A stretch of 32,000 bases of DNA, from contig NC_014833.1 of assembly GCF_000179635.2 (NCBI RefSeq), forward strand, positions 3,600,001-3,632,000. The letters run 5' to 3'. The notes beneath the pieces are model-generated. The model searched no databases. It saw only the letters and a list, made by a program, of their open reading frames with translations, and had not been told where the DNA came from. The translations under genes were made by a program, and so were the position numbers. How positions within the stretch are numbered: the first letter of the stretch is position 1; each line of letters starts with the position of its first letter. Below, piece after piece: positions 1 through 32,000 of this stretch. This stretch comes from Ruminococcus albus 7 = DSM 20455. GTDB lineage: Bacteria; Bacillota; Clostridia; Oscillospirales; Ruminococcaceae.

Positions 1-213
1 ATCGAATTTGACCCCTCTAAGATACGCTACGGAAACCTTGATGAAGAGGATAACTGCTATCGTATATGCATAGCTGACCTCCTGTCAGGCTCTGCCGAAG
101 ATGCAGCCATAGATACCGGCAATCTCAGCTTTAAAAATAGTATCACCGTTGAATTCAGTATATCAGGTATAGATAAAAATGAACATACCTCATATGATGA
201 TATTTTCGGCTGA
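1..213 (+). CDS. 3' end of an unidentified protein (open at the window edge)
   Basis: Frame 1 is open from base 1 to TGA 211-213 (...SISGIDKNEHTSYDDIFG*). A hairpin plus T-run follows. Absent from the ORF track because it has no start in the window. Confidence 0.4.
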   Translation: MEFDPSKIRYGNLDEEDNCYRICIADLLSGSAEDAAIDTGNLSFKNSITVEFSISGIDKNEHTSYDDIFG

Positions 214-255
214 TGCTGACCTCATTTCCAAAGACTTCTATTTCTATTTGGCAGG

Positions 256-295
256 GGCAGACATTCTCTCAAAGAACAGAGAATGTCTGCCTTTT
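256..295 (+). terminator. Rho-independent terminator of the upstream + strand ORF
   Basis: GGCAGACATTCTCT (256-269) pairs perfectly with AGAGAATGTCTGCC (278-291), followed by TTTT 292-295. Confidence 0.6.
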
Positions 296-357
296 GCTAT
301 GCTATAAAAGTATAGCTGCCCCTGCCAAATAGAGTTAAAAGTTTTCGGAAATGAGTT

Positions 358-391
358 TGAGGGAAACCCTTTTTCAAAAGGGTTTCCCTCA
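358..391. terminator. GC-rich perfect hairpin downstream of folD (possible terminator)
   Basis: TGAGGGAAACCCTTTT (358-373) and AAAAGGGTTTCCCTCA (376-391) form a 16-bp inverted repeat. There is no clean U-run on either strand. Confidence 0.4.
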
Positions 392-435
392 ATAATGATC
401 ACAAACGTTCTGTATGGGTACCCGCAGAGGTGGTA

Positions 436-1287
436 TCACACGCCGTGATGTTCCTTACCTGCTGTGAGAGTATTTTTCATTAGCATAGCGATAGTCATGG
501 GGCCGACGCCGCCGGGTACGGGAGTTATGAAGCCTGCTTTTTCTTTGCAGTCCTCAAAGTCAACGTCACCGCACAGCTTGCCGTTTTCATCGCGGTTCAT
601 ACCAACGTCGATAACTACAGCACCCTCCTTGATATAGTCAGCAGTGACCATCTTAGCTCTGCCTACAGCAGCGACAAGTATATCAGCCCTTGCGCATACC
701 TCTTTAAGGTTCTTGGTCTTTGAATGTGTGATAGTAACAGTGCCGTTCTCATGCAGCAGCAGCATAGCCTGGGGCTTGCCCACGATATTGCTTCTGCCGA
801 TAACTACGCACTCCTTGCCTGCAACTTCTGTGCCTGTAGACTTTATAAGCTCCATAACGCCCGCAGGTGTGCAGGGCAGGAAGCTGTAATCACCTATCAT
901 TATCTTGCCCACATTTACAGGGTGGAAAGCGTCAACGTCCTTGTCGGGGCGGATGTTGTTAATGATTATCTTATCATCAAGGTGCTTTGGCAGAGGGAGC
1001 TGTACAAGTATACCGTCCACCTTGTCATCCTTGTTGAGCTTGTCTACCAGCGCCAGAAGTTCTTCCTCGGTAGTTTCAGCAGGCAGTGCATACTTGTATG
1101 AATTGAATCCTACAGCCTCGCAAGCCTTTTCCTTGTTCTTTACGTACACCTGTGAAGCAGGGTCGTCACCGACTATAACTACTGCCAGACCTATCTCGAT
1201 GCCCTTGGCCTTCAGTGCCTCGACTTCCTGTCTGATGCCTTCTTTTACCTGTGCCGATACTGCCTTGCCGTCGATTATGTTTGCCAT
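436..1287 (-). CDS. folD: Bifunctional methylenetetrahydrofolate dehydrogenase/cyclohydrolase
   Basis: 283 aa. The N-terminus [50 protein letters not shown] and [10 protein letters not shown] are classic FolD motifs. AAGGAGG RBS upstream. Confidence 0.95.
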
Positions 1288-1368
1288 ATTAATGACCTCC
1301 TTATTTTTATGGATATCCCCTCTGTATCATCACTATTTTTATTGCAAGTCAACATAGTTGATCAGATA

Positions 1369-2610
1369 TTACTTATCCTTTTCGCTGTCCTTATTCTCGT
1401 CCTCATCGTCATCATCGAGTATGGACTTATAACCCTCATCGGGCACCTCAGTCTTATCCTTTTCAACAGCAGCTTTTAGTGCTTCCTTCTGAGCCTTGAT
1501 CGCTTCCTTGCCGAACTTCTTGTTATATTCCTTTTCCAGCTCTGCAAAGCTCTCGCCCTTGTGCTTAGCCTCAGCTATCTTCTTTTTCAGCTCTTTCTTT
1601 TCCTTCTGCATATCCTCATAGCCTGCATATTCTGCCAGCTGAGCCTTTGAAACCTCAGTTTCATAGAAGAACTTGTAATTGCCCGAACGCTTTGTGATGC
1701 TGCGGAAAACTATCCACAGTACGATAGATGCTACCACGCAGGTACCTGCTACCAGCTGTGATACCCTTATATGTCCAAGATACAGCGAGTCTGTTCTCAG
1801 ACCCTCGATGAAAAATCTGCCCAGACCGTACCAGCCTGTGTACATCAGGAATATCTCACCGTCAAACTTGCGGTGCTTGAAGTACAGATGCAGTATTATG
1901 AATCCCGCAAGACACCACAGGCTCTCATACAAAAAGCAGGGATGTACGGGCGCGAATGCGTCAGTATCCGTCAGAGTGTCATAATGATCCGAAAGGAAAC
2001 GCGCTGTACTCCAGGAAAGCATTCCCCAGGGCTTGTCAGTGTTCACGCCGAAGCATTCCTGATTGAAGAAATTTCCCCACCTGCCTATGCACTGTCCTAT
2101 CAGGAAACAGGGAGCTGTAACGTCCAGCATGGCTGAAAGTCTTATCTTTTTGATCTTTATGATACTTCCGCCTACAAGTATGGCACCGATGAGTCCGCCG
2201 TAAATACCCAGACCGCCGTCACGGATATTGAAGAAATCTTTTAATGTGATACCCTCGGTATTGAATATGACATAATAAAGTCTCAGTCCGATAAGTGCAC
2301 CGATAACACCGCCGATAACACCGTCTGTCGCCCTGTCGGGGTCAATACCGCAGGGACGCATCTTCCTGAAACCGTATATCATGGCAAGGAGTATGCCTAT
2401 GCCTATCAGCAGACCGTACCAGTATACCGTGAAATTCAGACCGGGTATAGTAAACGCTACCCTGTCTATGGATATGCCTTCTCTTAAAATATTATCTGTA
2501 TTTCCAAAATTCGGGAAATACACCTTATCAGGATTTTTGCTCAGTTTTTCTCTGACCGCAGCAGTATCCTCTGCCAGAGTGCAGAGTGCAGTCATAACAT
2601 TCATGTTCAT
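1369..2610 (-). CDS. lgt: Prolipoprotein diacylglyceryl transferase with N- and C-terminal extensions
   Basis: Lgt signature GRWGNFFNQE plus a multi-TM core. It is 413 aa, which I recall as well above typical Lgt length. The tail is ~100 aa, Lys/Glu-rich, ending DDDDEDENKDSEKDK. Confidence 0.9.
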   Translation of the reverse strand: MNMNVMTALCTLAEDTAAVREKLSKNPDKVYFPNFGNTDNILREGISIDRVAFTIPGLNFTVYWYGLLIGIGILLAMIYGFRKMRPCGIDPDRATDGVIGGVIGALIGLRLYYVIFNTEGITLKDFFNIRDGGLGIYGGLIGAILVGGSIIKIKKIRLSAMLDVTAPCFLIGQCIGRWGNFFNQECFGVNTDKPWGMLSWSTARFLSDHYDTLTDTDAFAPVHPCFLYESLWCLAGFIILHLYFKHRKFDGEIFLMYTGWYGLGRFFIEGLRTDSLYLGHIRVSQLVAGTCVVASIVLWIVFRSITKRSGNYKFFYETEVSKAQLAEYAGYEDMQKEKKELKKKIAEAKHKGESFAELEKEYNKKFGKEAIKAQKEALKAAVEKDKTEVPDEGYKSILDDDDEDENKDSEKDK

Positions 2611-2616
2611 TTCAAA

Positions 2617-3900
2617 TTACTCCTTTATCGGCTCAATTATTGATATTGCAGAATTTTCCTCATCGAACAGCTCATCGAGGGCTGCCCTGCAATCCTCAGC
2701 GGTTATATCCGCCAGCAGTTCAGCTTCATCGAATACAGTAGTACCGTTGAAATAGCTTACTGTCATGGCATCCGTAAGACCTTCAACATTACCGAACATT
2801 CTTACTATCGAGCCGTATCTGGATTTTCTTACCATGTTGAAGTCATCTTCATTGAAGCCATCTTTCTTTACTCGCTCTATCTCTGCCAGCAGCCTTCTGT
2901 ATACCTCATCGGGATCTCTCGATTCACCCGATATCATGCACACAAAGAAACTTCCGCTGCATGAGAACGCACTGTATCCGAACTGAGAGTTCAGCAGACC
3001 TTCATCAAAAAGCTGCTGATACAGCGGTGATGAAGAACCTATCAGCATTTTCATCGCCATACGTGCTACGGATATCTTCCTCTCAAAATCCATGCCGTCA
3101 CAGGCTGCCGATTTGAACCCTATATCGAATAAAGGCAGCCCCACAGGAAAGCTTGCAGTCACACGCTTCTTCGCAACACCGCGTCCCTCCTCGGGGAATC
3201 TGCATTCAAGTTCAAGATCCTTTGCAGGCTTCAGTATCCTGTCGCATATCTCAATGACCTTGTCCTCATCTACGTTGCCGGCTATAGAAAGCACCATATT
3301 ATGAAGATTGTAGAAAGTGTTATAGCAGTCATACAGCAGTTCGGGAGTTATCTGCGCTATGGAATCCACCGTTCCGGCGATGTCTATCTTTACAGGATGC
3401 TCCTTGTATATGGCTTTCAGCATATTGTAAAAGCAAGCATTGGAAGGTGAATCCTCATACATCTTTATCTCCTGCGCGATTATGCCCCTTTCCTTCTCAA
3501 CATTCTCCTTGGTGAAATAGGGCTTCTGAACATAATCCAGCAGTATCTCCAGCGACTTCTCCCAGTTTTTCGAGGTGCTGAAGGTATAAGCGGTTTCATC
3601 AAAAAACGTGAATGCATTTGCATTCGCACCTGTCTGCGCATAAAGATCGAATACCGGTATATCCTCGCTCTCAAAAAGCTTGTGTTCAAGATAATGGGCT
3701 ATACCCTCGGGAACTTCTATATAATCCCCTGTTTCCGCTGTTTTAAAACAGGTATTTATCGAACCGTACCTTGTAGCGAATGCAGCCTCGGTAGTGGAAT
3801 AATTATCCATTTTCCAAACCAGTATATCAAGTCCCGAAGGATGATGTATCAGTGAATACTGCTCCCCGAATCTTTCGCTCTTAATGATCTCCTTATTCAT
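2617..3900 (-). CDS. M16-family (pitrilysin/insulinase-like) zinc peptidase, catalytic subunit
   Basis: Inverted zincin motif HYLEH (AHYLEHKLFE) near the N-terminus. ~427 aa, a typical M16B length. Confidence 0.85.
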   Translation of the reverse strand: MNKEIIKSERFGEQYSLIHHPSGLDILVWKMDNYSTTEAAFATRYGSINTCFKTAETGDYIEVPEGIAHYLEHKLFESEDIPVFDLYAQTGANANAFTFFDETAYTFSTSKNWEKSLEILLDYVQKPYFTKENVEKERGIIAQEIKMYEDSPSNACFYNMLKAIYKEHPVKIDIAGTVDSIAQITPELLYDCYNTFYNLHNMVLSIAGNVDEDKVIEICDRILKPAKDLELECRFPEEGRGVAKKRVTASFPVGLPLFDIGFKSAACDGMDFERKISVARMAMKMLIGSSSPLYQQLFDEGLLNSQFGYSAFSCSGSFFVCMISGESRDPDEVYRRLLAEIERVKKDGFNEDDFNMVRKSRYGSIVRMFGNVEGLTDAMTVSYFNGTTVFDEAELLADITAEDCRAALDELFDEENSAISIIEPIKE

Positions 3901-5173
3901 CGGCAGTATCCTCCTTTGCTTTCAGCACGAACACTGAATCCTCCTTGAAACTCTTTGCACACTCCGTCACCTGTTCCGCAGTTATGCGGTCGATGATATC
4001 GCATACCTCCTCGGGGGTATAGGCAGTGCCGCGCGATTCCTGAGCCCTGTACCATGCAGCCATATCCCACTCGGAATCATAGTTCGCCATGAAATTGCTC
4101 TTTACGAATCTCTTGGTGTTTTCCAGTTCATCCGCAGTAAAATCGCCTGTCTGCACAGCCACTATCTGCTCACGGATAGCCTCCTGCGCCTTTTTGATAT
4201 TTACAGCATCCACACCGCTCTCTATCAGCATAACACCCTTGAGCTCGCTGTAGTAGCTGTCACAGCTGTAGCAAAGCGAAAGCTTTTCACGTACATTGGC
4301 AAAAAGCTTTGAGAATGCCGAACCGCCCAGCAGCCATGAAGTCAGCTTGCACACATAAATATCCTCATAGTCGGATTTGTATGCCATGAACATCTTGCAC
4401 TGCTTGACATCCATGTATTCCTCTTTTTCGCAAACTTCCTTTTTAAGAGGTGAAAACGCTCTGAATTCAGCTTTGATGACATTCTTTCGCTCCAGCTTTG
4501 AGAATGCTTCTCTGAGCATATCAACAGCACTGTCTATCTCACCGCCGCCGCATATCATAAGATCTATCTCAGCACTCTCCAGAAGATATCTGTACTGCGA
4601 CATCAGCTCCTCCTGCGTAAGGCTCTCAGCCCTCTCCATAGTACCAAGATCGGTATTGGCAGCAGGTTCGCCTGCGTATATTATTTCCTTCGCCTTGCTG
4701 AAAGCATAAGACCTCTTATCATTCACCGATGCGGCTATATTGTCAATAAGCTCCTGTTTTCTCAGCCTGAAATAATTCTCATTGAACTTACCGTCCTTGA
4801 TATCAGGACTCAGCACACAGAGCAGCAGCTGCCTTACAGCCTCCTCCGATATTTTTTCACCGTCAATGGTGTACTTATCCATGATCATATTCATGGATAT
4901 GCCCATTGACTGATGATCGCTGATATTCCCCGAAAGAGCACCTATGGAAGTACCATAAAGCCCCATGAACTTTGAGGAAAGTTCGCTCCTTGAAGGAACC
5001 TCAGAATTTGAAGTCACCAAAAGCGACATCAGCAGCGAATTTGCACCAGTATAATCAGGATCAATCGGAACAACGAATCTCACCCTGACTATATTCGTCT
5101 TGTACTTCGGATCAATTATCTGTGTAAGGGTGATGCCCTCACCGATGACCGATCTATCGTATTTTATCGCCAT
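3893..5173 (-). CDS. M16-like peptidase partner, probably non-catalytic
   Basis: 426 aa. Overlaps the downstream M16 gene by 8 nt (translational coupling). Similar length and architecture, but I see no HxxEH motif. Confidence 0.7.
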   Translation of the reverse strand: MAIKYDRSVIGEGITLTQIIDPKYKTNIVRVRFVVPIDPDYTGANSLLMSLLVTSNSEVPSRSELSSKFMGLYGTSIGALSGNISDHQSMGISMNMIMDKYTIDGEKISEEAVRQLLLCVLSPDIKDGKFNENYFRLRKQELIDNIAASVNDKRSYAFSKAKEIIYAGEPAANTDLGTMERAESLTQEELMSQYRYLLESAEIDLMICGGGEIDSAVDMLREAFSKLERKNVIKAEFRAFSPLKKEVCEKEEYMDVKQCKMFMAYKSDYEDIYVCKLTSWLLGGSAFSKLFANVREKLSLCYSCDSYYSELKGVMLIESGVDAVNIKKAQEAIREQIVAVQTGDFTADELENTKRFVKSNFMANYDSEWDMAAWYRAQESRGTAYTPEEVCDIIDRITAEQVTECAKSFKEDSVFVLKAKEDTADE

Positions 5174-5293
5174 TTACATTCTCCATTCTATGAACTGCCC
5201 TTAAACAGGCATAAAATATACCAAATTATATTATACCACAAACTATCAGGATTTTCCACCCATTTCACAATATTTTCATTTTGACAGTATCGC

Positions 5294-5323
5294 AAAAAAA
5301 GACAGCCGACAAATACAGCTGTC
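5294..5323 (-). terminator. Rho-independent terminator after the 111-aa ORF
   Basis: On the minus strand, GACAGC-N11-GCTGTC is followed by T7 (plus-strand A7 at 5294-5300). Confidence 0.6.
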
Positions 5324-5353
5324 CTTATTACTTATTTAGCTAATACAAGTCCG

Positions 5354-5689
5354 TTACACAGGAAAATCAATACCATCCGCCGAAACAGCATCACAGGTCT
5401 CATCTACCCATACTATCAGTCTCTTAACAAACTTGGGTGTTATTGTCTGCGGCACATCAAATGGCAGCAAAAACCTGTTCCAGCCTATACTTCCGGCATT
5501 TCGGAATCTCCTCCCCTTGCTTATCACGTAGGGTGTTTCAGTACCCAGCGGACAGCTCAATATCAAATGCTTATCGGGCGATATAACATTCAATATATAG
5601 TAGTCACTATCATCATCGAGTACAACATACCATAAATACGTAGTATCTCCGACGCATATACTTCGTCTTTTTTCAGAATTTATACCCAT
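5354..5689 (-). CDS. Hypothetical protein (111 aa)
   Basis: ORF lying 4 nt downstream of the GGDEF gene on the same strand. No motif recognised. Confidence 0.5.
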   Translation of the reverse strand: MGINSEKRRSICVGDTTYLWYVVLDDDSDYYILNVISPDKHLILSCPLGTETPYVISKGRRFRNAGSIGWNRFLLPFDVPQTITPKFVKRLIVWVDETCDAVSADGIDFPV

Positions 5690-5693
5690 AGAT

Positions 5694-6704
5694 TTACCCT
5701 ATGACTTTGTTTTTACCGCTTTTTTTGCCATAATAAAGCTTGTTATCAACTACCTGTATCCATTCATCCAAAGTTCTGCCTTTTCTTGCAGGAGCCACAC
5801 CGACAGTTATTGTAATGGGTATTGACTTTCCTTCAAATTCAACAGGAGATGAAGCAATATCAGAACGTAATTTTTCGATAATTTTCATAACTTCATCATC
5901 ATTGTTGAACAGTATAAGGAACTCCTCACCGCCCCACCTTGCTATATCACAACCTGCACAGGTATCCTTCAATTTCTTAGATATAACTTTAAGCACTTCG
6001 TCACCGGCATTGTGACCGTAAACATCATTTATTGTCTTAAAATCGTCGATATCCGCCATCGCCAGCACAGCAGTTTCTTTCATACTGTTGACTTCTGTAA
6101 GTCGGTCGATCATATAATGTCTGTTGTAAAGATCTGTCAGTCTGTCCTTGTGTGCCATTTGAGTCAGCTTGATCTCCGAATTGATTATAGAACGTATCTG
6201 CTTATTTATGTAGATAATCAAAAAAGAAAATACTATCAATGAATTTGTGAACAAAAATAAAAGTGAGTATTTGTTATCCCTTTCATAAATAGGACCATTT
6301 ATCCGAACATACCCCATTATAATGAAATAAAATGCAGCCACACAAATACTGATATTCATAGGTCTGACAGTTTTTCCGCCCAATTTGAAAGCCAGATACT
6401 CTGAGGAATAAATAACAGGTATCATCGAAAAACAGTACAGATGAAATCCGTAACTATCACCGAGGCAGACGGTGGTTACCCCCATATACAAGGTTATCCA
6501 CGCATAAACTATCCATAAATAGGTATCAAGTTTATTTTTGTAGATGAGAATAAAATTAAAAATATATAAAAACAGCGTCGGTATACTGAAATAAACAAGA
6601 AAATCAGCATCAAGCTTTTTAAAAAATATCATAAGAAAGAAAACTATGAAAATTAAAGCTATATTCACACCGAAAGTCAGCTTTTTAATACCTTTATAAT
6701 TCAA
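5694..6704 (-). CDS. Membrane-bound diguanylate cyclase (GGDEF domain)
   Basis: The N-terminal ~170 aa are hydrophobic multi-TM. The C-terminus carries RLTDLYNRHY, DIDDFKTINDVYGH and the active-site motif GGEEF (RWGGEEFLILF). Confidence 0.85.
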   Translation of the reverse strand: MNYKGIKKLTFGVNIALIFIVFFLMIFFKKLDADFLVYFSIPTLFLYIFNFILIYKNKLDTYLWIVYAWITLYMGVTTVCLGDSYGFHLYCFSMIPVIYSSEYLAFKLGGKTVRPMNISICVAAFYFIIMGYVRINGPIYERDNKYSLLFLFTNSLIVFSFLIIYINKQIRSIINSEIKLTQMAHKDRLTDLYNRHYMIDRLTEVNSMKETAVLAMADIDDFKTINDVYGHNAGDEVLKVISKKLKDTCAGCDIARWGGEEFLILFNNDDEVMKIIEKLRSDIASSPVEFEGKSIPITITVGVAPARKGRTLDEWIQVVDNKLYYGKKSGKNKVIG

Positions 6705-6986
6705 AGATGTCTCCCCCTTTCAACATTCATATAATTCCATATTAATCATAACACATTATGAATAATTTTGCAACAAAAAAAACAATTTAACCCTAAACAA
6801 AAGCGTAAATCGTTTTTTGTTGGAAATACCCAAAATTCGCCCAATATATTCAAAAGGCATGATACAAGAAAATATCATGTCCCTTTATATTTTAAATATT
6901 TAATTCAAATATAACGTAGCTTTCTTTTCTTGATTTATTCAAGTAAGCAAAAGTTGTCTATTATGCATATTTCAAACAAATACTAT

Positions 6987-7014
6987 TGATTTTTCTGATA
7001 TAATATGCTATAAT
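6987..7014 (+). promoter_or_regulatory. SigA-type promoter with extended -10
   Basis: TTGATT (6987-6992), 16-nt spacer, TGcTATAAT (7006-7014), upstream of the 7053/7062 ORF. Confidence 0.5.
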
Positions 7015-7052
7015 ATATATAATTAAAGACAAATAACAATTGTTTTTAGGAG

Positions 7053-7292
7053 ATGAAGTATATGATGACTTTTTGGGTACTATTTGTTAATGATTTTTCT
7101 AAGAATGAGCGCTATACAAAAGTATACACAGCTATGATGGAAGCATATAATGAAATGGAGAGAATTAACCCCAGCGGCAGCAACCCTAACATGTTAACTA
7201 CGGTATCAAGACATAGTTTTAGAAAGAGGACAAAAGACTTTGAAAAGATGAATAATGAGTATTTCAAACAGCATGGCAAATATGCTTTTTAA
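7053..7292 (+). CDS. Hypothetical small protein (start more likely ATG 7062)
   Basis: AGGAG at 7048-7052 abuts ATG 7053, so the in-frame ATG at 7062 has better spacing. Promoter upstream and terminator downstream. Confidence 0.45.
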   Translation: MKYMMTFWVLFVNDFSKNERYTKVYTAMMEAYNEMERINPSGSNPNMLTTVSRHSFRKRTKDFEKMNNEYFKQHGKYAF

Positions 7293-7348
7293 AACACGAT
7301 ATTAATGATTTAATTACTGACGTCATAAGTTAATAAAGTAAAATAAGT

Positions 7349-7384
7349 AATCCCTTTACCTAATTGGCAAAGGGATTATTTGTT
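7349..7384 (+). terminator. Rho-independent terminator
   Basis: AATCCCTTT (7349-7357) pairs with AAAGGGATT (7369-7377), followed by ATTATTTGTT. Confidence 0.55.
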
Positions 7385-7386
7385 AT

Positions 7387-7494
7387 CTATTCGTCTTCTT
7401 CATACCCACTACATTCATGCTTATGTTCACAAAATTCGCATTCACATAAATCACTATAATTTCCTGTTTGCCAACAGATTTCATTATAGTTCAT
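7387..7494 (-). CDS. Possible 35-aa Cys-rich peptide (MNYNEICWQTGNYSDLCECEFCEHKHECSGYEEDE)
   Basis: My own translation of the minus strand. AGGTGA RBS about 5 nt upstream of the ATG. Below the ORF-track size cutoff. Confidence 0.3.
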   Translation of the reverse strand: MNYNEICWQTGNYSDLCECEFCEHKHECSGYEEDE

Positions 7495-7699
7495 AATATT
7501 CACCTTCTTCTATCTTCCATTTTAGGAAGAATAATACTTAAAGAAAAATTTTTTTCATCATGTGTTGTTTACTATATTTATCTAAAGCGTCTGATAATTT
7601 TTGTATTATAAACTAAATGTTATCAAGTGTATGGTTGTTTAATTTTATTGTTATTTTTGAATTGTGAATATTATTTTCTCTACTCATTATGTTATATTA

Positions 7700-7734
7700 A
7701 AATTCCTCGTGAGAAAAGTTATTTTCTCACGAGG
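7700..7734 (-). terminator. Terminator immediately 3' of the tRNA-Trp fragment
   Basis: Perfect 13-bp stem CCTCGTGAGAAAA (7705-7717) / TTTTCTCACGAGG (7722-7734) with a 4-nt loop. On the minus strand it is followed by AATTTTAAT. Confidence 0.65.
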
Positions 7735-7738
7735 ATAG

Positions 7739-7783
7739 CAGGGGCACCAAGGATCGAACTCGGGACACGCGGTTTTGGAGACT
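7739..7783 (-). pseudogene. Truncated tRNA-Trp(CCA): 3' half only; putative att site of the integrated element
   Basis: The minus strand reads GTCTCCAAAACCGCGTGTCCCGAGTTCGATCCTTGGTGCCCCTGC. This gives the anticodon loop CTCCAAA, a T-arm CCGAG-TTCGATC-CTTGG and the 3' acceptor strand TGCCCCT plus G. The sequence 5' of it (TTATTTAA...) cannot form the D-arm or the 5' acceptor strand. Confidence 0.75.
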
Positions 7784-7929
7784 TAAATAACTTGTAATGA
7801 GTTATAAACACCTGATTTATTAGTACCTAACAACTTCTCCATGAAATCAATACATTATACCATACTAAATTTAATTAGTCAACATCACATTTAGTGTGGC
7901 TAAAGACACATTTATAACAACGATAAAAG

Positions 7930-7962
7930 ATAGCGTTTGACAGAAGTCAGGCGCTATTTTTT
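7930..7962 (+). terminator. Hairpin plus T6 at the element edge
   Basis: ATAGCGTTTGAC (7930-7941) pairs with GTCAGGCGCTAT (7946-7957) as 12 bp including two G-U pairs, loop AGAA, then TTTTTT. Confidence 0.45.
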
Positions 7963-8050
7963 ATGGCAGCGGCAGGGTCGCTCCCTGCGGGCAGTGCTTA
8001 GTGTTTTTCTCACTGCCCTTCCCGCTGTCAATAGATTGAAAAACACTAAG
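7963..8050. promoter_or_regulatory. Structured GC-rich region upstream of parA (candidate operator/centromere)
   Basis: Three pairings: CAGGG-TCGCT-CCCTG (7973-7987); GGGCAGTG (7989-7996) with CACTGCCC (8011-8018); and a perfect 12-bp inverted repeat CTTAGTGTTTTT (7997-8008) with AAAAACACTAAG (8039-8050). Confidence 0.35.
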
Positions 8051-8085
8051 ATTAAAATCCGCAACAGCGGTGAAAGGAAAAAACC

Positions 8086-8883
8086 ATGAAAAACACAAAA
8101 ATAATTGCAGTAGCAAATCAGAAAGGCGGCGTGGGCAAAACCACTACTACAATCAATGTAGGTGCAGCACTTGCTCTTACGGGCAAAAAGGTCCTGCTAA
8201 TTGACTTGGACACTCAGGAATCCCTTTCAAATTTCCTCGGGATCTACAATGCAGAGAACAATATAGGTAAAGCGCTCTACAAAACAGTTAACCGCGAAAC
8301 TATTGACCTTGCAGATTACATTGTCACAAACGAGGTCAACAGAGTTGACATAATCCCGGCAGAACTGAACACAATGCAGCGTATCGCCATAGACCTTGTA
8401 TCAGTCAGAAGCAAAGAAACAGTTTTTCGCAGATTGATAAATCAGAACAGTGAACTTCTTAGCAGATACGACTACATCCTGCTTGACTGCCCACCGTCCC
8501 TTAATGTTATATTGGATAACGCACTTACGGCAAGCCGTTATGTGCTTATCCCCTGTCAGGCTCACCCTCTGAGCTATCCCCCGCTGCCTAATCTCCTATT
8601 ACAGATAAATGAGATTCAAGCAGAACTGAATGAAAACATAGAAATCATCGGAATTGTGCCAACAATGGTTGACAGGAGCAACAACAGCAAAACAACGGTC
8701 GAAATGCTCCGCGGTAATTACTCTGACATTGTTTTTGAAAGCGAGATAGAACGTATGGCTGTTGCCGCCAACTCTGCACTCACTGAAAAGGCAGTTGTTC
8801 TGTCAAACGCTAAGGACAACCGCGTATCACGTGAATACAAGGCTCTCACTGATGAGCTTGTAAGTCGTATCGAGGGGGTGTAA
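8086..8883 (+). CDS. parA: ParA/Soj-family partition ATPase
   Basis: Deviant Walker A KIIAVANQKGGVGKTTT, followed by LIDLDTQ and ILLDCPPSL. Confidence 0.9.
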   Translation: MKNTKIIAVANQKGGVGKTTTTINVGAALALTGKKVLLIDLDTQESLSNFLGIYNAENNIGKALYKTVNRETIDLADYIVTNEVNRVDIIPAELNTMQRIAIDLVSVRSKETVFRRLINQNSELLSRYDYILLDCPPSLNVILDNALTASRYVLIPCQAHPLSYPPLPNLLLQINEIQAELNENIEIIGIVPTMVDRSNNSKTTVEMLRGNYSDIVFESEIERMAVAANSALTEKAVVLSNAKDNRVSREYKALTDELVSRIEGV

Positions 8884-8886
8884 GGC

Positions 8887-9807
8887 ATGAAATTTGATAA
8901 AGTAAGTGAAACATTCTCCGAGAGAAAGGAAAAAGGAAGTATAAAAGAAAGCCTTATCTCAGCTGAGGAAGTTCTGAACGAGATAACCGAGATAGCTATG
9001 CACAAGCTTGATATGTACACAGACGAGGATGGAAATCAGCCTTTTGACATAGACGATGAAAAAGTTGAAGCCCTGAGCGAAAGTATAAAAGAGAATGGGC
9101 AGCTGGAACCTATCATCGTTCGTAAAAAGAATGGTAGGTATCAGATACTCAGCGGTCATCATAGATACCTCGCTCTGAAGTCGATAACTGCAATGTATGC
9201 ACTTGCAACTGTGGTCGATGTATCCGACCTTAAAGCCTACATGATAGTGTGCGAAAGCAACATCCATCATGCGGCTCCCCCGCCCTCTAAGCTTTGTAAG
9301 ATTTTCCTGCGGTATCGTGCCGCAGGAAAAGAAGAGAAGATAACCGCCGATCAGCTTGCTAAGATGTTCGGCATCAGCCGTGAACAGATGTATCGCATAA
9401 TTGCTATGGACACACTTACAACACCGATGCAGGAACTGGTCGATGCAGGACTTATCTCAACCAACAGCATAAAACAGCTGAGAACACTTACCCCTGACCA
9501 ACAGGATACGCTTGCTGACTATGTTTATAATGAGGACAAAAAGCTTAACAAGGCGAAATGTGACAAGGTCATAGATCTGTTTATCACTAATGCAAATGCA
9601 ACGGTAGAAGATATTGACGAGTGTCTGAACAGTGACGATAAAGAAAAGGAACCTGCCAACAACTACAATGCTATGAAGAAAATGAGCAAAGAACAGCTGG
9701 CTGACTATATTTTTGCAAACCTTGCAAGCTTTACTTCGTCAGAAAAAATCCTTTCTTTTCTCTGTGATAATATTGGAAAGGAGAAGCAAAATCTTGAAAA
9801 ACATTGA
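8887..9807 (+). CDS. parB: ParB-like N-terminal domain protein
   Basis: Sits 3 nt after parA. It has EPIIVRKKNGRYQILSGHHRYLA (ParB/Srx fold). The arginine patch reads GHHRYLA instead of GERRxRA. A plausible HTH lies around QLAKMFGISREQMYRII. Confidence 0.75.
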   Translation: MKFDKVSETFSERKEKGSIKESLISAEEVLNEITEIAMHKLDMYTDEDGNQPFDIDDEKVEALSESIKENGQLEPIIVRKKNGRYQILSGHHRYLALKSITAMYALATVVDVSDLKAYMIVCESNIHHAAPPPSKLCKIFLRYRAAGKEEKITADQLAKMFGISREQMYRIIAMDTLTTPMQELVDAGLISTNSIKQLRTLTPDQQDTLADYVYNEDKKLNKAKCDKVIDLFITNANATVEDIDECLNSDDKEKEPANNYNAMKKMSKEQLADYIFANLASFTSSEKILSFLCDNIGKEKQNLEKH

Positions 9808-10177
9808 ACTGTGCAGAAATTGTTACTATGGCAGAGTGATCGTCGATGACAATGGACAAGTATTTGGACGGTCTTGTGAATTTCCTATATCAGTATTTAT
9901 TGAAAATATAGATAAAGTAAAAAACGAAACAGACGATGAATGTATGTTTTTCAGCGGCGGCTGTTCCGGAGTGATAGGATTTACAAATATAGATAGGAAT
10001 GAGACCGATCACATAGAACAGACAGAAGTCCTTGACGAACAGCCTGAACAAGACAATTTAGAAAAAGCACCTGATATTATTCATAAGAACATTTGGACTA
10101 ACATCTTAATGAATATTGTTATGTTTCTCATTGGTGTTGGTGTAGCTATTATATATACTATTATAATAAGGGACTGA
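9794..10177 (+). CDS. Small membrane-anchored protein (TTG start preferred over the track start at 9713)
   Basis: GGAAAGGAGAAG RBS lies 7-8 nt before the in-frame TTG 9794. This avoids a 95-nt overlap with parB. C-terminal TM: ILMNIVMFLIGVGVAIIYTIII. Confidence 0.5.
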   Translation: MKNIELCRNCYYGRVIVDDNGQVFGRSCEFPISVFIENIDKVKNETDDECMFFSGGCSGVIGFTNIDRNETDHIEQTEVLDEQPEQDNLEKAPDIIHKNIWTNILMNIVMFLIGVGVAIIYTIIIRD

Positions 10178-10182
10178 TAAAG

Positions 10183-10198
10183 TGTGTCTATAGACACA
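10183..10198. repeat. Palindrome TGTGTCTATAGACACA, copy 1
   Basis: Perfect 16-bp palindrome, 5 nt after stop 10175-10177. Confidence 0.9.
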
Positions 10199-10219
10199 GT
10201 TTATCAAGTGGTGCTGGGA

Positions 10220-10420
10220 ATGGAAATACGAATAATCGGAACCAAAGAAGAACTGGAGCAGGCGGCAATTCAGATAGCTGCCTGCTACAAAATAAAATAC
10301 AAAAGTCGAATCTATCTCTGCCGTGATAAAAAGGCTTACCGGCTGTATATAAAAACCGAGGATAACCACATAGAGGAAGAAAAGCAGCTGGAAGGTCAGA
10401 TGTCTTTTGATGAGGTGTGA
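10220..10420 (+). CDS. Hypothetical small protein (ATG 10220; the track start GTG 10184 lies inside the palindrome)
   Basis: ORF in the operon orientation. No motif recognised. Confidence 0.4.
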   Translation: MEIRIIGTKEELEQAAIQIAACYKIKYKSRIYLCRDKKAYRLYIKTEDNHIEEEKQLEGQMSFDEV

Positions 10421-10438
10421 TTTCATGAGGTACAATAT

Positions 10439-10672
10439 ATGAAAATGGGAAAGCTTGGATATAATAGCGACAATAGCAGATACGGCATTCTTGTCTGCGA
10501 TTTATGGGAGTTAGATGGCTTTCGCTGTGGCGATACATTAGAGGTGTGGGACAGAGATACAGAGCAGTGGATACCGACACGCATGGAAATGCGTTGGAAA
10601 AACGAATGGTATCTCGTCGGCACGCCATACAGCGGTACGGCTTTAGAGGGTTTGAAAGTAAGAGTGAAATAA
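10439..10672 (+). CDS. Hypothetical small protein (77 aa)
   Basis: GAGGT RBS 8 nt upstream. Compact ORF, no motif recognised. Confidence 0.55.
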   Translation: MKMGKLGYNSDNSRYGILVCDLWELDGFRCGDTLEVWDRDTEQWIPTRMEMRWKNEWYLVGTPYSGTALEGLKVRVK

Positions 10673-10711
10673 TCTGAGCTTGTGCTGTAAATTTAACAAG
10701 GAGATTATAAG

Positions 10712-11599
10712 ATGAAAGTACATAATCACGATTATCCCGACCACAAAACCGCAAGGCAGTGGGCAAAACAAGGCTTTTTACCAATAGATGGGGCAGAAGG
10801 AATAGAGTTATGGGCAAATCAATTTTGTCAGAATAAATACATCTATTACGGACCCGATGAAGTATCCAAGGCTACACCCGATCAGCTTTCTAACTTTTTC
10901 CGCTTTGAACGAGAAAACCGAAATCAAAGAGAAAAAGAAAAAAGGAAGCACAGAAACGCTGAACTAATTGCAGAAAACAAAGAGCTTAGAAAAGAGAATA
11001 ATCTACTTGAATTATCCTTATGCGAACTTGAAAGGACTGCAATTAGACTTATGCGAAACGTTGACATATCACCCGAAAAATCAGCGGATACTATTATAAT
11101 AGATACTGAAACAACAGGACTCAGTGAATTAGACGATGAATTGCTGCAAGTATCTATCATCGATGATGCAGGAAATGTTCTTTACAACAGCTATCTTCGC
11201 CCCTTATACCATACTTCATGGAAAGAAGCGGAATGTGTAAATAACATTACTCCGCGAATGGTAGCGGAGGCACCGACCATCTATGATGAAATGCCAAAGA
11301 TAAATGCTATCATAAAAGCTGCCAAAAAAATCATAGGCTTTAATACCGGGTTTGATGAAAACTTCCTTTATTTCTCCGGTGGAATTTCATGGATGAATAA
11401 AGAGGTCGTTGATGTAATGACGATGTTCGCGCCGATCTACGGTGAATGGAGCGAACAATACGACGATTATAAATGGCAAAACCTTATTAAAGCTGCCGAT
11501 TACTATGATTATGATTGGAGCAGCCGACCAGGTGAAGCACACAACAGTCTTGCAGACTGCTATGCTACCCTATATGTGTACAATAAGATCATTGAATAA
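10712..11599 (+). CDS. DEDDh 3'-5' exonuclease (DnaQ/epsilon-like) with an unknown N-terminal domain and coiled coil
   Basis: Exo I IIIDTETTG, Exo II GFNTGFDENFL, Exo III EAHNSLADCYATLYVY. AAGGAG RBS. The N-terminal ~125 aa are unassigned and include a basic heptad stretch, RENRNQREKEKRKHRNAELIAENKELRKEN. Confidence 0.8.
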   Translation: MKVHNHDYPDHKTARQWAKQGFLPIDGAEGIELWANQFCQNKYIYYGPDEVSKATPDQLSNFFRFERENRNQREKEKRKHRNAELIAENKELRKENNLLELSLCELERTAIRLMRNVDISPEKSADTIIIDTETTGLSELDDELLQVSIIDDAGNVLYNSYLRPLYHTSWKEAECVNNITPRMVAEAPTIYDEMPKINAIIKAAKKIIGFNTGFDENFLYFSGGISWMNKEVVDVMTMFAPIYGEWSEQYDDYKWQNLIKAADYYDYDWSSRPGEAHNSLADCYATLYVYNKIIE

Positions 11600-11603
11600 A
11601 AAG

Positions 11604-11619
11604 TGTGTCTATAGACACA
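11604..11619. repeat. Palindrome TGTGTCTATAGACACA, copy 2
   Basis: Perfect copy, 4 nt after stop 11597-11599 and 8 nt upstream of a consensus -35. Confidence 0.9.
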
Positions 11620-11627
11620 TTTTATTC

Positions 11628-11656
11628 TTGACATAAGAGAGCATTTAGTCTATAAT
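11628..11656 (+). promoter_or_regulatory. Consensus SigA promoter TTGACA-17-TATAAT
   Basis: TTGACA 11628-11633, 17-nt spacer, TATAAT 11651-11656, then AGAGAGG RBS and ATG 11667. Confidence 0.7.
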
Positions 11657-11666
11657 AGAGAGGTAA

Positions 11667-11858
11667 ATGATGAAGAACTTATATGATAAAAGTAAGTATA
11701 TCAACAAAAAAACACTCGATCCAAAAGCAGAGATAATATTAAAAACAAAGGATAAACTTGATGAATATCGAAAAAAAACAATTAAAACAGATACAAGCTC
11801 TGATTTCAAAGACAAGCTGTATCGGATCTGTTGTACAATTATATCTAAATATAAATAA
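11667..11858 (+). CDS. Small ORF (63 aa) overlapping the next gene in another frame; may be the true 5' end of that gene
   Basis: Best promoter and RBS context in the region. It overlaps the 11758 ORF by 101 nt, and an A8 run at 11771-11778 lies in the overlap. Confidence 0.35.
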   Translation: MMKNLYDKSKYINKKTLDPKAEIILKTKDKLDEYRKKTIKTDTSSDFKDKLYRICCTIISKYK

Positions 11859-12411
11859 AGATTTAAGATTAAGGTTAAAACCTAAATGTTTATCTAATTG
11901 TTGCCAATGCTGCAATGATCTTTTTTTTATATCACCTCCAGAATTCTACACAATTCTCTTTTACCTGAAAGAATACATGGGTGAAGACTATATTTTAGCA
12001 AAAATACAGTATTCTCAAGCAATGTTGAATAAACTGAAAAATGCTTGTCCATCGTATGATGATTATTCAAGTTCTTATTTATCATTTGATAAAGACCTAT
12101 ATATTTCTTTACATGACACCTTAGAAAACCATAAAATTCGCTGCCCTTTTTTAAATTCCAAAGGTCATTGTGACATTTATCCTGTACGACCTTTAATCTG
12201 TAGGTTATATGGTTGGAAAATACAGTGTAAAAATATAGGTAAAACAATGAAATATAACAAGTATGAAAAATACAATGAATTTCAAAAACTAAATGGTTAT
12301 AATGGTAAGTTTGAAAAAGAGTATATCATAATTGATTATCTTGCTGAACTTGCTCCCCTACTTTTATTTAATGAAGAAGAGTTCAAGAAAAAATATCAAG
12401 AATCCATATAA
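11758..12411 (+). CDS. YkgJ-type (CxxCxxCC) Zn/Fe cysteine-cluster protein
   Basis: CLSNCCQCCN near the N-terminus, and CPFLNSKGHCDIYPVRPLICRLYG, the pattern I recognise from the YkgJ/UPF0153 family. Confidence 0.65.
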   Translation: MMNIEKKQLKQIQALISKTSCIGSVVQLYLNINKDLRLRLKPKCLSNCCQCCNDLFFISPPEFYTILFYLKEYMGEDYILAKIQYSQAMLNKLKNACPSYDDYSSSYLSFDKDLYISLHDTLENHKIRCPFLNSKGHCDIYPVRPLICRLYGWKIQCKNIGKTMKYNKYEKYNEFQKLNGYNGKFEKEYIIIDYLAELAPLLLFNEEEFKKKYQESI

Positions 12412-12460
12412 GCAAATCTGATAAAGTAGTTTATTTAAATACAGTTTATAATACACGTAA

Positions 12461-12491
12461 AGCAGCCAATTAATAATGGCTGTTTTTTTTT
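12461..12491 (+). terminator. Rho-independent terminator
   Basis: CAGCCA (12463-12468) pairs with TGGCTG (12477-12482), followed by T9. Confidence 0.7.
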
Positions 12492-12498
12492 GTAAATA

Positions 12499-12825
12499 AT
12501 GATACAAATGAAAGGTAAGATGAAAATGAAAGAAAATATTATTGTAGGATTTAGAGGACCCAGTAAAAAAAAATCTGTAAGATACAATCAGAAGCTAATC
12601 ACTTCCTCCATAATGGTAATCACATCACCATATGAAGAGACAGTAAGAAAATGTATAGCAGAGTATAATATTAAGGATTTTGATTTTAATTCAGCTACAT
12701 ACGGGTTATATTCAAACATAAGAATAGAACTAAATAACGAAACCGGCGAGTGTAAGATTCAGGTGTTTGATGAAAATACAGGTGAACTGAAAGCTTTATA
12801 CAAGGGAGTAACTAAAAATGAATAA
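12499..12825 (+). CDS. Hypothetical protein (start possibly ATG 12526)
   Basis: ORF with AAAGGT at 12511-12516. No motif recognised. Confidence 0.5.
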   Translation: MIQMKGKMKMKENIIVGFRGPSKKKSVRYNQKLITSSIMVITSPYEETVRKCIAEYNIKDFDFNSATYGLYSNIRIELNNETGECKIQVFDENTGELKALYKGVTKNE

Positions 12826-12867
12826 CGAACAGCAGATAGGATGGAGCGCAAAACGGGGGTTGATTTA

Positions 12868-13044
12868 ATGAAAGATCTATTAGATATTTTCTCAATAGAT
12901 TTTATTGCTATTGGTATTGCTGGTTTTATTTATTTCTTTTTTATCATGAGTTTTATCAACATACAAAGAAGATTTCCAAAGTCAAAAACTAATAATGAAA
13001 AGACACAAGAAAGGAATGATGGAAATGAACCAAAAAAAGAATAA
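12868..13044 (+). CDS. Small single-TM protein (58 aa)
   Basis: GGGGGT RBS 7 nt before ATG 12868, in frame with the track ORF 12841. TM: FIAIGIAGFIYFFFIMSFI. Confidence 0.45.
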   Translation: MKDLLDIFSIDFIAIGIAGFIYFFFIMSFINIQRRFPKSKTNNEKTQERNDGNEPKKE

Positions 13045-13258
13045 CCGCTTTGAGTACATGATAATCACAATTTGCGGAGTATTTATAATAACCTATGCTA
13101 TGATGGTTGACAAGATCATGAATTTCCCGGAAGTCATGTCAAGCACTCCGTTGAAGATACTATTAACCGTTTTTTCTTGTATTGTGTTTATCATCACTGT
13201 TTGCCTTACAGTGAGATTATTCATGCTCATTCATAAGGATTATGTAGAAAGGAGATAG
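12995..13258 (+). CDS. Small two-TM protein (start possibly 13016-13025)
   Basis: Hydrophobic segments MIITICGVFIITYAMMV and ILLTVFSCIVFIITVCLTV. Overlaps the previous ORF. Confidence 0.45.
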   Translation: MKRHKKGMMEMNQKKNNRFEYMIITICGVFIITYAMMVDKIMNFPEVMSSTPLKILLTVFSCIVFIITVCLTVRLFMLIHKDYVERR

Positions 13259-13261
13259 ACC

Positions 13262-13627
13262 ATGTATAGTCTTGAAGATGTTAAAAGCGGACAATGCAAT
13301 CTGATGTTAACTGTTGTCGAAACAGATTACGGCAGATTTGTCACCGATGAATACATCAGTGATGATGATCTGTATTCCTCATCGGCTTTGGTCGATTATT
13401 TTGATAGCTGTGACTGCGATGATGCAGATTATGCAGATATAGAAGTCGGTTTATACAGGTACGGTGATCTCGGTGGTGATGCCGATGATATGCTGACCGA
13501 TGATGTTCGCGCATATATCGAGTATGACATTGAGAGTTTCCTCAGCAAATGCGACCCACTAGAAACCAATACCTATGAGGTCGATCTGAGGATGCTGCTT
13601 GATCGAGGAGCTGAAAGGGGGTATTAA
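13262..13627 (+). CDS. Highly acidic 121-aa protein
   Basis: By hand count, roughly 33 Asp/Glu against about 8 Lys/Arg (DDDLY, CDCDDADYADIE, GGDADDMLTDD). Starts 4 nt after the previous stop. Confidence 0.6.
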   Translation: MYSLEDVKSGQCNLMLTVVETDYGRFVTDEYISDDDLYSSSALVDYFDSCDCDDADYADIEVGLYRYGDLGGDADDMLTDDVRAYIEYDIESFLSKCDPLETNTYEVDLRMLLDRGAERGY

Positions 13628-13631
13628 TTTC

Positions 13632-14747
13632 ATGGCTATGAATTTACATATAAGTCTAAGAAATAAAATACTTAGTGAATACTGTGAATTTCGTAAATCA
13701 CAGGAACAGCTTCAGCCAAAAGAAGTATATGAAAATGCGTATGAAATAGTTATCAAACAGAACATCAGAGATCTGATATGTGATGAAACCGTTGCGCTAA
13801 CTTCTGAACAAAAAATCGCTTTAAAATTGAGCAATAATACTCTCGATGAGATCTATGAAGATTGGCTTGATAAAGATACTGAAAATCTGGCAGACATACC
13901 CGATACTATCACTGAAACGGCAGACAGGCTTATGTCAAAAGTGAAATCCAAAAGTCAGCTTATTTGGAAAGGTTTCCTTGCTGAGAACAGACTCGATCTT
14001 AATATCAGAGCTATAAAGATACGCAACAGTACAAATTCAGATATTTTTGAGATAAAGGAAGTCATAAAAGACGAATACACGATATTATACAACAACAACG
14101 ATAACGGCACCGAAACATTGACATCAGTTGATGAATTGAGATCAGTTTATGAAAAAACACTTGACAAGTATTCCGGAAAGCTAATAGAAACACACGGAAA
14201 AGAAGTCACAGGTGTATTGCTGGAAATTCCAAATAGACTGACACCTTTTACTGAATTCAAAGATTTTTGCCCTGATTGGCGTGAACGAGGGTCAACTCCT
14301 TCATACGTTAAAGAAGTATGGGATAATTTTCTGAAAGACCATGATCTTCCCGAGAATACTACTAAGATATCCTTCCATGCAACAAGCACCTACTATGTCG
14401 GAGGCATTGATGAAAATGGTCATGAACGTAAGGACAATTATTCTGAATATACAGAAGATGATTCATTTTACTTATTCGATTACGATAACGAGTTAGTAAT
14501 ACGGTATGGTTTTGAATCAGAACTTGACTTCCCTATCGAAGATACGATAATCGATCCATCAATCCTTTCAAAGGATTATGAAGACGTACTTGAAAAATAC
14601 TCAACCGAGTTAAGTAAAAGAACCTATAATTATATAGATGTTTGCATAACAAAATCAGATGGAAGCGAAACTCACGAAGATTTTGAATCGTTTTGCCCTG
14701 ATTGGGAAGAACGTGCTCCGATTATCACCTCATCTCGGCAAAGATGA
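13632..14747 (+). CDS. Hypothetical protein with an internal duplication ending in FCPDW(R/E)ER
   Basis: AAAGGGGG RBS before ATG 13632. The motif pairs YEKTLDKYSGKL...FKDFCPDWRERG and YEDVLEKYSTEL...FESFCPDWEERA indicate two copies of one module. Confidence 0.6.
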   Translation: MAMNLHISLRNKILSEYCEFRKSQEQLQPKEVYENAYEIVIKQNIRDLICDETVALTSEQKIALKLSNNTLDEIYEDWLDKDTENLADIPDTITETADRLMSKVKSKSQLIWKGFLAENRLDLNIRAIKIRNSTNSDIFEIKEVIKDEYTILYNNNDNGTETLTSVDELRSVYEKTLDKYSGKLIETHGKEVTGVLLEIPNRLTPFTEFKDFCPDWRERGSTPSYVKEVWDNFLKDHDLPENTTKISFHATSTYYVGGIDENGHERKDNYSEYTEDDSFYLFDYDNELVIRYGFESELDFPIEDTIIDPSILSKDYEDVLEKYSTELSKRTYNYIDVCITKSDGSETHEDFESFCPDWEERAPIITSSRQR

Positions 14748-14772
14748 TAAAGCAAATGCCAGGAGGATAGAA

Positions 14773-15291
14773 ATGAATCAAATAACAACAAATGATTTTT
14801 TTGATATTCACTATGGTTTCGAGTGGATAAAAGAGAATATTCGCAATAATTCAGCTATATCAAAGTTTAAAAAAGGCAAGTATCATTTTTACTTTACGGT
14901 AAACAAAGACGATAATACAATAACAGCAAATGAAACAGATGATAAAGCTGAATTTACAGTAAGTACAACTAAAAAACTCGATATAAAAAAAGAGGAGTTT
15001 CTAATAAAAACTGCTCAAATTCATGGTTTAGAGTATGTTTCGTTTACGCATTATCTTTCTACGACTGATGATATATGGTCAGAAGATAATATTAATGAAA
15101 TACAAAAAAAATACATTAAAAGCTATGTTGTGCCAATAGCCCAAAAGTTTGAATTATCAGACTTTGAGAATAATGATTTATTCGCTGAGGAATTTGATAA
15201 TGTATGTGATTATATCTGGTGGCAAATGGTAACTGCTATTGAGCGCAAATACGGTAATTTGTTTTGGAAAAGGCTAACATTCGATAGCTAA
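14773..15291 (+). CDS. Hypothetical protein (172 aa)
   Basis: AGGAGG 14761-14766 then ATG 14773, preferred over the track start at 14659, which overlaps the previous gene. Confidence 0.55.
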   Translation: MNQITTNDFFDIHYGFEWIKENIRNNSAISKFKKGKYHFYFTVNKDDNTITANETDDKAEFTVSTTKKLDIKKEEFLIKTAQIHGLEYVSFTHYLSTTDDIWSEDNINEIQKKYIKSYVVPIAQKFELSDFENNDLFAEEFDNVCDYIWWQMVTAIERKYGNLFWKRLTFDS

Positions 15292-15319
15292 TATTTTCTT
15301 ATAAGGAGTGTGCATTATA

Positions 15320-15613
15320 ATGGCAAAGAAAACAGGAAGTATACTTGATAAGCTGGAGCTGAATGTCGATGAAGAAAAGATATCACTCATAAACTTCTAC
15401 ATAAAAGAGGACGGTGATACTCTTGATCTGGCAGCTGAACTCTCTGCTGTCATCAACAATCACATTGATAAGCTCTACAAAAAGAAAGTCCCAAAATCCG
15501 TAAGACACTACATCGAGAACAAGGACAAGGAGGATAGCGATGGACAACACTCTGATAAAGTGCTCGTTCAGCCTGATGCTGGCGGGTCATCGGATCAAAG
15601 CGAAGGGATATAA
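15320..15613 (+). CDS. Hypothetical small protein
   Basis: AAGGAG 15302-15307, ATG 15320. The 3' 74 nt overlap the next ORF, so the true end is uncertain. Confidence 0.4.
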   Translation: MAKKTGSILDKLELNVDEEKISLINFYIKEDGDTLDLAAELSAVINNHIDKLYKKKVPKSVRHYIENKDKEDSDGQHSDKVLVQPDAGGSSDQSEGI

Positions 15614-15998
15614 AGTAAAGGCACTTTCCCACAAACAGCTGAATAAAATATGCTTGCTGATAGCTTATACCTCAGATACGATCTACTATCTATCAGCAAT
15701 GGAGTATATGGATCAAAAGCCCAATGCGAAGATAAAATACGGTACAGTATCAGATACCGGGACGGATCTCATAATGACAGAAAAGCTTAGTCTTGATTAT
15801 GATGCTATCAATGATATGCTGCAAGCAGGGACGATTTTCCCCATTTCTTCTTCTCCGGGAGAAAGAAAAAACGGTCGGCTCATTGATACCGATTCGGATT
15901 TTACAAGCTGGGCAAGCAAAAATGGACTTAGACCATATCTAAGAGCGTATCGGTCCGAGATCGGTGCCGATGATATTCATTATACTACAAAGTTCTGA
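15540..15998 (+). CDS. Hypothetical protein (152 aa)
   Basis: AAGGAGG 15527-15533, 6 nt before ATG 15540. Confidence 0.5.
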   Translation: MDNTLIKCSFSLMLAGHRIKAKGYKVKALSHKQLNKICLLIAYTSDTIYYLSAMEYMDQKPNAKIKYGTVSDTGTDLIMTEKLSLDYDAINDMLQAGTIFPISSSPGERKNGRLIDTDSDFTSWASKNGLRPYLRAYRSEIGADDIHYTTKF

Positions 15999-16660
15999 TG
16001 AGACGAAAAATTATGACTGACGATGCTCTGTATACAGATAAAAGCGGTAGACTGTATGAACTGAAGAAACAGTTTTATCATACAGCTGTACTGCAATCTA
16101 TGACAGAACATACATATCTAATTGCATCAAAACCATACATTACAGACGATGGCTGCATTGAATGGCGTAATGCAATAGTATCAACCAATTATCTTAATGC
16201 AGTTAAATCTGCAATGGAGAAGGATATAATGTACGAAAGCATTGAAAATCGTATTTCACTGAAAAATACAGCAAGTGACATTGATAAAGAGATCTCAGCA
16301 TCAATGCATGAACTGTATCATTACGATCTTGATGGAGCCTATGATAAGCTTTCTCTTAATCATAGCGATTTCGATATAGCACAGGCGGTAGCACTTACCA
16401 TTCACGGTAAGTCATGGGACGGGAGATTTTCAGATCTTAACAAAGCATGGGCTGATAACTTCATACAAGCCTATGATGTAAAAATCGAAGAGTATAGAGA
16501 TTTCTTCGGCTGTGATACTCACCCATCTGTGCTTGACGGTTTTACGGATGTTGTACGTATGAGGATAGCGAACAGGAGTATAGATCAGACTCAGGATATA
16601 GATAATGATTACGATCAGTCCTACGAACAATCCGAATCAATGGGTTACGGAAGAAGATAG
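15998..16660 (+). CDS. Hypothetical protein (220 aa)
   Basis: Its start ATG (15998-16000) overlaps the previous stop TGA (15996-15998), which suggests translational coupling. Confidence 0.55.
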   Translation: MRRKIMTDDALYTDKSGRLYELKKQFYHTAVLQSMTEHTYLIASKPYITDDGCIEWRNAIVSTNYLNAVKSAMEKDIMYESIENRISLKNTASDIDKEISASMHELYHYDLDGAYDKLSLNHSDFDIAQAVALTIHGKSWDGRFSDLNKAWADNFIQAYDVKIEEYRDFFGCDTHPSVLDGFTDVVRMRIANRSIDQTQDIDNDYDQSYEQSESMGYGRR

Positions 16661-16756
16661 TAATTTTTTAAATTATCATTTTCGCCTTTTAGTAGAACTG
16701 GAAAATTTTCCCAATTTGCACAAAAGCACAGATATATCTTTGTTAAGGTTTTCTCT

Positions 16757-16784
16757 TGTTTATTCAGGGCTTTCATGATATAAT
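16757..16784 (+). promoter_or_regulatory. Promoter with extended -10
   Basis: TTGTTT (16757-16762), 16-nt spacer, TGaTATAAT (16776-16784). Confidence 0.5.
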
Positions 16785-16827
16785 ATAATTGGGAAATAAT
16801 TTGAAACAAACGAAAGGTGGGCTTAGT

Positions 16828-17493
16828 ATGAAAATTAATACCGAAGATGAGAACATTCTGAGACTGAAACACACTCCCGAAGAAGTAAAAGCATTTATCG
16901 CAGATCAGATGAAACTGCATGAAGAATACATGAACAGCCCTGATAACGATGATGTTCCCGGTGGATTTGAGAACAAAGCTGTTCGAGAATTTATGGGTGA
17001 AGAATTCTGGAATGCGACCAAGCTGCCGCAGTTCGATTATTCCTGCGAGATAGATTCCGATGTTCAGTGCCGCGCATATCTGTGGTATAAGGATATTTTC
17101 AGGGCGAATCTGCGCTGTATGCTTGAGGAGAATGAAATGCTGACACAGCATACAATAGTAACTGATCGAATGAAGTATCTGTCCGGTGATGCAGCACAGA
17201 TACGTTGGCTCAATTATCTTCTTGATACAGGTATAAGTCAGGATGAATTCAAAAGGAATTTCGCATTAAATGCGTACTATGATTATTACAGTAATTACTA
17301 CGCATCTGTGACACTTACCGATGTCCCCCGCGATATGGTCCGCAGGCGAGAAATGTATGGTGAGATACCGTCAGAAGATCGTGTGCGCTACTCCAATATG
17401 GTCAAGTATTCGGTCATGGAGTACATCAACGAAGAGTATGTTTATAATCGTTTTGTCGGTGCTGGTGCAAAACTCAATCTACCATCAATCTGA
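16828..17493 (+). CDS. Hypothetical protein (221 aa)
   Basis: AAAGGTGGG RBS before ATG 16828, in frame with the track ORF 16789. Confidence 0.55.
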   Translation: MKINTEDENILRLKHTPEEVKAFIADQMKLHEEYMNSPDNDDVPGGFENKAVREFMGEEFWNATKLPQFDYSCEIDSDVQCRAYLWYKDIFRANLRCMLEENEMLTQHTIVTDRMKYLSGDAAQIRWLNYLLDTGISQDEFKRNFALNAYYDYYSNYYASVTLTDVPRDMVRRREMYGEIPSEDRVRYSNMVKYSVMEYINEEYVYNRFVGAGAKLNLPSI

Positions 17494-17494
17494 A

Positions 17495-17510
17495 TGTGTC
17501 TATAGACACA
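17495..17510. repeat. Palindrome TGTGTCTATAGACACA, copy 3
   Basis: Perfect copy, 1 nt after stop 17491-17493 and 17 nt upstream of a -35. Confidence 0.9.
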
Positions 17511-17527
17511 CTTGCCCGACCAACTTC

Positions 17528-17556
17528 TTGATTTATTACAGACGATGTGATATACT
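17528..17556 (+). promoter_or_regulatory. Promoter TTGATT-17-TATACT with an upstream TG
   Basis: TTGATT 17528-17533; TGaTATACT 17548-17556; AGGAG RBS 17571-17575. Confidence 0.55.
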
Positions 17557-17585
17557 TAGATAAAACAATCAGGAGATGACCAAAG

Positions 17586-18626
17586 ATGAAAAGAATCACA
17601 ATTTCAGTAATCGTAATGATATCAATGCTGCTTACATCCTGCGGTAATATCAGTGAGAAAGACAATGCAGCAAATACATCTGCCGAAGTGACCACAACGA
17701 CGGTAGCCGATGACACTTCTTCTGTCACAACAACAAGCGAAACAGAAGAAACAAGTGAAGCGGTTACAACGACTACCAGGACAGAAAAGGACGATAGTTC
17801 ATCGCAGGCTGAAACGACTGCTGCTACAACAAGTAAAAAATCTACTACTACCAGCAAAAAGACTTCGAGTAAGATAAAGGTCACATCTTCAGGTCGAACC
17901 GGGTCATCAAATAACAGTAACAATGGCGGAGGTTATTCCGGTGGCGGGAATGTTGTTACTCAGGCTCCGGCACAACAGCAGGCAGCACCTACACAGACAA
18001 CAACTACAACTCAGCCGCCTGTGAAGAAAACAACTACTACCACAACAACTACACAGTACATTCCTGAACCTGAACCTATTCCGGAAGATCCTTTTGCAAA
18101 TTTTGATATTTCAGAGTATGATCCGGAACTGTATTCATCAATGTGTTATATCTTTGGTAATGGTACTTCACCAATCATGAACCTTCAGATATGGGTTTTC
18201 CTAAGTGATTACCCTATCGACTGTGTTGGCAAGTTCCAGGCTGGGCAAAACCTCTCTTACGATGGTACAGACTACGGCAAGGCAAAGGCTGTATGTGAAT
18301 ACGCATACAATTGTGGTGGTAGAAACTGCATAGAATACGCACTTAATGCATACTTCGTTGCTCAGGGCGCGGGTCTTGAGTGTTACCTCGCACGCTCATC
18401 ACAATATGACTGGTATGGTCACGTAGCGAATATTGTAAGAATAGATGGTCAGTATTACTACATGGAACCAATGACAAACGAAACTACAGCAAATACAGCC
18501 ATAGCTTTCGGTGGTTATCGCGCGGACGGTAGTGGTATAATAGATCCTGTTCCACTTGATATTTTCTTTGATATCTATGATAATAGATACTCATTTGACG
18601 TTTCTTCATCTAAATATGGAGAATAA
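17586..18626 (+). CDS. Lipoprotein with a Thr/Ser-rich linker and a C-terminal transglutaminase-like (papain-fold) domain
   Basis: Signal peptide plus lipobox, MKRITISVIVMISMLLTSC. Long T/S/Q-rich linker. The C-terminus has GGRNCIEYALNAYFVAQGAG...GHVANIVRIDGQYYYMEP, matching a Cys...His...acid transglutaminase-core pattern. Confidence 0.7.
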   Translation: MKRITISVIVMISMLLTSCGNISEKDNAANTSAEVTTTTVADDTSSVTTTSETEETSEAVTTTTRTEKDDSSSQAETTAATTSKKSTTTSKKTSSKIKVTSSGRTGSSNNSNNGGGYSGGGNVVTQAPAQQQAAPTQTTTTTQPPVKKTTTTTTTTQYIPEPEPIPEDPFANFDISEYDPELYSSMCYIFGNGTSPIMNLQIWVFLSDYPIDCVGKFQAGQNLSYDGTDYGKAKAVCEYAYNCGGRNCIEYALNAYFVAQGAGLECYLARSSQYDWYGHVANIVRIDGQYYYMEPMTNETTANTAIAFGGYRADGSGIIDPVPLDIFFDIYDNRYSFDVSSSKYGE

Positions 18627-18642
18627 TAGCTAAACAACTTCA

Positions 18643-18680
18643 AGCACTTAACAAATATCATGTTAGGTGCTTTTCTTTTT
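18643..18680 (+). terminator. Rho-independent terminator after the lipoprotein gene
   Basis: AGCACTTAAC (18643-18652) pairs with GTTAGGTGCT (18662-18671), with one G-U pair, then TTTTCTTTTT. Confidence 0.6.
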
Positions 18681-18703
18681 CTCACGGAGAATATGATAGA
18701 TCA

Positions 18704-18740
18704 AGCATTTCCTAAATCTGCCAAAGGAAATGCTTTTTTT
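18704..18740 (+). terminator. Second hairpin plus T7, 30 nt upstream of the surface-protein start
   Basis: AGCATTTCC (18704-18712) pairs with GGAAATGCT (18726-18734), then T7. Confidence 0.55.
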
Positions 18741-18769
18741 ATATTAAAATTCAGAAAGGATATGATAAT

Positions 18770-21700
18770 ATGTTCAAAAGCAAATTTTTGAAGAGAATCG
18801 GCACCGGGATAATGGCTGCTGTATGCGCTTTTTCTTTTGCGACCGCAGAAGTGAAACCGATGAAAGCAAAAGCTGCATCAGAAGCAGTTTTCCCAAACGC
18901 CGATCAGATCATCGCACAGGCAGCTACTCTTCTTGGAGGTAATTATTCAAGCGCCGGTGGTAAAGGCTATTACAATATGTATGATGCCAACAAAACACCT
19001 GTCGCTTACGATGTGAATTATACTCGTTCAGCCGGGGTAGACTGCTCAGGATTGGTGTACTATACCATGACAAAGCTTGGTTACTCAACATCAGGTTTCG
19101 CATGGAATCACCCCGTCCCCGTAGATACTACTCATTGGCTGAGCTACACCAATCCTACTATTTCATACAAAGGCACTACTAAGCCCCTTGAAATAGAAAA
19201 AATAAGAGTAAGTACCAACAATCACCCCTACTGGGAAAGGTCAAACGGTAGTACGATAGAGCCCGGCTCTATTGTTATCGGTGATCCTACGAATGGCAGT
19301 ACTGATCATGCATGGATTTACATGGGCGAATTCGATAATAAAGCAGCTGTTAAAGCTTATCTGAAAAAGATAGGTGTAAATCCTGCATATATCAACGATA
19401 AAAACATTCATGATAATGGTGACGGTGGTAATCACTGGCGCATTGAAGCACAGAGTACATACGGTGTTGTTATAAATAATGACACTAGCGGTAAATACAC
19501 AGGTGCCATGAGAGTTTCTTCTTTCAAATTAAACAGAAATGCCATGTTCACAATACAGAAAACTGAAATCGGCACCGGTAAGATAGTCGGAATTTCTAAG
19601 GTTGACGGAACATCAGCCGTATATGGTGTTTATACAGATAAAAGCTGTAAAAACAAAGTTGATGAAATAAAAATTAACAAAAACGGACTTGGCACTCTTA
19701 GCTTACCTTACGGTACATATTACGTCAAGGAAATAAAAGCTCCGACAGGCTATAATGTATCGAATGATGTTTATACTCTTGTTCCGAATGAAACTGTCAT
19801 CGTTAATGAGGTTAAAACGACTGGATCTATTCGCATTAACAAGACAGCTGAAGATGGTGTAAAAAACAGAGAATTTATGATCAGTTGGTTTGAAAACGGT
19901 GCAATCCATAGAGAACGTTTAAACACCAATACACTCGGTGTAGCAAAGATTGACGGGCTTAACCTCTATGATTATGACGGTGATGTTATAAATTACACTG
20001 TTTCAGAGATAAACAACGATCTGAGAAATGTTAATCCTAGCGCACAGACTGTTACTCTTTCAGAAGCCGATCCCAACAAGGATTATACCGTAGACCTCTA
20101 TTTTAACAATGAGTATAAATACGGCTCTCTCGTATTACACAAAACTCATACAGACGGCAACACCGATGATCGTACCTTTACTGTAACAGGTAACGGCGAA
20201 ACTTATACAGTAGTAACTCATGGCAATGAGCCTGCGGCACTTGAACATCTGCGTATGTACGATGATGATAACAACATCATTACATATACAATTCATGAGG
20301 AAAATGTTCCGGATAGATATGTTCAGCCCGAAGATCAGGAAGTAACTCTCCTGCTTAATCAGGTCACAGATGTATACATCGTTAACAGCCATGTTCCCGG
20401 TACACTCATACTCAAAAAGAGACATGAGGACGGTAAAACAGGTGACCGTAATTTCACAATCACAGGCAGTGATGGCTCCGTCAGAACTGCTGTAACACAT
20501 GGTAATGAGCCTACAGTTATTTCTGACCTTGATATCTATGATACTGACAGCAACCTCATAACATACACTATCCATGAGGAAAATACACCTGATAGATATG
20601 AACAGCCTGCGGATCAGGATGTTACTCTTGAATACAATAAATCCAAGACTGTAACAATCGTCAACAGACTGAAACGCGGTTCAATATCTATCCACAAGCA
20701 GAACAGTGAAACACTTGAGCCTGTTGCCGGTGCAAAATATGAAGTGACCTGCAACGAAGATATTTACAGCTCAAATGGCAAGGATATGATTCCTGCCGGC
20801 GAGCCCATATACACACTGGAAACCAACGAGGACGGCAACGCAGCAACACCTAAGTCCCTGCCTATCGCTCACACATATACACTCACAGAAGTATACGTGC
20901 CGGACGGATATATTTCAGGTGATCCTATCACTATCGAAATGAGTGATGACGGAACACAGCTTGAATACCGTACAACCATAAACGAAAAGCCCACAATCGT
21001 AAAGATAAGCAAGAAATCTCTCACAACAAAAGAAGAACTTGAAGGTGCAAAACTCACAGTAACCGATGATAACGGTACAATAATTGATGAATGGACATCT
21101 ACAACTACTGAACACACTATCATTGGTAAGCTTACAGTCGGCAAGGAATACACTCTGACAGAGGTTCTCGCTCCTGACGGATTCCTCACTGCGGAAAGCA
21201 TCAAGTTTACTGTAAATGAAGATGGCTCCTCAAATCACATTACGATGTATGATGAGGAAAAATCAGGCAGTATCGAAGTTCACAAAACTACCGAAGGCAT
21301 GATAAACGTTGAGGGAATAAGCTTTACACTCAGCGGTACATCAGACCACGGCACAGAAGTAAACACACAAGCAATTACTAACTCAGACGGTATTGCAACC
21401 TTTGAGAAGATCCCTGTGGGTACATACACCATCACCGAAGATGCTGAATCAGTGCCTTATGCGTACCTTGTGGCTGATGAACAGGAAGTATCTGTTATGT
21501 ACGCAGAAACAACTATCGCTGAGATTTACAACGATGAAAAGTCGGGAACTGTTGAGGTCCACAAGAATACTAAGAACAAGGGCAATATCGCTGATATCAA
21601 TTTCGTTCTTGAGGGTACATCTGACAGCGGCAGAGATGTAAAGCTGGAAGCTGTGACCGATAAGGATGGTAAGGCAGTATTTAACAAGGTGCCTGTTGGT

Positions 21701-22516
21701 ACATACACCATCACAGAGGACAAGGAAACAGTACCTACTGCATACCTTGTGGCTGAAAAGCAGGAAGTAAATGTACTGTATGCCGAAACATCTATTGCAG
21801 AAGTTTTCAATGATGAAAAGACAGGCAGCATTGAGATCCACAAGACAACCGAGGGTATGATAAACATCGAGGGTATCAAGTTTATCCTTGAGGGTGTATC
21901 CGACAGTGGAACAGATGTTCACGTTGAAGCTATTACTGACAAGGACGGTAAAGCTACTTTCAGTAATGTTCCTGTTGGAACATACTCTATCACAGAGGAT
22001 GAAAAGACTGTACCGACTGCATATATGGTAGCCGAAGAAACCGAGGTTACTGTGCTGTACGCTGAAACAGTAACTAAGGAGATATTCAACGGTGAAAGAT
22101 CCGGCAGCATCAGTATTCAGAAACAGACTGAGGGAATGAAAGATATCGCCGGAATTAATTTTGTGCTTGAAGGTACATCTGACAGCGGCAGAACTGTGAA
22201 GCTTGAAGCTGTGACCGACAAGGACGGTAAAGCTACATTCAATGGTGTGCCGATAGGTACATACACCATAACCGAGGACGGTAAATCTGTGCCTGCGGCT
22301 TATTTTGTAGCTGATGCTCAGACAGTAACTGTATTTGAAGCACAGACTTCAAACATTACTTTCGAGAACAAGAAAAAGCCTGATTCTTCAACTCCTTCTA
22401 CTTCATTAACCACCACAAGCAATCCTTCAACCGGAGTTGCTGCTAACGGTGCGTTTGCTGTAACAGCAATTGCACTCGCTCTCATGATCATTTCAAGAAA
22501 GCGTAAGAACAGCTAA
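18770..22516 (+). CDS. Sortase-anchored surface protein: N-terminal NlpC/P60 peptidoglycan hydrolase plus Cna-B/SpaA-type repeat domains
   Basis: Signal peptide. NlpC/P60 Cys motif GVDCSGLVYY and His motif DHAWIYMG. Many ~90-aa repeats with the pattern G(S/T)I.I.K....G...F.L.G....DG.A.F..(V/I)P.GTY.I.E. The C-terminus has NPSTG, a hydrophobic segment and RKRKNS. Confidence 0.9.
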   Translation: MFKSKFLKRIGTGIMAAVCAFSFATAEVKPMKAKAASEAVFPNADQIIAQAATLLGGNYSSAGGKGYYNMYDANKTPVAYDVNYTRSAGVDCSGLVYYTMTKLGYSTSGFAWNHPVPVDTTHWLSYTNPTISYKGTTKPLEIEKIRVSTNNHPYWERSNGSTIEPGSIVIGDPTNGSTDHAWIYMGEFDNKAAVKAYLKKIGVNPAYINDKNIHDNGDGGNHWRIEAQSTYGVVINNDTSGKYTGAMRVSSFKLNRNAMFTIQKTEIGTGKIVGISKVDGTSAVYGVYTDKSCKNKVDEIKINKNGLGTLSLPYGTYYVKEIKAPTGYNVSNDVYTLVPNETVIVNEVKTTGSIRINKTAEDGVKNREFMISWFENGAIHRERLNTNTLGVAKIDGLNLYDYDGDVINYTVSEINNDLRNVNPSAQTVTLSEADPNKDYTVDLYFNNEYKYGSLVLHKTHTDGNTDDRTFTVTGNGETYTVVTHGNEPAALEHLRMYDDDNNIITYTIHEENVPDRYVQPEDQEVTLLLNQVTDVYIVNSHVPGTLILKKRHEDGKTGDRNFTITGSDGSVRTAVTHGNEPTVISDLDIYDTDSNLITYTIHEENTPDRYEQPADQDVTLEYNKSKTVTIVNRLKRGSISIHKQNSETLEPVAGAKYEVTCNEDIYSSNGKDMIPAGEPIYTLETNEDGNAATPKSLPIAHTYTLTEVYVPDGYISGDPITIEMSDDGTQLEYRTTINEKPTIVKISKKSLTTKEELEGAKLTVTDDNGTIIDEWTSTTTEHTIIGKLTVGKEYTLTEVLAPDGFLTAESIKFTVNEDGSSNHITMYDEEKSGSIEVHKTTEGMINVEGISFTLSGTSDHGTEVNTQAITNSDGIATFEKIPVGTYTITEDAESVPYAYLVADEQEVSVMYAETTIAEIYNDEKSGTVEVHKNTKNKGNIADINFVLEGTSDSGRDVKLEAVTDKDGKAVFNKVPVGTYTITEDKETVPTAYLVAEKQEVNVLYAETSIAEVFNDEKTGSIEIHKTTEGMINIEGIKFILEGVSDSGTDVHVEAITDKDGKATFSNVPVGTYSITEDEKTVPTAYMVAEETEVTVLYAETVTKEIFNGERSGSISIQKQTEGMKDIAGINFVLEGTSDSGRTVKLEAVTDKDGKATFNGVPIGTYTITEDGKSVPAAYFVADAQTVTVFEAQTSNITFENKKKPDSSTPSTSLTTTSNPSTGVAANGAFAVTAIALALMIISRKRKNS
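21257..22372 (+). repeat. Four in-frame tandem repeats of 279 bp (93 aa) inside the surface-protein gene
   Basis: Units start at 21257, 21536, 21815 and 22094, each beginning E(K/R)(S/T)G(S/T)(I/V)... A more diverged pair lies at about 20123-20680. Confidence 0.85.
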
Positions 22517-22553
22517 TCATCGCTTTAAAAAGCACCCCCTTATAAAAGCAGAC

Positions 22554-22581
22554 AGCCGCCCTATACAGGCGGCTTGTTTGC
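22554..22581 (+). terminator. Terminator of the surface-protein gene
   Basis: AGCCGCC (22554-22560) pairs with GGCGGCT (22569-22575), followed by TGTTTG. Confidence 0.5.
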
Positions 22582-22652
22582 TGAATGTCTACGAACAATT
22601 TGTCTATAAACACATTTTCTCTTTATTCATTCGTAGGCATTCAGCAGATAAT
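22571..22652 (+). repeat. Composite hairpin repeat, copy 1 (16-bp arms around a degenerate palindrome)
   Basis: Arms GCTGAATGTCTACGAA (22580-22595) and TTCGTAGGCATTCAGC (22630-22645). The loop carries TTTGTCTATAAACACA (22599-22614). The ends are shared with copy 2. Confidence 0.8.
22599..22614. repeat. Palindrome family, degenerate copy (TTTGTCTATAAACACA)
   Basis: Matches the 16-bp consensus at 14 of 16 positions and sits in the loop of composite repeat 1. Confidence 0.6.
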
Positions 22653-22696
22653 TTGATCTTCACGATAAATTAATTAGTAAAGTAGGTGATGTAATT

Positions 22697-23101
22697 ATGA
22701 AATCATTAAACGATGAAAATAAATTTATTGAAAATGAAATCACAGTAATTGATCCTGAAATTCTTACAGTCAAAGAAAACAATACATTTAAGATTTTAAT
22801 GTATGGCTTTACCATCGATGAAGAAGAGATACCTCTTTTGTGTGATATAGAAAGTGTAGAACCACGCATACTGGGAGATACAGAAAAACAATATATTTTA
22901 CTCTTTAGATTTAAAAATCCAGTAAGAAACGATATATATGTACACTACACTGTGAATTTTGTATTTGACGATGACAGAGAGACTTTTATCAAAGCATACA
23001 ACTACATAAAAGAGCTAATTACCGTAGAACATATCTTACTTGATTTTTATTGCATTAACAAATTTAATCCTTTTTATGAGATCGGTTTTTTTTATGACTG
23101 A
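22697..23101 (+). CDS. Hypothetical protein (134 aa), very AT-rich
   Basis: AGGTGA RBS. No motif recognised. Confidence 0.55.
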   Translation: MKSLNDENKFIENEITVIDPEILTVKENNTFKILMYGFTIDEEEIPLLCDIESVEPRILGDTEKQYILLFRFKNPVRNDIYVHYTVNFVFDDDRETFIKAYNYIKELITVEHILLDFYCINKFNPFYEIGFFYD

Positions 23102-23145
23102 AAATGAGAAAAAGGCAAATTAAGGTAATCGAAAGGAGTATAAAT

Positions 23146-23910
23146 ATGGAACAAGGGTATTATGTACTGTGTAACGATATTAATGAGCTACTATCAATGA
23201 TAAAATATGGAGAACCGGGACTTCCTTATGTCATTGACTGGGCAGTACCTAATCTAAAAAAGCAAAAAATATTTCCGGTATATGTTCATGCTGGATTACT
23301 AGAAGAACTAGGGATAATCTTAAGTGATATCCGCGAATCAAAACCATCGTGTGAATACGATACTATTATAACATATAATGAGTTTTTGCAGAGCAAAACA
23401 TCACAAACCAAACAGGTAAATGCAACACAAAGCATAAAAGGAGGAACAAATATGAAAAGATACAGAATATGCTATGATAAAATGCTGGTAGCAAAAGGTG
23501 ATCTGAATATTAACGGAGAACTGTATGGTGGTGTCGCGGCATACCTTGAATATCAGGTATTCAATAAATCTTCCGGAGAAGAAATATTCTTCACTTTCGA
23601 CGATACTGATACTCCCCGAGAAGAAAAAATCGAAGGTCATTATCTTAATGACTTTTACGATCTTGCTTATGACAAGGAAAATGGCTTTATCATCATTCCA
23701 GCCGATGAACTGAAAGAGCTTAAAGATCACGTTATAAAATTCAGAGTTGGTATGTTCACTAAGAGCATAGATAACAATGGATGTTTAGAAGATGTTTCCA
23801 TAACCGAAAAACAGTTCGTAAAGATACTCAAAGATAATCCGCAATCATTCGACACAGCAGATAACAATTTCGCTCAGAATTGTGGTGTTACATTCAACAT
23901 CATTGGATAA
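23146..23910 (+). CDS. Hypothetical protein (254 aa; possibly two products)
   Basis: AAAGGAG 23132-23138 before ATG 23146. An internal in-frame AAAGGAGG (23437-23444) lies 7 nt before ATG 23452. Confidence 0.55.
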   Translation: MEQGYYVLCNDINELLSMIKYGEPGLPYVIDWAVPNLKKQKIFPVYVHAGLLEELGIILSDIRESKPSCEYDTIITYNEFLQSKTSQTKQVNATQSIKGGTNMKRYRICYDKMLVAKGDLNINGELYGGVAAYLEYQVFNKSSGEEIFFTFDDTDTPREEKIEGHYLNDFYDLAYDKENGFIIIPADELKELKDHVIKFRVGMFTKSIDNNGCLEDVSITEKQFVKILKDNPQSFDTADNNFAQNCGVTFNIIG

Positions 23911-23929
23911 CAAAAAATACGAATTCTGT

Positions 23930-23965
23930 AAAAAAGCTGCCGACAACAATGCCGACAGCTTTTTT
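23930..23965. terminator. Bidirectional terminator between convergent genes
   Basis: AAAAAAGCTG (23930-23939) pairs with CAGCTTTTTT (23956-23965). Confidence 0.5.
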
Positions 23966-23967
23966 GC

Positions 23968-24375
23968 TTAGATCCTATCAAGTAACTCCGACGGTTTGAG
24001 CGCAGGAATTTTACTATCCTTAAAATCACGAATGTTTCTGGTTACAATAAAATCCGCATTGATCCTACTTGCCTGACACATCTGTAAAGCATCTTCATAA
24101 TCAGAAGTGAGCATTTCTGCCGCTGAATTAAGGTCGGATGATTTAAGATCAACGACTTCAAAAATCATAAGTATCTGCTTTATTAGCTGCTCCGTTTTCT
24201 TAGGATCAAGTTCCTTGCGCAGGATGTACACAATATTCGGTACAGTGAGTGCAGAAACATATCCATCGATTTTGTTTACCTCGCAGTATTTCCAAATCTT
24301 TGATGAATTTTCTACAAAATCCGGTCGATTGCAGAGAACGTCAAGGATCACATTTGTATCAATCAAGATCTTCAT
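23968..24375 (-). CDS. vapC: PIN-domain toxin (VapC-type ribonuclease)
   Basis: MKILIDTNVILDVL opens with the first PIN acidic residue. 135 aa. Overlaps the upstream antitoxin gene by 17 nt. Confidence 0.85.
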   Translation of the reverse strand: MKILIDTNVILDVLCNRPDFVENSSKIWKYCEVNKIDGYVSALTVPNIVYILRKELDPKKTEQLIKQILMIFEVVDLKSSDLNSAAEMLTSDYEDALQMCQASRINADFIVTRNIRDFKDSKIPALKPSELLDRI

Positions 24376-24592
24376 GTTTCTTTAACCTTTCCGCGCGAAT
24401 TTCTTTTTCATCATAATCATTTTTTAGAACTCCTGTAAGCGAGTCCGTTAGAAAAGAAACCGTAGACTTATGTGAAACCAGTCTGGCAACTTCTTTTCCG
24501 TTTTTGAGTATGATTATCTCGCCGCCTTGCTGAACTTCTTGTAGATACTGACCGAAGTTATTTTGAAAATCAGTTGCTGTTGCAGTAATCAT
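24359..24592 (-). CDS. Phd/YefM-family antitoxin
   Basis: 77 aa. The N-terminus ITATATDFQNNFGQYLQEVQQGGEIIILKNGKEVARLVS fits the Phd/YefM pattern. GGAGGTG RBS. Confidence 0.8.
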   Translation of the reverse strand: MITATATDFQNNFGQYLQEVQQGGEIIILKNGKEVARLVSHKSTVSFLTDSLTGVLKNDYDEKEIRAERLKKHEDLD

Positions 24593-24623
24593 AAAAACAC
24601 CTCCATGTTTTTTAGCTAATATA

Positions 24624-24652
24624 AGTATATCATATTTTAGCTAAAATGTCAA
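24624..24652 (-). promoter_or_regulatory. Toxin-antitoxin promoter TTGACA-17-TATACT with two TTAGCTAA palindromic boxes
   Basis: On the minus strand: TTGACA (24652-24647), 17-nt spacer, TGaTATACT (-10 at 24629-24624). TTAGCTAA occurs at 24637-24644 (in the spacer) and at 24612-24619 (downstream of the -10). Confidence 0.65.
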
Positions 24653-24675
24653 TGGATATTTTAGTAACGCAGAAA

Positions 24676-24761
24676 GGCTTGTTTGCTGAATGCCTGCGAA
24701 ACTGTGTCTATAGACACACTCCCCCTCCCCCATTATTATTCGCAGGCATTCAGCAGATAAT
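24676..24761 (+). repeat. Composite hairpin repeat, copy 2
   Basis: Perfect 16-bp arms GCTGAATGCCTGCGAA (24685-24700) and TTCGCAGGCATTCAGC (24739-24754). The loop carries the perfect palindrome and a C-rich tract. Confidence 0.85.
24703..24718. repeat. Palindrome TGTGTCTATAGACACA, copy 5
   Basis: Perfect 16-bp palindrome in the loop of composite repeat 2. Confidence 0.9.
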
Positions 24762-24803
24762 ACGGTCTGCTATAAAATTATAATTTAAAAGGAGGTTTTT
24801 CTA

Positions 24804-25607
24804 TTGAGAATCCAAGTATCCGCGTCCAGGTATACCCCGCCTGCGGGAGATACCAACAACACAAGAGGTTTTGCATCAGTCAAGTTCCAGAACGACAATG
24901 GTGATGAGTATATGCTCGAACGTATAACTATCAGAGAGTCAGCCAACGGAATGTACGTCAGCCTACCGACCGTAGCACGTAATGCCAAGGTCAACGGTTC
25001 TCCGGTGTATGATTCAAACGGTAATCCCAAAAAAGAATTTACAGAGGTCCTGCACCCTGTAAACAACGCTGCACGTACTGAATTGTGTAACGCCATCATG
25101 GAGCGCTGGAGGGCGAATGACAGAGAGTATGCCGAGTTCAATATCCTTGGTAATACTCAGTTTGAGATGAGCAAGATCAACGTCAACCTGCACAGCGATC
25201 AGGCAAAACACCTTGTCGGAATCGGCTCGGTAACATTCGGTGATGCTTTTAAACTTGACAGCATCATGGTCAAAGAGGGCAGCAAGGGCGAATTCCTTGA
25301 TTTGCCCAGCTATCGCACAAAAAAATATGATCCCGAAACAAAGCAGATAGTGATAGGCGCAGACGGACAGCCTGAGATAGACTACCGTGATTTGTTCCAC
25401 CCGAACACCCGAGAAGCCTATGATAAGCTGACCAATGCAGTCCTGGATAGTCTTCACGCTAAACAACAGGCACAGGATAATAGCTATGCTGCATACGAAC
25501 AGCAGCAGAACAACTATAATCAGCAGAGTGCTGCCGCTGCCATTCCCGACTACGATCCATTCAGTGGTTTTGAAGATATAACACCGCAGTACGGACGCGG
25601 AAGATAA
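24804..25607 (+). CDS. Tandem SpoVG-like domain protein with a Gln/Asn-rich tail (TTG start)
   Basis: AAAGGAGG lies 8 nt before TTG 24804. Two segments match the SpoVG pattern: ...RGFASVKF...ITIRESANGMYVSLP...EFTEVLHPVN..AR.EL..AI and ...GIGSVTFGDAFKLDSIMVKEGSKGEFLDLPS...YRDLFHPNTREAYDKLTNAVL. Confidence 0.6.
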   Translation: MRIQVSASRYTPPAGDTNNTRGFASVKFQNDNGDEYMLERITIRESANGMYVSLPTVARNAKVNGSPVYDSNGNPKKEFTEVLHPVNNAARTELCNAIMERWRANDREYAEFNILGNTQFEMSKINVNLHSDQAKHLVGIGSVTFGDAFKLDSIMVKEGSKGEFLDLPSYRTKKYDPETKQIVIGADGQPEIDYRDLFHPNTREAYDKLTNAVLDSLHAKQQAQDNSYAAYEQQQNNYNQQSAAAAIPDYDPFSGFEDITPQYGRGR

Positions 25608-25728
25608 TTTCTTCTCTCTCGGAGAATAAAAACTCAAAACAATAAGCACAAACTTTAATCGTTACTCCCTAGGGAAACAAAGCTATAATCACTCCTACGG
25701 GAGATTTTGTTGCGAAAGGATATAAATA

Positions 25729-28700
25729 ATGAGATTAAATAATTCAATAGAAAACTGGCAGAATTATCTCAGCTTTTCATCAAATCTTTATTCTTATGGT
25801 TATGCGGATATCATGAAAGTGTATTCCGCAGAACCTACCGCAACTGCCGTTGCCACACTGGAAGAATGGAACAGAATGGGCAGATTTATAAATCCCAAAG
25901 CTAAAGGTTTCATTTTCAGTGACGGACATATACGCTATGACATTAAGGATACAAACGGCGCGTCCGTAAGAAAATGGCAGTTTACAAGTGGTCACATTCC
26001 CTTTTATTATGACCATTTCAACGCCATGAACATAACAGATAATGTTATGCTCGATAATGGAAATGACTTCTCAGTAAACATCTGTGATTTTCTCTGCGAA
26101 ATGATGTCAAAAGACAAGTCCCTTTCCGGTGTTGTTAATGAGAATGTAAGGGAAATTGCGGCTTTATCTACTACGTATGTTATCTGCGAAAGACTTGGTA
26201 TTGATAAAAATGAAACATATCTCGACTTATCTGACATTACAAAACTGTCAGATGAAGAAGTCAACCTTACAGCTACAATTACCGCGATATATGCAAGGTC
26301 AATGCTTAAAGCTGCTCAAAGGACAGTATCTTCTGTAACAAAGGAACAGATAGAAGAACGCAGCAGAAATGTCATGTTTACAGCCGAAGAACTTAGCGAA
26401 TTTGAAGATATTACCGATGCAGTATATGACGAGGAAATCTCTGAGGAAACTACTGTTGAAACGGCAGAAGATGAAGAAAAGAAGTATACTGTACCCGAAA
26501 CACTTGAAAATGTCACAGCCGACAATAACAATGATGATATTATTCAGCAAAATAAAAGTGTGGTTACTGTTCAGCCCGTATCTGAAGTATCAGATAGCGG
26601 CTTAACTGCCGAAAAACAGCAAGAAATACTTGAAACTGCACTTATGATAGAAAACAGCTCTATCAATAAAGAACGTATCAACGCTTTGTTTTCGGGTAAC
26701 ATCGGTGTTAATGCTCTGACCTCTTATGTAAGGACTAATTACAAAGGTAAAAGCTATAACTCGACCAATGATGATATTATCAGCGCATATCTTGCAAGAA
26801 ATGATTGTTTCGTGGTAAGATACAATATTGATGGAAATGCGGGAAATCTGTCATTTGATTGGCAGACCGTAACAAACACCATAGATCAACTTATCCGTGA
26901 GGATAGATTTATAACACCCAAAGAAAAAGACGATACAGCGGAAGAAAAAACCTCGCTTACGCTGCATAAAGTCGGTGACTTTTGGGAAATGTACGATAAT
27001 GATGCCCGGGCTGCTTCTGAAGCACTCGGGCTTTATCTTTCAAGGAAAGGAAAAGTCGCTATGTGCGGCTTTCCTGATAAAGAGAAAGATAACTACACTC
27101 AAAGACTGCGTGATGCAGGATTTATCATTATAAATGATAATATCCCGGAGAATAAAAAAGAAACTCTCCTTGACAGCATTACCATTAAGTTCGGAACAGA
27201 AAACGATCCCGAACTGACAACAGAAAGCAAGCTGCTTGACGATCTCATAACTAAATACAGAAATGAACATAACGGTAACGATATGAGTTTCGCGCTTGCA
27301 AATGCCGTAATCGAGTATCTTGATGAAAAGCAGCATACTGAGCGTACCGATAAAGACAACAAAGTTGGCTGGTACAAGAAAACATGGTTTACAGTTACCG
27401 CAACAATAAGCGGCGAACAGTTTTCCTATGAGGCAAGATATGATATAGGTGACGGTAAAGGAACAGGCGGCGGCTCTATAATCGACCATATTGAGCAGTT
27501 TCAGACCGAGATAATCCGTCAGAAACCATATCCATACAATACAGAAGATAGTCAAAACACAGCCAAAAATGCAGTTGACATTTTAATACCGTATCTGAAA
27601 GCTAATACCGAGCTGACAGAAGAAGAAAAGCTGATACTGTGGGAACTGAAAAGAGATAATCCGATCAAGGGTATACAGCCTGTGTTGGATCCTAAACTAC
27701 TCACTCACTATATACCGTCCGGACTTCCGCTGATAGCTGATAACAATGATGTTTTCTTTGTATTACGGCATGATCGTTTCTATCATCATAACAGACAGGA
27801 AATTGCAGATTTCTTTGAAACTCATGCAAATGCCAAAGAACGTGAGCAGTTTATCCGTAAAGCTATAAACGAAGAATATTCACAGCTTTCAACAGATGAA
27901 GAAAAGACCATGGGCTACAAAACATTCGAGGATGGTCTTTGCATCTGGGAAGGTAATTATATGTCCCACACAGCCGAGAATTTCTATTCTTGGGAAGATG
28001 TTGTAACATTATTCGCTGATATGATGCAACGCGGTGAATATCTTGACACTCAGATAATTGATACACCTGAAACGGTTGAAGATAACGTACAGGAAGATGC
28101 TGCTGCACAGCTTTCATTTTTCGGTGAACCCGAAACAATGGCTGCCACAACAAAGCCAAAAAGCCGAAAGGATACATCTGAAATTGATACACGTCCAATG
28201 TTCAATGTAACCGATGATATGGTCAACTATGTTCTTAGATGCGGCAGTGCCACAAAAGGAACACTGGAGCGTATTATTGCGCAGTACCAAAAAGGCAAGT
28301 CCGATGCGGAAAACGGCGAGTTTCTCAGCCGTGAGTTTAATAGCAGTTTTCGTTCTGAGGATAATGGTCGAGGGTATGTATATTCAGAGAGTGAACTGAT
28401 CTCATCTTGGTGGGACAGAGAAAGATTGTGGGTAGGTGCAGGCGAAAGCGCACTTAACGCAAAAATGTACAATGTTGCACCATGGAATTTAATTGCTGCA
28501 CGAGTAGGTGAGCTGATTGAAAAAGGTCAGTTCTGTTCACAGGCTGTTATAGATCGTGCAGCTGAAATGGAAATAAAGGATATCGCAGACAAATTATGGT
28601 ATCTGCATCAGGATACCGACAATGAAGAATATCAGTATTTTATCCCGGATGAGATGTTTAAAGGCGGTTTTCCTGACAGTACCGAGAGAATAAAAAATGA

Positions 28701-31700
28701 TCTTATGGACAGCGATAAACTGCAAGACTACATTTCAGGGATGACAAAGTTTGTAAATGATTATGAGCAGAACAGAGATATACTCCGTTGGCATTTTCAT
28801 AGACCGCGTGAAACCTTAGAACGGCTGAAAGACCTGACTATCGAGCGCAAACAATTCAAAGCTGACCCTGATTTTGAGTTTATACCATCGTTCTTTATTT
28901 CCGAAGATGAAAAAAATCGTGTAATACAGCATTTTAACTATCAGACAAAATTCAAGATCCGAGATTATTTTGACGATGAAGAACGCACCACAAAAGATAA
29001 GGTTAAATTCCTGAACAACTTATATTCAGACGGCGGATTTGGCGATAGGGATACAAATTTTTATTACGGTAAAAAGGGCTATACCATAGTTCACTCCCCT
29101 GCTTACGATGAGTGGCAAGGCTGCACAGCCACAATGAACTGGAAAAACGTTGTTGTAAGAATAGACAGCCTTATCAAAATAGACAAATTTATCTCTGAGA
29201 AAGATAAAAAGGAACAGGAAAAGCTCATTCAGCAGAAGCTTTTTGAAGCTAAAAACAAGGAAGAACTTGAAAAGGCAAAAGAGAATATCCGAAACTTTTG
29301 GGAAAGCGAGTACGGTGGTGGCAGTGATGATTTTACCGATCTTCACAAAGTCGGCATAGCATACACTACCGTTGATCTGGACGATAGTCACTATATGGAA
29401 CTTCAGGTATATGCTGACCTTATGGACAATGCTCTGCGCTATTACATCGACAATGAACTTTACAAAGAAGAAAAATACGATGATCTTCATTCGTTCAATG
29501 AGGACGCACTTTCGGTTCTTGATTTTCAAGAACTCTATGACCAGTTCGATATCAGCAAACTGGAAGAAAAATATAATGCTTCAAAACACGAAAAAGAGTC
29601 TTTATCAGCGGAAATATCTGTTAATGCATCAGATAATGAGCTGACTGTAATGCAGTATGGTGCAGCACAGCGAAACCTCAAAGCATTTAATGAACTGTTC
29701 CCTGAGTTCATGCAGAAAGAATACGCTTATATGCGAATGGAAGCCGGGGATGCTTATGAACCGTTAAGCCTTGAATGGCTTTCGGAAGATACTTTCTCCA
29801 TAATGCATTTTTATGACCAGAACGGCGATTTGATGTATGACCCCGATGTTGTTATTAAGGTCGATGCTACTTCTGCGCAGGCAATAAGCTTTGAAAACTC
29901 AAGTCTTGGTATCTATGAAAGCTATACCAGCGGTTTATTTGACCAGGACGATTGCAATAACTTCGTAGAAAAATGGCTTGCGAACATCTCACATCAGGGT
30001 TACAAACCTGTGCGCATAAAAAATTACGATGATGAGATCGTACTTGATACAACATACTCTGAGTTGATGCACGAAAATAAAGCTGAACCTGATATTGACA
30101 GCGATATAATAGGCATTGACAAATTAAAGCGAAATGGCAGTGTAGTCTACTGGAGTTACTTCAATGAAGATGGTAACGATGGTAACGGACAGTTCATCGA
30201 AATGACCATAACCGAATTTGACATCAATGAAGCTGTAAAGGTAATGAGTGCTGCGGGTGGTCGTACCAAATTAGGCTATCAAACATTCATCAACTACATT
30301 GAAGATCACAGTTCTCAGATAGTCGTTGATAAGGGAACAGAAGATTTTGAGGATGTAAAAGCTGAATTTCTGAATGGCGAATACGATATTCAGGTCACAG
30401 CTGATAATGACAGCCGTGAACAGCTGATAGCTGATTTCATTGATAACACCGACCATACCAGAACACTTGTTCCCGATAACATCGGATACGCTATCGGCAT
30501 TTACAGCGGAGAAGCATTTGACAAAACAACTATCGACGAAAATACAAAGAAATACAAGGTAGTTGCTCAGATCGACCGTAAAAACCGCATAGCTGTCAAG
30601 TGGGATGAACCCGATCTCCCTGAGAGCGTAAAGGATGCCATATCAAAGGTAGCACTTACCTATGACATCGTGGAAGATGATACTCAAAAAGCAGAGGATG
30701 CTGCATTGGACTTTCTCGGCTTAGATGAAGTCGATGATGAGTACACCATACTACGTAATAAAAATGATGCGGTTGAGAATGATACAGTTCAGCTTTCCAT
30801 CTTCGGAACACCCGTGTTCACAGAGGAAAATACTCCCGTTGTGCCTGTAAAAGTCGGTGCTGAAATAGAGTATCAGGACAGGACCTATACAGTAACGGCT
30901 ATCAAGCCCGAACACAATGAAATAGATCTTCTCGATCAGCATACCGGATGGTATCCTATAACTCGCGTAGAACCACTTGACGTATTTATATCTGAATACG
31001 ATGCTAAAACAGCAAAATCTGTAGTTGAAGCAGCTGCGGTAGTCAACGGACCTCAGAACTATACTATTACAGATGATGAGTTAGGAGTTGGTACACCGAA
31101 AGAAAAATACAAGGCAAACATTGCTGCTATTAAACTGCTGAAACAGATAGAAGCCGAGGACAGGCAGGCAACAGTCGAGGAACAGGAAGTGCTTGCACAT
31201 TATGTCGGTTGGGGCGGACTTTCGGGAGCTTTTGAAGCAACTAACAGTTCATGGGAAAATGAATACTCAGAACTGAAAAATCTGCTTACACCGGAGGAAT
31301 ACAATGCAGCACTCAATTCCGTGGTAAATGCACACTTTACAAGCCCGGTAATTATCAGAAAGATGTATACCGCACTGGAAAACTTCGGCTTTAAGGGCGG
31401 CAAGGTGCTGGAACCGTCCTGCGGTATCGGTAATTTCTTAGGCTGTGCTCCGACCGACAAAGCGGCTAACTATCAGTTCACGGGAGTTGAGATAGACAGT
31501 ATCACGGGACGTATAGCAAAACAGCTTTATCCGCAGGCAAAAATACAAGTTACTGGCTTTCAGAATGCTGATGTTAAAGACAATTACTTCGATGTAGTAA
31601 TAGGTAATGTACCGTTTGCAAACTACAGCGTGACGGACCGTAAGTATAACAAGTCAAATCACCTGATACATGACTATTTCATACTGAAATCCCTCGATCT

Positions 31701-32000
31701 GACACGCGCAGGCGGTGTAGTTGCAGTAATTACTTCATCTGGTACAATGGATAAGGTGTCCGCAAAGGTACGAACAGAGATCAGCAACAAAGCAAAGCTG
31801 ATTGGTGCTATAAGGCTGCCTGACACAGCATTTGAAAAAAATGCCGGAACAAATGCAGTCGCAGATATCCTTTTCCTGCAAAAGCGTTCAGAACCAAATG
31901 CAGACTATGAAGACTGGCTTGAAGTTGACCGCGAAACATATTACGGTCTGCCTATAAATCAGTATTTCATAGATCACCCCGAAATGGTCTGCGGAACAGT
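25729..32000 (+). CDS. Giant multidomain (polyvalent-type) protein, 5' part; includes a MutS-domain-I-like module and an N6-adenine DNA methyltransferase; continues beyond the window
   Basis: I translated this frame codon by codon from ATG 25729 (AAAGGA RBS) to 32000 and found no stop. It is missing from the ORF track because it has no stop in the window. Recognised motifs: VGDFWEMYDNDARAASEALGLYLSRKG..MCGFP (about 26953-27135), methyltransferase motif I VLEPSCGIGNF (31405-31437) and motif IV GNVPFA (31603-31620). Confidence 0.85.
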   Translation, partial: MRLNNSIENWQNYLSFSSNLYSYGYADIMKVYSAEPTATAVATLEEWNRMGRFINPKAKGFIFSDGHIRYDIKDTNGASVRKWQFTSGHIPFYYDHFNAMNITDNVMLDNGNDFSVNICDFLCEMMSKDKSLSGVVNENVREIAALSTTYVICERLGIDKNETYLDLSDITKLSDEEVNLTATITAIYARSMLKAAQRTVSSVTKEQIEERSRNVMFTAEELSEFEDITDAVYDEEISEETTVETAEDEEKKYTVPETLENVTADNNNDDIIQQNKSVVTVQPVSEVSDSGLTAEKQQEILETALMIENSSINKERINALFSGNIGVNALTSYVRTNYKGKSYNSTNDDIISAYLARNDCFVVRYNIDGNAGNLSFDWQTVTNTIDQLIREDRFITPKEKDDTAEEKTSLTLHKVGDFWEMYDNDARAASEALGLYLSRKGKVAMCGFPDKEKDNYTQRLRDAGFIIINDNIPENKKETLLDSITIKFGTENDPELTTESKLLDDLITKYRNEHNGNDMSFALANAVIEYLDEKQHTERTDKDNKVGWYKKTWFTVTATISGEQFSYEARYDIGDGKGTGGGSIIDHIEQFQTEIIRQKPYPYNTEDSQNTAKNAVDILIPYLKANTELTEEEKLILWELKRDNPIKGIQPVLDPKLLTHYIPSGLPLIADNNDVFFVLRHDRFYHHNRQEIADFFETHANAKEREQFIRKAINEEYSQLSTDEEKTMGYKTFEDGLCIWEGNYMSHTAENFYSWEDVVTLFADMMQRGEYLDTQIIDTPETVEDNVQEDAAAQLSFFGEPETMAATTKPKSRKDTSEIDTRPMFNVTDDMVNYVLRCGSATKGTLERIIAQYQKGKSDAENGEFLSREFNSSFRSEDNGRGYVYSESELISSWWDRERLWVGAGESALNAKMYNVAPWNLIAARVGELIEKGQFCSQAVIDRAAEMEIKDIADKLWYLHQDTDNEEYQYFIPDEMFKGGFPDSTERIKNDLMDSDKLQDYISGMTKFVNDYEQNRDILRWHFHRPRETLERLKDLTIERKQFKADPDFEFIPSFFISEDEKNRVIQHFNYQTKFKIRDYFDDEERTTKDKVKFLNNLYSDGGFGDRDTNFYYGKKGYTIVHSPAYDEWQGCTATMNWKNVVVRIDSLIKIDKFISEKDKKEQEKLIQQKLFEAKNKEELEKAKENIRNFWESEYGGGSDDFTDLHKVGIAYTTVDLDDSHYMELQVYADLMDNALRYYIDNELYKEEKYDDLHSFNEDALSVLDFQELYDQFDISKLEEKYNASKHEKESLSAEISVNASDNELTVMQYGAAQRNLKAFNELFPEFMQKEYAYMRMEAGDAYEPLSLEWLSEDTFSIMHFYDQNGDLMYDPDVVIKVDATSAQAISFENSSLGIYESYTSGLFDQDDCNNFVEKWLANISHQGYKPVRIKNYDDEIVLDTTYSELMHENKAEPDIDSDIIGIDKLKRNGSVVYWSYFNEDGNDGNGQFIEMTITEFDINEAVKVMSAAGGRTKLGYQTFINYIEDHSSQIVVDKGTEDFEDVKAEFLNGEYDIQVTADNDSREQLIADFIDNTDHTRTLVPDNIGYAIGIYSGEAFDKTTIDENTKKYKVVAQIDRKNRIAVKWDEPDLPESVKDAISKVALTYDIVEDDTQKAEDAALDFLGLDEVDDEYTILRNKNDAVENDTVQLSIFGTPVFTEENTPVVPVKVGAEIEYQDRTYTVTAIKPEHNEIDLLDQHTGWYPITRVEPLDVFISEYDAKTAKSVVEAAAVVNGPQNYTITDDELGVGTPKEKYKANIAAIKLLKQIEAEDRQATVEEQEVLAHYVGWGGLSGAFEATNSSWENEYSELKNLLTPEEYNAALNSVVNAHFTSPVIIRKMYTALENFGFKGGKVLEPSCGIGNFLGCAPTDKAANYQFTGVEIDSITGRIAKQLYPQAKIQVTGFQNADVKDNYFDVVIGNVPFANYSVTDRKYNKSNHLIHDYFILKSLDLTRAGGVVAVITSSGTMDKVSAKVRTEISNKAKLIGAIRLPDTAFEKNAGTNAVADILFLQKRSEPNADYEDWLEVDRETYYGLPINQYFIDHPEMVCGT

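Follow-up and report, generated by a model that had tools for sequence, protein, structure and literature searches.

In plasmid P1 and in F, the centromere-binding proteins of the ParB-parS and SopB-sopC systems also repress nearby promoters. The stbDR sites of StbA in R388 are repeated operators that are intergenic and lie on a conjugative element, and the spo0J gene of B. subtilis itself also holds a parS site. The parallels with P1, F, and StbA of R388 are also drawn from the discussion in PMC11790492. The OB sites of KorB precede promoters by 4-10 bp or by at least 45 bp (PMC11790492). The phosphate motif of KorB is GARRYR, which deviates from GERR, yet KorB is a CTPase and the Glu is thus dispensable, whereas mutation of R117 abolishes CTP binding (PMC11790492).

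Here, we analyzed a 16-bp palindrome that recurs on a conjugative element of Ruminococcus albus 7, using a stretch of 32,000 nucleotides (the window) that contains a part of this element and flanking chromosome. Sequence comparison suggests, with a probability that we put at roughly 0.7, that the palindrome is the cognate DNA site of the element's ParB-like protein (8887-9807), and that it would represent a diverged site of the parS/OB type.

Palindrome copies and adjacent features in the window

A search of the window that allowed up to three mismatches recovered all copies of the palindrome TGTGTCTATAGACACA that had been listed in the initial annotation, i.e. four perfect copies (10183-10198, 11604-11619, 17495-17510, and 24703-24718) and a 14/16 copy at 22599 (TTTGTCTATAAACACA). 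It also revealed a sixth copy (14/16) at 7895 that had been overlooked; the parA start lies about 175 nt further downstream. The relevant features are as follows.

7854-7882, minus strand: promoter-like site TTGACT-17-TATAAT (11/12, TG), directed out of the element, with the 7895 copy 12 nt away
7895-7910, no strand: degenerate palindrome copy TGTGGCTAAAGACACA (14/16), 5' of parA, close to the element's left end
8086-8883, plus strand: parA, encoding a Walker-type ParA/Soj-like ATPase of 265 aa (Pfam AAA_31 2e-48, CbiA, ParA, MipZ)
8887-9807, plus strand: parB-like gene, 306 aa, proposed binder (Pfam ParB_N 2e-11, HTH_ParB 8e-6)
10183-10198, no strand: perfect palindrome copy, 5 nt past the stop codon of ORF 9713-10177 and 21 nt ahead of ATG 10220
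11604-11619, no strand: perfect palindrome copy, 4 nt past the stop codon of an exonuclease gene and 8 nt ahead of a consensus -35 box
11628-11656, plus strand: promoter-like site TTGACA-17-TATAAT (12/12), 8 nt 3' of the palindrome
17495-17510, no strand: perfect palindrome copy, 1 nt past the stop codon of ORF 16789-17493 and 17 nt ahead of a -35-like box
17528-17556, plus strand: promoter-like site TTGATT-17-TATACT (9/12, extended TG), 17 nt 3' of the palindrome
22579-22646, no strand: composite hairpin 1, a 17-bp inverted repeat (arms 22579-22595/22630-22646) around the 22599 copy
22599-22614, no strand: degenerate palindrome copy TTTGTCTATAAACACA, between the arms of the 17-bp inverted repeat
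24624-24652, minus strand: promoter-like site TTGACA-17-TATACT (11/12, TG) that would serve the Phd/PIN operon; the 24703 palindrome is 50 nt away
24684-24755, no strand: composite hairpin 2, a 17-bp inverted repeat (arms 24684-24700/24739-24755) around the 24703 copy
24703-24718, no strand: perfect palindrome copy, flanked by the divergent Phd/PIN toxin-antitoxin operon (minus) and SpoVG-domain gene (plus)
24711-24739, plus strand: promoter-like site with its -35 box (TAGACA) inside the palindrome, 5' of the SpoVG-domain gene

The six matches compare with 0.19 expected by chance, and none of 100 shuffled sequences reached this number. Their spread from 7895 to 24718 amounts to dispersal over the whole element without a single cluster, and the same search yielded no copy in the chromosomal part (1-7700), as the initial annotation had noted. 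It had also described the copies as intergenic and three of them as following a stop codon by 1-5 nt; both statements hold in the window, with all six copies intergenic and measured distances of 5, 4, and 1 nt. A mechanical ORF (10184-10420) begins within a palindrome copy, but its weak DUF3970 match begins only at residue 14, adjoining the Met at residue 13 (ATG 10220). The fuller consensus of the site comprises about 24 bp (AAAG-TGTGTCTATAGACACA-CTTT). As a class, the copies do not resemble intrinsic terminators or REP-like hairpins, which have a G+C-rich stem with a U-run behind it and keep their pairing in variants; the sole copy flagged was that at 11604 (minus strand), and the pairing was mostly unprotected.

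The -35 boxes that had been annotated 8 and 17 nt after two of the sites were found again at 11628 and 17528. The best three promoter-like matches within 19 kb each lie 8-50 nt from a palindrome copy, and two independent promoter-like sites with a 12/12 match are located 6 and 8 nt 3' of copies. A promoter-like match of at least 10/12 was present within 60 nt of 13 of 34 copies, compared with about 0.05 expected per site, all of these being consensus matches only. The distances were 6, 8, 12, 17, 44, 50, and 55 nt, again for consensus matches, and most copies lacked one; only about one third of the copies have a promoter-like neighbor. The total number of promoter-like matches in the scan was 82 versus 65 in shuffled sequences, and such counts are inflated because intergenic DNA is AT-rich.

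Two copies do lie in the loops of composite hairpins, as had been annotated, since in both cases the palindrome is placed between 17-bp arms. Hairpins 1 and 2 are direct repeats of each other, with a single compensatory change. The two copies belong to 90-bp direct repeats that end in 17-bp inverted repeats and flank a 2-kb module. As single-stranded DNA, the composite hairpins have a folding energy of -25 kcal/mol (z -6 to -7). The outer inverted repeat was not found in 155 other loci, and the long hairpins are private to the window element.

The ParB-like protein and clade-specific motifs in its relatives

The ParB-like protein consists of a ParB N-terminal domain that contains GHHR (residues 90-93), a helix-turn-helix (HTH) with the recognition helix GISREQMYR starting at residue 162, and a helical C-terminus. 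In a profile search against the PDB, it matched Spo0J with 6e-21 across residues 52-238, and further matches to Noc (4e-19) and KorB (8qa8, 2e-6) covered the N-terminal domain as well as the HTH. When aligned to 6sdk and 4umk, the protein likewise matches through the HTH (residues 52-238). The best structural matches of an AlphaFold2 model (pLDDT 79) in Foldseek were ParB, Noc, and KorB, with ParB-CDP/CTP structures at the top. The fold is that of a true ParB and comprises the N-terminal domain and a Spo0J-like HTH.

The CTP pocket departs from GERRxR and ENLQR, as it contains GHHRYLA, the motif already reported for this ORF in the initial annotation, and an ESNIHH box. The sole retained pocket residues, G90, R93, and N125, are invariant across the family. 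R93 is aligned with the second Arg of GERR/GARR, which we take to be KorB R117. Because GHHRYLA keeps only one of the three GERRxR arginines, CTP or clamp behavior may differ or be absent, and CTP use by the GHHR pocket is a prediction. The initial annotation had doubted that this protein is the binder on account of the GHHR motif; the comparative evidence described below mostly removes this doubt, and KorB deviates from GERR as well.

In related Ruminococcus elements with ParB proteins of 47-97% identity, the 12-bp core TGTCTATAGACA is invariant. It is kept even at 47-53% ParB identity (L001, L003, L006, L009, L165, and L166), where the DNA is otherwise barely or not alignable. Distant ParA-ParB pairs have their own palindromes, i.e. 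TCTGTC..GACAGA, TCTGCC..GGCAGA, TGTGTCAC-N-GTGACACA, or TGTGTCAA-W-TTGACACA, or tandem arrays, which are located 5' of parA, in the parA-parB gap, or within parB. Six motif classes were distinguished.

Class A (window palindrome type): 11 loci
Class A' (TCTGTC..GACAGA): 3 loci
Class E (TCTGCCTNTAGGCAGA): 6 loci
Class B (TGTGTCAC-N-GTGACACA): 68 loci
Class C (TGTGTCAA-W-TTGACACA): 4 loci
Class D (24-bp tandem repeats): 2 loci

Each class is exclusive to one ParB clade (about 95 loci), and only L001 has both A and A' copies. Conservation in related elements, which had been named as a check, was thus found, and it extends to shared positions around parAB. In the alignment column of the 7895 copy, 5' of parA, L008, L077, and L080 contain a perfect palindrome, and the 10183 copy has a homologous counterpart in L007, L076, and L077. 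In clade B, a copy occupies the 36-bp parA-parB spacer, and a copy lies at most 1.3 kb 5' of parB in 66 of 68 loci, while clade C has arrays of 4-6 copies between parA and parB. Four clade A lineages share a copy within parB at an identical codon position, and clade E has its own motif variant at the equivalent place. ParA is encoded directly 5' of parB in most related loci that include upstream DNA, and no window protein other than ParA and ParB turned up in all motif clades within 10 kb. Compared with the canonical parS TGTTTCACGTGAAACA, the window site is alike at 10/16 positions and the clade B site at 14/16 and additionally at one central base. Canonical parS was found by the same procedure beside a GERR ParB in L048.

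The residue after the conserved Ser in the recognition helix tracks base 2 of the half-site, with R/K paired with TGTGTC (at least six lineages), V with TCTGTC, E with TCTGCC, and A with TTTGTC. Clade D (E with GGTGTC) breaks this simple rule, and the covariation comprises few independent events. Taken together, the comparative evidence points to a cognate palindromic site near the par operon that would be specific for the respective ParB variant.

The density of copies in relatives is 5-6 per 10-13 kb, and in L007 copies adjoin an integrase and a restriction-modification module. Many copies are wedged between a stop codon (0-5 nt) and the next Shine-Dalgarno motif (about 21 nt), and some are intragenic. 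The label "operon junctions" is hence too strong, as copies in relatives often leave no room for a promoter.

Possible roles of the sites

Our preferred reading, binding by the ParB-like protein, would proceed as follows. ParB dimers would recognize each half-site via the Spo0J-like HTH, and the bound sites, together with the adjacent Walker ATPase ParA, could serve the conjugative element, once excised and circular, as a centromere or as points of nucleation. The same complexes may repress or autoregulate the adjoining transcription units, as KorB does at the OB sites of RK2. Because several copies lie 6-17 bp (or about 45-55 bp) 5' of strong -35 boxes and one lies 5' of parAB, such repression of neighboring promoters at the predicted ParB sites is probable. 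We infer a division of roles between partition and regulation. The view of the initial annotation, KorB-OB-like operators or dispersed parS sites with ParB as the candidate, gains support from clade exclusivity, proximity to parAB, likeness to parS, and the ParB fold.

It is unlikely that the palindromes are operators of another regulator encoded on the element, for example a small HTH protein beyond the window, and that ParB binds elsewhere or non-specifically. The window covers only a part of the element (an ORF of more than 2091 aa runs past its end), the ParB pocket is non-canonical, and the covariation of motif and ParB would equally fit any co-inherited gene outside the 10-kb flanks. However, within these flanks ParA and ParB alone accompany all motif clades, the sites lie within or directly beside parB in most clades, and a parS-like site coincides with a Spo0J-like HTH. 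Relatives encode a small protein of 81-88 aa and a DUF6017 protein just 5' of parA, but the window element has sites and no DUF6017 gene at this position. Quite improbable, in our estimate, is a function as RNA hairpins in polycistronic transcripts, i.e. as weak terminators, 3'-end stabilizers, or intercistronic processing signals, which would explain copies right after stop codons. At many loci the copies are situated 0-5 nt past a stop and 16-21 nt before the next start; this placement has no obvious operator logic, and an RNA element would fit it as well. Furthermore, the A/T flanks AAAG...CTTT lengthen the stem, the 11604 copy is terminator-like on the minus strand, and folding z-scores are -4 to -6 at 10183 and 11604. 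Yet only one of the six window copies passed a terminator scan, and the TATA loop and the entire 12-bp core are invariant, while 5/7 asymmetric deviations in imperfect copies break pairing; together with the intragenic copies, this argues for a DNA site rather than a hairpin. Copies also occur in divergent promoter regions (24703; 2134 and 2193 in L080), 5' of parA, and within coding sequence, and the tandem arrays of clades C and D are typical of centromeres, with clade D units folding poorly as hairpins.

Very improbable is the view that we are dealing with boundary repeats that are selfish or recombinogenic (REP/MITE-like, or cassette junctions), lack a dedicated binder, and spread with accessory modules or mediate their exchange. 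The genes between copies vary from relative to relative, certain blocks of homology to L007 and L008 stop 14-45 nt from copies, the upstream gene often uses the TAA of the conserved TAAAG flank as its stop codon, and two copies reside in the 90-bp direct repeats around the 2-kb module. However, about 5 of 21 block ends lie near copies, which is no excess because about 20% of the junctions there carry one; the chromosomal flanks are free of copies, the outer inverted repeat is missing from the 155 other loci, and clade-specific variants at fixed positions around parAB are unexpected for selfish repeats. Such a role could, moreover, be compatible with ParB binding at the same predicted sites. 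We give hardly any credence to the idea that, when the single strand enters a recipient by conjugation, the palindromes form hairpins that serve as priming sites or as single-strand promoters. The element does have genes of the leading-region type (polyvalent protein, DUF3848/3849, exonuclease), which are all on one strand, and the composite hairpins fold stably as single strands, but these hairpins are restricted to the window element, a stem of 6-8 bp (-4 to -10 kcal/mol) is too weak for such signals, and a perfect palindrome contains no strand information.

Beyond ParB binding as such, a broader scheme is conceivable, which we regard as tentative. In conjugative elements of Gram-positive bacteria (Ruminococcus/Oscillospiraceae), a ParB with a rebuilt pocket (GHHR/ESNIHH) might combine the roles of a global silencer, similar to KorB, and of a centromere protein, loading at a 24-bp site between nearly every accessory module. 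Its specificity might have been re-programmed repeatedly by one helix residue (R/K, V, E, A) tracking half-site base 2, with hitch-hiking by neighboring islands that have the sites but lack ParAB (L007).

Comparison with known systems

The best match of the protein in sequence and structure (N-terminal domain and HTH) is the chromosomal Spo0J/ParB-parS system of Bacillota. The 16-bp palindrome shares the length and the form TGT..C....G..ACA of the Spo0J parS TGTTNCACGTGAAACA (10/16 alike, clade B 14/16), and a small Soj-like ParA and, in several lineages, a site inside parB are further common traits. In contrast to Spo0J-parS, GHHR replaces GERR, the site has TATA and not ACGT at its center, relatives contain arrays between parA and parB, and nearly all sites occupy short gaps between genes of a mobile element, with none in the flanking chromosome. 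Noc, a strong structural match, is a precedent for a ParB-family HTH that was retargeted to a new palindrome (NBS) by few changes in the recognition helix. However, Noc is chromosomal, has no ParA partner, and controls the division site, whereas ParA is adjacent in most loci studied here. The sites of P1 and F are clustered at one locus, unlike the identical sites over at least 17 kb in this case, and StbA of R388 is no ParB, in contrast to the ParB-like protein proposed as the binder here.

The KorB-OB system of the IncP-1 plasmid RK2 differs in several respects. KorB is a non-orthologue (profile match 2e-6 versus about 1e-19 to 1e-21 for Spo0J/Noc), the sequence of its site is unrelated, and many copies analyzed here have no nearby promoter. 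In addition, the element considered here is integrated and not a plasmid, and it resides in a Gram-positive anaerobe. No clamp-locking co-repressor like KorA was found, as Pfam scans of the ORFs in the window, which covers a part of the element, named no small HTH protein, and no second palindrome shared by promoters was seen in the window. Nevertheless, as with KorB and IncC/ParA, a ParB-family protein is encoded together with ParA, and one 16-bp palindrome is dispersed in many copies on a conjugative element. Some copies precede predicted -35 boxes by a few bp (here 6-8, 12, and 17 bp; OB 4-10) or are located at least 45 bp away, which may parallel RK2, and the protein resembles KorB in combining a deviant phosphate motif (GARRYR in KorB, GHHRYLA here) with a disordered N-terminal peptide (PMC11790492).

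Palindrome copies and the element that carries them

The mobile element extends from about 7.7 kb of the window rightwards, and almost every gene is encoded on the plus strand.

Features of the element
8086-8883, plus strand: ParA gene
8887-9807, plus strand: gene of the ParB-like protein
24804-25607: two-repeat SpoVG-domain protein, just before the polyvalent-protein ORF
25726-32000, running past the window end: polyvalent protein of more than 2091 aa with LPD25, DUF6908, MutS_I (MutS domain I) and an Eco57I-type methylase
Minus strand: Phd/PIN toxin-antitoxin pair
Further genes: SpaA-domain surface protein of 1248 aa, RNase T-like exonuclease, CxxCxxCC protein, DUF3848 and DUF3849 proteins

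This gene set is typical of the cargo and early genes of Bacillota conjugative elements. The window holds no conjugation genes, the nearest ParB relatives carry Ruminococcus albus annotation, and a plasmid collection yielded no megablast match to window 7700-25700.

A window search allowing up to 3 mismatches recovered the four perfect copies of TGTGTCTATAGACACA listed in the initial annotation (10183, 11604, 17495 and 24703) together with its 14/16 copy at 22599, and it revealed a sixth copy missing from that list, TGTGGCTAAAGACACA at 7895. These six matches compare with 0.19 expected from shuffles. At the same threshold, window 1-7700 was free of copies, as had been claimed for the chromosomal part. 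The described contexts were also correct: stop codons end 5, 4 and 1 nt ahead of the copies at 10183, 11604 and 17495, respectively, -35 boxes follow 8 nt after the 11604 copy and 17 nt after the 17495 copy, and the copies at 22599 and 24703 are each flanked by the arms of a 17-bp inverted repeat.

The latter two copies are parts of direct repeats of about 90 bp (22571-22660 and 24676-24769), each comprising the 17-bp inverted repeat around its palindrome. One compensatory change distinguishes the two repeats, which bracket a 2-kb module (22697-24592) of two unknown ORFs and the Phd/PIN pair. The outer inverted repeat was found in 0 of 155 related loci and is thus private to the window element; the 90-bp repeats may border a cassette private to this element, or represent a miniature inverted-repeat element carrying a ParB site. 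A general role of the palindromes as cassette borders received no specific support: the ends of homology blocks shared with the related contigs L007 (R. albus AR67) and L008 are close to copies at roughly the frequency predicted by the proportion of gene junctions that have one.

Homology to L007 begins at window 7694. On the minus strand at 7704-7790, a 45-nt segment resembles a tRNA from the anticodon to the 3' end, and a 14-bp terminator hairpin comes after it; the resemblance, judged by eye, covers 7725-7790, and the segment is also found in L007 and L008. It was called by neither ARAGORN, which found no tRNA, nor Rfam, which gave nothing meaningful (whole window at the gathering threshold; 7600-8100 at E<=1). 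It is probably the remnant of the attachment site at the element's left end. On the minus strand, 12 nt from the 7895 copy, a strong promoter-like site (7854-7882; TTGACT-17-TATAAT with TG) is directed out of the element towards this remnant and its terminator, and a short outward transcript is possible. The parA leader (7925-8085) is about 99-100% identical among elements with a parA/parB region just 87-92% identical to that of the window. Its fold comprises a 17-bp hairpin, which has a T-run, and a branched structure rich in GC (-64 kcal/mol, z -5.5). The leader matches no Rfam family; it may be an attenuator or a cis-regulatory leader, or else some different DNA signal, for example an origin.

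Conservation of the site in related elements

For comparison, contigs encoding ParB relatives were fetched. The 12-bp core TGTCTATAGACA did not vary in any element with a ParB at least 47% identical to that of the window, even where the remaining DNA was barely or not alignable. Most of these elements carry TGTGTCTATAGACACA, and the symmetric variant TCTGTCTATAGACAGA occurs in two lineages (L001/L002 and L006). Conservation reaches four bases beyond the 16-mer on each side, AAAG-(16-mer)-CTTT, in 40 distinct copies, and the TAA within the TAAAG flank often doubles as the stop codon of the gene before it. With ORFs called crudely, 22 of the 34 distinct copies fall between genes, compared to 10% expected (P about 1e-14). 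Ahead of parA, the position of the copy is conserved: the degenerate copy of the window shares its alignment column (alignment A2) with the perfect palindrome of L008, L077 and L080.

The truly intragenic copies of the window's motif class (clade A) encode V-S-I-D-T. Within parB they occupy an equal position in four loci (L003 10108, L009 1805, L165 2284, L166 633), and this site has been lost from the parB of the window. Perfect copies also lie in a lipoprotein gene (L001 19413, L003 19912, L009 8148), at the border between a Thr-rich linker and the C-terminal domain (SVSIDT[A/S]DLDDTLKAY), and have the TGTGTC form even in L001, where the other copies are TCTGTC. In a viral collection the 20-mer matched three times, always in one phage gene encoding ..SVSIDTL.., with neither ParA nor ParB; these matches were judged a coding coincidence. 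A viral scan based on ParB gave further distant relatives only.

Two additional arrangements were observed. In R. albus AR67, an island adjoining the element (L007 1-8800) encodes a tyrosine integrase, an MmeI-type restriction-modification gene and a HipA-like gene and contains four palindrome copies, with no ParAB within the stretch examined; it could be a satellite using the ParB of the element, or it could belong to a tandem element as its far end. In one lineage (L166 1569-2519, L167, L168), a Transposase_31 (PD-(D/E)XK-type) gene is inserted right after parB and has palindrome copies on its flanks.

More distant ParA-ParB pairs are accompanied by palindromes of their own.

Palindromes of distant ParB clades (ParB identity to the window protein)
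Clade B (L012-14, L089-L155; 68 loci, 163 copies), ~36%: TGTGTCAC-N-GTGACACA; occupies the whole 36-bp parA-parB spacer, and again downstream
Clade C (L016-18, L145), 31-35%: TGTGTCAA-W-TTGACACA; parA-parB arrays of 4-6 copies
Clade D (L010, L011), 39%: GGTGTCAAAAYYGACAC; seven 24-bp tandem units
Clade E (L081-86), 41%: TCTGCCTNTAGGCAGA; within parB (+114) at the codon position of clade A, just after parB, and further downstream
L015 group (L015, L087, L088), 35-37%: TTGTC-NNNN-GACAA, mostly TTGTCGCAAGACAA; two copies upstream of parA and one after parB, L015 with three dispersed copies

Every motif class was confined to loci of one ParB clade, with the exception of L001, which has copies of both clade A and the TCTGTC..GACAGA class (A'). 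ParA and ParB were the sole window proteins found across clades within 10 kb. As a positive control, the same procedure retrieved canonical parS (TGTTTCACGTGAAACA, 3-5 copies) beside the GERR-type ParB of locus L048. We put the probability that the palindromes are ParB sites at about 0.7.

Next to parB genes encoding relatives of 26-34% identity, unrelated palindromes were found, namely TTCGTGCCAAGTTGGCACGAA, AATTCCCACCGTGGGAATT and AAACAGCNNGCTGTTT (L022 219, 9865, 17843; L019 9344, 9381; L020 9750, 11047). They suggest that many undescribed ParB-site pairs exist.

A hairpin acting in RNA has to be weighed against a site in duplex DNA. In imperfect copies, 5 of 7 deviations break a symmetric pair, the TATA of the "loop" is conserved to the same degree as the "stem", copies are also found inside genes, ahead of parA and in divergent promoter regions, and relatives carry tandem arrays. 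The terminator scan was passed by a single window copy, and the terminator reading was dropped for most copies. Together, these observations favour a duplex DNA site. An RNA role, or an added RNA effect, retains some plausibility from the many copies placed exactly between a stop codon and the following Shine-Dalgarno sequence, a placement that we read as the only room in a compact element.

The ParB-like protein and its recognition helix

The family profile of the ParB-like protein matched Spo0J (6e-21), H. pylori ParB, Myxococcus ParB, Noc and, more weakly, KorB (2e-6), covering both the N-terminal domain and the helix-turn-helix. The structures found by profile were also the top structural matches of an AlphaFold2 model (pLDDT 79). 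The phosphate motif is GHHRYLA instead of GERRxR, its two His being unusual, and ESNIHH stands in place of the ENLQR box; G90, R93 and N125 do not vary across the family. KorB has a GARRYR motif, yet it is a DNA-stimulated CTPase, and its R117A variant has lost CTP binding (PMC11790492). We equate R117 with the second Arg of GARR. Because R93 aligns with the second Arg of GERR/GARR, and because KorB is active with GARRYR, the GHHR pocket could possibly bind nucleotide. Conservation and predicted disorder of the N-terminal peptide MKFDKxSxTFSKRKE would suit a peptide that interacts with ParA.

The window site equals canonical parS at 10 of 16 positions (TGT.TC....GA.ACA) and the clade B site does so at 14 of 16, with one extra central base; therefore, the three sites form a graded series with parS at one end and the window motif at the other. 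In the recognition helix (GISREQMYR in the window), residue 165, which follows a conserved Ser, changes with the half-site.

Residue 165 and the start of the half-site
R or K: TGTGTC (window group, ParB relatives P0008, P0009, P0051 and P0052, clades B and C)
V: TCTGTC
E: TCTGCC
A: TTTGTC

In the alignment with B. subtilis Spo0J, residue 165 falls on the Arg of GKSR, presumably R149. Spo0J R149 is required for specific parS binding. The pattern fits a direct reading of base pair 2/15 by residue 165, with few independent events behind it and clade D off the simple rule. A second protein search seeded with an A' ParB gave just two extra lineages, both with TGTGTC sites and R/K, so that the covariation of V with C is still one event.

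Possible roles in partition and regulation, and relation to known systems

The architecture is of the partition type: the ParA is small and Soj-like, the ParB has a helix-turn-helix, and the par operon carries sites. Among promoter-like matches in 19 kb, the top three are found at distances of 8, 12 and 50 nt from a copy, and two independent 12/12 promoter-like sites follow a copy at 6 and 8 nt (window 11628; L007 241). For 13 of 34 copies, a promoter-like site of at least 10/12 was present within 60 nt, versus about 0.05 expected per site. TAGACA inside the palindrome forms a -35-like box at 24711 (plus strand) and 10190 (minus strand). The OB sites of RK2 lie 4-10 bp or 45 to >1000 bp upstream of promoters (PMC11790492). 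The partition-type architecture, combined with the KorB-like dispersal and promoter contexts, favours a dual role in which the same sites would serve partition and regulation, the regulatory part being less certain. No KorA-like partner was seen.

Full-text searches returned no papers for the core motif or DUF6017 and nothing relevant on ICE, ParB and parS in Firmicutes, and we found no earlier description of the motif or the element family in the searchable literature. To our knowledge, ParB-CTP clamps that double as long-range silencers have so far been documented for KorB, of Gram-negative IncP-type plasmids. In the elements of gut and rumen Bacillota, ParB variants and site variants form matched natural series, a ready-made system for studying how ParB specificity gets re-programmed and whether a GHHR pocket binds CTP. 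The sites also show how far elements of this poorly described Ruminococcus family extend and where their modules meet, and could be a signature for locating such elements and their satellites.

By fold, helix-turn-helix and ParA partnership, the window protein is a member of the ParB family, although it has no canonical CTPase motif. The dispersal and promoter contexts of its candidate sites resemble those of KorB, but the protein is not a KorB orthologue. Most likely, the system works like ParB-parS, and probably it also works like KorB-OB.

Follow-up and report, generated by a model that had tools for sequence, protein, structure and literature searches.

What do two repeats of about 85 nt, each able to fold into a long hairpin, do in front of two operons of Ruminococcus albus 7? 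They had been picked out from the sequence alone, as a composite hairpin that brackets a gene cassette and whose fold seemed to be under selection. We analysed the 32,000-nt stretch around them (the window, to which all window counts refer), which holds chromosome and part of an integrated conjugative element (ICE), together with related loci, given here by L numbers.

Two hairpin repeats in a conjugative element

The two repeats are real, and all the bases and coordinates quoted for them in the original prediction are accurate. The core stem is 17 bp in both copies rather than the proposed 16 bp, and encloses loops of 34 and 38 nt (copies 1 and 2), in agreement with the range of 34–38 nt. On the + strand, TTGTT and GATAA lengthen the stem by five pairs, of which two are G·T, for a total of 22 bp (Table 1). 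Between the copies, the double change from A22591:T22634 to G24696:C24743 is confirmed, as is the wobble T22588·G22637 of copy 1, which is a C24693:G24746 pair in copy 2. The spacing of 50–52 nt to the start codons holds roughly when counted from the end of the core stem (50 and 48 nt), but from the repeat ends at 22652 and 24761 it is 44 and 42 nt.

The repeats are not a chance feature. With up to three mismatches, the 17-nt arm occurs four times in the window against 0.08 expected, and an arm scan found no lone arm anywhere in it. RNA folding gives z scores of −6.4 and −8.6 for the two copies on the + strand and −4.3 and −4.8 on the − strand; with DNA parameters, z lies at about −4.7 to −6.6 (−4.7 and −5.9 for the two copies).

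Judged by predicted gene content, the copies sit in an ICE. ParA/ParB and an adhesin of the sortase type precede copy 1, orphan genes and a PIN/Phd pair lie between the copies, and copy 2 is followed by genes for a tandem-SpoVG protein and a giant polyvalent protein of the methylase/helicase type; DUF3848/3849 proteins are also encoded. The adhesin gene's terminator runs directly into copy 1, its 3′ half (GGCGGC) and T-tract (TTGTTTGCT) leading into the left arm. The cassette proteins match neither Pfam nor PHROGs (phage-protein families), and a protein search that took the N-terminal 500 aa of the polyvalent protein as its query gave nothing among the matches listed; its homologue in L001 has 3097 aa and an SNF2 helicase. 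In more distant tandem-SpoVG loci, an SSB and a DUF3991/Toprim primase adjoin SpoVG, which fits an establishment region.

Table 1. Positions in the window of the hairpin copies, palindromes and neighbouring genes
Feature	Position	Strand	Sequence or remark
Palindrome site 1	7896-7909	.	degenerate; ~100 nt inside ICE end, upstream of parA
ParB/Spo0J-family HTH protein	8887-9807	+	scores above TIGR00180 cut-off
Palindrome site 2	10184-10197	.	directly past parAB operon
Palindrome site 3	11605-11618	.	immediately 5′ of perfect promoter TTGACA-17-TATAAT (11628-11656)
Palindrome site 4	17496-17509	.	5′ of TTGATT-17-TATACT (17528-17556)
Intrinsic (bidirectional) terminator of adhesin gene	22554-22574	+
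Copy 1, extended hairpin	22574-22651	+
Copy 1, full left arm	22574-22595	+	outer TTGTT 22574-22578, then core
Copy 1, core left arm	22579-22595	+	TGCTGAATGTCTACGAA
Copy 1, palindrome	22600-22613	.	degenerate TTGTCTATAAACAC, 2 mismatches
Copy 1, variable pyrimidine-rich tract with A/T-rich end	22614-22629	+	3′ part of loop
Copy 1, full right arm	22630-22651	+	core, then outer GATAA 22647-22651
Copy 1, core right arm	22630-22646	+	TTCGTAGGCATTCAGCA
Small inverted repeat GCAGAT-N6-ATCTTC	22644-22661	.	overlaps right-arm end of copy 1
Orphan 134-aa gene	22697-23101	+	missing in 95%-identical locus L002
Orphan 254-aa ORF	23146-23910	+	in-frame fusion; relatives keep ~102-aa and 152-aa genes apart
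Bidirectional terminator	23917-23978	.	between cassette genes and convergent toxin-antitoxin pair
PIN toxin	23968-24375	-
Phd/YefM antitoxin	24359-24592	-
Toxin-antitoxin promoter TTGACA-17-TATACT	24652-24624	-
Copy 2, extended hairpin	24679-24760	+
Copy 2, full left arm	24679-24700	+	upstream: terminator vestige GGC only
Copy 2, core left arm	24684-24700	+	TGCTGAATGCCTGCGAA
Copy 2, palindrome	24703-24718	.	perfect 16-bp TGTGTCTATAGACACA
Copy 2, C-rich tract with A/T-rich end	24719-24738	+
Copy 2, full right arm	24739-24760	+
Copy 2, core right arm	24739-24755	+	TTCGCAGGCATTCAGCA
Tandem-SpoVG-domain protein	24804-25607	+	TTG start
Giant polyvalent protein	25729-32000	+	runs past window end; DUF6908, LPD25, MutS_I, Eco57I-type methylase

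A palindrome used inside and outside the hairpin

The loop of both copies holds a palindrome, GTGTCTATAGACAC, which occurs six times in the window when up to two mismatches are allowed, against 0.07 expected; four of the six occurrences are perfect. Sites 3 and 4, each directly 5′ of a canonical promoter, keep their places in relatives. The position of site 4 is kept in L005, L014, L017 and L019, and lineages whose SpoVG is only 33–38% identical carry the same 14-mer or a GTGTC-N4-GACAC variant. In L074, L071 and L001 (site 442), the palindrome lies between cistrons or beside a ribosome-binding site, where there is no room for a promoter, so it may not be a classical operator. The ParB-family protein is the only recognisable sequence-specific binder of double-stranded DNA in the window part of the ICE and is thus a candidate partner of the palindrome; domain searches found no helix-turn-helix (HTH) or ribbon-helix-helix (RHH) regulator among the small ICE ORFs. 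IMG/VR scans with the 16-mer palindrome and SpoVG relatives gave single chance matches or none.

A smaller inverted repeat stands at the end of the right arm in every copy type except gamma (L001, L005 and L024A). As GCAGAT-N6-ATCTGC, it was considered as a second regulon-wide operator and rejected, as it is seen solely within the module.

Conservation and cassette turnover in related elements

The repeats are conserved outside this strain: we found 16 distinct copies in 12 related loci of the Ruminococcus albus type, most of them with two copies per element. Copy 1 groups with orthologous copies of a 'beta' type and copy 2 with 'alpha' copies elsewhere, and the duplication behind them is old rather than a recent segmental event. 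Modules are 83–102 nt long with loops of 33–51 nt, and 13 of the 16 adjoin an intrinsic terminator through the same GCCGCC...GGCGGC-TTGTTT junction. The distance from copy to start codon is 29–50 nt in the five copy types measured; L017 has a leader of more than 70 nt. As far as predicted genes and alignments go, it is established how the module is built, that related elements conserve it and that it stands before at least six different genes.

The family appears narrow. Two pattern scans returned 25 loci, 17 of which are chance matches in unrelated genomes, and a scan of 185,579 genomes gave real matches on two contigs only, both from R. albus AR67. The original prediction had proposed a covariance-model search across this genome and related elements; a 14-copy model run over 202 kb of related loci found no additional or more divergent copies, only bare palindromes. 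Searching window positions 22500–25700 with blastn against 72,556 plasmids (PLSDB) gave no match, Rfam gave none at the gathering score and only chance-level matches at an E-value threshold, and the motif strings occur in the literature only in unrelated primers.

Comparison of the related elements bears out the suggestion that gene content after and between the copies varies while the copies stay. L002 and L014 are without window segment 22675–23436, and the type of loop is independent of the downstream gene. L015 and L017 carry recombinant, mosaic copies. The breakpoints of the gene differences fall in leaders and ribosome-binding-site regions, at no fixed point of the arms.

Constraint on sequence and on fold

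Does selection act on the fold and not only on the sequence, as was first proposed? Pairing on the + strand is kept in 292 of 294 alignment cells (253 Watson–Crick, 39 G·T and 2 mismatches), which speaks for the proposal, but 17 of 21 pairs are the same in every copy. Hardly any change is seen in arms and palindrome, although substitutions at four-fold sites of the SpoVG gene next to them have reached saturation (35–37% identical), so sequence constraint is at least as strong as constraint on the fold. One pair has a clean double change (G:C to A:T), found in three sequences of one lineage, and a second varies from C:G to U·G to U:A through the wobble intermediate. Changes that break pairing do occur, in two copies (L017, A·C; L002B, C·A). 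In a control, 18 of 500 shuffles attain the observed value, two doubly hit pairs arise by chance in 6–12% of trials, and the covariation term of the family alignment is −0.61 kcal/mol. Support for selection on the fold itself is weak.

The wobbles favour the + strand as the predicted site of pairing, since all 39 become mismatches on the − strand. Left-arm C/T polymorphisms stand opposite an invariant G in every case, and conservation of the right arm ends exactly with pairing: alignment column 99 is paired and column 100 varies (T/C/A). A hairpin alone does not account for how nearly invariant both arms are in these alignments.

These patterns bear on the roles first suggested for the repeats. 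A dedicated 5′ leader is difficult to reconcile with a terminator directly against the left arm. A protein-bound cruciform is improbable as well, as spacers of 33–51 nt make cruciform extrusion in duplex DNA unlikely. A cassette boundary is apt as a description, but there is no sign of a site-specific recombinase.

Signals of transcription and translation gave few candidates. A promoter scan found no canonical sigma70 promoter inside the module; the ICE carries perfect ones elsewhere. The only sigma70-like match at copy 2, TAGACA-17-TATTAT (24711–24739), was rejected as the module's promoter because it suits alpha and gamma copies only, and beta and delta copies fit nothing. GATAAY, the only −10-like hexamer conserved in position, was dismissed because its last base (T) is not conserved. 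We also discarded a leader peptide (the left-arm ATG opens differing frames among copies and lacks a ribosome-binding site), a role of the C-rich loop in sequestering the ribosome-binding site (absent from predicted folds that include the start codon) and the long hairpin as an intrinsic terminator (the right arm is followed by AGAUAAU/ACGG, and only the separate hairpin at 22554–22574 qualifies).

A candidate control unit for establishment genes

We put at roughly 45% the probability that the module is a regulatory unit for establishment genes, similar in function to the EGeRS sequences of Bacillus plasmids, in which a strand-specific hairpin encloses an operator. The operons that it heads are, from their predicted products, most likely variable establishment operons of the anti-restriction or anti-defence type. 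The putative unit consists, from 5′ to 3′, of the terminator of the preceding gene, a left arm of 17–22 nt, the ICE-wide 16-bp palindrome, a variable pyrimidine-rich tract with an A/T-rich end, the right arm and a short leader with the ribosome-binding site. The palindrome is the predicted binding site of a dimeric DNA-binding protein encoded by the ICE, for which ParB, acting in the manner of KorB, is the best candidate by analogy. This protein would hold the operons silent in the resident state and release them in a burst once the element has been transferred, in the way of p576 or of zygotic induction in RP4. The arms would pair solely when the + strand is single-stranded, either as read-through RNA from a leaky upstream terminator or as a transferred + strand. 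In that state, a 22-bp hairpin would surround the operator and may shield the genes behind it from transcription that comes from upstream, in the manner of the EGeRS1 region of pLS20. The invariance of the arms would follow if a protein also recognised the sequence of one or both of them, and the duplicated modules may act as portable homology through which small-gene cassettes are gained, lost and shuffled. One difficulty counts against such a control module: if the downstream operons are promoterless, it is hard to see how the genes after copy 2, behind a convergent toxin–antitoxin pair, would be expressed. A stronger version, which we think unlikely, would make the module a compact entry switch, in which a 22-bp hairpin around the operator of a global regulator forms only in single-stranded nucleic acid (the transferred strand or read-through RNA), times or insulates the expression of anti-defence genes and supplies homology for cassette exchange.

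Arms that stay near-invariant across saturating divergence are what read-out by a protein predicts and structure alone does not. On a rival reading, they are inverted sites of 17–22 bp for a second ICE protein, a co-repressor or activator, placed around the operator in duplex DNA, and the hairpin is irrelevant. The 17 invariant pairs and the two copies with broken pairs suit this device, as does the arrangement in p576, where Reg576 operators lie to one side or to either side of the promoters (PMC8708921). It is nevertheless doubtful: arm-to-arm distances of about 55 to 74 bp and loop lengths that show no helical phasing argue against one protein bridging both arms, two positions at which the arms differ form G·T in all copies on the + strand, the left-arm C/T always faces G, the G:C to A:T double change preserves a symmetry that independent sites need not keep, and the window holds neither a lone arm nor a candidate binder that we could find. 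The hairpin might instead serve the entering strand, as an Frpo-like single-stranded promoter or an sso/ssi-like priming site, perhaps with the downstream ICE primase. Its position before genes of the anti-restriction type, the SSB and primase genes nearby in relatives, its stability with DNA parameters and the tolerance of variable loop length would agree with this, and Frpo elements precede leading-region genes (PMC11541004). We rate this reading as rather unlikely. A stem of 17–22 bp cannot house −35 and −10 boxes 17 bp apart, neither strand rebuilds them, and the −10-like GATAAY has no conserved final T; an Frpo-like promoter was rejected on the first two of these grounds. In pLS20, moreover, it is the non-template strand that is transferred (PMC8708921), and if the same holds here, the genes are not transcribable from the entering strand. 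The relaxase, oriT and nic site of the ICE are located beyond the window and the loci compared. Synthesis from a priming site in the module would copy upstream DNA and not the downstream genes, and nothing in this function requires two copies per element.

The differing gene content between and after copies of near-identical elements, the recombinant copies and the combination of conserved arms with a variable loop, a common trait of recombinase and relaxase sites, could also point to a recombination or transfer site (an attC-like boundary, a second oriT or an invertible switch) that moves genes between copies. This is very unlikely. Scans of window ORFs and of L001 found no integrase, recombinase or relaxase in the vicinity of the copies, the gene-difference breakpoints lie outside any fixed arm point, and homologous recombination between ~85-nt repeats explains the pattern adequately. 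The attC form was rejected, as the arms have no RYYYAAC/GTTRRRY cores and the scanned window ORFs no integrase domain. An inverton was also rejected: with patterns able to match the interior in either orientation, the palindrome stands beside the left arm and the C/T-rich tract beside the right arm in 18 of 18 instances, which gives no sign of inversion. Finally, terminal inverted repeats around a short interior, in several copies, are what a functionless selfish miniature repeat or a neutral leftover of duplication would show. We give this almost no weight, because the module occupies one kind of place in one ICE family only, between a terminator and a ribosome-binding site, includes the operator motif of the ICE itself and keeps its arms where synonymous sites are saturated. 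A MITE- or REP-type repeat was likewise set aside, since every copy has the same ICE context and the genome matches lie on the two AR67 contigs.

Comparison with known systems

To our knowledge, only two schemes have been described by which conjugative elements of Gram-positive bacteria switch on anti-restriction and establishment genes on entry, both from Bacillus plasmids, and for EGeRS1 no mechanism is known. A third, small and tractable module, with its operator in a strand-specific stem, would be a simple test system for single-stranded structure in control. This one comes from rumen Ruminococcus, and one of its hosts, R. albus AR67, is an isolated strain. It marks a hotspot at which orphan small genes and toxin–antitoxin pairs are swapped between near-identical elements, and could be a practical flag for new anti-defence candidates in gut Clostridia.

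In IncP plasmids, KorB, a ParB-family protein encoded beside ParA, binds OB, a palindrome of 13–16 bp scattered at varying distances from promoters. By analogy, the predicted ParB-family gene next to ParA and the palindrome in several copies resemble KorB–OB and ParB–parS, and a multi-copy palindrome of 13–16 bp and a ParB-family HTH protein are both found on this replicon by sequence. The palindrome sequence differs, and KorB operators have no framing second inverted repeat. Integron attC sites are imperfect inverted repeats with a variable centre that border small cassettes and are read as folded single strands. The module shares the imperfect repeats, the variable centre and the small variable cassettes, but lies upstream of genes by their ribosome-binding sites, holds a putative operator and has no IntI gene, and its cassettes include their own terminators and an opposite-strand toxin–antitoxin pair. 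Like Frpo/ssi of F and ColIb-P9 (Masai & Arai 1997), it is a repeated hairpin before early genes of the anti-defence and SSB type. The long stems of Frpo reconstitute −35 and −10 boxes (PMC11541004); the 17–22-bp stem of the module reconstitutes neither. The entry-switch reading, if true, would be a parallel to Frpo in function that is differently built, and new for Gram-positive conjugative elements.

The statement that no described class has such an architecture overlooks the EGeRS sequences of pLS20 and p576 (PMC8708921, PMC6294495). EGeRS2/Reg576 of p576 (Val-Calvo et al. 2018) uses one element-encoded repressor with operators at several operons for transient expression after transfer, and combines a strong sigma-A promoter with TTATCCC-N2-TTATCCC direct repeats bound by a ribbon-helix-helix protein (PMC6294495). 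The module is likewise a short repeat before establishment genes, but has no canonical promoter, and a 16-bp palindrome with an additional long-range inverted repeat instead of the direct repeats; no RHH gene was found among the ICE ORFs, and both window copies are without the TTATCCC-N2-TTATCCC motif and without a strong promoter. EGeRS1 of pLS20 (Val-Calvo et al. 2021) is GC-rich, 420–750 bp long, with many inverted repeats and a branched fold; it has no constitutive promoter and stops read-through in its native orientation only (PMC8708921). The module does not combine at least 60% DNA identity to it with a length of 420–750 bp and multiple inverted repeats: it spans about 85–100 nt and has a single long-range stem, and the palindrome nested in it also stands by itself at other places of the element. 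Both have inverted repeats; EGeRS1 blocks upstream read-through, and insulation is proposed for the module. As in EGeRS1, a conserved non-coding repeat lies, by sequence, just 5′ of the ribosome-binding sites in several variable operons of the putative establishment type, a constitutive sigma-A promoter is not recognisable, and related elements differ in the operons that follow the repeat.

Sequence, fold and conservation of the repeats

The module that heads operons of the integrated conjugative element (ICE), comprising a left arm, a palindrome, a variable loop tract and a right arm, is real, conserved and strongly constrained. Re-read in the window, both copies (copy 1 and copy 2, upstream and downstream, respectively) have the sequence given in the original prediction, and each forms the proposed hairpin with a loop of 34 or 38 nt, except that the core stem is 17 bp rather than 16 bp. 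On the + strand of both copies, five further pairs (TTGTT with GATAA, two of them G·T) extend the stem. Arm matches (4 in the window versus 0.08 expected) and palindrome matches (6 versus 0.07) are far more frequent than chance. Folding z-scores for copies 1 and 2 are −6.4 and −8.6 as + strand RNA, −4.7 and −5.9 with + strand DNA parameters, and −4.3 and −4.8 as − strand RNA.

Coordinates of features in the window
Feature	Position	Strand	Details
Copy 1 stem	22579-22595 with 22630-22646	+	TGCTGAATGTCTACGAA pairs TTCGTAGGCATTCAGCA; 34-nt loop
Copy 2 stem	24684-24700 with 24739-24755	+	TGCTGAATGCCTGCGAA pairs TTCGCAGGCATTCAGCA; 38-nt loop
Palindrome	7896 (degenerate), 10184, 11605, 17496, 22600 (degenerate), 24704		GTGTCTATAGACAC
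tRNA gene 3′ fragment	7704-7790	−	T-arm GAGTTCGATCCTTGG and acceptor end, then own terminator
Inverted repeat near folD	221-355		59 nt; 78% complementary; 17-nt spacer
Outward promoter at ICE end	7854-7882	−	TTGACT-17-TATAAT with TG
Adhesin gene	18770-22516		1248 aa
Adhesin tandem repeats	20213-22350		279 nt (93 aa); 62-74% identity
Fused ORF	23146-23910		254 aa; second part starts at 23452
Direct repeats before copy 2	24620-24670		two of ATTTTAGCTAA, palindrome TTAGCTAA in each
TAGACA/TATTAT, copy 2	24711-24739	+	17-nt spacing
TAGACA, −35-like	10163-10190	−

We gathered copies by anchoring on SpoVG homologues and by two pattern scans, each fixing one arm only. The yield was 16 distinct composite copies, spread over 12 loci that are all R. 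albus-type and include two contigs from strain AR67; other pattern-scan hits were chance matches. A covariance-model search of related loci, as originally suggested, returned no composite copies beyond these 16. Four-fold degenerate sites of SpoVG in the window have only 35-37% identity to those of the related loci L001 and L003, yet both arms, the palindrome and GGCTTGTTT show little or no change. The 3′ portion of the loop varies in sequence and length, giving four loop types and loops of 33-51 nt, and right-arm conservation stops precisely at the last paired column. Thirteen of the 16 copies directly abut an intrinsic terminator (GCCGCC-loop-GGCGGC-TTGTTT) at its 3′ half; the three adjoining a toxin–antitoxin pair, copy 2 among them, retain only its GGC and therefore derive from a terminator-adjacent copy. 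Copy 1 clusters with ‘beta’ orthologues and copy 2 with those of the ‘alpha’ type, so the duplication is old, not a recent segmental event private to this strain, and the copies have not been homogenised within an element.

Pairing on the + strand

Arm substitutions that break pairing, which the original prediction would have counted against a selected fold, are confined to two cells: pairing on the + strand holds in 292 of 294, the exceptions being an A·C in L017, probably a recombinant copy, and a C·A in L002B. The bases of the two changes between copies (A:T to G:C and T·G to C:G) are correct. Across the family, however, 17 of 21 pairs are invariant; one changes from G:C to A:U in three sequences of a single lineage, and another is C:G in 6 sequences, U·G in 7 and U:A in 1. 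The RNAalifold covariation term is −0.61 kcal/mol, the observed score is equalled by 18 of 500 shuffles, and in simple simulations chance alone produces two doubly hit pairs 6-12% of the time. Covariation by itself thus does not establish the fold, and sequence conservation dominates. Three further observations do favour + strand pairing: the 39 non-Watson–Crick cells that can still pair are all + strand G·T wobbles, whose − strand counterparts would be A·C, the common C/T polymorphism lies opposite an invariant G, and the edge of the conserved block is the edge of complementarity. Cruciforms with spacers above 30 nt are kinetically implausible, which makes the regulatory cruciform an unlikely candidate role.

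An older, wider palindrome

The palindromes at 11605 and 17496 immediately precede canonical promoters (TTGACA-17-TATAAT and TTGATT-17-TATACT, respectively), positions kept in relatives. In loci L071-L073 (SpoVG 38% identical), the identical 14-mer follows the SpoVG stop codon and precedes a terminator whose 14-bp stem includes GCAGAT...ATCTGC (L071 3850-3905). Locus L074 (SpoVG 33% identical) carries five intergenic copies of AAAAATGTGTCG(C/T)GCGACACATT, at 992, 2583, 4519, 5559 and 6749, one of them just 5 nt from a ribosome-binding site. Each lies 5-24 nt past a stop codon, and in at least three cases the gene before it has a near-identical 3′ end, encoding ...DEDELG; the arrangement resembles a series of modular gene cassettes linked by a repeated spacer. 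No arms flank these outlying sites, neither the promoter-upstream pair nor those in L071-L074, so the palindrome is the old motif shared across the family, and the arms were added in the R. albus clade alone. Within the stretch of the ICE that the window covers, only ParB is recognisable as a sequence-specific binder of duplex DNA, and it is a candidate to bind the palindrome.

Genomic setting and cassette behaviour

Positions 1-6704 are chromosomal, with − strand genes for folD, lgt, two M16 peptidases and a GGDEF protein, and an inverted repeat near folD. The tRNA fragment probably marks the chromosome/ICE junction (att site), placing the left end of the ICE near 7790; ARAGORN found no complete tRNA in the window. 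Next to the degenerate palindrome at 7896, a near-consensus promoter at the ICE end faces out of the element towards this fragment. Beyond the junction, the ICE occupies the window, with almost every gene on the + strand: ParA, ParB, DUF5348, exonuclease, DUF3848, DUF3849, a repeat-bearing adhesin, copy 1, two orphan ORFs, a bidirectional terminator, a PIN/Phd toxin–antitoxin pair (− strand), copy 2, a tandem-SpoVG protein and a giant polyvalent protein that includes an Eco57I-type methylase. The L001 homologue of this protein, 3097 aa long with an SNF2 helicase, is followed by a DUF3991/Toprim primase; in more distant tandem-SpoVG loci, SpoVG is adjoined by SSB and this primase. Such genes are what an establishment or anti-restriction region is expected to hold (Iyer et al. 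2017, as cited in PMC12084326; PMC11541004).

Several genes have features of their own. The L001 adhesin homologue has SpaA/Cna-B-type repeat domains. The 254-aa ORF is an in-frame fusion whose parts are single genes in relatives (about 100 aa in L019; 152 aa in L002, L014 and L015), and a strong internal ribosome-binding site precedes its second part. The tandem-SpoVG start codon at 24804 is TTG, and is ATG in the 99%-identical L002 copy and other relatives. The direct repeats between the toxin–antitoxin promoter and copy 2 are probably a Phd/YefM operator.

At least six different genes are found downstream of the module, and loop type is independent of the downstream gene. L003 has adhesin, module and SpoVG with nothing intervening; L001 has a single module, then two genes fused onto SpoVG. 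The window, L002, L014, L019 and L024 each have two modules 0.4-4.8 kb apart with differing contents, so that gene content between the copies varies while the copies are conserved; L002, 95% identical to the window, is without 22675-23436. The region is a shuffling hotspot, a pattern that homologous recombination between repeated modules suffices to explain.

Promoter and leader

A promoter scan found no canonical sigma-70 promoter within the module. The right-arm core is exactly 17 nt, flanked by an A/T-rich hexamer and GATAAY, whose final base varies (T, C or A). The palindrome half-site TAGACA gives TAGACA-17-TATTAT in alpha and gamma copies only. A −35-like TAGACA also occurs at palindrome 10184, with TATTAT 16-17 nt off at both sites, and there would transcribe antisense to the end of the parB operon. 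Most copies have a terminator upstream and no space there for a promoter; copy 2, behind the convergent toxin–antitoxin pair, must hold a promoter or rely on antisense read-through. Most copies carry a small inverted repeat, GCAGAT-N6-ATCTGC, overlapping the end of the right arm, and its half-sites reappear in the L071 terminator beside the palindrome. Ribosome-binding-site sequestration is not predicted in folds taking in the start codon.

Possible functions and known systems

The module is best read as a new variant of establishment-operon control module. Within it, we tentatively favour a stem that acts as a + strand hairpin insulating or gating expression (probability about 0.45). Next, and unlikely, is that the arms are purely protein sites on duplex DNA: their variable, unphased spacing disfavours bridging by protein, and the exclusive G·T wobbles of the + strand also weigh against it. 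That the stem instead functions on the entering single strand seems improbable. A recombination site is less probable still: no recombinase gene lies near the copies, and the breakpoints of gene differences fall in leaders and around ribosome-binding sites.

By their defining tests, the module is not an Frpo (ssDNA promoter), attC (integron site), inverton or MITE, and it belongs to no Rfam family. In concept, the module comes closest to the establishment gene regulatory sequences (EGeRS) of Bacillus plasmids. EGeRS2 of p576 combines a promoter with Reg576 operators and gives transient expression after transfer (PMC6294495). EGeRS1 of pLS20, 420-750 bp and rich in inverted repeats, is repeated ahead of five variable operons, lacks a constitutive promoter and stops read-through only when placed in one orientation; its authors rejected an ssDNA promoter because the transferred strand is the non-template strand (PMC8708921). 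The module resembles both in position and repetition, but differs in size, sequence and architecture, having a single long-range stem that encloses a putative operator and is fused to a terminator.

Follow-up and report, generated by a model that had tools for sequence, protein, structure and literature searches.

A mix-and-match cargo slot in a conjugative element of Ruminococcus albus

In the Clostridia of gut and rumen, much gene transfer is due to conjugative elements, which are major vehicles for it, and to our knowledge the establishment of ICEs in new Clostridial hosts has been little studied compared with that of the plasmids of Proteobacteria and Bacillus. Among described systems, the hyperplastic regions of T4-like phages are shuffled by means of terminator/promoter motifs, the PeSLs (promoter-early stem-loops) (PMC2839356, PMC4122927). 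On pLS20, variable establishment genes are located behind the repeated regulatory sequences EGeRS1 and EGeRS2 (PMC8708921), and the leading regions of conjugative plasmids are enriched in anti-defence and toxin-antitoxin (TA) genes (PMC11541004).

The segment described here (22653–24675; all coordinates are positions in the window, namely the whole 32-kb stretch of R. albus DNA that was analysed) does not represent one new system but a cargo slot of a conjugative element, filled in mix-and-match fashion. Judged from the sequences of related elements, it consists of three independent modules, namely a 767-bp insertion with orphan 1 and family A, a resident family B gene and a 713-bp TA module (Table 1). 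In the window, the chromosomal genes (folD, lgt, M16 peptidases, GGDEF) stop at ~6.7 kb and are followed by ICE genes for ParA, ParB, DUF3848, DUF3849, a SpaA/NlpC-P60 surface protein and a giant ORF, while the relaxase and oriT lie outside the window. Two structured repeats of ~80 nt delimit the segment exactly, and it is preceded by the surface adhesin gene and followed by the genes for a SpoVG-like protein and the giant polyvalent protein, the latter starting from ~25.7 kb and containing MutS_I, LPD25, SNF2 and helicase domains as well as a methylase-like C-terminal part. All genes of this part of the element share one direction, with the exception of the TA pair. The order of the SpoVG-like and giant-protein genes is kept in six relatives (L002, L024, L025, L026, L031 and L032), and R. 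albus AR67 was the sole return of a genome-contig search with the SpoVG-like protein.

Table 1. Features of the cargo slot and its borders (window coordinates)
Feature	Position	Strand	Details
Intrinsic terminator of the surface-protein gene (GCCGCC...GGCGGC)	22554–22574	+	Terminator scan, both strands; opens the left boundary unit
Left composite site, ~22-bp stem around a degenerate 14-bp palindrome (22600–22613)	22572–22651	+	Fold -31.4 kcal/mol, z -6.4
AT-rich insertion module (orphan 1 and family A part), 767 bp	22670–23436	+	Absent from L024, L025, L028; G+C 0.301
Orphan 1, 134 aa, acidic, pI 4.5	22697–23101	+	ORF list; unrecognised family
Orphan 2, 254 aa from RBS-bearing ATG	23146–23910	+	Open frame begins at 23104
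Family A part of orphan 2	23146–23451	+	Homology over ~residues 1–85; no stop codon, reads into B
Family B gene, 152 aa, internal ATG 23452, RBS AAAGGAGG at 23437–23444	23452–23910	+	Start position of the homologues
Bidirectional intrinsic terminator, between B and PIN gene	23928–23967	.	Folds -18.2 and -26.1 kcal/mol, z -4.0 and -4.7
TA module, 713 bp	23966–24678	-	All-or-none; 17 nt in its place in L007
PIN_3-domain toxin (VapC-like), 135 aa	23968–24375	-	PF13470, E 2.2e-21, match 1–115 of 115
Phd/YefM antitoxin, 77 aa	24359–24592	-	PF02604, E 1.8e-11; TIGR01552, E 3.7e-11
TA promoter with two candidate operators	24612–24652	-	-35 at 24652–24647, -10 at 24629–24624, TG extension
Right composite site, 22-bp stem, perfect GTGTCTATAGACAC palindrome (24704–24717) apically	24677–24760	+	Fold -50.4 kcal/mol, z -9.8
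SpoVG-domain gene, conserved right anchor of the slot	24804–25607	+	PF04026, E 1.8e-22

The ORFs, the bidirectional terminator and the TA pair that the initial annotation had listed are all present, the pair being PIN_3/Phd with a near-consensus promoter, and the two 60-nt G+C counts of that annotation were reproduced exactly (12/60 at 22681–22740, 28/60 at 21301–21360). With a G+C content of 33.9% (0.339), against 42–48% in the flanking genes (0.42 in the surface-protein gene, 0.478 in the SpoVG-like gene), the segment falls within the lowest 8% of the 2-kb windows of the element, although its low G+C is not unique, as positions 10.5–13 kb reach 0.31. The insertion is its most AT-rich part (0.28 in the coding sequence of orphan 1), while the reduction is only mild in B (0.357) and in the TA module (0.369). 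Separate acquisition, which had been suggested on the basis of AT-richness, is borne out by the comparative data, whereas composition is weak evidence for it, given that the element has a stretch of still higher A+T elsewhere.

Among the relatives, at least eight contents of the slot were found. Orphan 1, the fusion of A to B and the TA pair, as in the window, are one of these; others are B with the TA pair (L024 and 16 similar places, L025, L028, L042), orphan 1 with the fusion and no TA pair (L007), A alone (L031, L032), B followed by A (L044), a PcfJ-like gene (AR67, L012), B with a 467-aa gene and loss of SpoVG (L001), and two longer arrays, one with a 180-aa gene, DUF6037, HTH, a duplicated site, B and the TA pair (L027), the other with a B-like, a PcfJ-like and a second B-like gene, a 119-aa gene and HTH (L048). 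In L001 and L045, B occurs without orphan 1, A or the TA pair. The slot is thus not invariant, and the earlier proposal holds that its cargo varies between structured sites that are conserved, as the junctions fall at or beside these sites. The commonest form of the element lacks the insertion, and in L024, L025 and L028 window position 22669 is joined directly to 23437; the indels likewise end at or beside the boundary units (22669/23437 and 23965/24678), with individual junctions in the leader (22669), at the RBS (23436/7), past the terminator (23965) and at the stem base (24678). In L027, the site is duplicated around the inserted block. The conserved stretches reach well past the hairpin into trailer, terminator and leader, and the cargo ORFs are evidently swapped between conserved terminator-hairpin-leader units. 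Recombination at the sites is proposed on the basis of junction positions in ~10 elements.

Where the initial annotation saw two orphan proteins, there are three protein families, since orphan 2 is a fusion: a full HMMER scan divided it into two families that are usually separate, A (~90 aa) and B (~155 aa), joined in frame. None of the orphan 1, A and B families matched an entry in Pfam, NCBIfam, PHROGs, PADLOC or PDB, which agrees with the earlier remark that the orphans contain no recognisable motif and includes no match to a housekeeping family. For orphan 1, a single distant relative was found (P0008, 46% identity), which a second conjugative element encodes with T4SS genes on one side and topoisomerase III on the other. 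Outside this fusion, A forms a protein of its own of ~90–100 aa with 12 stand-alone relatives, and its homologue P0007 (65% identity) is the sole slot gene in L031 and L032; the homology to the A gene of L031 stops ~45 nt before the ribosome-binding site (RBS) of B. No other cargo of the slot is as constant as B, which occurs unfused, as a 152-aa protein, in L024, L025, L027, L028 and L042, and ~60 B cluster representatives start at the internal Met (ATG 23452). A second in-frame fusion onto B, of a 119-aa family, is present in P0004. By hhalign, B is unrelated to A, and longer members of the B family have no informative extra domains in Pfam. Nor did hhalign relate B to an SSB from a B-family neighbourhood. 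The profiles of A and B returned nothing from PDB sequences, and the AlphaFold2 models were of low confidence (pLDDT 43.7 for orphan 2 with a 5-sequence alignment, 42.0 for orphan 1 alone). With the poor model of orphan 2, Foldseek gave nothing below E 0.1 against PDB, its best match being PrgE of pCF10 (E 0.13, TM 0.11–0.16), a likeness that is not meaningful.

The PIN-Phd pair is a predicted type II TA operon, in which a PIN-domain gene adjoins a Phd/YefM gene. The toxin has a second PIN match (PF01850, E 1.1e-8), and acidic residues (D6, D92/E94/D95, D117) were noted by eye in its sequence; the antitoxin scores above the cut-off of TIGR01552 (42.2 versus 20.8 bits). A phmmer search of PDB returned no match for either protein. 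As in known VapC(PIN)/Phd-YefM operons, the antitoxin gene comes first and overlaps the start of the PIN toxin gene (by 17 nt), the promoter is of the sigma-70 type (TTGACA-17 nt-TATACT with TG, 11/12 consensus matches), and palindromic candidate operators are present, in that TTAGCTAA occurs in two copies (24612–24619, 24637–24644) on either side of the -10 element. The pair also resembles these operons in being a compact mobile unit, and the self-contained module with its own promoter that had been noted earlier was recovered as such. Unlike these operons, the toxin belongs to the PIN_3 family and stays below the cut-offs of the VapC tRNA(fMet)-specific endonuclease equivalogs (NF047863, 27.3 bits versus 140; NF010285, 15.9 versus 143). 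The terminator between the pair and B is flanked by A6 and T6 runs and is still present in L007, which has no TA pair. Most likely, the TA pair stabilises the element or the slot.

The bounding repeats are real, each being a 20–22-bp stem around a 14-bp palindrome, and the pattern was observed twice in the window versus 0.00 expected. Every cargo gene on the + strand lies between units composed of a terminator, a long hairpin with the 14-bp palindrome, a small hairpin, and a conserved leader with RBS. In the relatives, GCCGCC-loop-GGCGGC and TTGTTTGCTG precede every site, and a leader ending in GATAAAGGAGnATAAAT is common to B in L024 and A in L031, directly before the ATG. On its 3' side, the right site is followed by the conserved leader and RBS of the SpoVG-like gene, and it is near-identical in AR67, L007 and L024 despite the differing upstream cargo. 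The structure of the sites is conserved: the stem is kept in 13/13 distinct copies, which are >85% identical in sequence, with one compensatory pair (GC in 7, AU in 6) and another that varies as UG (7), CG (5) and UA (1). The G.U pairs exist on the + strand only (alignment columns 5–96, 7–94 and 17–84), and the sense (+) strand folds more stably than the - strand (-50.4 versus -43.9 kcal/mol for the right site, -31.4 versus -24.3 for the left). A promoter scan and inspection of the aligned copies revealed no conserved double-stranded sigma-70-type promoter in the units, and no Rfam family was found in the window. Matches of a site 17-mer elsewhere were treated as chance: none of the nine in viral contigs came with the palindrome or ICE genes, and three of nine in a metagenome scan (L041, L047, L049) were likewise chance.

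Like PeSLs, these are short repeated regulatory units around small ORFs of mostly unknown function, at which indels between close genomes end, and the units are exchange points between otherwise unrelated sequences; the composite motif repeats around A, B, PcfJ-like and other ORFs. Unlike PeSLs, they reside in an ICE of a Gram-positive anaerobe and not in a phage, and the unit comprises a terminator, a ~22-bp hairpin with palindrome and a leader with RBS, in which no early promoter was recognised; likeness to PeSLs at the sequence level would not be expected. With the EGeRS of the pLS20 family, the sites share a position just 5' of the RBS of variable establishment/anti-restriction operons in a Firmicutes conjugative element, as well as their repeated and structured nature. 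However, EGeRS1 is ~325–500 nt long and branched, whereas the R. albus sites are single hairpins of 80–100 nt, and EGeRS2 is a repressor-controlled promoter, whereas here only the palindrome hints at a possible repressor.

In the sampled neighbourhoods, homologues of A, B and orphan 1 occur almost only in conjugative elements. B lies in SSB-x-B with a MobL relaxase (L034), in PcfJ-B-HTH-TopB with VirD4/VirB4 (L036, L037), in B-HTH with VirB4 and a Toprim fragment (L039), beside LPD25 with MobP2 on plasmid pTPHSE1, and in an array with LPD11, PcfJ and Doc on a C. botulinum plasmid; A lies in Mrr_cat-x-A-SNase with ArdC-N (L035), and an orphan 1-like gene between HTH and TopB with a T4SS (L029). 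One B-family context (L033) is an exception, without obvious conjugation genes, and tblastn found no match of orphan 2 in phages. The locus resembles leading-region islands (PMC11541004) and polyvalent-protein neighbourhoods (PMC5512222), both in its small uncharacterised genes, TA pair and methylase/helicase/ArdC-type proteins and in that B-family genes adjoin relaxases, SSB, LPD25, LPD11 and PcfJ. ArdC-N proteins are present at related loci. It differs from leading-region islands in that the slot has no known anti-defence gene (by Pfam, PADLOC, PHROGs and NCBIfam) and no Frpo-like promoter, with oriT outside the window. Orphan 1, A and B run in the direction of the polyvalent gene, but the TA pair lies on the opposite strand; this departs from the same-strand rule of leading-region genes (PMC11541004) and speaks against the reading that we prefer below.

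The initial annotation had also considered a defence role, which gains nothing from PADLOC-DB v2 (none of the five proteins hit a family at E <= 0.1); an establishment or anti-defence role is favoured over it because the context is a conjugation establishment region. As their neighbourhoods suggest, the small acidic orphan 1, A and B proteins most likely act in establishment in a new host, in an anti-defence or DNA-processing accessory role, and three unannotated protein families are hereby defined, with functions that the context points to.

With a probability of roughly 0.65, the slot is an establishment or anti-defence-type cargo hotspot of the ICE that is shuffled by recombination at the repeated regulatory units. 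Such a hypervariable slot in an establishment-type region of the R. albus ICE here holds three separately acquired modules, namely orphan 1 with the A gene, the usual occupant B, and the PIN-Phd operon on the opposite strand. The A ORF has become fused in frame to B, and because B keeps its own RBS and ATG, both the A-B fusion and probably free B would be made, while the PIN-Phd operon would be autoregulated from its sigma-70-type promoter. For the boundary units, we infer two roles: they may place the cargo genes under the regulation that governs the SpoVG-like and polyvalent genes further downstream, and they may serve as portable homology, with homologous recombination between elements swapping ORFs from about the start codon to the terminator. 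With at least eight arrangements of a few small genes between fixed anchors, the locus is a compact, naturally permuted test bed, which could be used to ask which cargo counters which host barrier, and whether cassettes of ICEs are shuffled by such repeated units in the way that those of phages are by PeSLs.

A broader reading is tentative, and we lean against it: Clostridial ICEs would possess, in these units, a device dedicated to the exchange and co-regulation of cassettes. The units would be to ICEs what PeSLs are to phages and would work in the sense strand, as an RNA element that contains an operator. Orphan 1, A and B would represent novel establishment/anti-defence proteins, B having PcfJ-like proteins and topoisomerase III genes as its recurrent partners, and the repeated in-frame fusion of upstream ORFs to B via the RBS leader (A to B, and the 119-aa family in P0004) would be selected and not accidental.

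Unlikely, though compatible with the cargo hotspot and different from it in the primary role of the sites, is that these are ssDNA elements (Frpo-like promoters or single-strand origins) on the transferred strand, through which the cargo, SpoVG-like and polyvalent genes would be expressed or primed as soon as they enter the recipient. Long hairpins do lie directly upstream of co-directional establishment-type genes, a position that Frpo elements hold in leading regions (PMC11541004), and the units have no conserved double-stranded promoter; yet across the 13 copies the stem contains no -35/-10 pair of the kind expected of an Frpo-type promoter, folding on the template (-) strand would be required of an ssDNA promoter that serves + genes, whereas the G.U(T) pairs favour the sense (+) strand, and the sites are far shorter than Frpo.

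We give still lower odds to an integron-like cassette array, in which the hairpins would be attC-like sites for a dedicated site-specific recombinase that moves promoterless ORFs. Short ORFs with imperfect-palindrome sites between them, indel junctions at or near the sites and the block flanked by the duplicated site in L027 are what such an array would look like, but no recombinase domain was found in the 26 scanned ORFs of the window or in the annotated neighbours in relatives. Moreover, the site sequences are near-identical, whereas attC conserves structure over sequence, the several junction positions indicate no one fixed crossover, and the conservation beyond the hairpin is what homologous recombination predicts.

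It is very improbable that the orphan ORFs are functionless, decaying remnants in a recombination-scarred spacer, with the A-B fusion and the frameshift in L007 as pseudogenisation. The missing stop codon of A, the split of orphan 2 into 197 + 52 aa in L007 and the one known relative of orphan 1 would fit decay, but all three families are under purifying selection (dN/dS 0.14–0.35; orphan 1, 0.19; A, 0.35; B, 0.14–0.21), the ORFs have good ribosome-binding sites, B is kept in ~60 clusters (at 50% identity) on plasmids and ICEs of Clostridia and Fusobacteria, and at least nine independent assemblies contain the 254-aa ORF in intact form. Least credible, and largely refuted by the presence/absence patterns, is that orphan 1, orphan 2 and PIN/Phd form one undescribed defence or abortive-infection system, as their adjacency and convergent layout here had suggested and as TA modules are parts of some defence systems, given that PADLOC yielded no match, that PIN/Phd never adjoins the more distant members of the A, B and orphan 1 families, and that each component is separable in otherwise near-identical elements, every part being found without the others in relatives.

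The cassette at 22653-24675 of the Ruminococcus albus 7 element is best interpreted as a hypervariable cargo slot in an establishment-type region of an integrative conjugative element (ICE), in which small acidic accessory proteins would be plugged in between repeated regulatory units that could double as homology for recombinational shuffling of the cargo, a PIN-Phd addiction module having presumably been added on the opposite strand. The initial annotation had described an AT-rich segment with two ORFs, a bidirectional terminator, a PIN/Phd toxin-antitoxin (TA) pair and the promoter of this pair, all of which were recovered as stated (PIN_3 toxin, promoter TTGACA-17-TGnTATACT); the G+C content is 0.339 over 22653-24675 versus 0.42 and 0.478 in the flanking genes, and the annotation's two 60-nt G+C counts are exact. 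The slot lies within the lowest 8% of the element's 2-kb windows, with 10.5-13 kb even lower. Two palindromes (TTAGCTAA) bracket the -10 element of the TA promoter and are candidate operators, and the slot is flanked by hairpin-forming repeats of 80-84 nt (z -6.4 and -9.8) that contain a further palindrome, GTGTCTATAGACAC, in their apical region.

Gene direction switches to + from about 7 kb, and from there onward the gene content has the character of a large conjugative element of Firmicutes (see table). The giant ORF, which has a full length of 3387 aa in the matching assembly, harbors, besides a methylase-like C-terminal part, domains of the MutS_I, LPD25, DUF6908, SNF2 and helicase types, and qualifies as a "polyvalent protein" (PMC5512222), a class characteristic of conjugative elements. 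The SpoVG-domain gene always precedes it. The slot locus is also present in GCA_000621285.1, and orphan 1 shares 100% identity with a protein attributed to Ruminococcus albus. The junction between chromosome and element (6700-8086) is free of long ORFs, with a G+C content of 0.25-0.32, and ARAGORN identified no tRNA gene in it; the integrase is probably located at the far end of the element, outside the window.

Features of the window, slot contents in related elements (L numbers denote loci) and distant neighborhoods
Feature	Position	Strand	Remark
folD, lgt, two M16 peptidases, GGDEF protein	436-6704	-	chromosomal genes
ParA		+	conjugative-element part
ParB	8887-9807	+	conjugative-element part
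RNase T-type exonuclease	10712-11599	+	conjugative-element part
DUF3848 and DUF3849 proteins		+	conjugative-element part
Surface protein	18770-22516	+	1248 aa, NlpC/P60 and SpaA repeats
Hairpin repeats	22572-22651, 24677-24760		flank slot
Orphan 1	22697-23101	+	
Orphan 2	23146-23910	+	A 23146-23451, B 23452-23910
SpoVG-domain protein	24804-25607	+	
Giant ORF	~25720 to beyond 32000	+	leaves window
GTGTCTATAGACAC copies	7896-7909, 10184-10197, 11605-11618, 17496-17509, 22600-22613, 24704-24717		
Slot of L031, L032			A alone
Slot of L044			B then A, separate genes
Slot of L045			B, at contig end
Slot of L043			HTH gene, site, B
Slot of L027			180-aa gene, DUF6037, HTH, duplicated surface-gene end and site, then B, TA
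Slot of L048			B-like, PcfJ-like, second B-like with C-terminal extension, 119-aa gene, HTH
Slot of R. albus AR67, L012			PcfJ-like gene
Slot of L001			B and unrelated 467-aa gene; SpoVG-like gene deleted at degenerate site arm
B/PcfJ/TopB neighborhoods	L036 6590-8510; L048 3560-6758; L013 3685-8540; L012 361-1971		

A word-index search returned only four relatives of orphan 2, all over its C-terminal 60%. When 1.84 billion representatives were scanned in full with HMMER, using concatenated orphans 1 and 2 as the query, 77 matches emerged in three non-overlapping sets, namely a single relative of orphan 1 (P0008, 46% identity), 12 stand-alone representatives of ~90 aa matching residues 1-~85 of orphan 2 (family A), and about 60 stand-alone proteins of ~150-165 aa matching its residues 103-254 (family B). 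The stand-alone B proteins start at the internal Met of orphan 2, the ATG of which (23452) carries a strong RBS (AAAGGAGG), and orphan 2 is a fusion of families A and B. The 119-aa gene of L048 (7573-7932) represents a third small cargo family (MIYKI(M/I)NTGM...), to which the N-terminal extension of the B relative P0004 (273 aa) also belongs, hence a second, unrelated cargo ORF, stand-alone in L048, has been fused in frame to B via the RBS leader; P0004 and the A-B fusion of the window share the same RBS-encoded linker (..KRGTNM..). No match to orphan 1, A or B was found in Pfam, NCBIfam, PHROGs, PADLOC or PDB sequences, and a profile search of a 5.8-billion-protein set gave exclusively "hypothetical" matches without Pfam domains. 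All three are acidic (pI 4.5-5.0) and under purifying selection (dN/dS 0.14-0.35).

The proposal that the cassette, including the TA pair, forms a single undescribed system is not supported, as its parts also occur separately and near-identical elements differ by clean indels in the slot. In L024 (and 16 similar places), L025, L028 and L042, position 22669 is joined to 23437, with orphan 1 and A missing but B, of 152 aa, still present together with the TA pair, and in L007 both orphans are retained and 17 nt stand in place of 23966-24678, a stretch that comprises the TA operon in full together with its promoter. The cassette is therefore not one unit but combines a gene resident in the slot with a 767-bp insertion and a TA module of 713 bp. 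Judged by its contents in related elements, taken as whatever separates the surface-protein gene from the SpoVG-like one, the slot is hypervariable, and these comparative data support the suggestion of a cargo hotspot bounded by structured sites.

The same composite unit is located 5' of every + strand cargo gene and comprises a terminator (GCCGCC...GGCGGC), whose T-tract continues into the left arm of a 20-22-bp stem, a near-apex palindrome, a small second hairpin and a conserved leader with an RBS. The leader directly before the ATG of B in L024 (...ACGAAAACTTGATAAAGGAGnATAAAT) is identical to the one directly before the ATG of A in L031, and a conserved trailer (ATATTMCCCCGCAGC...) is found 5' of the terminator after A, PcfJ-like and HTH genes, indicating that ORFs are exchanged almost exactly between conserved flanks. 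The stem is kept in 13 distinct site copies, with one compensatory pair (GC:7/AU:6) and another pair distributed as UG:7/CG:5/UA:1. Several invariant G.U pairs are possible on the sense strand only, which also folds 6-7 kcal/mol better, and this favors a sense-strand structure, as RNA or +ssDNA, over a template-strand ssDNA promoter, a reading that is suggestive only because the 13 copies are a small and closely related sample. The slot parallels PeSL-mediated shuffling in T4-like phages (PMC2839356, PMC4122927), the repeated EGeRS sequences that precede establishment operons, themselves highly variable, in plasmids of the pLS20 family (PMC8708921), and leading-region anti-defence islands, which are enriched in uncharacterised genes and TA modules (PMC11541004). 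Its value lies in a naturally permuted slot and three unannotated families linked to conjugative elements, not in a demonstrated new mechanism.

Distant family members occur mostly among conjugation genes. Family B follows a MobL relaxase gene, with Mrr_cat and SSB genes, in L034. In L036 and L037 it lies within a T4SS cluster, flanked by a PcfJ-like gene and HTH-topoisomerase III; in L038 (a Cetobacterium contig) it is directly upstream of topoisomerase III, and in L039 it is downstream of VirB4 and precedes an HTH gene, a Toprim fragment being close by. On Terrisporobacter plasmid pTPHSE1 it directly follows a MobP2 relaxase and an LPD25 protein, and on a C. botulinum plasmid it lies in a long small-gene array with LPD11, PcfJ and Doc. 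One B context, in L033, shows no obvious conjugation genes. Family A is found among ArdC-N, Mrr_cat and SNase genes in L035, and the orphan 1 relative between T4SS genes and topoisomerase III in L029. No B homologue was detected among 50,697 phage records. B repeatedly adjoins PcfJ-like genes, in the order B-PcfJ-B in L048 and as PcfJ-B, with 10 nt between the two genes, in L036/L037, and families B and orphan 1 are often directly upstream of topoisomerase III genes; these adjacencies may reflect functional partnerships.

The 14-bp palindrome GTGTCTATAGACAC is present in six copies in the element versus 0.07 expected, two of them degenerate and all intergenic. It looks like an operator or parS-like site of an element-wide regulator, for example ParB or an XRE-type protein, and the putative global regulator acting at these repeated sites would resemble KorB. 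Strong sigma-70-like promoters follow closely after the copies at 11605 and 17496 (TTGACA...TATAAT and TTGATT...TGnTATACT, respectively). Palindrome-containing 26-nt repeats (10179-10204 and 11600-11625, 96% identical) flank the RNase T-type exonuclease gene, which falls where the element is richest in A+T (G+C ~0.31, 10.5-13 kb), and this locus may be a second cargo slot. The surface-protein gene carries 279-nt tandem repeats (20213-22350; 4-5 copies, 62-74% identical) encoding SpaA/prealbumin-like domains, and the number of repeats varies among relatives (1248-aa and 1698-aa proteins). An inverted repeat (221-355; 59 nt, 78% complementary, 17-nt spacer) is located 3' of the folD gene end.

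Follow-up and report, generated by a model that had tools for sequence, protein, structure and literature searches.

ArdC-N binds single-stranded DNA, and ArdC works in the recipient, where it protects transferred DNA. Polyvalent proteins were defined as a class, together with a proposed mechanism, by Iyer, Burroughs, Anand, de Souza & Aravind (2017, J Bacteriol, PMC5512222); a single polypeptide of this kind unites several (2-15) domains with unrelated activities. ArdC-N is found at the N-terminus of 93% of conjugative members, and an MPTase accompanies ArdC-N in ~70% of polyvalent proteins (Iyer et al. 2017, PMC5512222). A zincin-like metallopeptidase for self-processing is frequent in the class without defining it (PMC5512222). 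In phages, P1 DarB acts in cis to shield incoming DNA from type I restriction (cited in PMC5512222). Moreover, the anti-defence islands of Gram-positive conjugative elements contain genes of the darB type (PMC11541004), and methylase-helicase dyad proteins are known from Faecalibacterium ICEs (PMC12084326).

Here we analysed a window of 32,000 nt from Ruminococcus albus 7 = DSM 20455 (NC_014833.1, positions 3,600,001 to 3,632,000 of the forward strand), which ends within a giant gene. Our main reading, to which we assign a probability of roughly three in four, is that the product of this gene is a DarB-like polyvalent protein of an integrated conjugative element and protects transferred DNA from restriction in the recipient. 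Judged by its sequence relatives, the protein belongs to a known and widespread class, and the gene itself is not new, as a near-identical protein has already been deposited as 'DUF6908 domain-containing protein / N12 class adenine-specific DNA methylase'.

One continuous coding frame

25714..25720, + strand: Shine-Dalgarno GAAAGGA, read from the sequence, 8 nt upstream of ATG 25729
25729..32000, + strand: giant ORF, codons 1-2090, cut by the window end; predicted full length ~3,387-3,388 aa

The initial annotation had described an uninterrupted frame from ATG 25729 to the window end, and this was borne out. On the + strand, translation of frame 1 from 25729 to 32000 gives 2,090 codons with zero stops, a run with a probability of ~1.4e-63 given the local base composition; the other five frames contain 50-232 stops over the same interval. 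The nearest in-frame stop is TAA 25723-25725, 4 nt upstream of ATG 25729. Reading on from this stop, ATG 25729 is the first possible start, and also the only plausible one with a ribosome binding site for this frame. All ORFs listed within 25729-32000 are, as had been noted, antisense or in another frame. The giant gene is absent from the ORF track because the track leaves out ORFs that run off either end of the source, which reflects a listing rule and not biology.

The stop codon of the window copy lies outside the window. R. albus AR67 and two metagenome contigs each carry a collinear homologue with 94-96% identity, which ends at 3,387-3,388 aa; an extension of the contig to the stop had been suggested, and on the 96% identical AR67 contig the ORF (3060..13223) terminates at 3,387 aa. 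By comparison with these relatives, the window would hold the 5′ two-thirds of a single gene for a protein of ~3,390 aa. Measured against two independent relatives, dN/dS is ~0.13 over the whole length and 0.05-0.40 in the individual modules, i.e. each is under purifying selection. The giant ORF is a single uninterrupted coding sequence that purifying selection maintains.

We regard it as extremely improbable that the long frame is an artefact of adjacent genes joined by assembly or sequencing error, or a decaying fusion or pseudogene remnant. The modules do occur elsewhere as separate small genes, and an acidic linker as well as a block at aa 1471-1770 have almost no relatives. However, the frame of 3,387-3,388 codons is uninterrupted in three assemblies, one from an isolate and two independent ones from metagenomes, at 4-6% amino-acid divergence. 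The dN/dS range given above covers all segments, and the linker-flanked and clade-specific blocks fall within it too. The overall module order is kept in hundreds of homologues of 2,400-3,600 aa, and the frame has its single plausible start codon with a ribosome binding site.

The predicted methylase-helicase dyad

31066..31323, + strand: LPD36-like helical domain (~aa 1780-1865), N-terminal to the methylase, with GWGG (aa 1827) and FTSP motifs
31324..32000, + strand: predicted N6-adenine DNA methyltransferase core (aa 1866 onward), gamma-class, EcoKI/TaqI/Eco57I-like, cut by the window end

The C-terminal part of the window is predicted to be an N6-adenine methylase of the gamma-class, as had been recognised from its motifs. 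Pfam Eco57I matches with 31.7 bits (cutoff 25.3), and TaqI structures were matched by sequence in the same region. Motif I, LEPSCGIGNF (residue 1894, nt 31408-31437), and motif IV, NVPF (residue 1960, nt 31606-31617), are conserved in 117-119 homologues. NVPF is a variant of NPP(Y/F) in which Val replaces the first Pro and represents the norm in this family (GNVPF in 117/119). LPD36 was defined by Iyer et al. (2017, PMC5512222) with a GxG[GAS] motif; GxGG is present in all homologues and (Y/F)TSP in 111/119, and the FTSP upstream of the methylase core corresponds to the TP-capped helix feature.

An SNF2/DEAD helicase had been expected downstream and was found in the collinear 94-96% identical homologues, where SNF2-rel_dom (49.9 bits), ResIII (40.3) and Helicase_C (36.6) each score above cutoff. 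The helicase motifs are intact in homologue P0001 (GAGKT at 2589, DEAH at 2744 and QRNGRGER, i.e. QxxGRxxR, at 3073), and ISWI structures are the best PDB match for the SNF2 part of the homologues. From these relatives we infer an SNF2 motor C-terminal to the methylase in the window copy, beyond the window.

The resemblance to P1 DarB, for which giant methyltransferase proteins had been compared in general terms, reflects homology and not mere analogy of the LPD36, methylase and SNF2 dyad. The profile phrog_10089 'DarB-like antirestriction' matches residues 1768-3378 (E=0, 1,427.8 bits). In tblastn searches with the dyad, annotated DarB-like phage genes show 32-37% identity over 92-99%, and P7 darB 26.7% identity over 46% (E=5e-20). 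P1 DarB itself reaches only 27% identity over 46% of the dyad, which weighs against the main reading.

The enzymatic domain types of the giant protein are also used by host defence systems, and local PADLOC/NCBIfam matches to DrmD, DrmA, BrxHI and DpdE were obtained with E values of 1e-12 to 1e-3. A component of a DISARM, BREX, Dpd-like or Type ISP/III-like restriction-modification system that restricts foreign DNA is nevertheless very unlikely. These matches comprise ~90 residues of the generic Helicase_C lobe out of profiles of 650-1,040 positions and score 15-44 bits against NCBIfam cutoffs of 500-1,100 bits, whereas the match of the dyad to the DarB-like family extends over 1,600 residues with E=0. 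Furthermore, conjugation genes flank the giant gene, and neither the window nor the homologous contigs contain nuclease, PLD, DUF1998, PglZ or BrxC partners. A search for restriction endonuclease or other defence partner genes in the same sequences found none, the sole defence-system match among the neighbour genes being a generic DEDDh exonuclease. An anti-restriction role is the reading that we prefer for the dyad.

The N-terminal header

25729..26433, + strand: N-terminal header (aa 1-235), a candidate ArdC-N-like (Rad4 BHD-like) helix and beta-hairpin core at aa 1-100 with a helical extension
26434..26619, + strand: acidic low-complexity linker (aa 236-297), 26% Asp+Glu, covered by almost no homologue

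The header, present in ~95/117 homologues, was modelled with AF2 (pLDDT 80, pTM 0.77). In a Foldseek search against the PDB, the top three matches of this model were ArdC of plasmid R388 (probability 0.98-0.84), and Rad4 BHD domains came next; the best ArdC match is marginal, with a probability of 0.98 but E=0.015 and a TM of 0.36. Pfam ArdcN matches 3/12 family members weakly (best E=0.0046, below usual significance) and does not match the window copy itself. These separate pieces agree, each below usual significance levels, and suggest marginally that the header is ArdC-N-like.

An HExxH motif is absent throughout the 3,387-aa homologue, which also lacks any peptidase Pfam match; the missing MPTase companion of ArdC-N counts against the main reading. 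Since no zincin peptidase motif is present, the giant protein probably acts as one polypeptide without self-cleavage.

Middle modules

26620..26928, + strand: repeat U1 (~aa 298-400); U4 profile at aa 312-424, i-E 2.2e-10; U3 profile at aa 298-397, 4e-6
26944..27123, + strand: MutS domain I-like module (aa 406-465), Pfam MutS_I 34.6 bits (cutoff 20.6)
27271..27504, + strand: LPD25, large polyvalent-protein-associated domain 25 (aa 515-592), Pfam 50.6 bits (cutoff 27)
27751..28098, + strand: repeat U2 (aa 675-790); U4 profile i-E 1.6e-10; hhalign U2-U4 probability 96.1%
28204..28545, + strand: repeat U3 (aa 826-939); hhalign U3-U4 probability 99.6%, E=1.8e-24; AF2 model
28549..28884, + strand: helical 'GGFPDST' module (aa 941-1052) between U3 and U4, named from the alignment consensus; AF2 helical bundle, pLDDT >90
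28891..29250, + strand: repeat U4 (aa 1055-1174), FL..(E)YG.GG-type motif, covered by 112/117 homologues
29266..29538, + strand: ~90-aa module (aa 1180-1270), also fused to DUF3848 in small standalone proteins
29680..30003, + strand: DUF6908 (aa 1318-1425), Pfam 67.7 bits (cutoff 27)
30139..31038, + strand: clade-specific ~300-aa block (aa 1471-1770), covered by homologues P0001-P0004 only, by P0004 partly

The ~1,800 residues upstream of the methylase had been called mostly unassignable. This was a fair description, as Pfam models leave ~1,400 of the first 1,880 residues uncovered, though several of these modules can now be described. An alpha/beta unit of ~105 aa is present in four copies (U1-U4) and has no Pfam or PDB relative. 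This unit is newly resolved here by comparison with Pfam and PDB, while some LPDs never entered Pfam. It occurs in 118/120 family members with 1-4 copies per protein; the AF2 model of U2 shows an HHH-beta4-H fold (pLDDT ~90), and U4 shows the strongest conservation in the family outside the catalytic parts. The intervening 'GGFPDST' module shows no relationship with this unit (hhalign probability 0.4%).

The MutS-I module, whose position varies among homologues, keeps a GDFWE (Phe-X-Glu) motif at aa 416-420 (nt 26974-26988). LPD25 reaches by homology to ~aa 475-650; it was dominant in the representative search and is also found alone in proteins of ~200-240 aa. The ~90-aa module shares 43% identity (E=1e-14) with the C-terminal half of the small protein P0121, in which DUF3848 occupies residues 7-98. 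No Pfam model covers the clade-specific block and no plasmid match was found for it; its dN/dS is 0.11.

Altogether the frame combines at least eight distinct module types (a candidate ArdC-N-like header, MutS_I, LPD25, four copies of the repeat unit, the helical module, DUF6908 and LPD36 with the methylase, plus SNF2 in the full-length homologues). Among the homologues the modules are shuffled and some are also standalone genes. Shuffling and standalone occurrence are the hallmark of polyvalent proteins and support assignment to this class.

Genomic neighbourhood

23968..24592, - strand: PIN toxin (23968-24375; PIN_3 E=2e-21) and overlapping 77-aa Phd/YefM-like ORF (24359-24592), a toxin-antitoxin pair beside the polyvalent gene
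24804..25607, + strand: SpoVG-domain gene directly upstream of the giant gene, syntenic in all related contigs

The SpoVG-domain gene probably shares a transcription unit or module with the giant gene. Further genes upstream encode ParA/ParB, DUF3848/3849, a SpaA adhesin and the PIN toxin-antitoxin pair, whose Phd/YefM-like antitoxin class was assigned by eye. Since the window ends before the conjugation neighbours, these were read from homologous contigs: within 0-8 kb downstream, the 94-96% identical contigs encode Toprim/DUF3991, DUF5592 and a VirB4-like ATPase (AAA_10, P-loop_TraG, DUF87). The VirB4-like ATPase and Toprim/DUF3991 agree with the conjugative-element context suggested for the giant gene at the outset. 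No relaxase, oriT, coupling protein or integrase was seen in the window or the homologous contigs.

Proposed function

By analogy, the giant protein would carry out anti-restriction methylation, possibly with delivery into the recipient. The mechanism that we propose is modelled on Iyer et al. 2017 (PMC5512222) and on the P1 DarB and ArdC precedents. While conjugative transfer is under way or shortly after it, the transferred single strand or ss/ds junctions would be bound by the header and the MutS-I module. After synthesis of the complementary strand, the fused methylase would be moved along the duplex by the SNF2 motor, and the incoming element could be N6-adenine methylated in cis, in a fast and processive manner, ahead of cutting by the recipient's restriction systems. 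Together with the DNA, the giant protein itself may be exported by the type IV secretion system. Its repeat units and the remaining unassigned modules would probably serve as DNA- or protein-binding scaffolds or as extra anti-defence effectors.

Alternatively, the protein could be an orphan methylase/translocase that serves the resident cell or element, in epigenetic regulation, replication or maintenance, or that excludes competing elements, with no transfer to a recipient. Several observations are compatible with this: export of the giant protein is something we infer, the protein is very large for a substrate of a type IV secretion system and has no processing peptidase, ParA/ParB maintenance genes lie in the same element, and host-captured polyvalent proteins may target incoming elements (Iyer et al., PMC5512222). 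We consider a purely resident role unlikely, however, because the candidate ArdC-N-like header at the N-terminus is a position-specific feature tied by class to co-transfer, because DarB, the closest characterised homologue, is delivered with DNA and acts in cis on entry, and because the giant gene lies between accessory genes and a type IV secretion module, as do other polyvalent genes of conjugative elements. If the protein were expressed early in the recipient, the DNA would be protected equally, so the resident role differs mainly in location and timing from the protection of transferred DNA that we favour.

Comparison with known systems

DISARM (DrmD/DrmMI) and BREX (PglX/BrxHI) likewise employ these two enzymatic superfamilies, which act there on DNA in conflicts between self and non-self. 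In contrast to these systems, methylase and helicase are fused in one chain here together with mobile-element modules, the similarity is limited to the generic helicase lobe, partner genes are lacking, and the predicted role is the opposite one of counter-defence.

The N-terminal 235 residues find their best structural match in ArdC of the IncW plasmid R388 / pSa (PDB 6I89, 6SNA), a similarity that is marginal in both sequence and fold. ArdC comprises ~300 aa with a C-terminal metalloprotease, whereas the header described here continues into a non-catalytic helical region with no HExxH.

With DarB of phages P1/P7 the giant protein shares a homologous methylase and SF2/SNF2 helicase dyad, and both are giant and encoded by mobile elements. 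P1 DarB enters the phage head with the aid of DarA/Hdf and is injected, whereas the giant protein belongs to a conjugative element and adds ~1,770 N-terminal residues (candidate ArdC-N-like header, MutS-I, LPD25, DUF6908 and the repeats). Its sequence shares little with true P1-type DarB, and only in patches; closer relatives (32-42%) are 'DarB-like' proteins from N4-like and other phages and from fecal phage contigs.

The dyad proteins of ICEs from Faecalibacterium and other Clostridia (PMC12084326) and hundreds of homologues of 2,400-2,700 aa, annotated as 'DEAD/DEAH box helicase family protein' or 'N12 class adenine-specific DNA methylase', belong to the same family, with 46-59% identity in the LPD36-methylase part. 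The N-terminal header, repeat units and ~90-aa module are common to the giant protein and these relatives. The R. albus clade is ~800 aa longer and carries LPD25, DUF6908, the clade-specific block and four instead of 1-3 repeat units.

Also among the closest known counterparts are the polyvalent proteins of Firmicutes Tn1549-like and related elements described by Iyer et al. (2017). The giant protein differs from many of these in having no zincin metallopeptidase, and from their architectures by the four ~105-aa units and the ~300-aa block outside Pfam, which some LPDs never entered; DUF6908 was defined later than that study. As in this class, unrelated modules are joined in one giant chain, MutS-I co-occurs with a header that is tentatively ArdC-N-like, and LPD25 and LPD36 are combined with an adenine methylase and SNF2 dyad. 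Moreover, the gene neighbourhood with a type IV secretion system, the adjoining toxin-antitoxin pair and the shuffled or standalone modules are shared, and the order of a candidate ArdC-N, MutS-I, LPD and LPD36-methylase-SWI2/SNF2 is comparable.

A single giant gene under purifying selection

The initial annotation had placed a giant frame-1 ORF, missing from the ORF track, at the end of the window and had treated it as one gene. Translation of 25729-32000 confirmed this frame, which runs from ATG 25729 to the window end through 2,090 residues with zero stops. The closest in-frame stop 5′ of the ORF is a TAA at 25723-25725, and ATG 25729 is the first start beyond it, with a GAAAGGA Shine-Dalgarno sequence 8 nt upstream. 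Each of the other five frames contains 50-232 stops in the same interval, and at the local composition a stop-free run of this length has a probability of about 1e-63. All ORFs listed within the interval are out of frame or antisense; the giant ORF is absent from the track because ORFs running past the source end go unlisted, and its absence is therefore a bookkeeping effect.

Our search of 5.8 billion proteins revealed three proteins of 3,387-3,388 aa that are collinear with all 2,090 residues at 94-96% identity, as well as more than 800 more distant relatives, mostly of 2,400-3,600 aa. One of the three near-identical proteins is from Ruminococcus albus, and the source names are 'DUF6908 domain-containing protein' and 'adenine-specific DNA methylase, N12 class'. 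The copy of R. albus AR67 is encoded by ORF 3060..13223 on contig NZ_FOKQ01000055. Pairwise dN/dS of the window is 0.137 with this copy and 0.133 with the metagenome copy; two metagenome contigs encode an identical protein and were counted as a single comparison. Values of 0.05-0.40 were obtained across all segments, including those without domain assignment, which marks the entire frame as coding and subject to purifying selection. Frameshifts and split homologues were sought and neither was found in the closest clade of homologues, while the frame is intact in the collinear relatives, so that the single-gene claim stands. The view that the long frame is an artefact or a pseudogene is contradicted by these dN/dS values and by an intact frame kept across independent assemblies.

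An intact DarB-like methylase-helicase dyad

The families listed here for the giant protein scored above the curated Pfam cutoffs; the last three lie beyond the window and were read from a full-length homologue.

Pfam families along the giant protein
aa 406-465, MutS_I
aa 515-592, LPD25
aa 1318-1425, DUF6908
aa 1943-2028, Eco57I-type methylase
aa 2563-2752, ResIII (full-length homologue)
aa 2581-2908, SNF2-related (full-length homologue)
aa 3000-3081, Helicase_C (full-length homologue)

The methylase motifs of the initial annotation were recovered where it had placed them: LEPSCGIGNF (residue 1894) and NVPF (residue 1960). Motif I (EPxxGxG) is conserved across homologues, and motif IV reads GNVPF in 117 of 119 homologues and GNIPF in the other two. 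Because GNVPF is near-universal, NVPF represents the normal family form of NPP(Y/F) and the site is not degenerate. Ahead of the methylase core, residues ~1780-1865 fit the description of LPD36, with its GxG[GAS] motif present as GWGG and kept in all homologues, and the (Y/F)TSP motif, which caps the helix preceding the core, is also conserved. TaqI was the only methylase structure matched by sequence. The SNF2 helicase expected downstream was borne out in full-length homologues: in a 96%-identical one the GAGKT, DEAH and QxxGRxxR motifs are intact, and the best PDB matches of the helicase part are ISWI-type remodellers.

The earlier interpretation as a polyvalent DarB-like protein is likewise supported. 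PHROG family 10089, 'DarB-like antirestriction', matched residues 1768-3378 with E=0 and 1,428 bits, and in a tblastn search of 50,697 phage genomes annotated DarB-like genes showed 32-37% identity over 92-99% of the dyad (LPD36-methylase plus SNF2, residues ~1770-3387). Over 2,000 plasmids, including many conjugative ones, encode relatives of the methylase part; none of them encodes the entire N-terminal stretch of 1,760 residues. A role within a defence system is not supported: DISARM, BREX and Dpd models did match, but only over a generic helicase lobe of ~90 residues, at 15-44 bits against NCBIfam full-length cutoffs of 500-1,100 bits, and no defence-system partner genes are present.

The N-terminal header and accessory modules

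The header (aa 1-235) is kept at the N-terminus in about 95 of 117 homologues. Comparison of an AlphaFold2 model of the header from 12 diverse sequences (pLDDT 80, pTM 0.77) with the PDB gave ArdC of plasmid R388 as all three best matches, followed by Rad4/XPC beta-hairpin domains, a relation that Iyer et al. (PMC5512222) proposed for ArdC-N. Moreover, Pfam ArdcN was the sole family matched in the header by more than one of the 12 sequences (3/12, best E=0.0046). The header profile gave chance-level matches only against PDB sequences, and tblastn against plasmids returned a single weak match without annotation, which was of no help for the ArdC-N assignment. The structure matches of the model and the Pfam matches, each marginal on their own, agree on a putative ArdC-N-like header.

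The MutS-I module retains GDFWE (aa 416-420), which is the Phe-X-Glu wedge motif known from MutS. The module lies at residue 403 in the giant protein, and at residues 1545 and 832 in the homologous proteins P0005 and P0010, respectively; module order is not constant among homologues. The block at aa 1471-1770 is common to the closest clade only and has no plasmid relative.

A four-fold repeat in the central region

With aa 236-1435 as query, exhaustive HMMER scanning of 1.84 billion representatives detected 1,639 related clusters, which match mostly the LPD25 region and a block from ~aa 665/825 to 1165 that is covered by no Pfam model. Each of the two regions is also found in standalone proteins of 200-650 aa. 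Alignment of the block with 27 short relatives revealed an internal repeat of ~105 aa. BLASTP self-comparison of the giant protein detected no internal repeats, and the units were exposed only by profiles from the standalone relatives.

Repeat units of the giant protein (profile matches)
~aa 298-400, U1
aa 675-790, U2
aa 826-939, U3
aa 1055-1174, U4

The U4 profile matches all four copies (E=2e-10, 1.6e-10, 8e-12 and 8e-33), and hhalign gave 99.6% for U3 versus U4, 96.1% for U2 versus U4 and 95.5% for U2 versus U3, compared to 0.4% for the control. The unit was detected in 118 of 120 family members and 128 of 148 representatives, with one to four copies per protein. In a high-confidence model of U2-U4 (pLDDT 87), each unit folds into three helices followed by an antiparallel sheet of four strands and a final C-terminal helix, and a helical 'GGFPDST' bundle lies between U3 and U4. 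The repeat-block profile had zero PDB sequence matches, and no convincing structure match was found in the PDB for the repeat-block model. Sliding-clamp and PUR-repeat entries returned by Foldseek for the 510-aa model against the PDB (probability ≤0.16, TM ≤0.12) were taken as noise from repeated alpha/beta architecture. In a viral structure library, uncharacterised single-domain phage proteins of ~100 aa share the fold of the unit, the best with a probability of 1.00, a TM of 0.74 and an rmsd of 2.1 Å over 98 columns.

The ~105-aa unit, near-universal in the family, has no Pfam model or solved relative, and its four-fold repeat appears new as judged against Pfam, with the LPDs of Iyer et al. 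that it contains, and the PDB. It is conceivable, if rather improbable, that this unit and the block at aa 1471-1770 form a family of anti-defence domains not described so far, acting as effectors or decoys, each copy binding or neutralising a different defence component of the recipient or a different DNA structure. The giant protein would then be a delivered inhibitor array, going beyond a methylase with accessory DNA binders.

The locus is an integrated conjugative element

The window falls into minus-strand housekeeping genes, an AT-rich gap, and plus-strand genes of an integrated conjugative element of the sort common in Clostridia.

Features of the locus
1-6704, minus strand, housekeeping genes (folD, lgt, two M16 peptidases, GGDEF protein), 46% GC
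6705-8085, AT-rich gap separating these from the element genes, 31% GC
10712-11599, plus strand, DEDDh (RNase T/DnaQ-like) exonuclease, 295 aa, domain C-terminal, just after ParA/ParB
13599-14747, plus strand, DUF3848 protein, standalone gene
15998-16660, plus strand, DUF3849 protein, standalone gene
18770-22516, plus strand, SpaA-repeat surface protein, 1,248 aa, at least seven SpaA/prealbumin-like Ig-fold repeats
23968-24592, minus strand, PIN-domain toxin gene (135 aa) and 77-aa ORF
24804-25607, plus strand, SpoVG-like gene

ParA and ParB come first after the gap, and the SpoVG-domain gene and the giant gene last. Downstream of the giant gene, near-identical contigs carry a 148-aa gene and a DUF3991/Toprim_2 gene, then genes for a DUF8208/collagen-like protein, DUF5592, a VirB4-like ATPase matching AAA_10, P-loop_TraG and DUF87, and a Big_2 protein. 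Five further co-oriented ORFs of 134-346 aa without a Pfam or PADLOC match (14659-15291, 16789-17493, 17586-18626, 22697-23101 and 23104-23910, plus strand) are uncharacterised accessory genes of the element. The N-terminal ~125 residues of the DEDDh protein have no domain assignment.

Residues 1180-1270 of the giant protein align at 43% identity with the C-terminal half of a small DUF3848 protein; a search with aa 1040-1300 alone gave one match only and showed that a module of ~90 aa travels with DUF3848. DUF3848 and DUF3849, standalone in this locus, are fused into a methylase-containing polyvalent protein of another genome (P0063), and thus the small accessory genes and the giant protein use one module pool. 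No paralogy was detected when the giant protein was tested against neighbouring ORFs of the window.

ARAGORN and Rfam called no tRNA and no Rfam family anywhere in the window. On the minus strand at 7738-7782, the reverse complement resembles the 3′ half of a tRNA-Trp(CCA) gene, with anticodon loop CTCCAAA, T-arm CCGAG-TTCGATC-CTTGG and acceptor strand TGCCCCTG; it was not called because it is truncated. The stretch lies where GC drops from 0.46 to 0.31, with housekeeping genes on one side and ParA/ParB on the other, and is probably a displaced att-site remnant at the left end of the element. Further comparisons did not confirm it as the boundary: the fragment had no match in the related loci examined, and the junction had no plasmid match. 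Also in the AT-rich junction, a cysteine-rich 38-aa ORF (7387-7503, minus strand) containing CWQTGNYSDLCECEFCEHKHEC may be due to chance or may encode a small metal-binding or precursor peptide.

The PIN gene and the 77-aa ORF, whose product has a Phd/YefM-like N-terminus, are a predicted type II toxin-antitoxin pair; the toxin start overlaps the ORF by 17 nt. The pair is antisense to its neighbours, 1.1 kb 5′ of the giant gene, and its place in L001 and L002, two related contigs, is taken by an HTH gene together with other small genes. The SpaA-repeat protein probably serves the element as a mating or host adhesin. Its L001 counterpart has 1,696 aa, and the repeat number therefore differs between close relatives. 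The SpoVG-like product (~265 aa) has two SpoVG-like stretches and a Gln/Asn-rich tail, and its gene is the direct 5′ neighbour of the giant gene in all related contigs (L001 9085-9879, L002 2027-2821, L003 2138-2938). This adjacency suggests a conserved functional pairing of a SpoVG-like nucleic-acid-binding protein with the polyvalent protein.

Proposed role and relation to known systems

Based on the framework of Iyer et al. and the precedents of ArdC and DarB, we infer, as the most likely mechanism, one in which the header and MutS-I module would bind the transferred single strand or junctions, and the SNF2 motor would move the fused methylase along freshly made duplex. The element would thereby be N6-adenine methylated in cis ahead of the restriction enzymes of the recipient, and the giant protein may be co-transferred with the DNA. 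A donor-side or maintenance role of the methylase-SNF2 protein, which differs from this reading mainly in the place and time of action, appears unlikely. Protection of the element in the recipient is the role presumed for the class, whose giant methylase-helicase genes rank with the most frequent large genes that conjugative elements carry in gut Clostridia. They presumably help such elements, including carriers of resistance genes, to cross restriction barriers between species, and the class matters for gene flow among gut bacteria.

This kind of protein is already known and widespread, a 96%-identical one is in public databases under a generic name, and the copy described here adds no new principle. 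What is added is a module map, comprising the header, a MutS-I module with intact wedge motif, a four-fold uncharacterised repeat, a clade-specific 300-aa block and an intact DarB-like dyad. The map could guide domain-by-domain work in R. albus, a cultivable rumen organism.

The giant protein fits the class of conjugative-element polyvalent proteins described by Iyer et al. 2017 (PMC5512222), which have an ArdC-N header, MutS-I, LPD domains and an LPD36-methylase-SNF2 dyad and adjoin T4SS genes and often toxin-antitoxin pairs. The features of this class are present in the protein, its locus and its close homologues, the ArdC-N header only putatively, with the exception of the zincin peptidase: the full-length homologue has no HExxH motif. 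Furthermore, darB-type genes and orphan methylases are found in anti-defence islands of conjugative elements, including those of Gram-positive bacteria (PMC11541004), and dyad proteins have been reported in Faecalibacterium ICEs (PMC12084326). The archetype of the dyad is DarB (PMC5512222), and darB of the P1-like phage P7 aligns with the dyad of the giant protein at 27% identity over 46% (tblastn, E=5e-20).

Follow-up and report, generated by a model that had tools for sequence, protein, structure and literature searches.

A minimal MutS domain I core in a giant polyvalent protein of a putative conjugative element in Ruminococcus albus 7

In the 32,000-nucleotide stretch of the Ruminococcus albus 7 genome analyzed here (NC_014833.1, positions 3,600,001 to 3,632,000; hereafter the window), a giant polyvalent protein contains a genuine but minimal MutS domain I, with a similarity far beyond what chance would produce. 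The identification is correct but not new, because MutS-I in giant polyvalent proteins has been known since 2017, when it was described for conjugative elements of Firmicutes and Bacteroidetes (Iyer, Burroughs, Anand, de Souza and Aravind, 2017, J Bacteriol 199:e00245-17; PMC5512222). The present analysis adds the near-universal Phe-x-Glu motif, the definition of a ~65-residue core, a short-loop subtype, proteins with two copies of the domain, and a subfamily without the Phe. Current understanding is unchanged by the finding as stated; what is at stake is whether mobile elements rely on a reader of mismatches or lesions while their DNA is entering. The gene and the domains that it encodes within the window are as follows.

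25729..31998, + strand: giant polyvalent-protein ORF; first 2090 residues in the window, cut by the window end
25729..26373, + strand: ArdC-N-like header domain, residues 1-215, predicted to bind single-stranded DNA
26953..27147, + strand: MutS domain I core, residues 409-473, a strand-strand-helix-strand-strand-helix-strand unit
26974..26988, + strand: GDFWE motif, residues 416-420, aligned with E. coli MutS GDFYE 34-38
27271..27504, + strand: LPD25 domain, residues 515-592 (Pfam PF18840, E 3e-13)
29680..30003, + strand: DUF6908 domain, residues 1318-1425 (Pfam PF21849, E 1e-18)
31384..31812, + strand: N6-adenine DNA methyltransferase domain of the Eco57I/N6_Mtase type, residues 1886-2028 (Pfam Eco57I, E 2e-7)

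Sequence and predicted structure of the MutS domain I core

Positions 26953-27135 of the forward strand translate to exactly the 61 residues (409-469) quoted in an earlier note on this DNA, which had claimed a MutS domain I-like module with an intact Phe-x-Glu motif there and had proposed a profile search and a structural superposition. Both claims were borne out. The profile search gave a significant match to Pfam MutS_I (PF01624; gathering cut-off, 20.6 bits), with 34.6 bits (E 2.5e-8) for the whole window protein, 38.6 bits (E 1.4e-9) for a 167-residue excerpt, and 35.4 bits for the orthologue from R. albus AR67. The envelope of the match comprises residues 406-465 (26944-27123) and profile positions 14-78 of 113. 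When the sequences of the PDB were searched with phmmer, 18 MutS/MSH6 chains were retrieved, together with one marginal unrelated match (4fo5, E 0.5). Aligned to residues 26-88 of E. coli MutS, the segment shows no gaps across vGDFWEmYdnDAraAS and a single 5-residue deletion, which lies in the loop after LS(R/K)(K/R)G. In this alignment, Phe418 (26980-26982) corresponds to Phe36 of E. coli MutS and Glu420 (26986-26988) to Glu38, which make up the mismatch-contacting motif in the hairpin of strands 1 and 2. Furthermore, hhalign matched the family to canonical MutS N-termini with a probability of 99.9 and an E value of 4.9e-32 over 79 columns, up to the strand equivalent to VAICE.

The AF2 model of the core (pLDDT ~97) predicts the mixed alpha/beta fold of MutS domain I. 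All 50 best matches in a Foldseek search of the PDB were domain I of MutS/MSH proteins (best E 3e-5), and for many of them the superposition gave an rmsd of 0.9-1.2 Å over 63-66 columns. Compared with bacterial MutS domain I (E. coli residues ~2-115, 1e3m; Taq, 1ewq), strands 1-5 and helices B and C are shared (rmsd ~1 Å over ~65 residues), as are the GDF(Y/W)E, DA, L(T/S)(K/R)(R/K)G and G(I/F)P motifs. The identity of the domain therefore stood as the earlier note had given it, but its extent did not, since what was found is a core of ~65 residues rather than a complete MutS domain I of ~113 profile positions. The core has neither helix A nor the final strand of MutS (strand 6; V.R.V.RI.TPGT) and the last ~30 residues of the domain, and its loop between strands 3 and 4 is 5 residues shorter than in MutS. 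A sixth strand was not seen in the AF2 model, in which the flanks of the core are of low confidence.

Architecture of the giant protein and its genomic setting

The giant ORF starts at ATG 25729, preceded by an AAAGGA ribosome-binding site, and remains open to the window end, giving at least 2090 residues. Its AR67 orthologue (L001:3060-13223) is a colinear protein of 3387 residues that is 96.3% identical, and the two genes differ at 140 synonymous and 77 non-synonymous codons. The domain order, composed from Pfam scans of the window protein (2090 residues) and the AR67 orthologue (3387 residues), is an ArdC-N-like header, an unannotated domain, MutS-I, LPD25, DUF6908, an N6-adenine methyltransferase and an SNF2 helicase. 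This collection of many functionally unrelated domains in one 3387-residue polypeptide identifies the product as a polyvalent protein. The methyltransferase domain also gave weaker matches to generic methyltransferase families in Pfam, and an NVPF catalytic-type motif is located at residue 1960, inside the predicted domain. The helicase lies beyond the window end, where SNF2-rel_dom, ResIII and Helicase_C were matched in residues 2563-3081 of the orthologue by Pfam, and the methyltransferase-helicase pair is accordingly composed of a methyltransferase in the window and a helicase in the colinear, 96%-identical orthologue.

The earlier note had further stated that no MutS ATPase follows the module, that the module is fused to a methyltransferase, and that this arrangement is unusual. 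The first two points agree with our results. No Pfam match to MutS_II-V or the MutS ATPase was detected in the window protein or in the full-length orthologue, and the N6-adenine methyltransferase resides in the same polypeptide as the module. The connector, core, clamp, ATPase and dimerisation module of MutS have no counterpart in the giant protein, which on its domain content is not a MutS protein; with none of these parts, repair signalling would not be possible for it. The third point does not hold, because the arrangement was published in 2017 for conjugative elements of Firmicutes and Bacteroidetes, and near-identical database proteins already bear the PF01624 annotation, which is assigned automatically.

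In that study, polyvalent proteins of conjugative elements in Firmicute hosts were described in which an isolated MutS-I is accompanied by ArdC-N, LPD25, an SNF2 ATPase and an adenine methyltransferase. The same combination is seen here, with a predicted ArdC-N and a probable conjugative element. Nothing essential differs between those proteins and the giant protein, which is another member of the class. About 80% of the MutS-I polyvalent proteins carry ArdC-N, and binding to single-stranded DNA features of the entering element was proposed for them; LPD25 is reported only from conjugative-element polyvalent proteins; and the methylase-helicase pair was interpreted as DarB-like protection against restriction (Iyer et al., 2017; PMC5512222). 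The targeting to incoming or heteroduplex DNA suggested in the earlier note is in essence this proposal for MutS-I. DarB of phage P1, compared here by description, is likewise a large protein in which an SNF2-type helicase comes after an N6-adenine methyltransferase. In P1, this pair shields the incoming DNA from type I restriction in cis, and DarB is packaged in the phage head and contains neither MutS-I nor ArdC-N (PMC5512222). In the literature, we found no experiments that address MutS domain I in connection with anti-restriction or in polyvalent proteins.

The N-terminal header of the giant protein gave no direct ArdC-N match in the window protein, either in Pfam (E up to 10) or in a phmmer search of the PDB. 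Pfam ArdcN was matched by 6 of 25 aligned homologous N-termini, with a best E value of 2.6e-9. The AF2 model of the header (pLDDT 91) had the R388 ArdC structures 6i89 and 6sna as its top two Foldseek matches in the PDB, with probabilities of 0.99-1.0 and weak E values of 7e-3 and 2.4e-2; Rad4/XPC was found at rank 9. The header also stands at the start of most of 34 non-redundant relatives and is common to 21 of 31 long MutS-I proteins. Residues 1-215 are thus predicted to resemble in fold ArdC of pSa/R388, an anti-restriction protein that binds single-stranded DNA, and the same role, in which the domain coats the transferred DNA or travels with it, has been proposed. ArdC differs in having no MutS-I, and the window part of the giant protein differs in having no zincin metallopeptidase domain detectable by Pfam.

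The giant gene is probably located in a mobile element, of which the following features were identified in the window.

8086-8883, + strand: ParA (Pfam AAA_31/CbiA/ParA), partition gene at the left end of the putative element
8887-9807, + strand: ParB (Pfam ParB_N/HTH_ParB), partition gene at the left end of the putative element
18770..22516, + strand: NlpC/P60-like domain and SpaA-repeat surface protein (Pfam SpaA, 7 repeats, E 6e-72)
24804..25607, + strand: SpoVG-domain protein (Pfam SpoVG, E 1.8e-22, two stretches), directly upstream of the giant gene

The SpaA and NlpC/P60 products would represent an adhesin and a cell-wall hydrolase of the kind typical of Gram-positive conjugative elements, the NLPC_P60 match being weak, at 19.3 bits where the cut-off is 23. 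Genes for DUF3848/3849 and PIN toxin proteins were also matched by Pfam in the window, and genes for PcfJ-like and DUF3991-Toprim proteins flank the AR67 orthologue. The left boundary of the element is marked by chromosomal genes and a drop in GC content; no tRNA or other RNA was found there by ARAGORN or Rfam, and 24 kb of the element had no match among plasmids in a megablast search. Relaxase, coupling protein and VirB4 genes were absent from the available sequence, and the window contains no type IV secretion system genes. Judged from the marker genes, the element is probably an integrated conjugative element.

Conservation of the Phe-x-Glu motif among related domains

Homologues were collected by an exhaustive HMMER search, from which the best 150 of 442 matches were taken. 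A word-index search was too coarse for this family, and returned one fragment with the 111-residue domain query and six proteins with residues 1-700. The earlier note had made its reading depend on conservation of the two motif residues among homologues, and we found that the Phe is kept in 69 of 74 (93%) and the Glu in 73 of 74 (99%) related domains outside canonical MutS, although most of these were retrieved with a motif-containing query, which may inflate both figures. For the G, DA and GxP positions the figure is 70 or more of the 74, and the motif is intact in all 11 relatives retrieved through the LPD25 domain rather than through MutS-I. The proteins concerned are highly diverged, with 17-32% overall identity.

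Among the collected MutS-I-bearing proteins, only 2 contain the Walker A pattern (GPNMxGKS). All seven relatives scanned with Pfam carry MutS_I; six are multi-domain polyvalent proteins with methyltransferase, SNF2, LPD, YodL or Toprim domains, and the remaining one, of 721 residues, has MutS_I and LPD25 only. A short-loop subtype without helix A exists within polyvalent MutS-I, and the window copy belongs to it. The Phe has been lost in the P0006/P0007 subfamily, which is widespread in gut Firmicutes, and in its fragments, which shows that some members of the family can do without the Phe wedge. Six proteins contain two copies of MutS-I, and in three of these the Phe is missing from one copy; a Phe in one copy of two recalls the asymmetric MutS dimer.

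A set of 38 short proteins with MutS_I alone was considered as stand-alone MutS-I and dropped, because most of them proved to be pieces of the P0006/P0007-type polyvalent protein, frameshifted or cut short, on short contigs; P0176 and P0177 are possible exceptions. Searches with tblastn detected only canonical mutS genes (~30-40% identity) in plasmids and only unannotated human-gut "Bacteriophage sp." contigs among phages.

Possible roles of the module

The explanation that we consider likely is that the minimal MutS domain I serves as an accessory DNA-binding unit in a conjugative-element polyvalent protein. DNA binding is the part of this explanation that we infer; it is added to what is described above on homology, fold and motif conservation, on the missing ATPase, clamp and connector, and on the architecture and the probable mobile-element context. 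The module probably tethers the giant protein to unpaired or distorted incoming DNA, where Phe418 would be inserted beside an unpaired, mismatched or extrahelical base. Candidate targets are hairpins, junctions between single- and double-stranded DNA, and heteroduplex patches of the newly transferred strand. MutS-I and ArdC-N would together keep the methyltransferase and the helicase bound to the DNA of the element itself soon after it has entered, and DNA modified in this way would be protected from restriction. The module would take no part in repair signalling, because it lacks everything that in MutS acts after a mismatch has been bound. MutS owes much of its affinity for DNA to its clamp domains and its dimer (structures 1e3m and 1ewq), so an isolated and truncated domain I may bind DNA weakly or not at all. 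Retention of the two motif residues in over 90% of these domains makes the DNA binding of the ~70-residue module worth testing.

The loss of helix A and strand 6, the 5-residue loop deletion, the separation from every other MutS domain, and the absence of the Phe from the P0006/P0007 subfamily and, in three of the six proteins with two copies, from one of the copies are also what would be expected if the module were a structural relic or a protein-protein adaptor, i.e., a descendant of MutS domain I that binds no lesions and acts as a spacer or docking surface. We regard this as unlikely, because the retention of the Phe, the Glu and the G, DA and GxP positions in proteins that share so little overall identity would hardly be expected unless the DNA-contacting hairpin were under selection. 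Moreover, the wedge is not used in eukaryotic MSH2 and MSH3 and the motif is not kept there, whereas it is kept here.

Because Phe-x-Glu is near-universal in a domain that has no MutS signalling parts, there is also a small chance that mismatches or extrahelical bases are indeed what polyvalent proteins recognize, either in finding imperfect hairpins of the entering single strand (such as single-strand promoters or priming sites) or in masking heteroduplex mismatches from the MutS of the recipient; masking, if true, would constitute an anti-mismatch-repair function for a mobile element. The narrower view that the module is a decoy, hiding mismatches and extrahelical bases of the incoming element from host MutS and so preventing nicking or rejection triggered by mismatch repair, fits a mismatch-contacting motif kept with all MutS signalling parts missing, and a class of proteins for which early delivery or early expression against the defences of the host has been proposed (PMC5512222). 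It is nevertheless quite improbable: to judge from the MutS structures, one domain I that has no clamps would probably lose in competition with a MutS dimer, an element that integrates or partitions need not form heteroduplex with host DNA, and the frequent pairing with ArdC-N and the methylase-helicase suggests tethering rather than competition.

Finally, chance resemblance or a non-coding or mis-framed stretch was ruled out for practical purposes by the Pfam (E 1.4e-9), hhalign (E 4.9e-32) and Foldseek (50 of 50) results and by a reading frame that the orthologue retains through 3387 codons, synonymous changes outnumbering non-synonymous ones; nothing was found in its support, and the antisense ORF at 27040-27555 (minus strand, 171 residues) merely overlaps the module.

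A MutS domain I core in the giant protein

The giant open reading frame starts at ATG 25729 (plus strand), with AAAGGA ahead of the start, and is still open at the window's last base, so that it encodes at least 2090 aa. The 61 residues that an earlier note described as a MutS domain I-like module are indeed the translation of 26953–27135 (plus strand), and constitute aa 409–469 of this frame. Pfam-A MutS_I (PF01624; gathering score, 20.6) matched aa 406–465 with 34.6 bits when the whole protein was the query and with 38.6 bits (E 1.4e-9) when a 167-aa excerpt was used, spanning profile positions 14–78 of 113. Against all PDB chain sequences, phmmer returned 18 MutS/MSH6 chains and one marginal, unrelated match (4fo5, E 0.5). 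The resemblance to MutS domain I is therefore far beyond chance, and we are virtually certain that the segment is this domain. The motif-for-motif correspondence claimed in the note was also recovered: the phmmer alignment with E. coli MutS 26–88 paired GDFWE/GDFYE, DA/DA, LSRKG/LTKRG, and GFP/GIP, and the sole gap was five residues missing in the loop after the LSRKG glycine. In this alignment, Phe418 (26980–26982) is equivalent to E. coli Phe36 and Glu420 (26986–26988) to Glu38.

The structure was predicted from an alignment of aa 384–520 with 39 diverse homologous domains. AF2 predicted a strand-strand-helix-strand-strand-helix-strand fold for aa 409–473 (pLDDT ∼97), with low-confidence flanks on either side. 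The best 50 of 50 Foldseek matches of this model in the PDB were all to domain I, either of MutS (Taq, E. coli, Neisseria) or of human MSH3/MSH6 (probability 1.00; rmsd 0.9–1.2 Å over 63–66 aligned columns in many), so the predicted structure superposes on MutS domain I. A profile–profile comparison of the same alignment with five canonical MutS N-termini (probability 99.9, E 4.9e-32, 79 columns) ended at the strand matching VAICEQ. Based on this end point, the low-confidence flanks, and the extent of the structural match, the window copy is a core-only domain I. In contrast to MutS, it lacks helix A (TPMMQQY..K...P), which some relatives keep, whereas the last ∼30 residues of domain I (V.R.V.RI.TPGT) are absent throughout the polyvalent family. 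The window protein is thus a MutS_I family member in core-only form, and not a MutS protein.

The host protein and its genomic surroundings

The orthologue in Ruminococcus albus AR67 (3387 aa) is 96% identical to the window protein and colinear with it.

Pfam domains of the orthologue
aa 406–465, MutS_I
aa 515–592, LPD25
aa 1318–1425, DUF6908
aa 1943–2028, Eco57I-type N6-adenine methyltransferase
aa 2563–3081, SNF2-rel_dom, ResIII, and Helicase_C

The window protein has the identical domain series up to the methyltransferase, with an NVPF motif at aa 1960 (Pfam and motif reading). A Pfam scan of the 3387 aa detected no MutS_II–V, in agreement with the earlier statement that no MutS ATPase follows the module. 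An antisense frame at 27040–27555 was dismissed as a mechanical by-product because the plus-strand frame is kept over 3387 codons and, in the part within the window, codon differences are more often synonymous (140) than non-synonymous (77). The patch at 29329–29628 (aa 1201–1300), just upstream of DUF6908, is locally fast-evolving (78% identity to the orthologue versus 96% overall).

The N-terminal 215 aa had no direct match in Pfam or the PDB sequences, but dozens of related giant proteins have N-termini homologous to them. Pfam ArdcN matched 6 of 25 aligned N-terminal homologues (best E 2.6e-9), and the best two PDB matches of the AF2 model (pLDDT 91) were ArdC of plasmid R388 (probability 0.99–1.0, although the E-values, 7e-3 and 2.4e-2, are weak), with Rad4/XPC at rank 9. 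From these matches, we read the N-terminus as a putative ArdC-N-like header, which is common to 21 of 31 long MutS-I proteins. Directly upstream of MutS-I lies a conserved domain of ∼100 aa (∼26640–26930; aa ∼305–400) without a Pfam match, shared with the database relatives P0004–P0007 and carrying the motif W..V...ID.LI..DR[YF][IL]T..EK. All seven relatives scanned with Pfam contained MutS_I; six are large proteins that combine several domains, among them LPD25, LPD18, DUF6908, DUF7007, YodL, Toprim/DUF3991, nucleotidyltransferase, N6-MTase, or SNF2, and the seventh, P0046 (721 aa), has MutS_I and LPD25 only.

The fusion of an isolated MutS-I to a methyltransferase had been considered unusual, but the arrangement was already known: it was published in 2017 for polyvalent proteins encoded by conjugative elements of Firmicutes and Bacteroidetes, and PF01624 and PF18840 are annotated on the near-identical P0002 and P0003 (Ruminococcus sp.). 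MutS-I occurs with ArdC-N in ∼80% of cases, has its sole occurrence outside MutS in polyvalent proteins, and probably derived from MutS; LPD25 is specific to conjugative-element polyvalent proteins, and a DarB-like methylase–SNF2 pair is also discussed (Iyer et al., 2017; PMC5512222). A 2018 follow-up paper repeated the MutS-I point. The window protein is a further member of this published class. The small additions made here are the quantified Phe-x-Glu conservation, the delimited minimal core, the subtype with a short loop and no helix A, and the variants that have two copies or have lost the Phe. A literature search found no experimental study of polyvalent MutS-I, and the remaining interest lies in the biochemistry of a stand-alone putative mismatch-reader module.

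Genes around the giant gene
left of ∼6700, minus strand, chromosomal genes for FolD, Lgt, two M16 peptidases, and a GGDEF protein
from 8086, plus strand, ParA and ParB
right of 8086, plus strand, RNase T-type exonuclease
right of 8086, plus strand, DUF3848 and DUF3849 proteins
right of 8086, plus strand, SpaA-repeat surface protein that also matches NlpC/P60 weakly
23968–24375, minus strand, PIN-domain toxin gene inside the plus-strand block, upstream of the giant gene
24804–25607, plus strand, SpoVG-domain gene (two SpoVG stretches) adjoining the giant gene on its upstream side

The GC content is 31% in 6001–8000, where the gene orientation flips. The orthologue has neighbouring genes for a PcfJ-like protein and a DUF3991-Toprim primase. 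From these marker genes, we infer that the region belongs to an integrative conjugative element of Gram-positive type. The available sequence contained no genes for a relaxase or a T4SS, and megablast of 24 kb against plasmids gave no close match. At 7693–7790 (minus strand), GTCCCGAGTTCGATCCTTGGTGCCCCTGC resembles the 3′ half of a tRNA, with a perfect terminator hairpin after it (CCTCGTGAGAAAA...TTTTCTCACGAGG); ARAGORN and Rfam found no complete tRNA there. As it lies in the 31%-GC interval that separates ParA from the chromosomal genes, this stretch may be an att remnant marking the integrated element's left boundary.

Conservation of Phe-x-Glu and the proposed role

When 1.84 billion representative proteins were searched exhaustively with aa 300–620 (HMMER), 442 passed E ≤ 1e-3, and 150 of these were gathered. 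A local jackhmmer search of all proteins collected in the analysis identified at least 83 MutS-I instances in at least 76 proteins. Among the matches listed, just 2 of 76 MutS-I proteins had the MutS Walker A motif. After removal of canonical MutS, MutS N-terminal fragments, and near-identical orthologues of the query, 74 instances remained. Among the matches listed, Phe was kept in 69/74 and Glu in 73/74, and both are thus conserved among homologues, as were the Gly before the Phe motif (71/74), the Ala of the DA motif (73/74), and the Pro of the GxP motif (73/74), although retrieval bias is possible because the query itself carries Phe-x-Glu. Against such bias, all 11 relatives retrieved through LPD25, with MutS-I at another position, have both residues. 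The Phe is lost in P0006/P0007 and many fragments (P0157–P0193), which have NGNYLF or NGQFEF instead of GDFYE; this subfamily of the same polyvalent protein is very abundant in human-gut Firmicutes.

The DNA-wedging hairpin of the domain I core is strongly conserved, the MutS parts for DNA clamping, ATP hydrolysis, and MutL recruitment are all absent, and the module sits between a putative ssDNA-binding-type header and a pair formed by DNA methyltransferase and translocase. It has been suggested that MutS-I may recognise short pieces of the element's ssDNA soon after entry (Iyer et al., 2017; PMC5512222). Based on this and on MutS–DNA crystal structures, we propose, at roughly even odds, that MutS-I reads unpaired or mismatched bases and, with ArdC-N, tethers the methylase–helicase to element DNA during establishment, the stage at which that DNA faces restriction. 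The module would add affinity for bases that are unpaired, mismatched, or extrahelical, with hairpins, ss/ds junctions, and heteroduplex patches of the just-transferred strand as candidate targets, and would be unable to start repair. A relic or adaptor without DNA reading would suit the truncated domain and the Phe-less subfamily, but is improbable given motif conservation of 93–99%; an anti-MutS decoy, though attractive, is likewise improbable.

Variants of the module among relatives

Six polyvalent relatives (P0091, P0059, P0132, P0096, P0046, and P0155) have two MutS-I copies, almost adjacent in some and widely spaced in others. In three of the six, one copy has S, A, or Y in place of the wedge Phe, a pattern reminiscent of MutS dimers and MSH2–MSH6, in which domain I is used asymmetrically. 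The whole module is absent from P0004 and P0005 and present in their close relatives P0006/P0007, indicating that it is acquired or lost as a cassette. MutS-I-like stretches with 34–38% identity also occur in MT838062, MT835624, MT837444, and MT835489, unannotated human-gut “Bacteriophage sp.” contigs from a phage collection.
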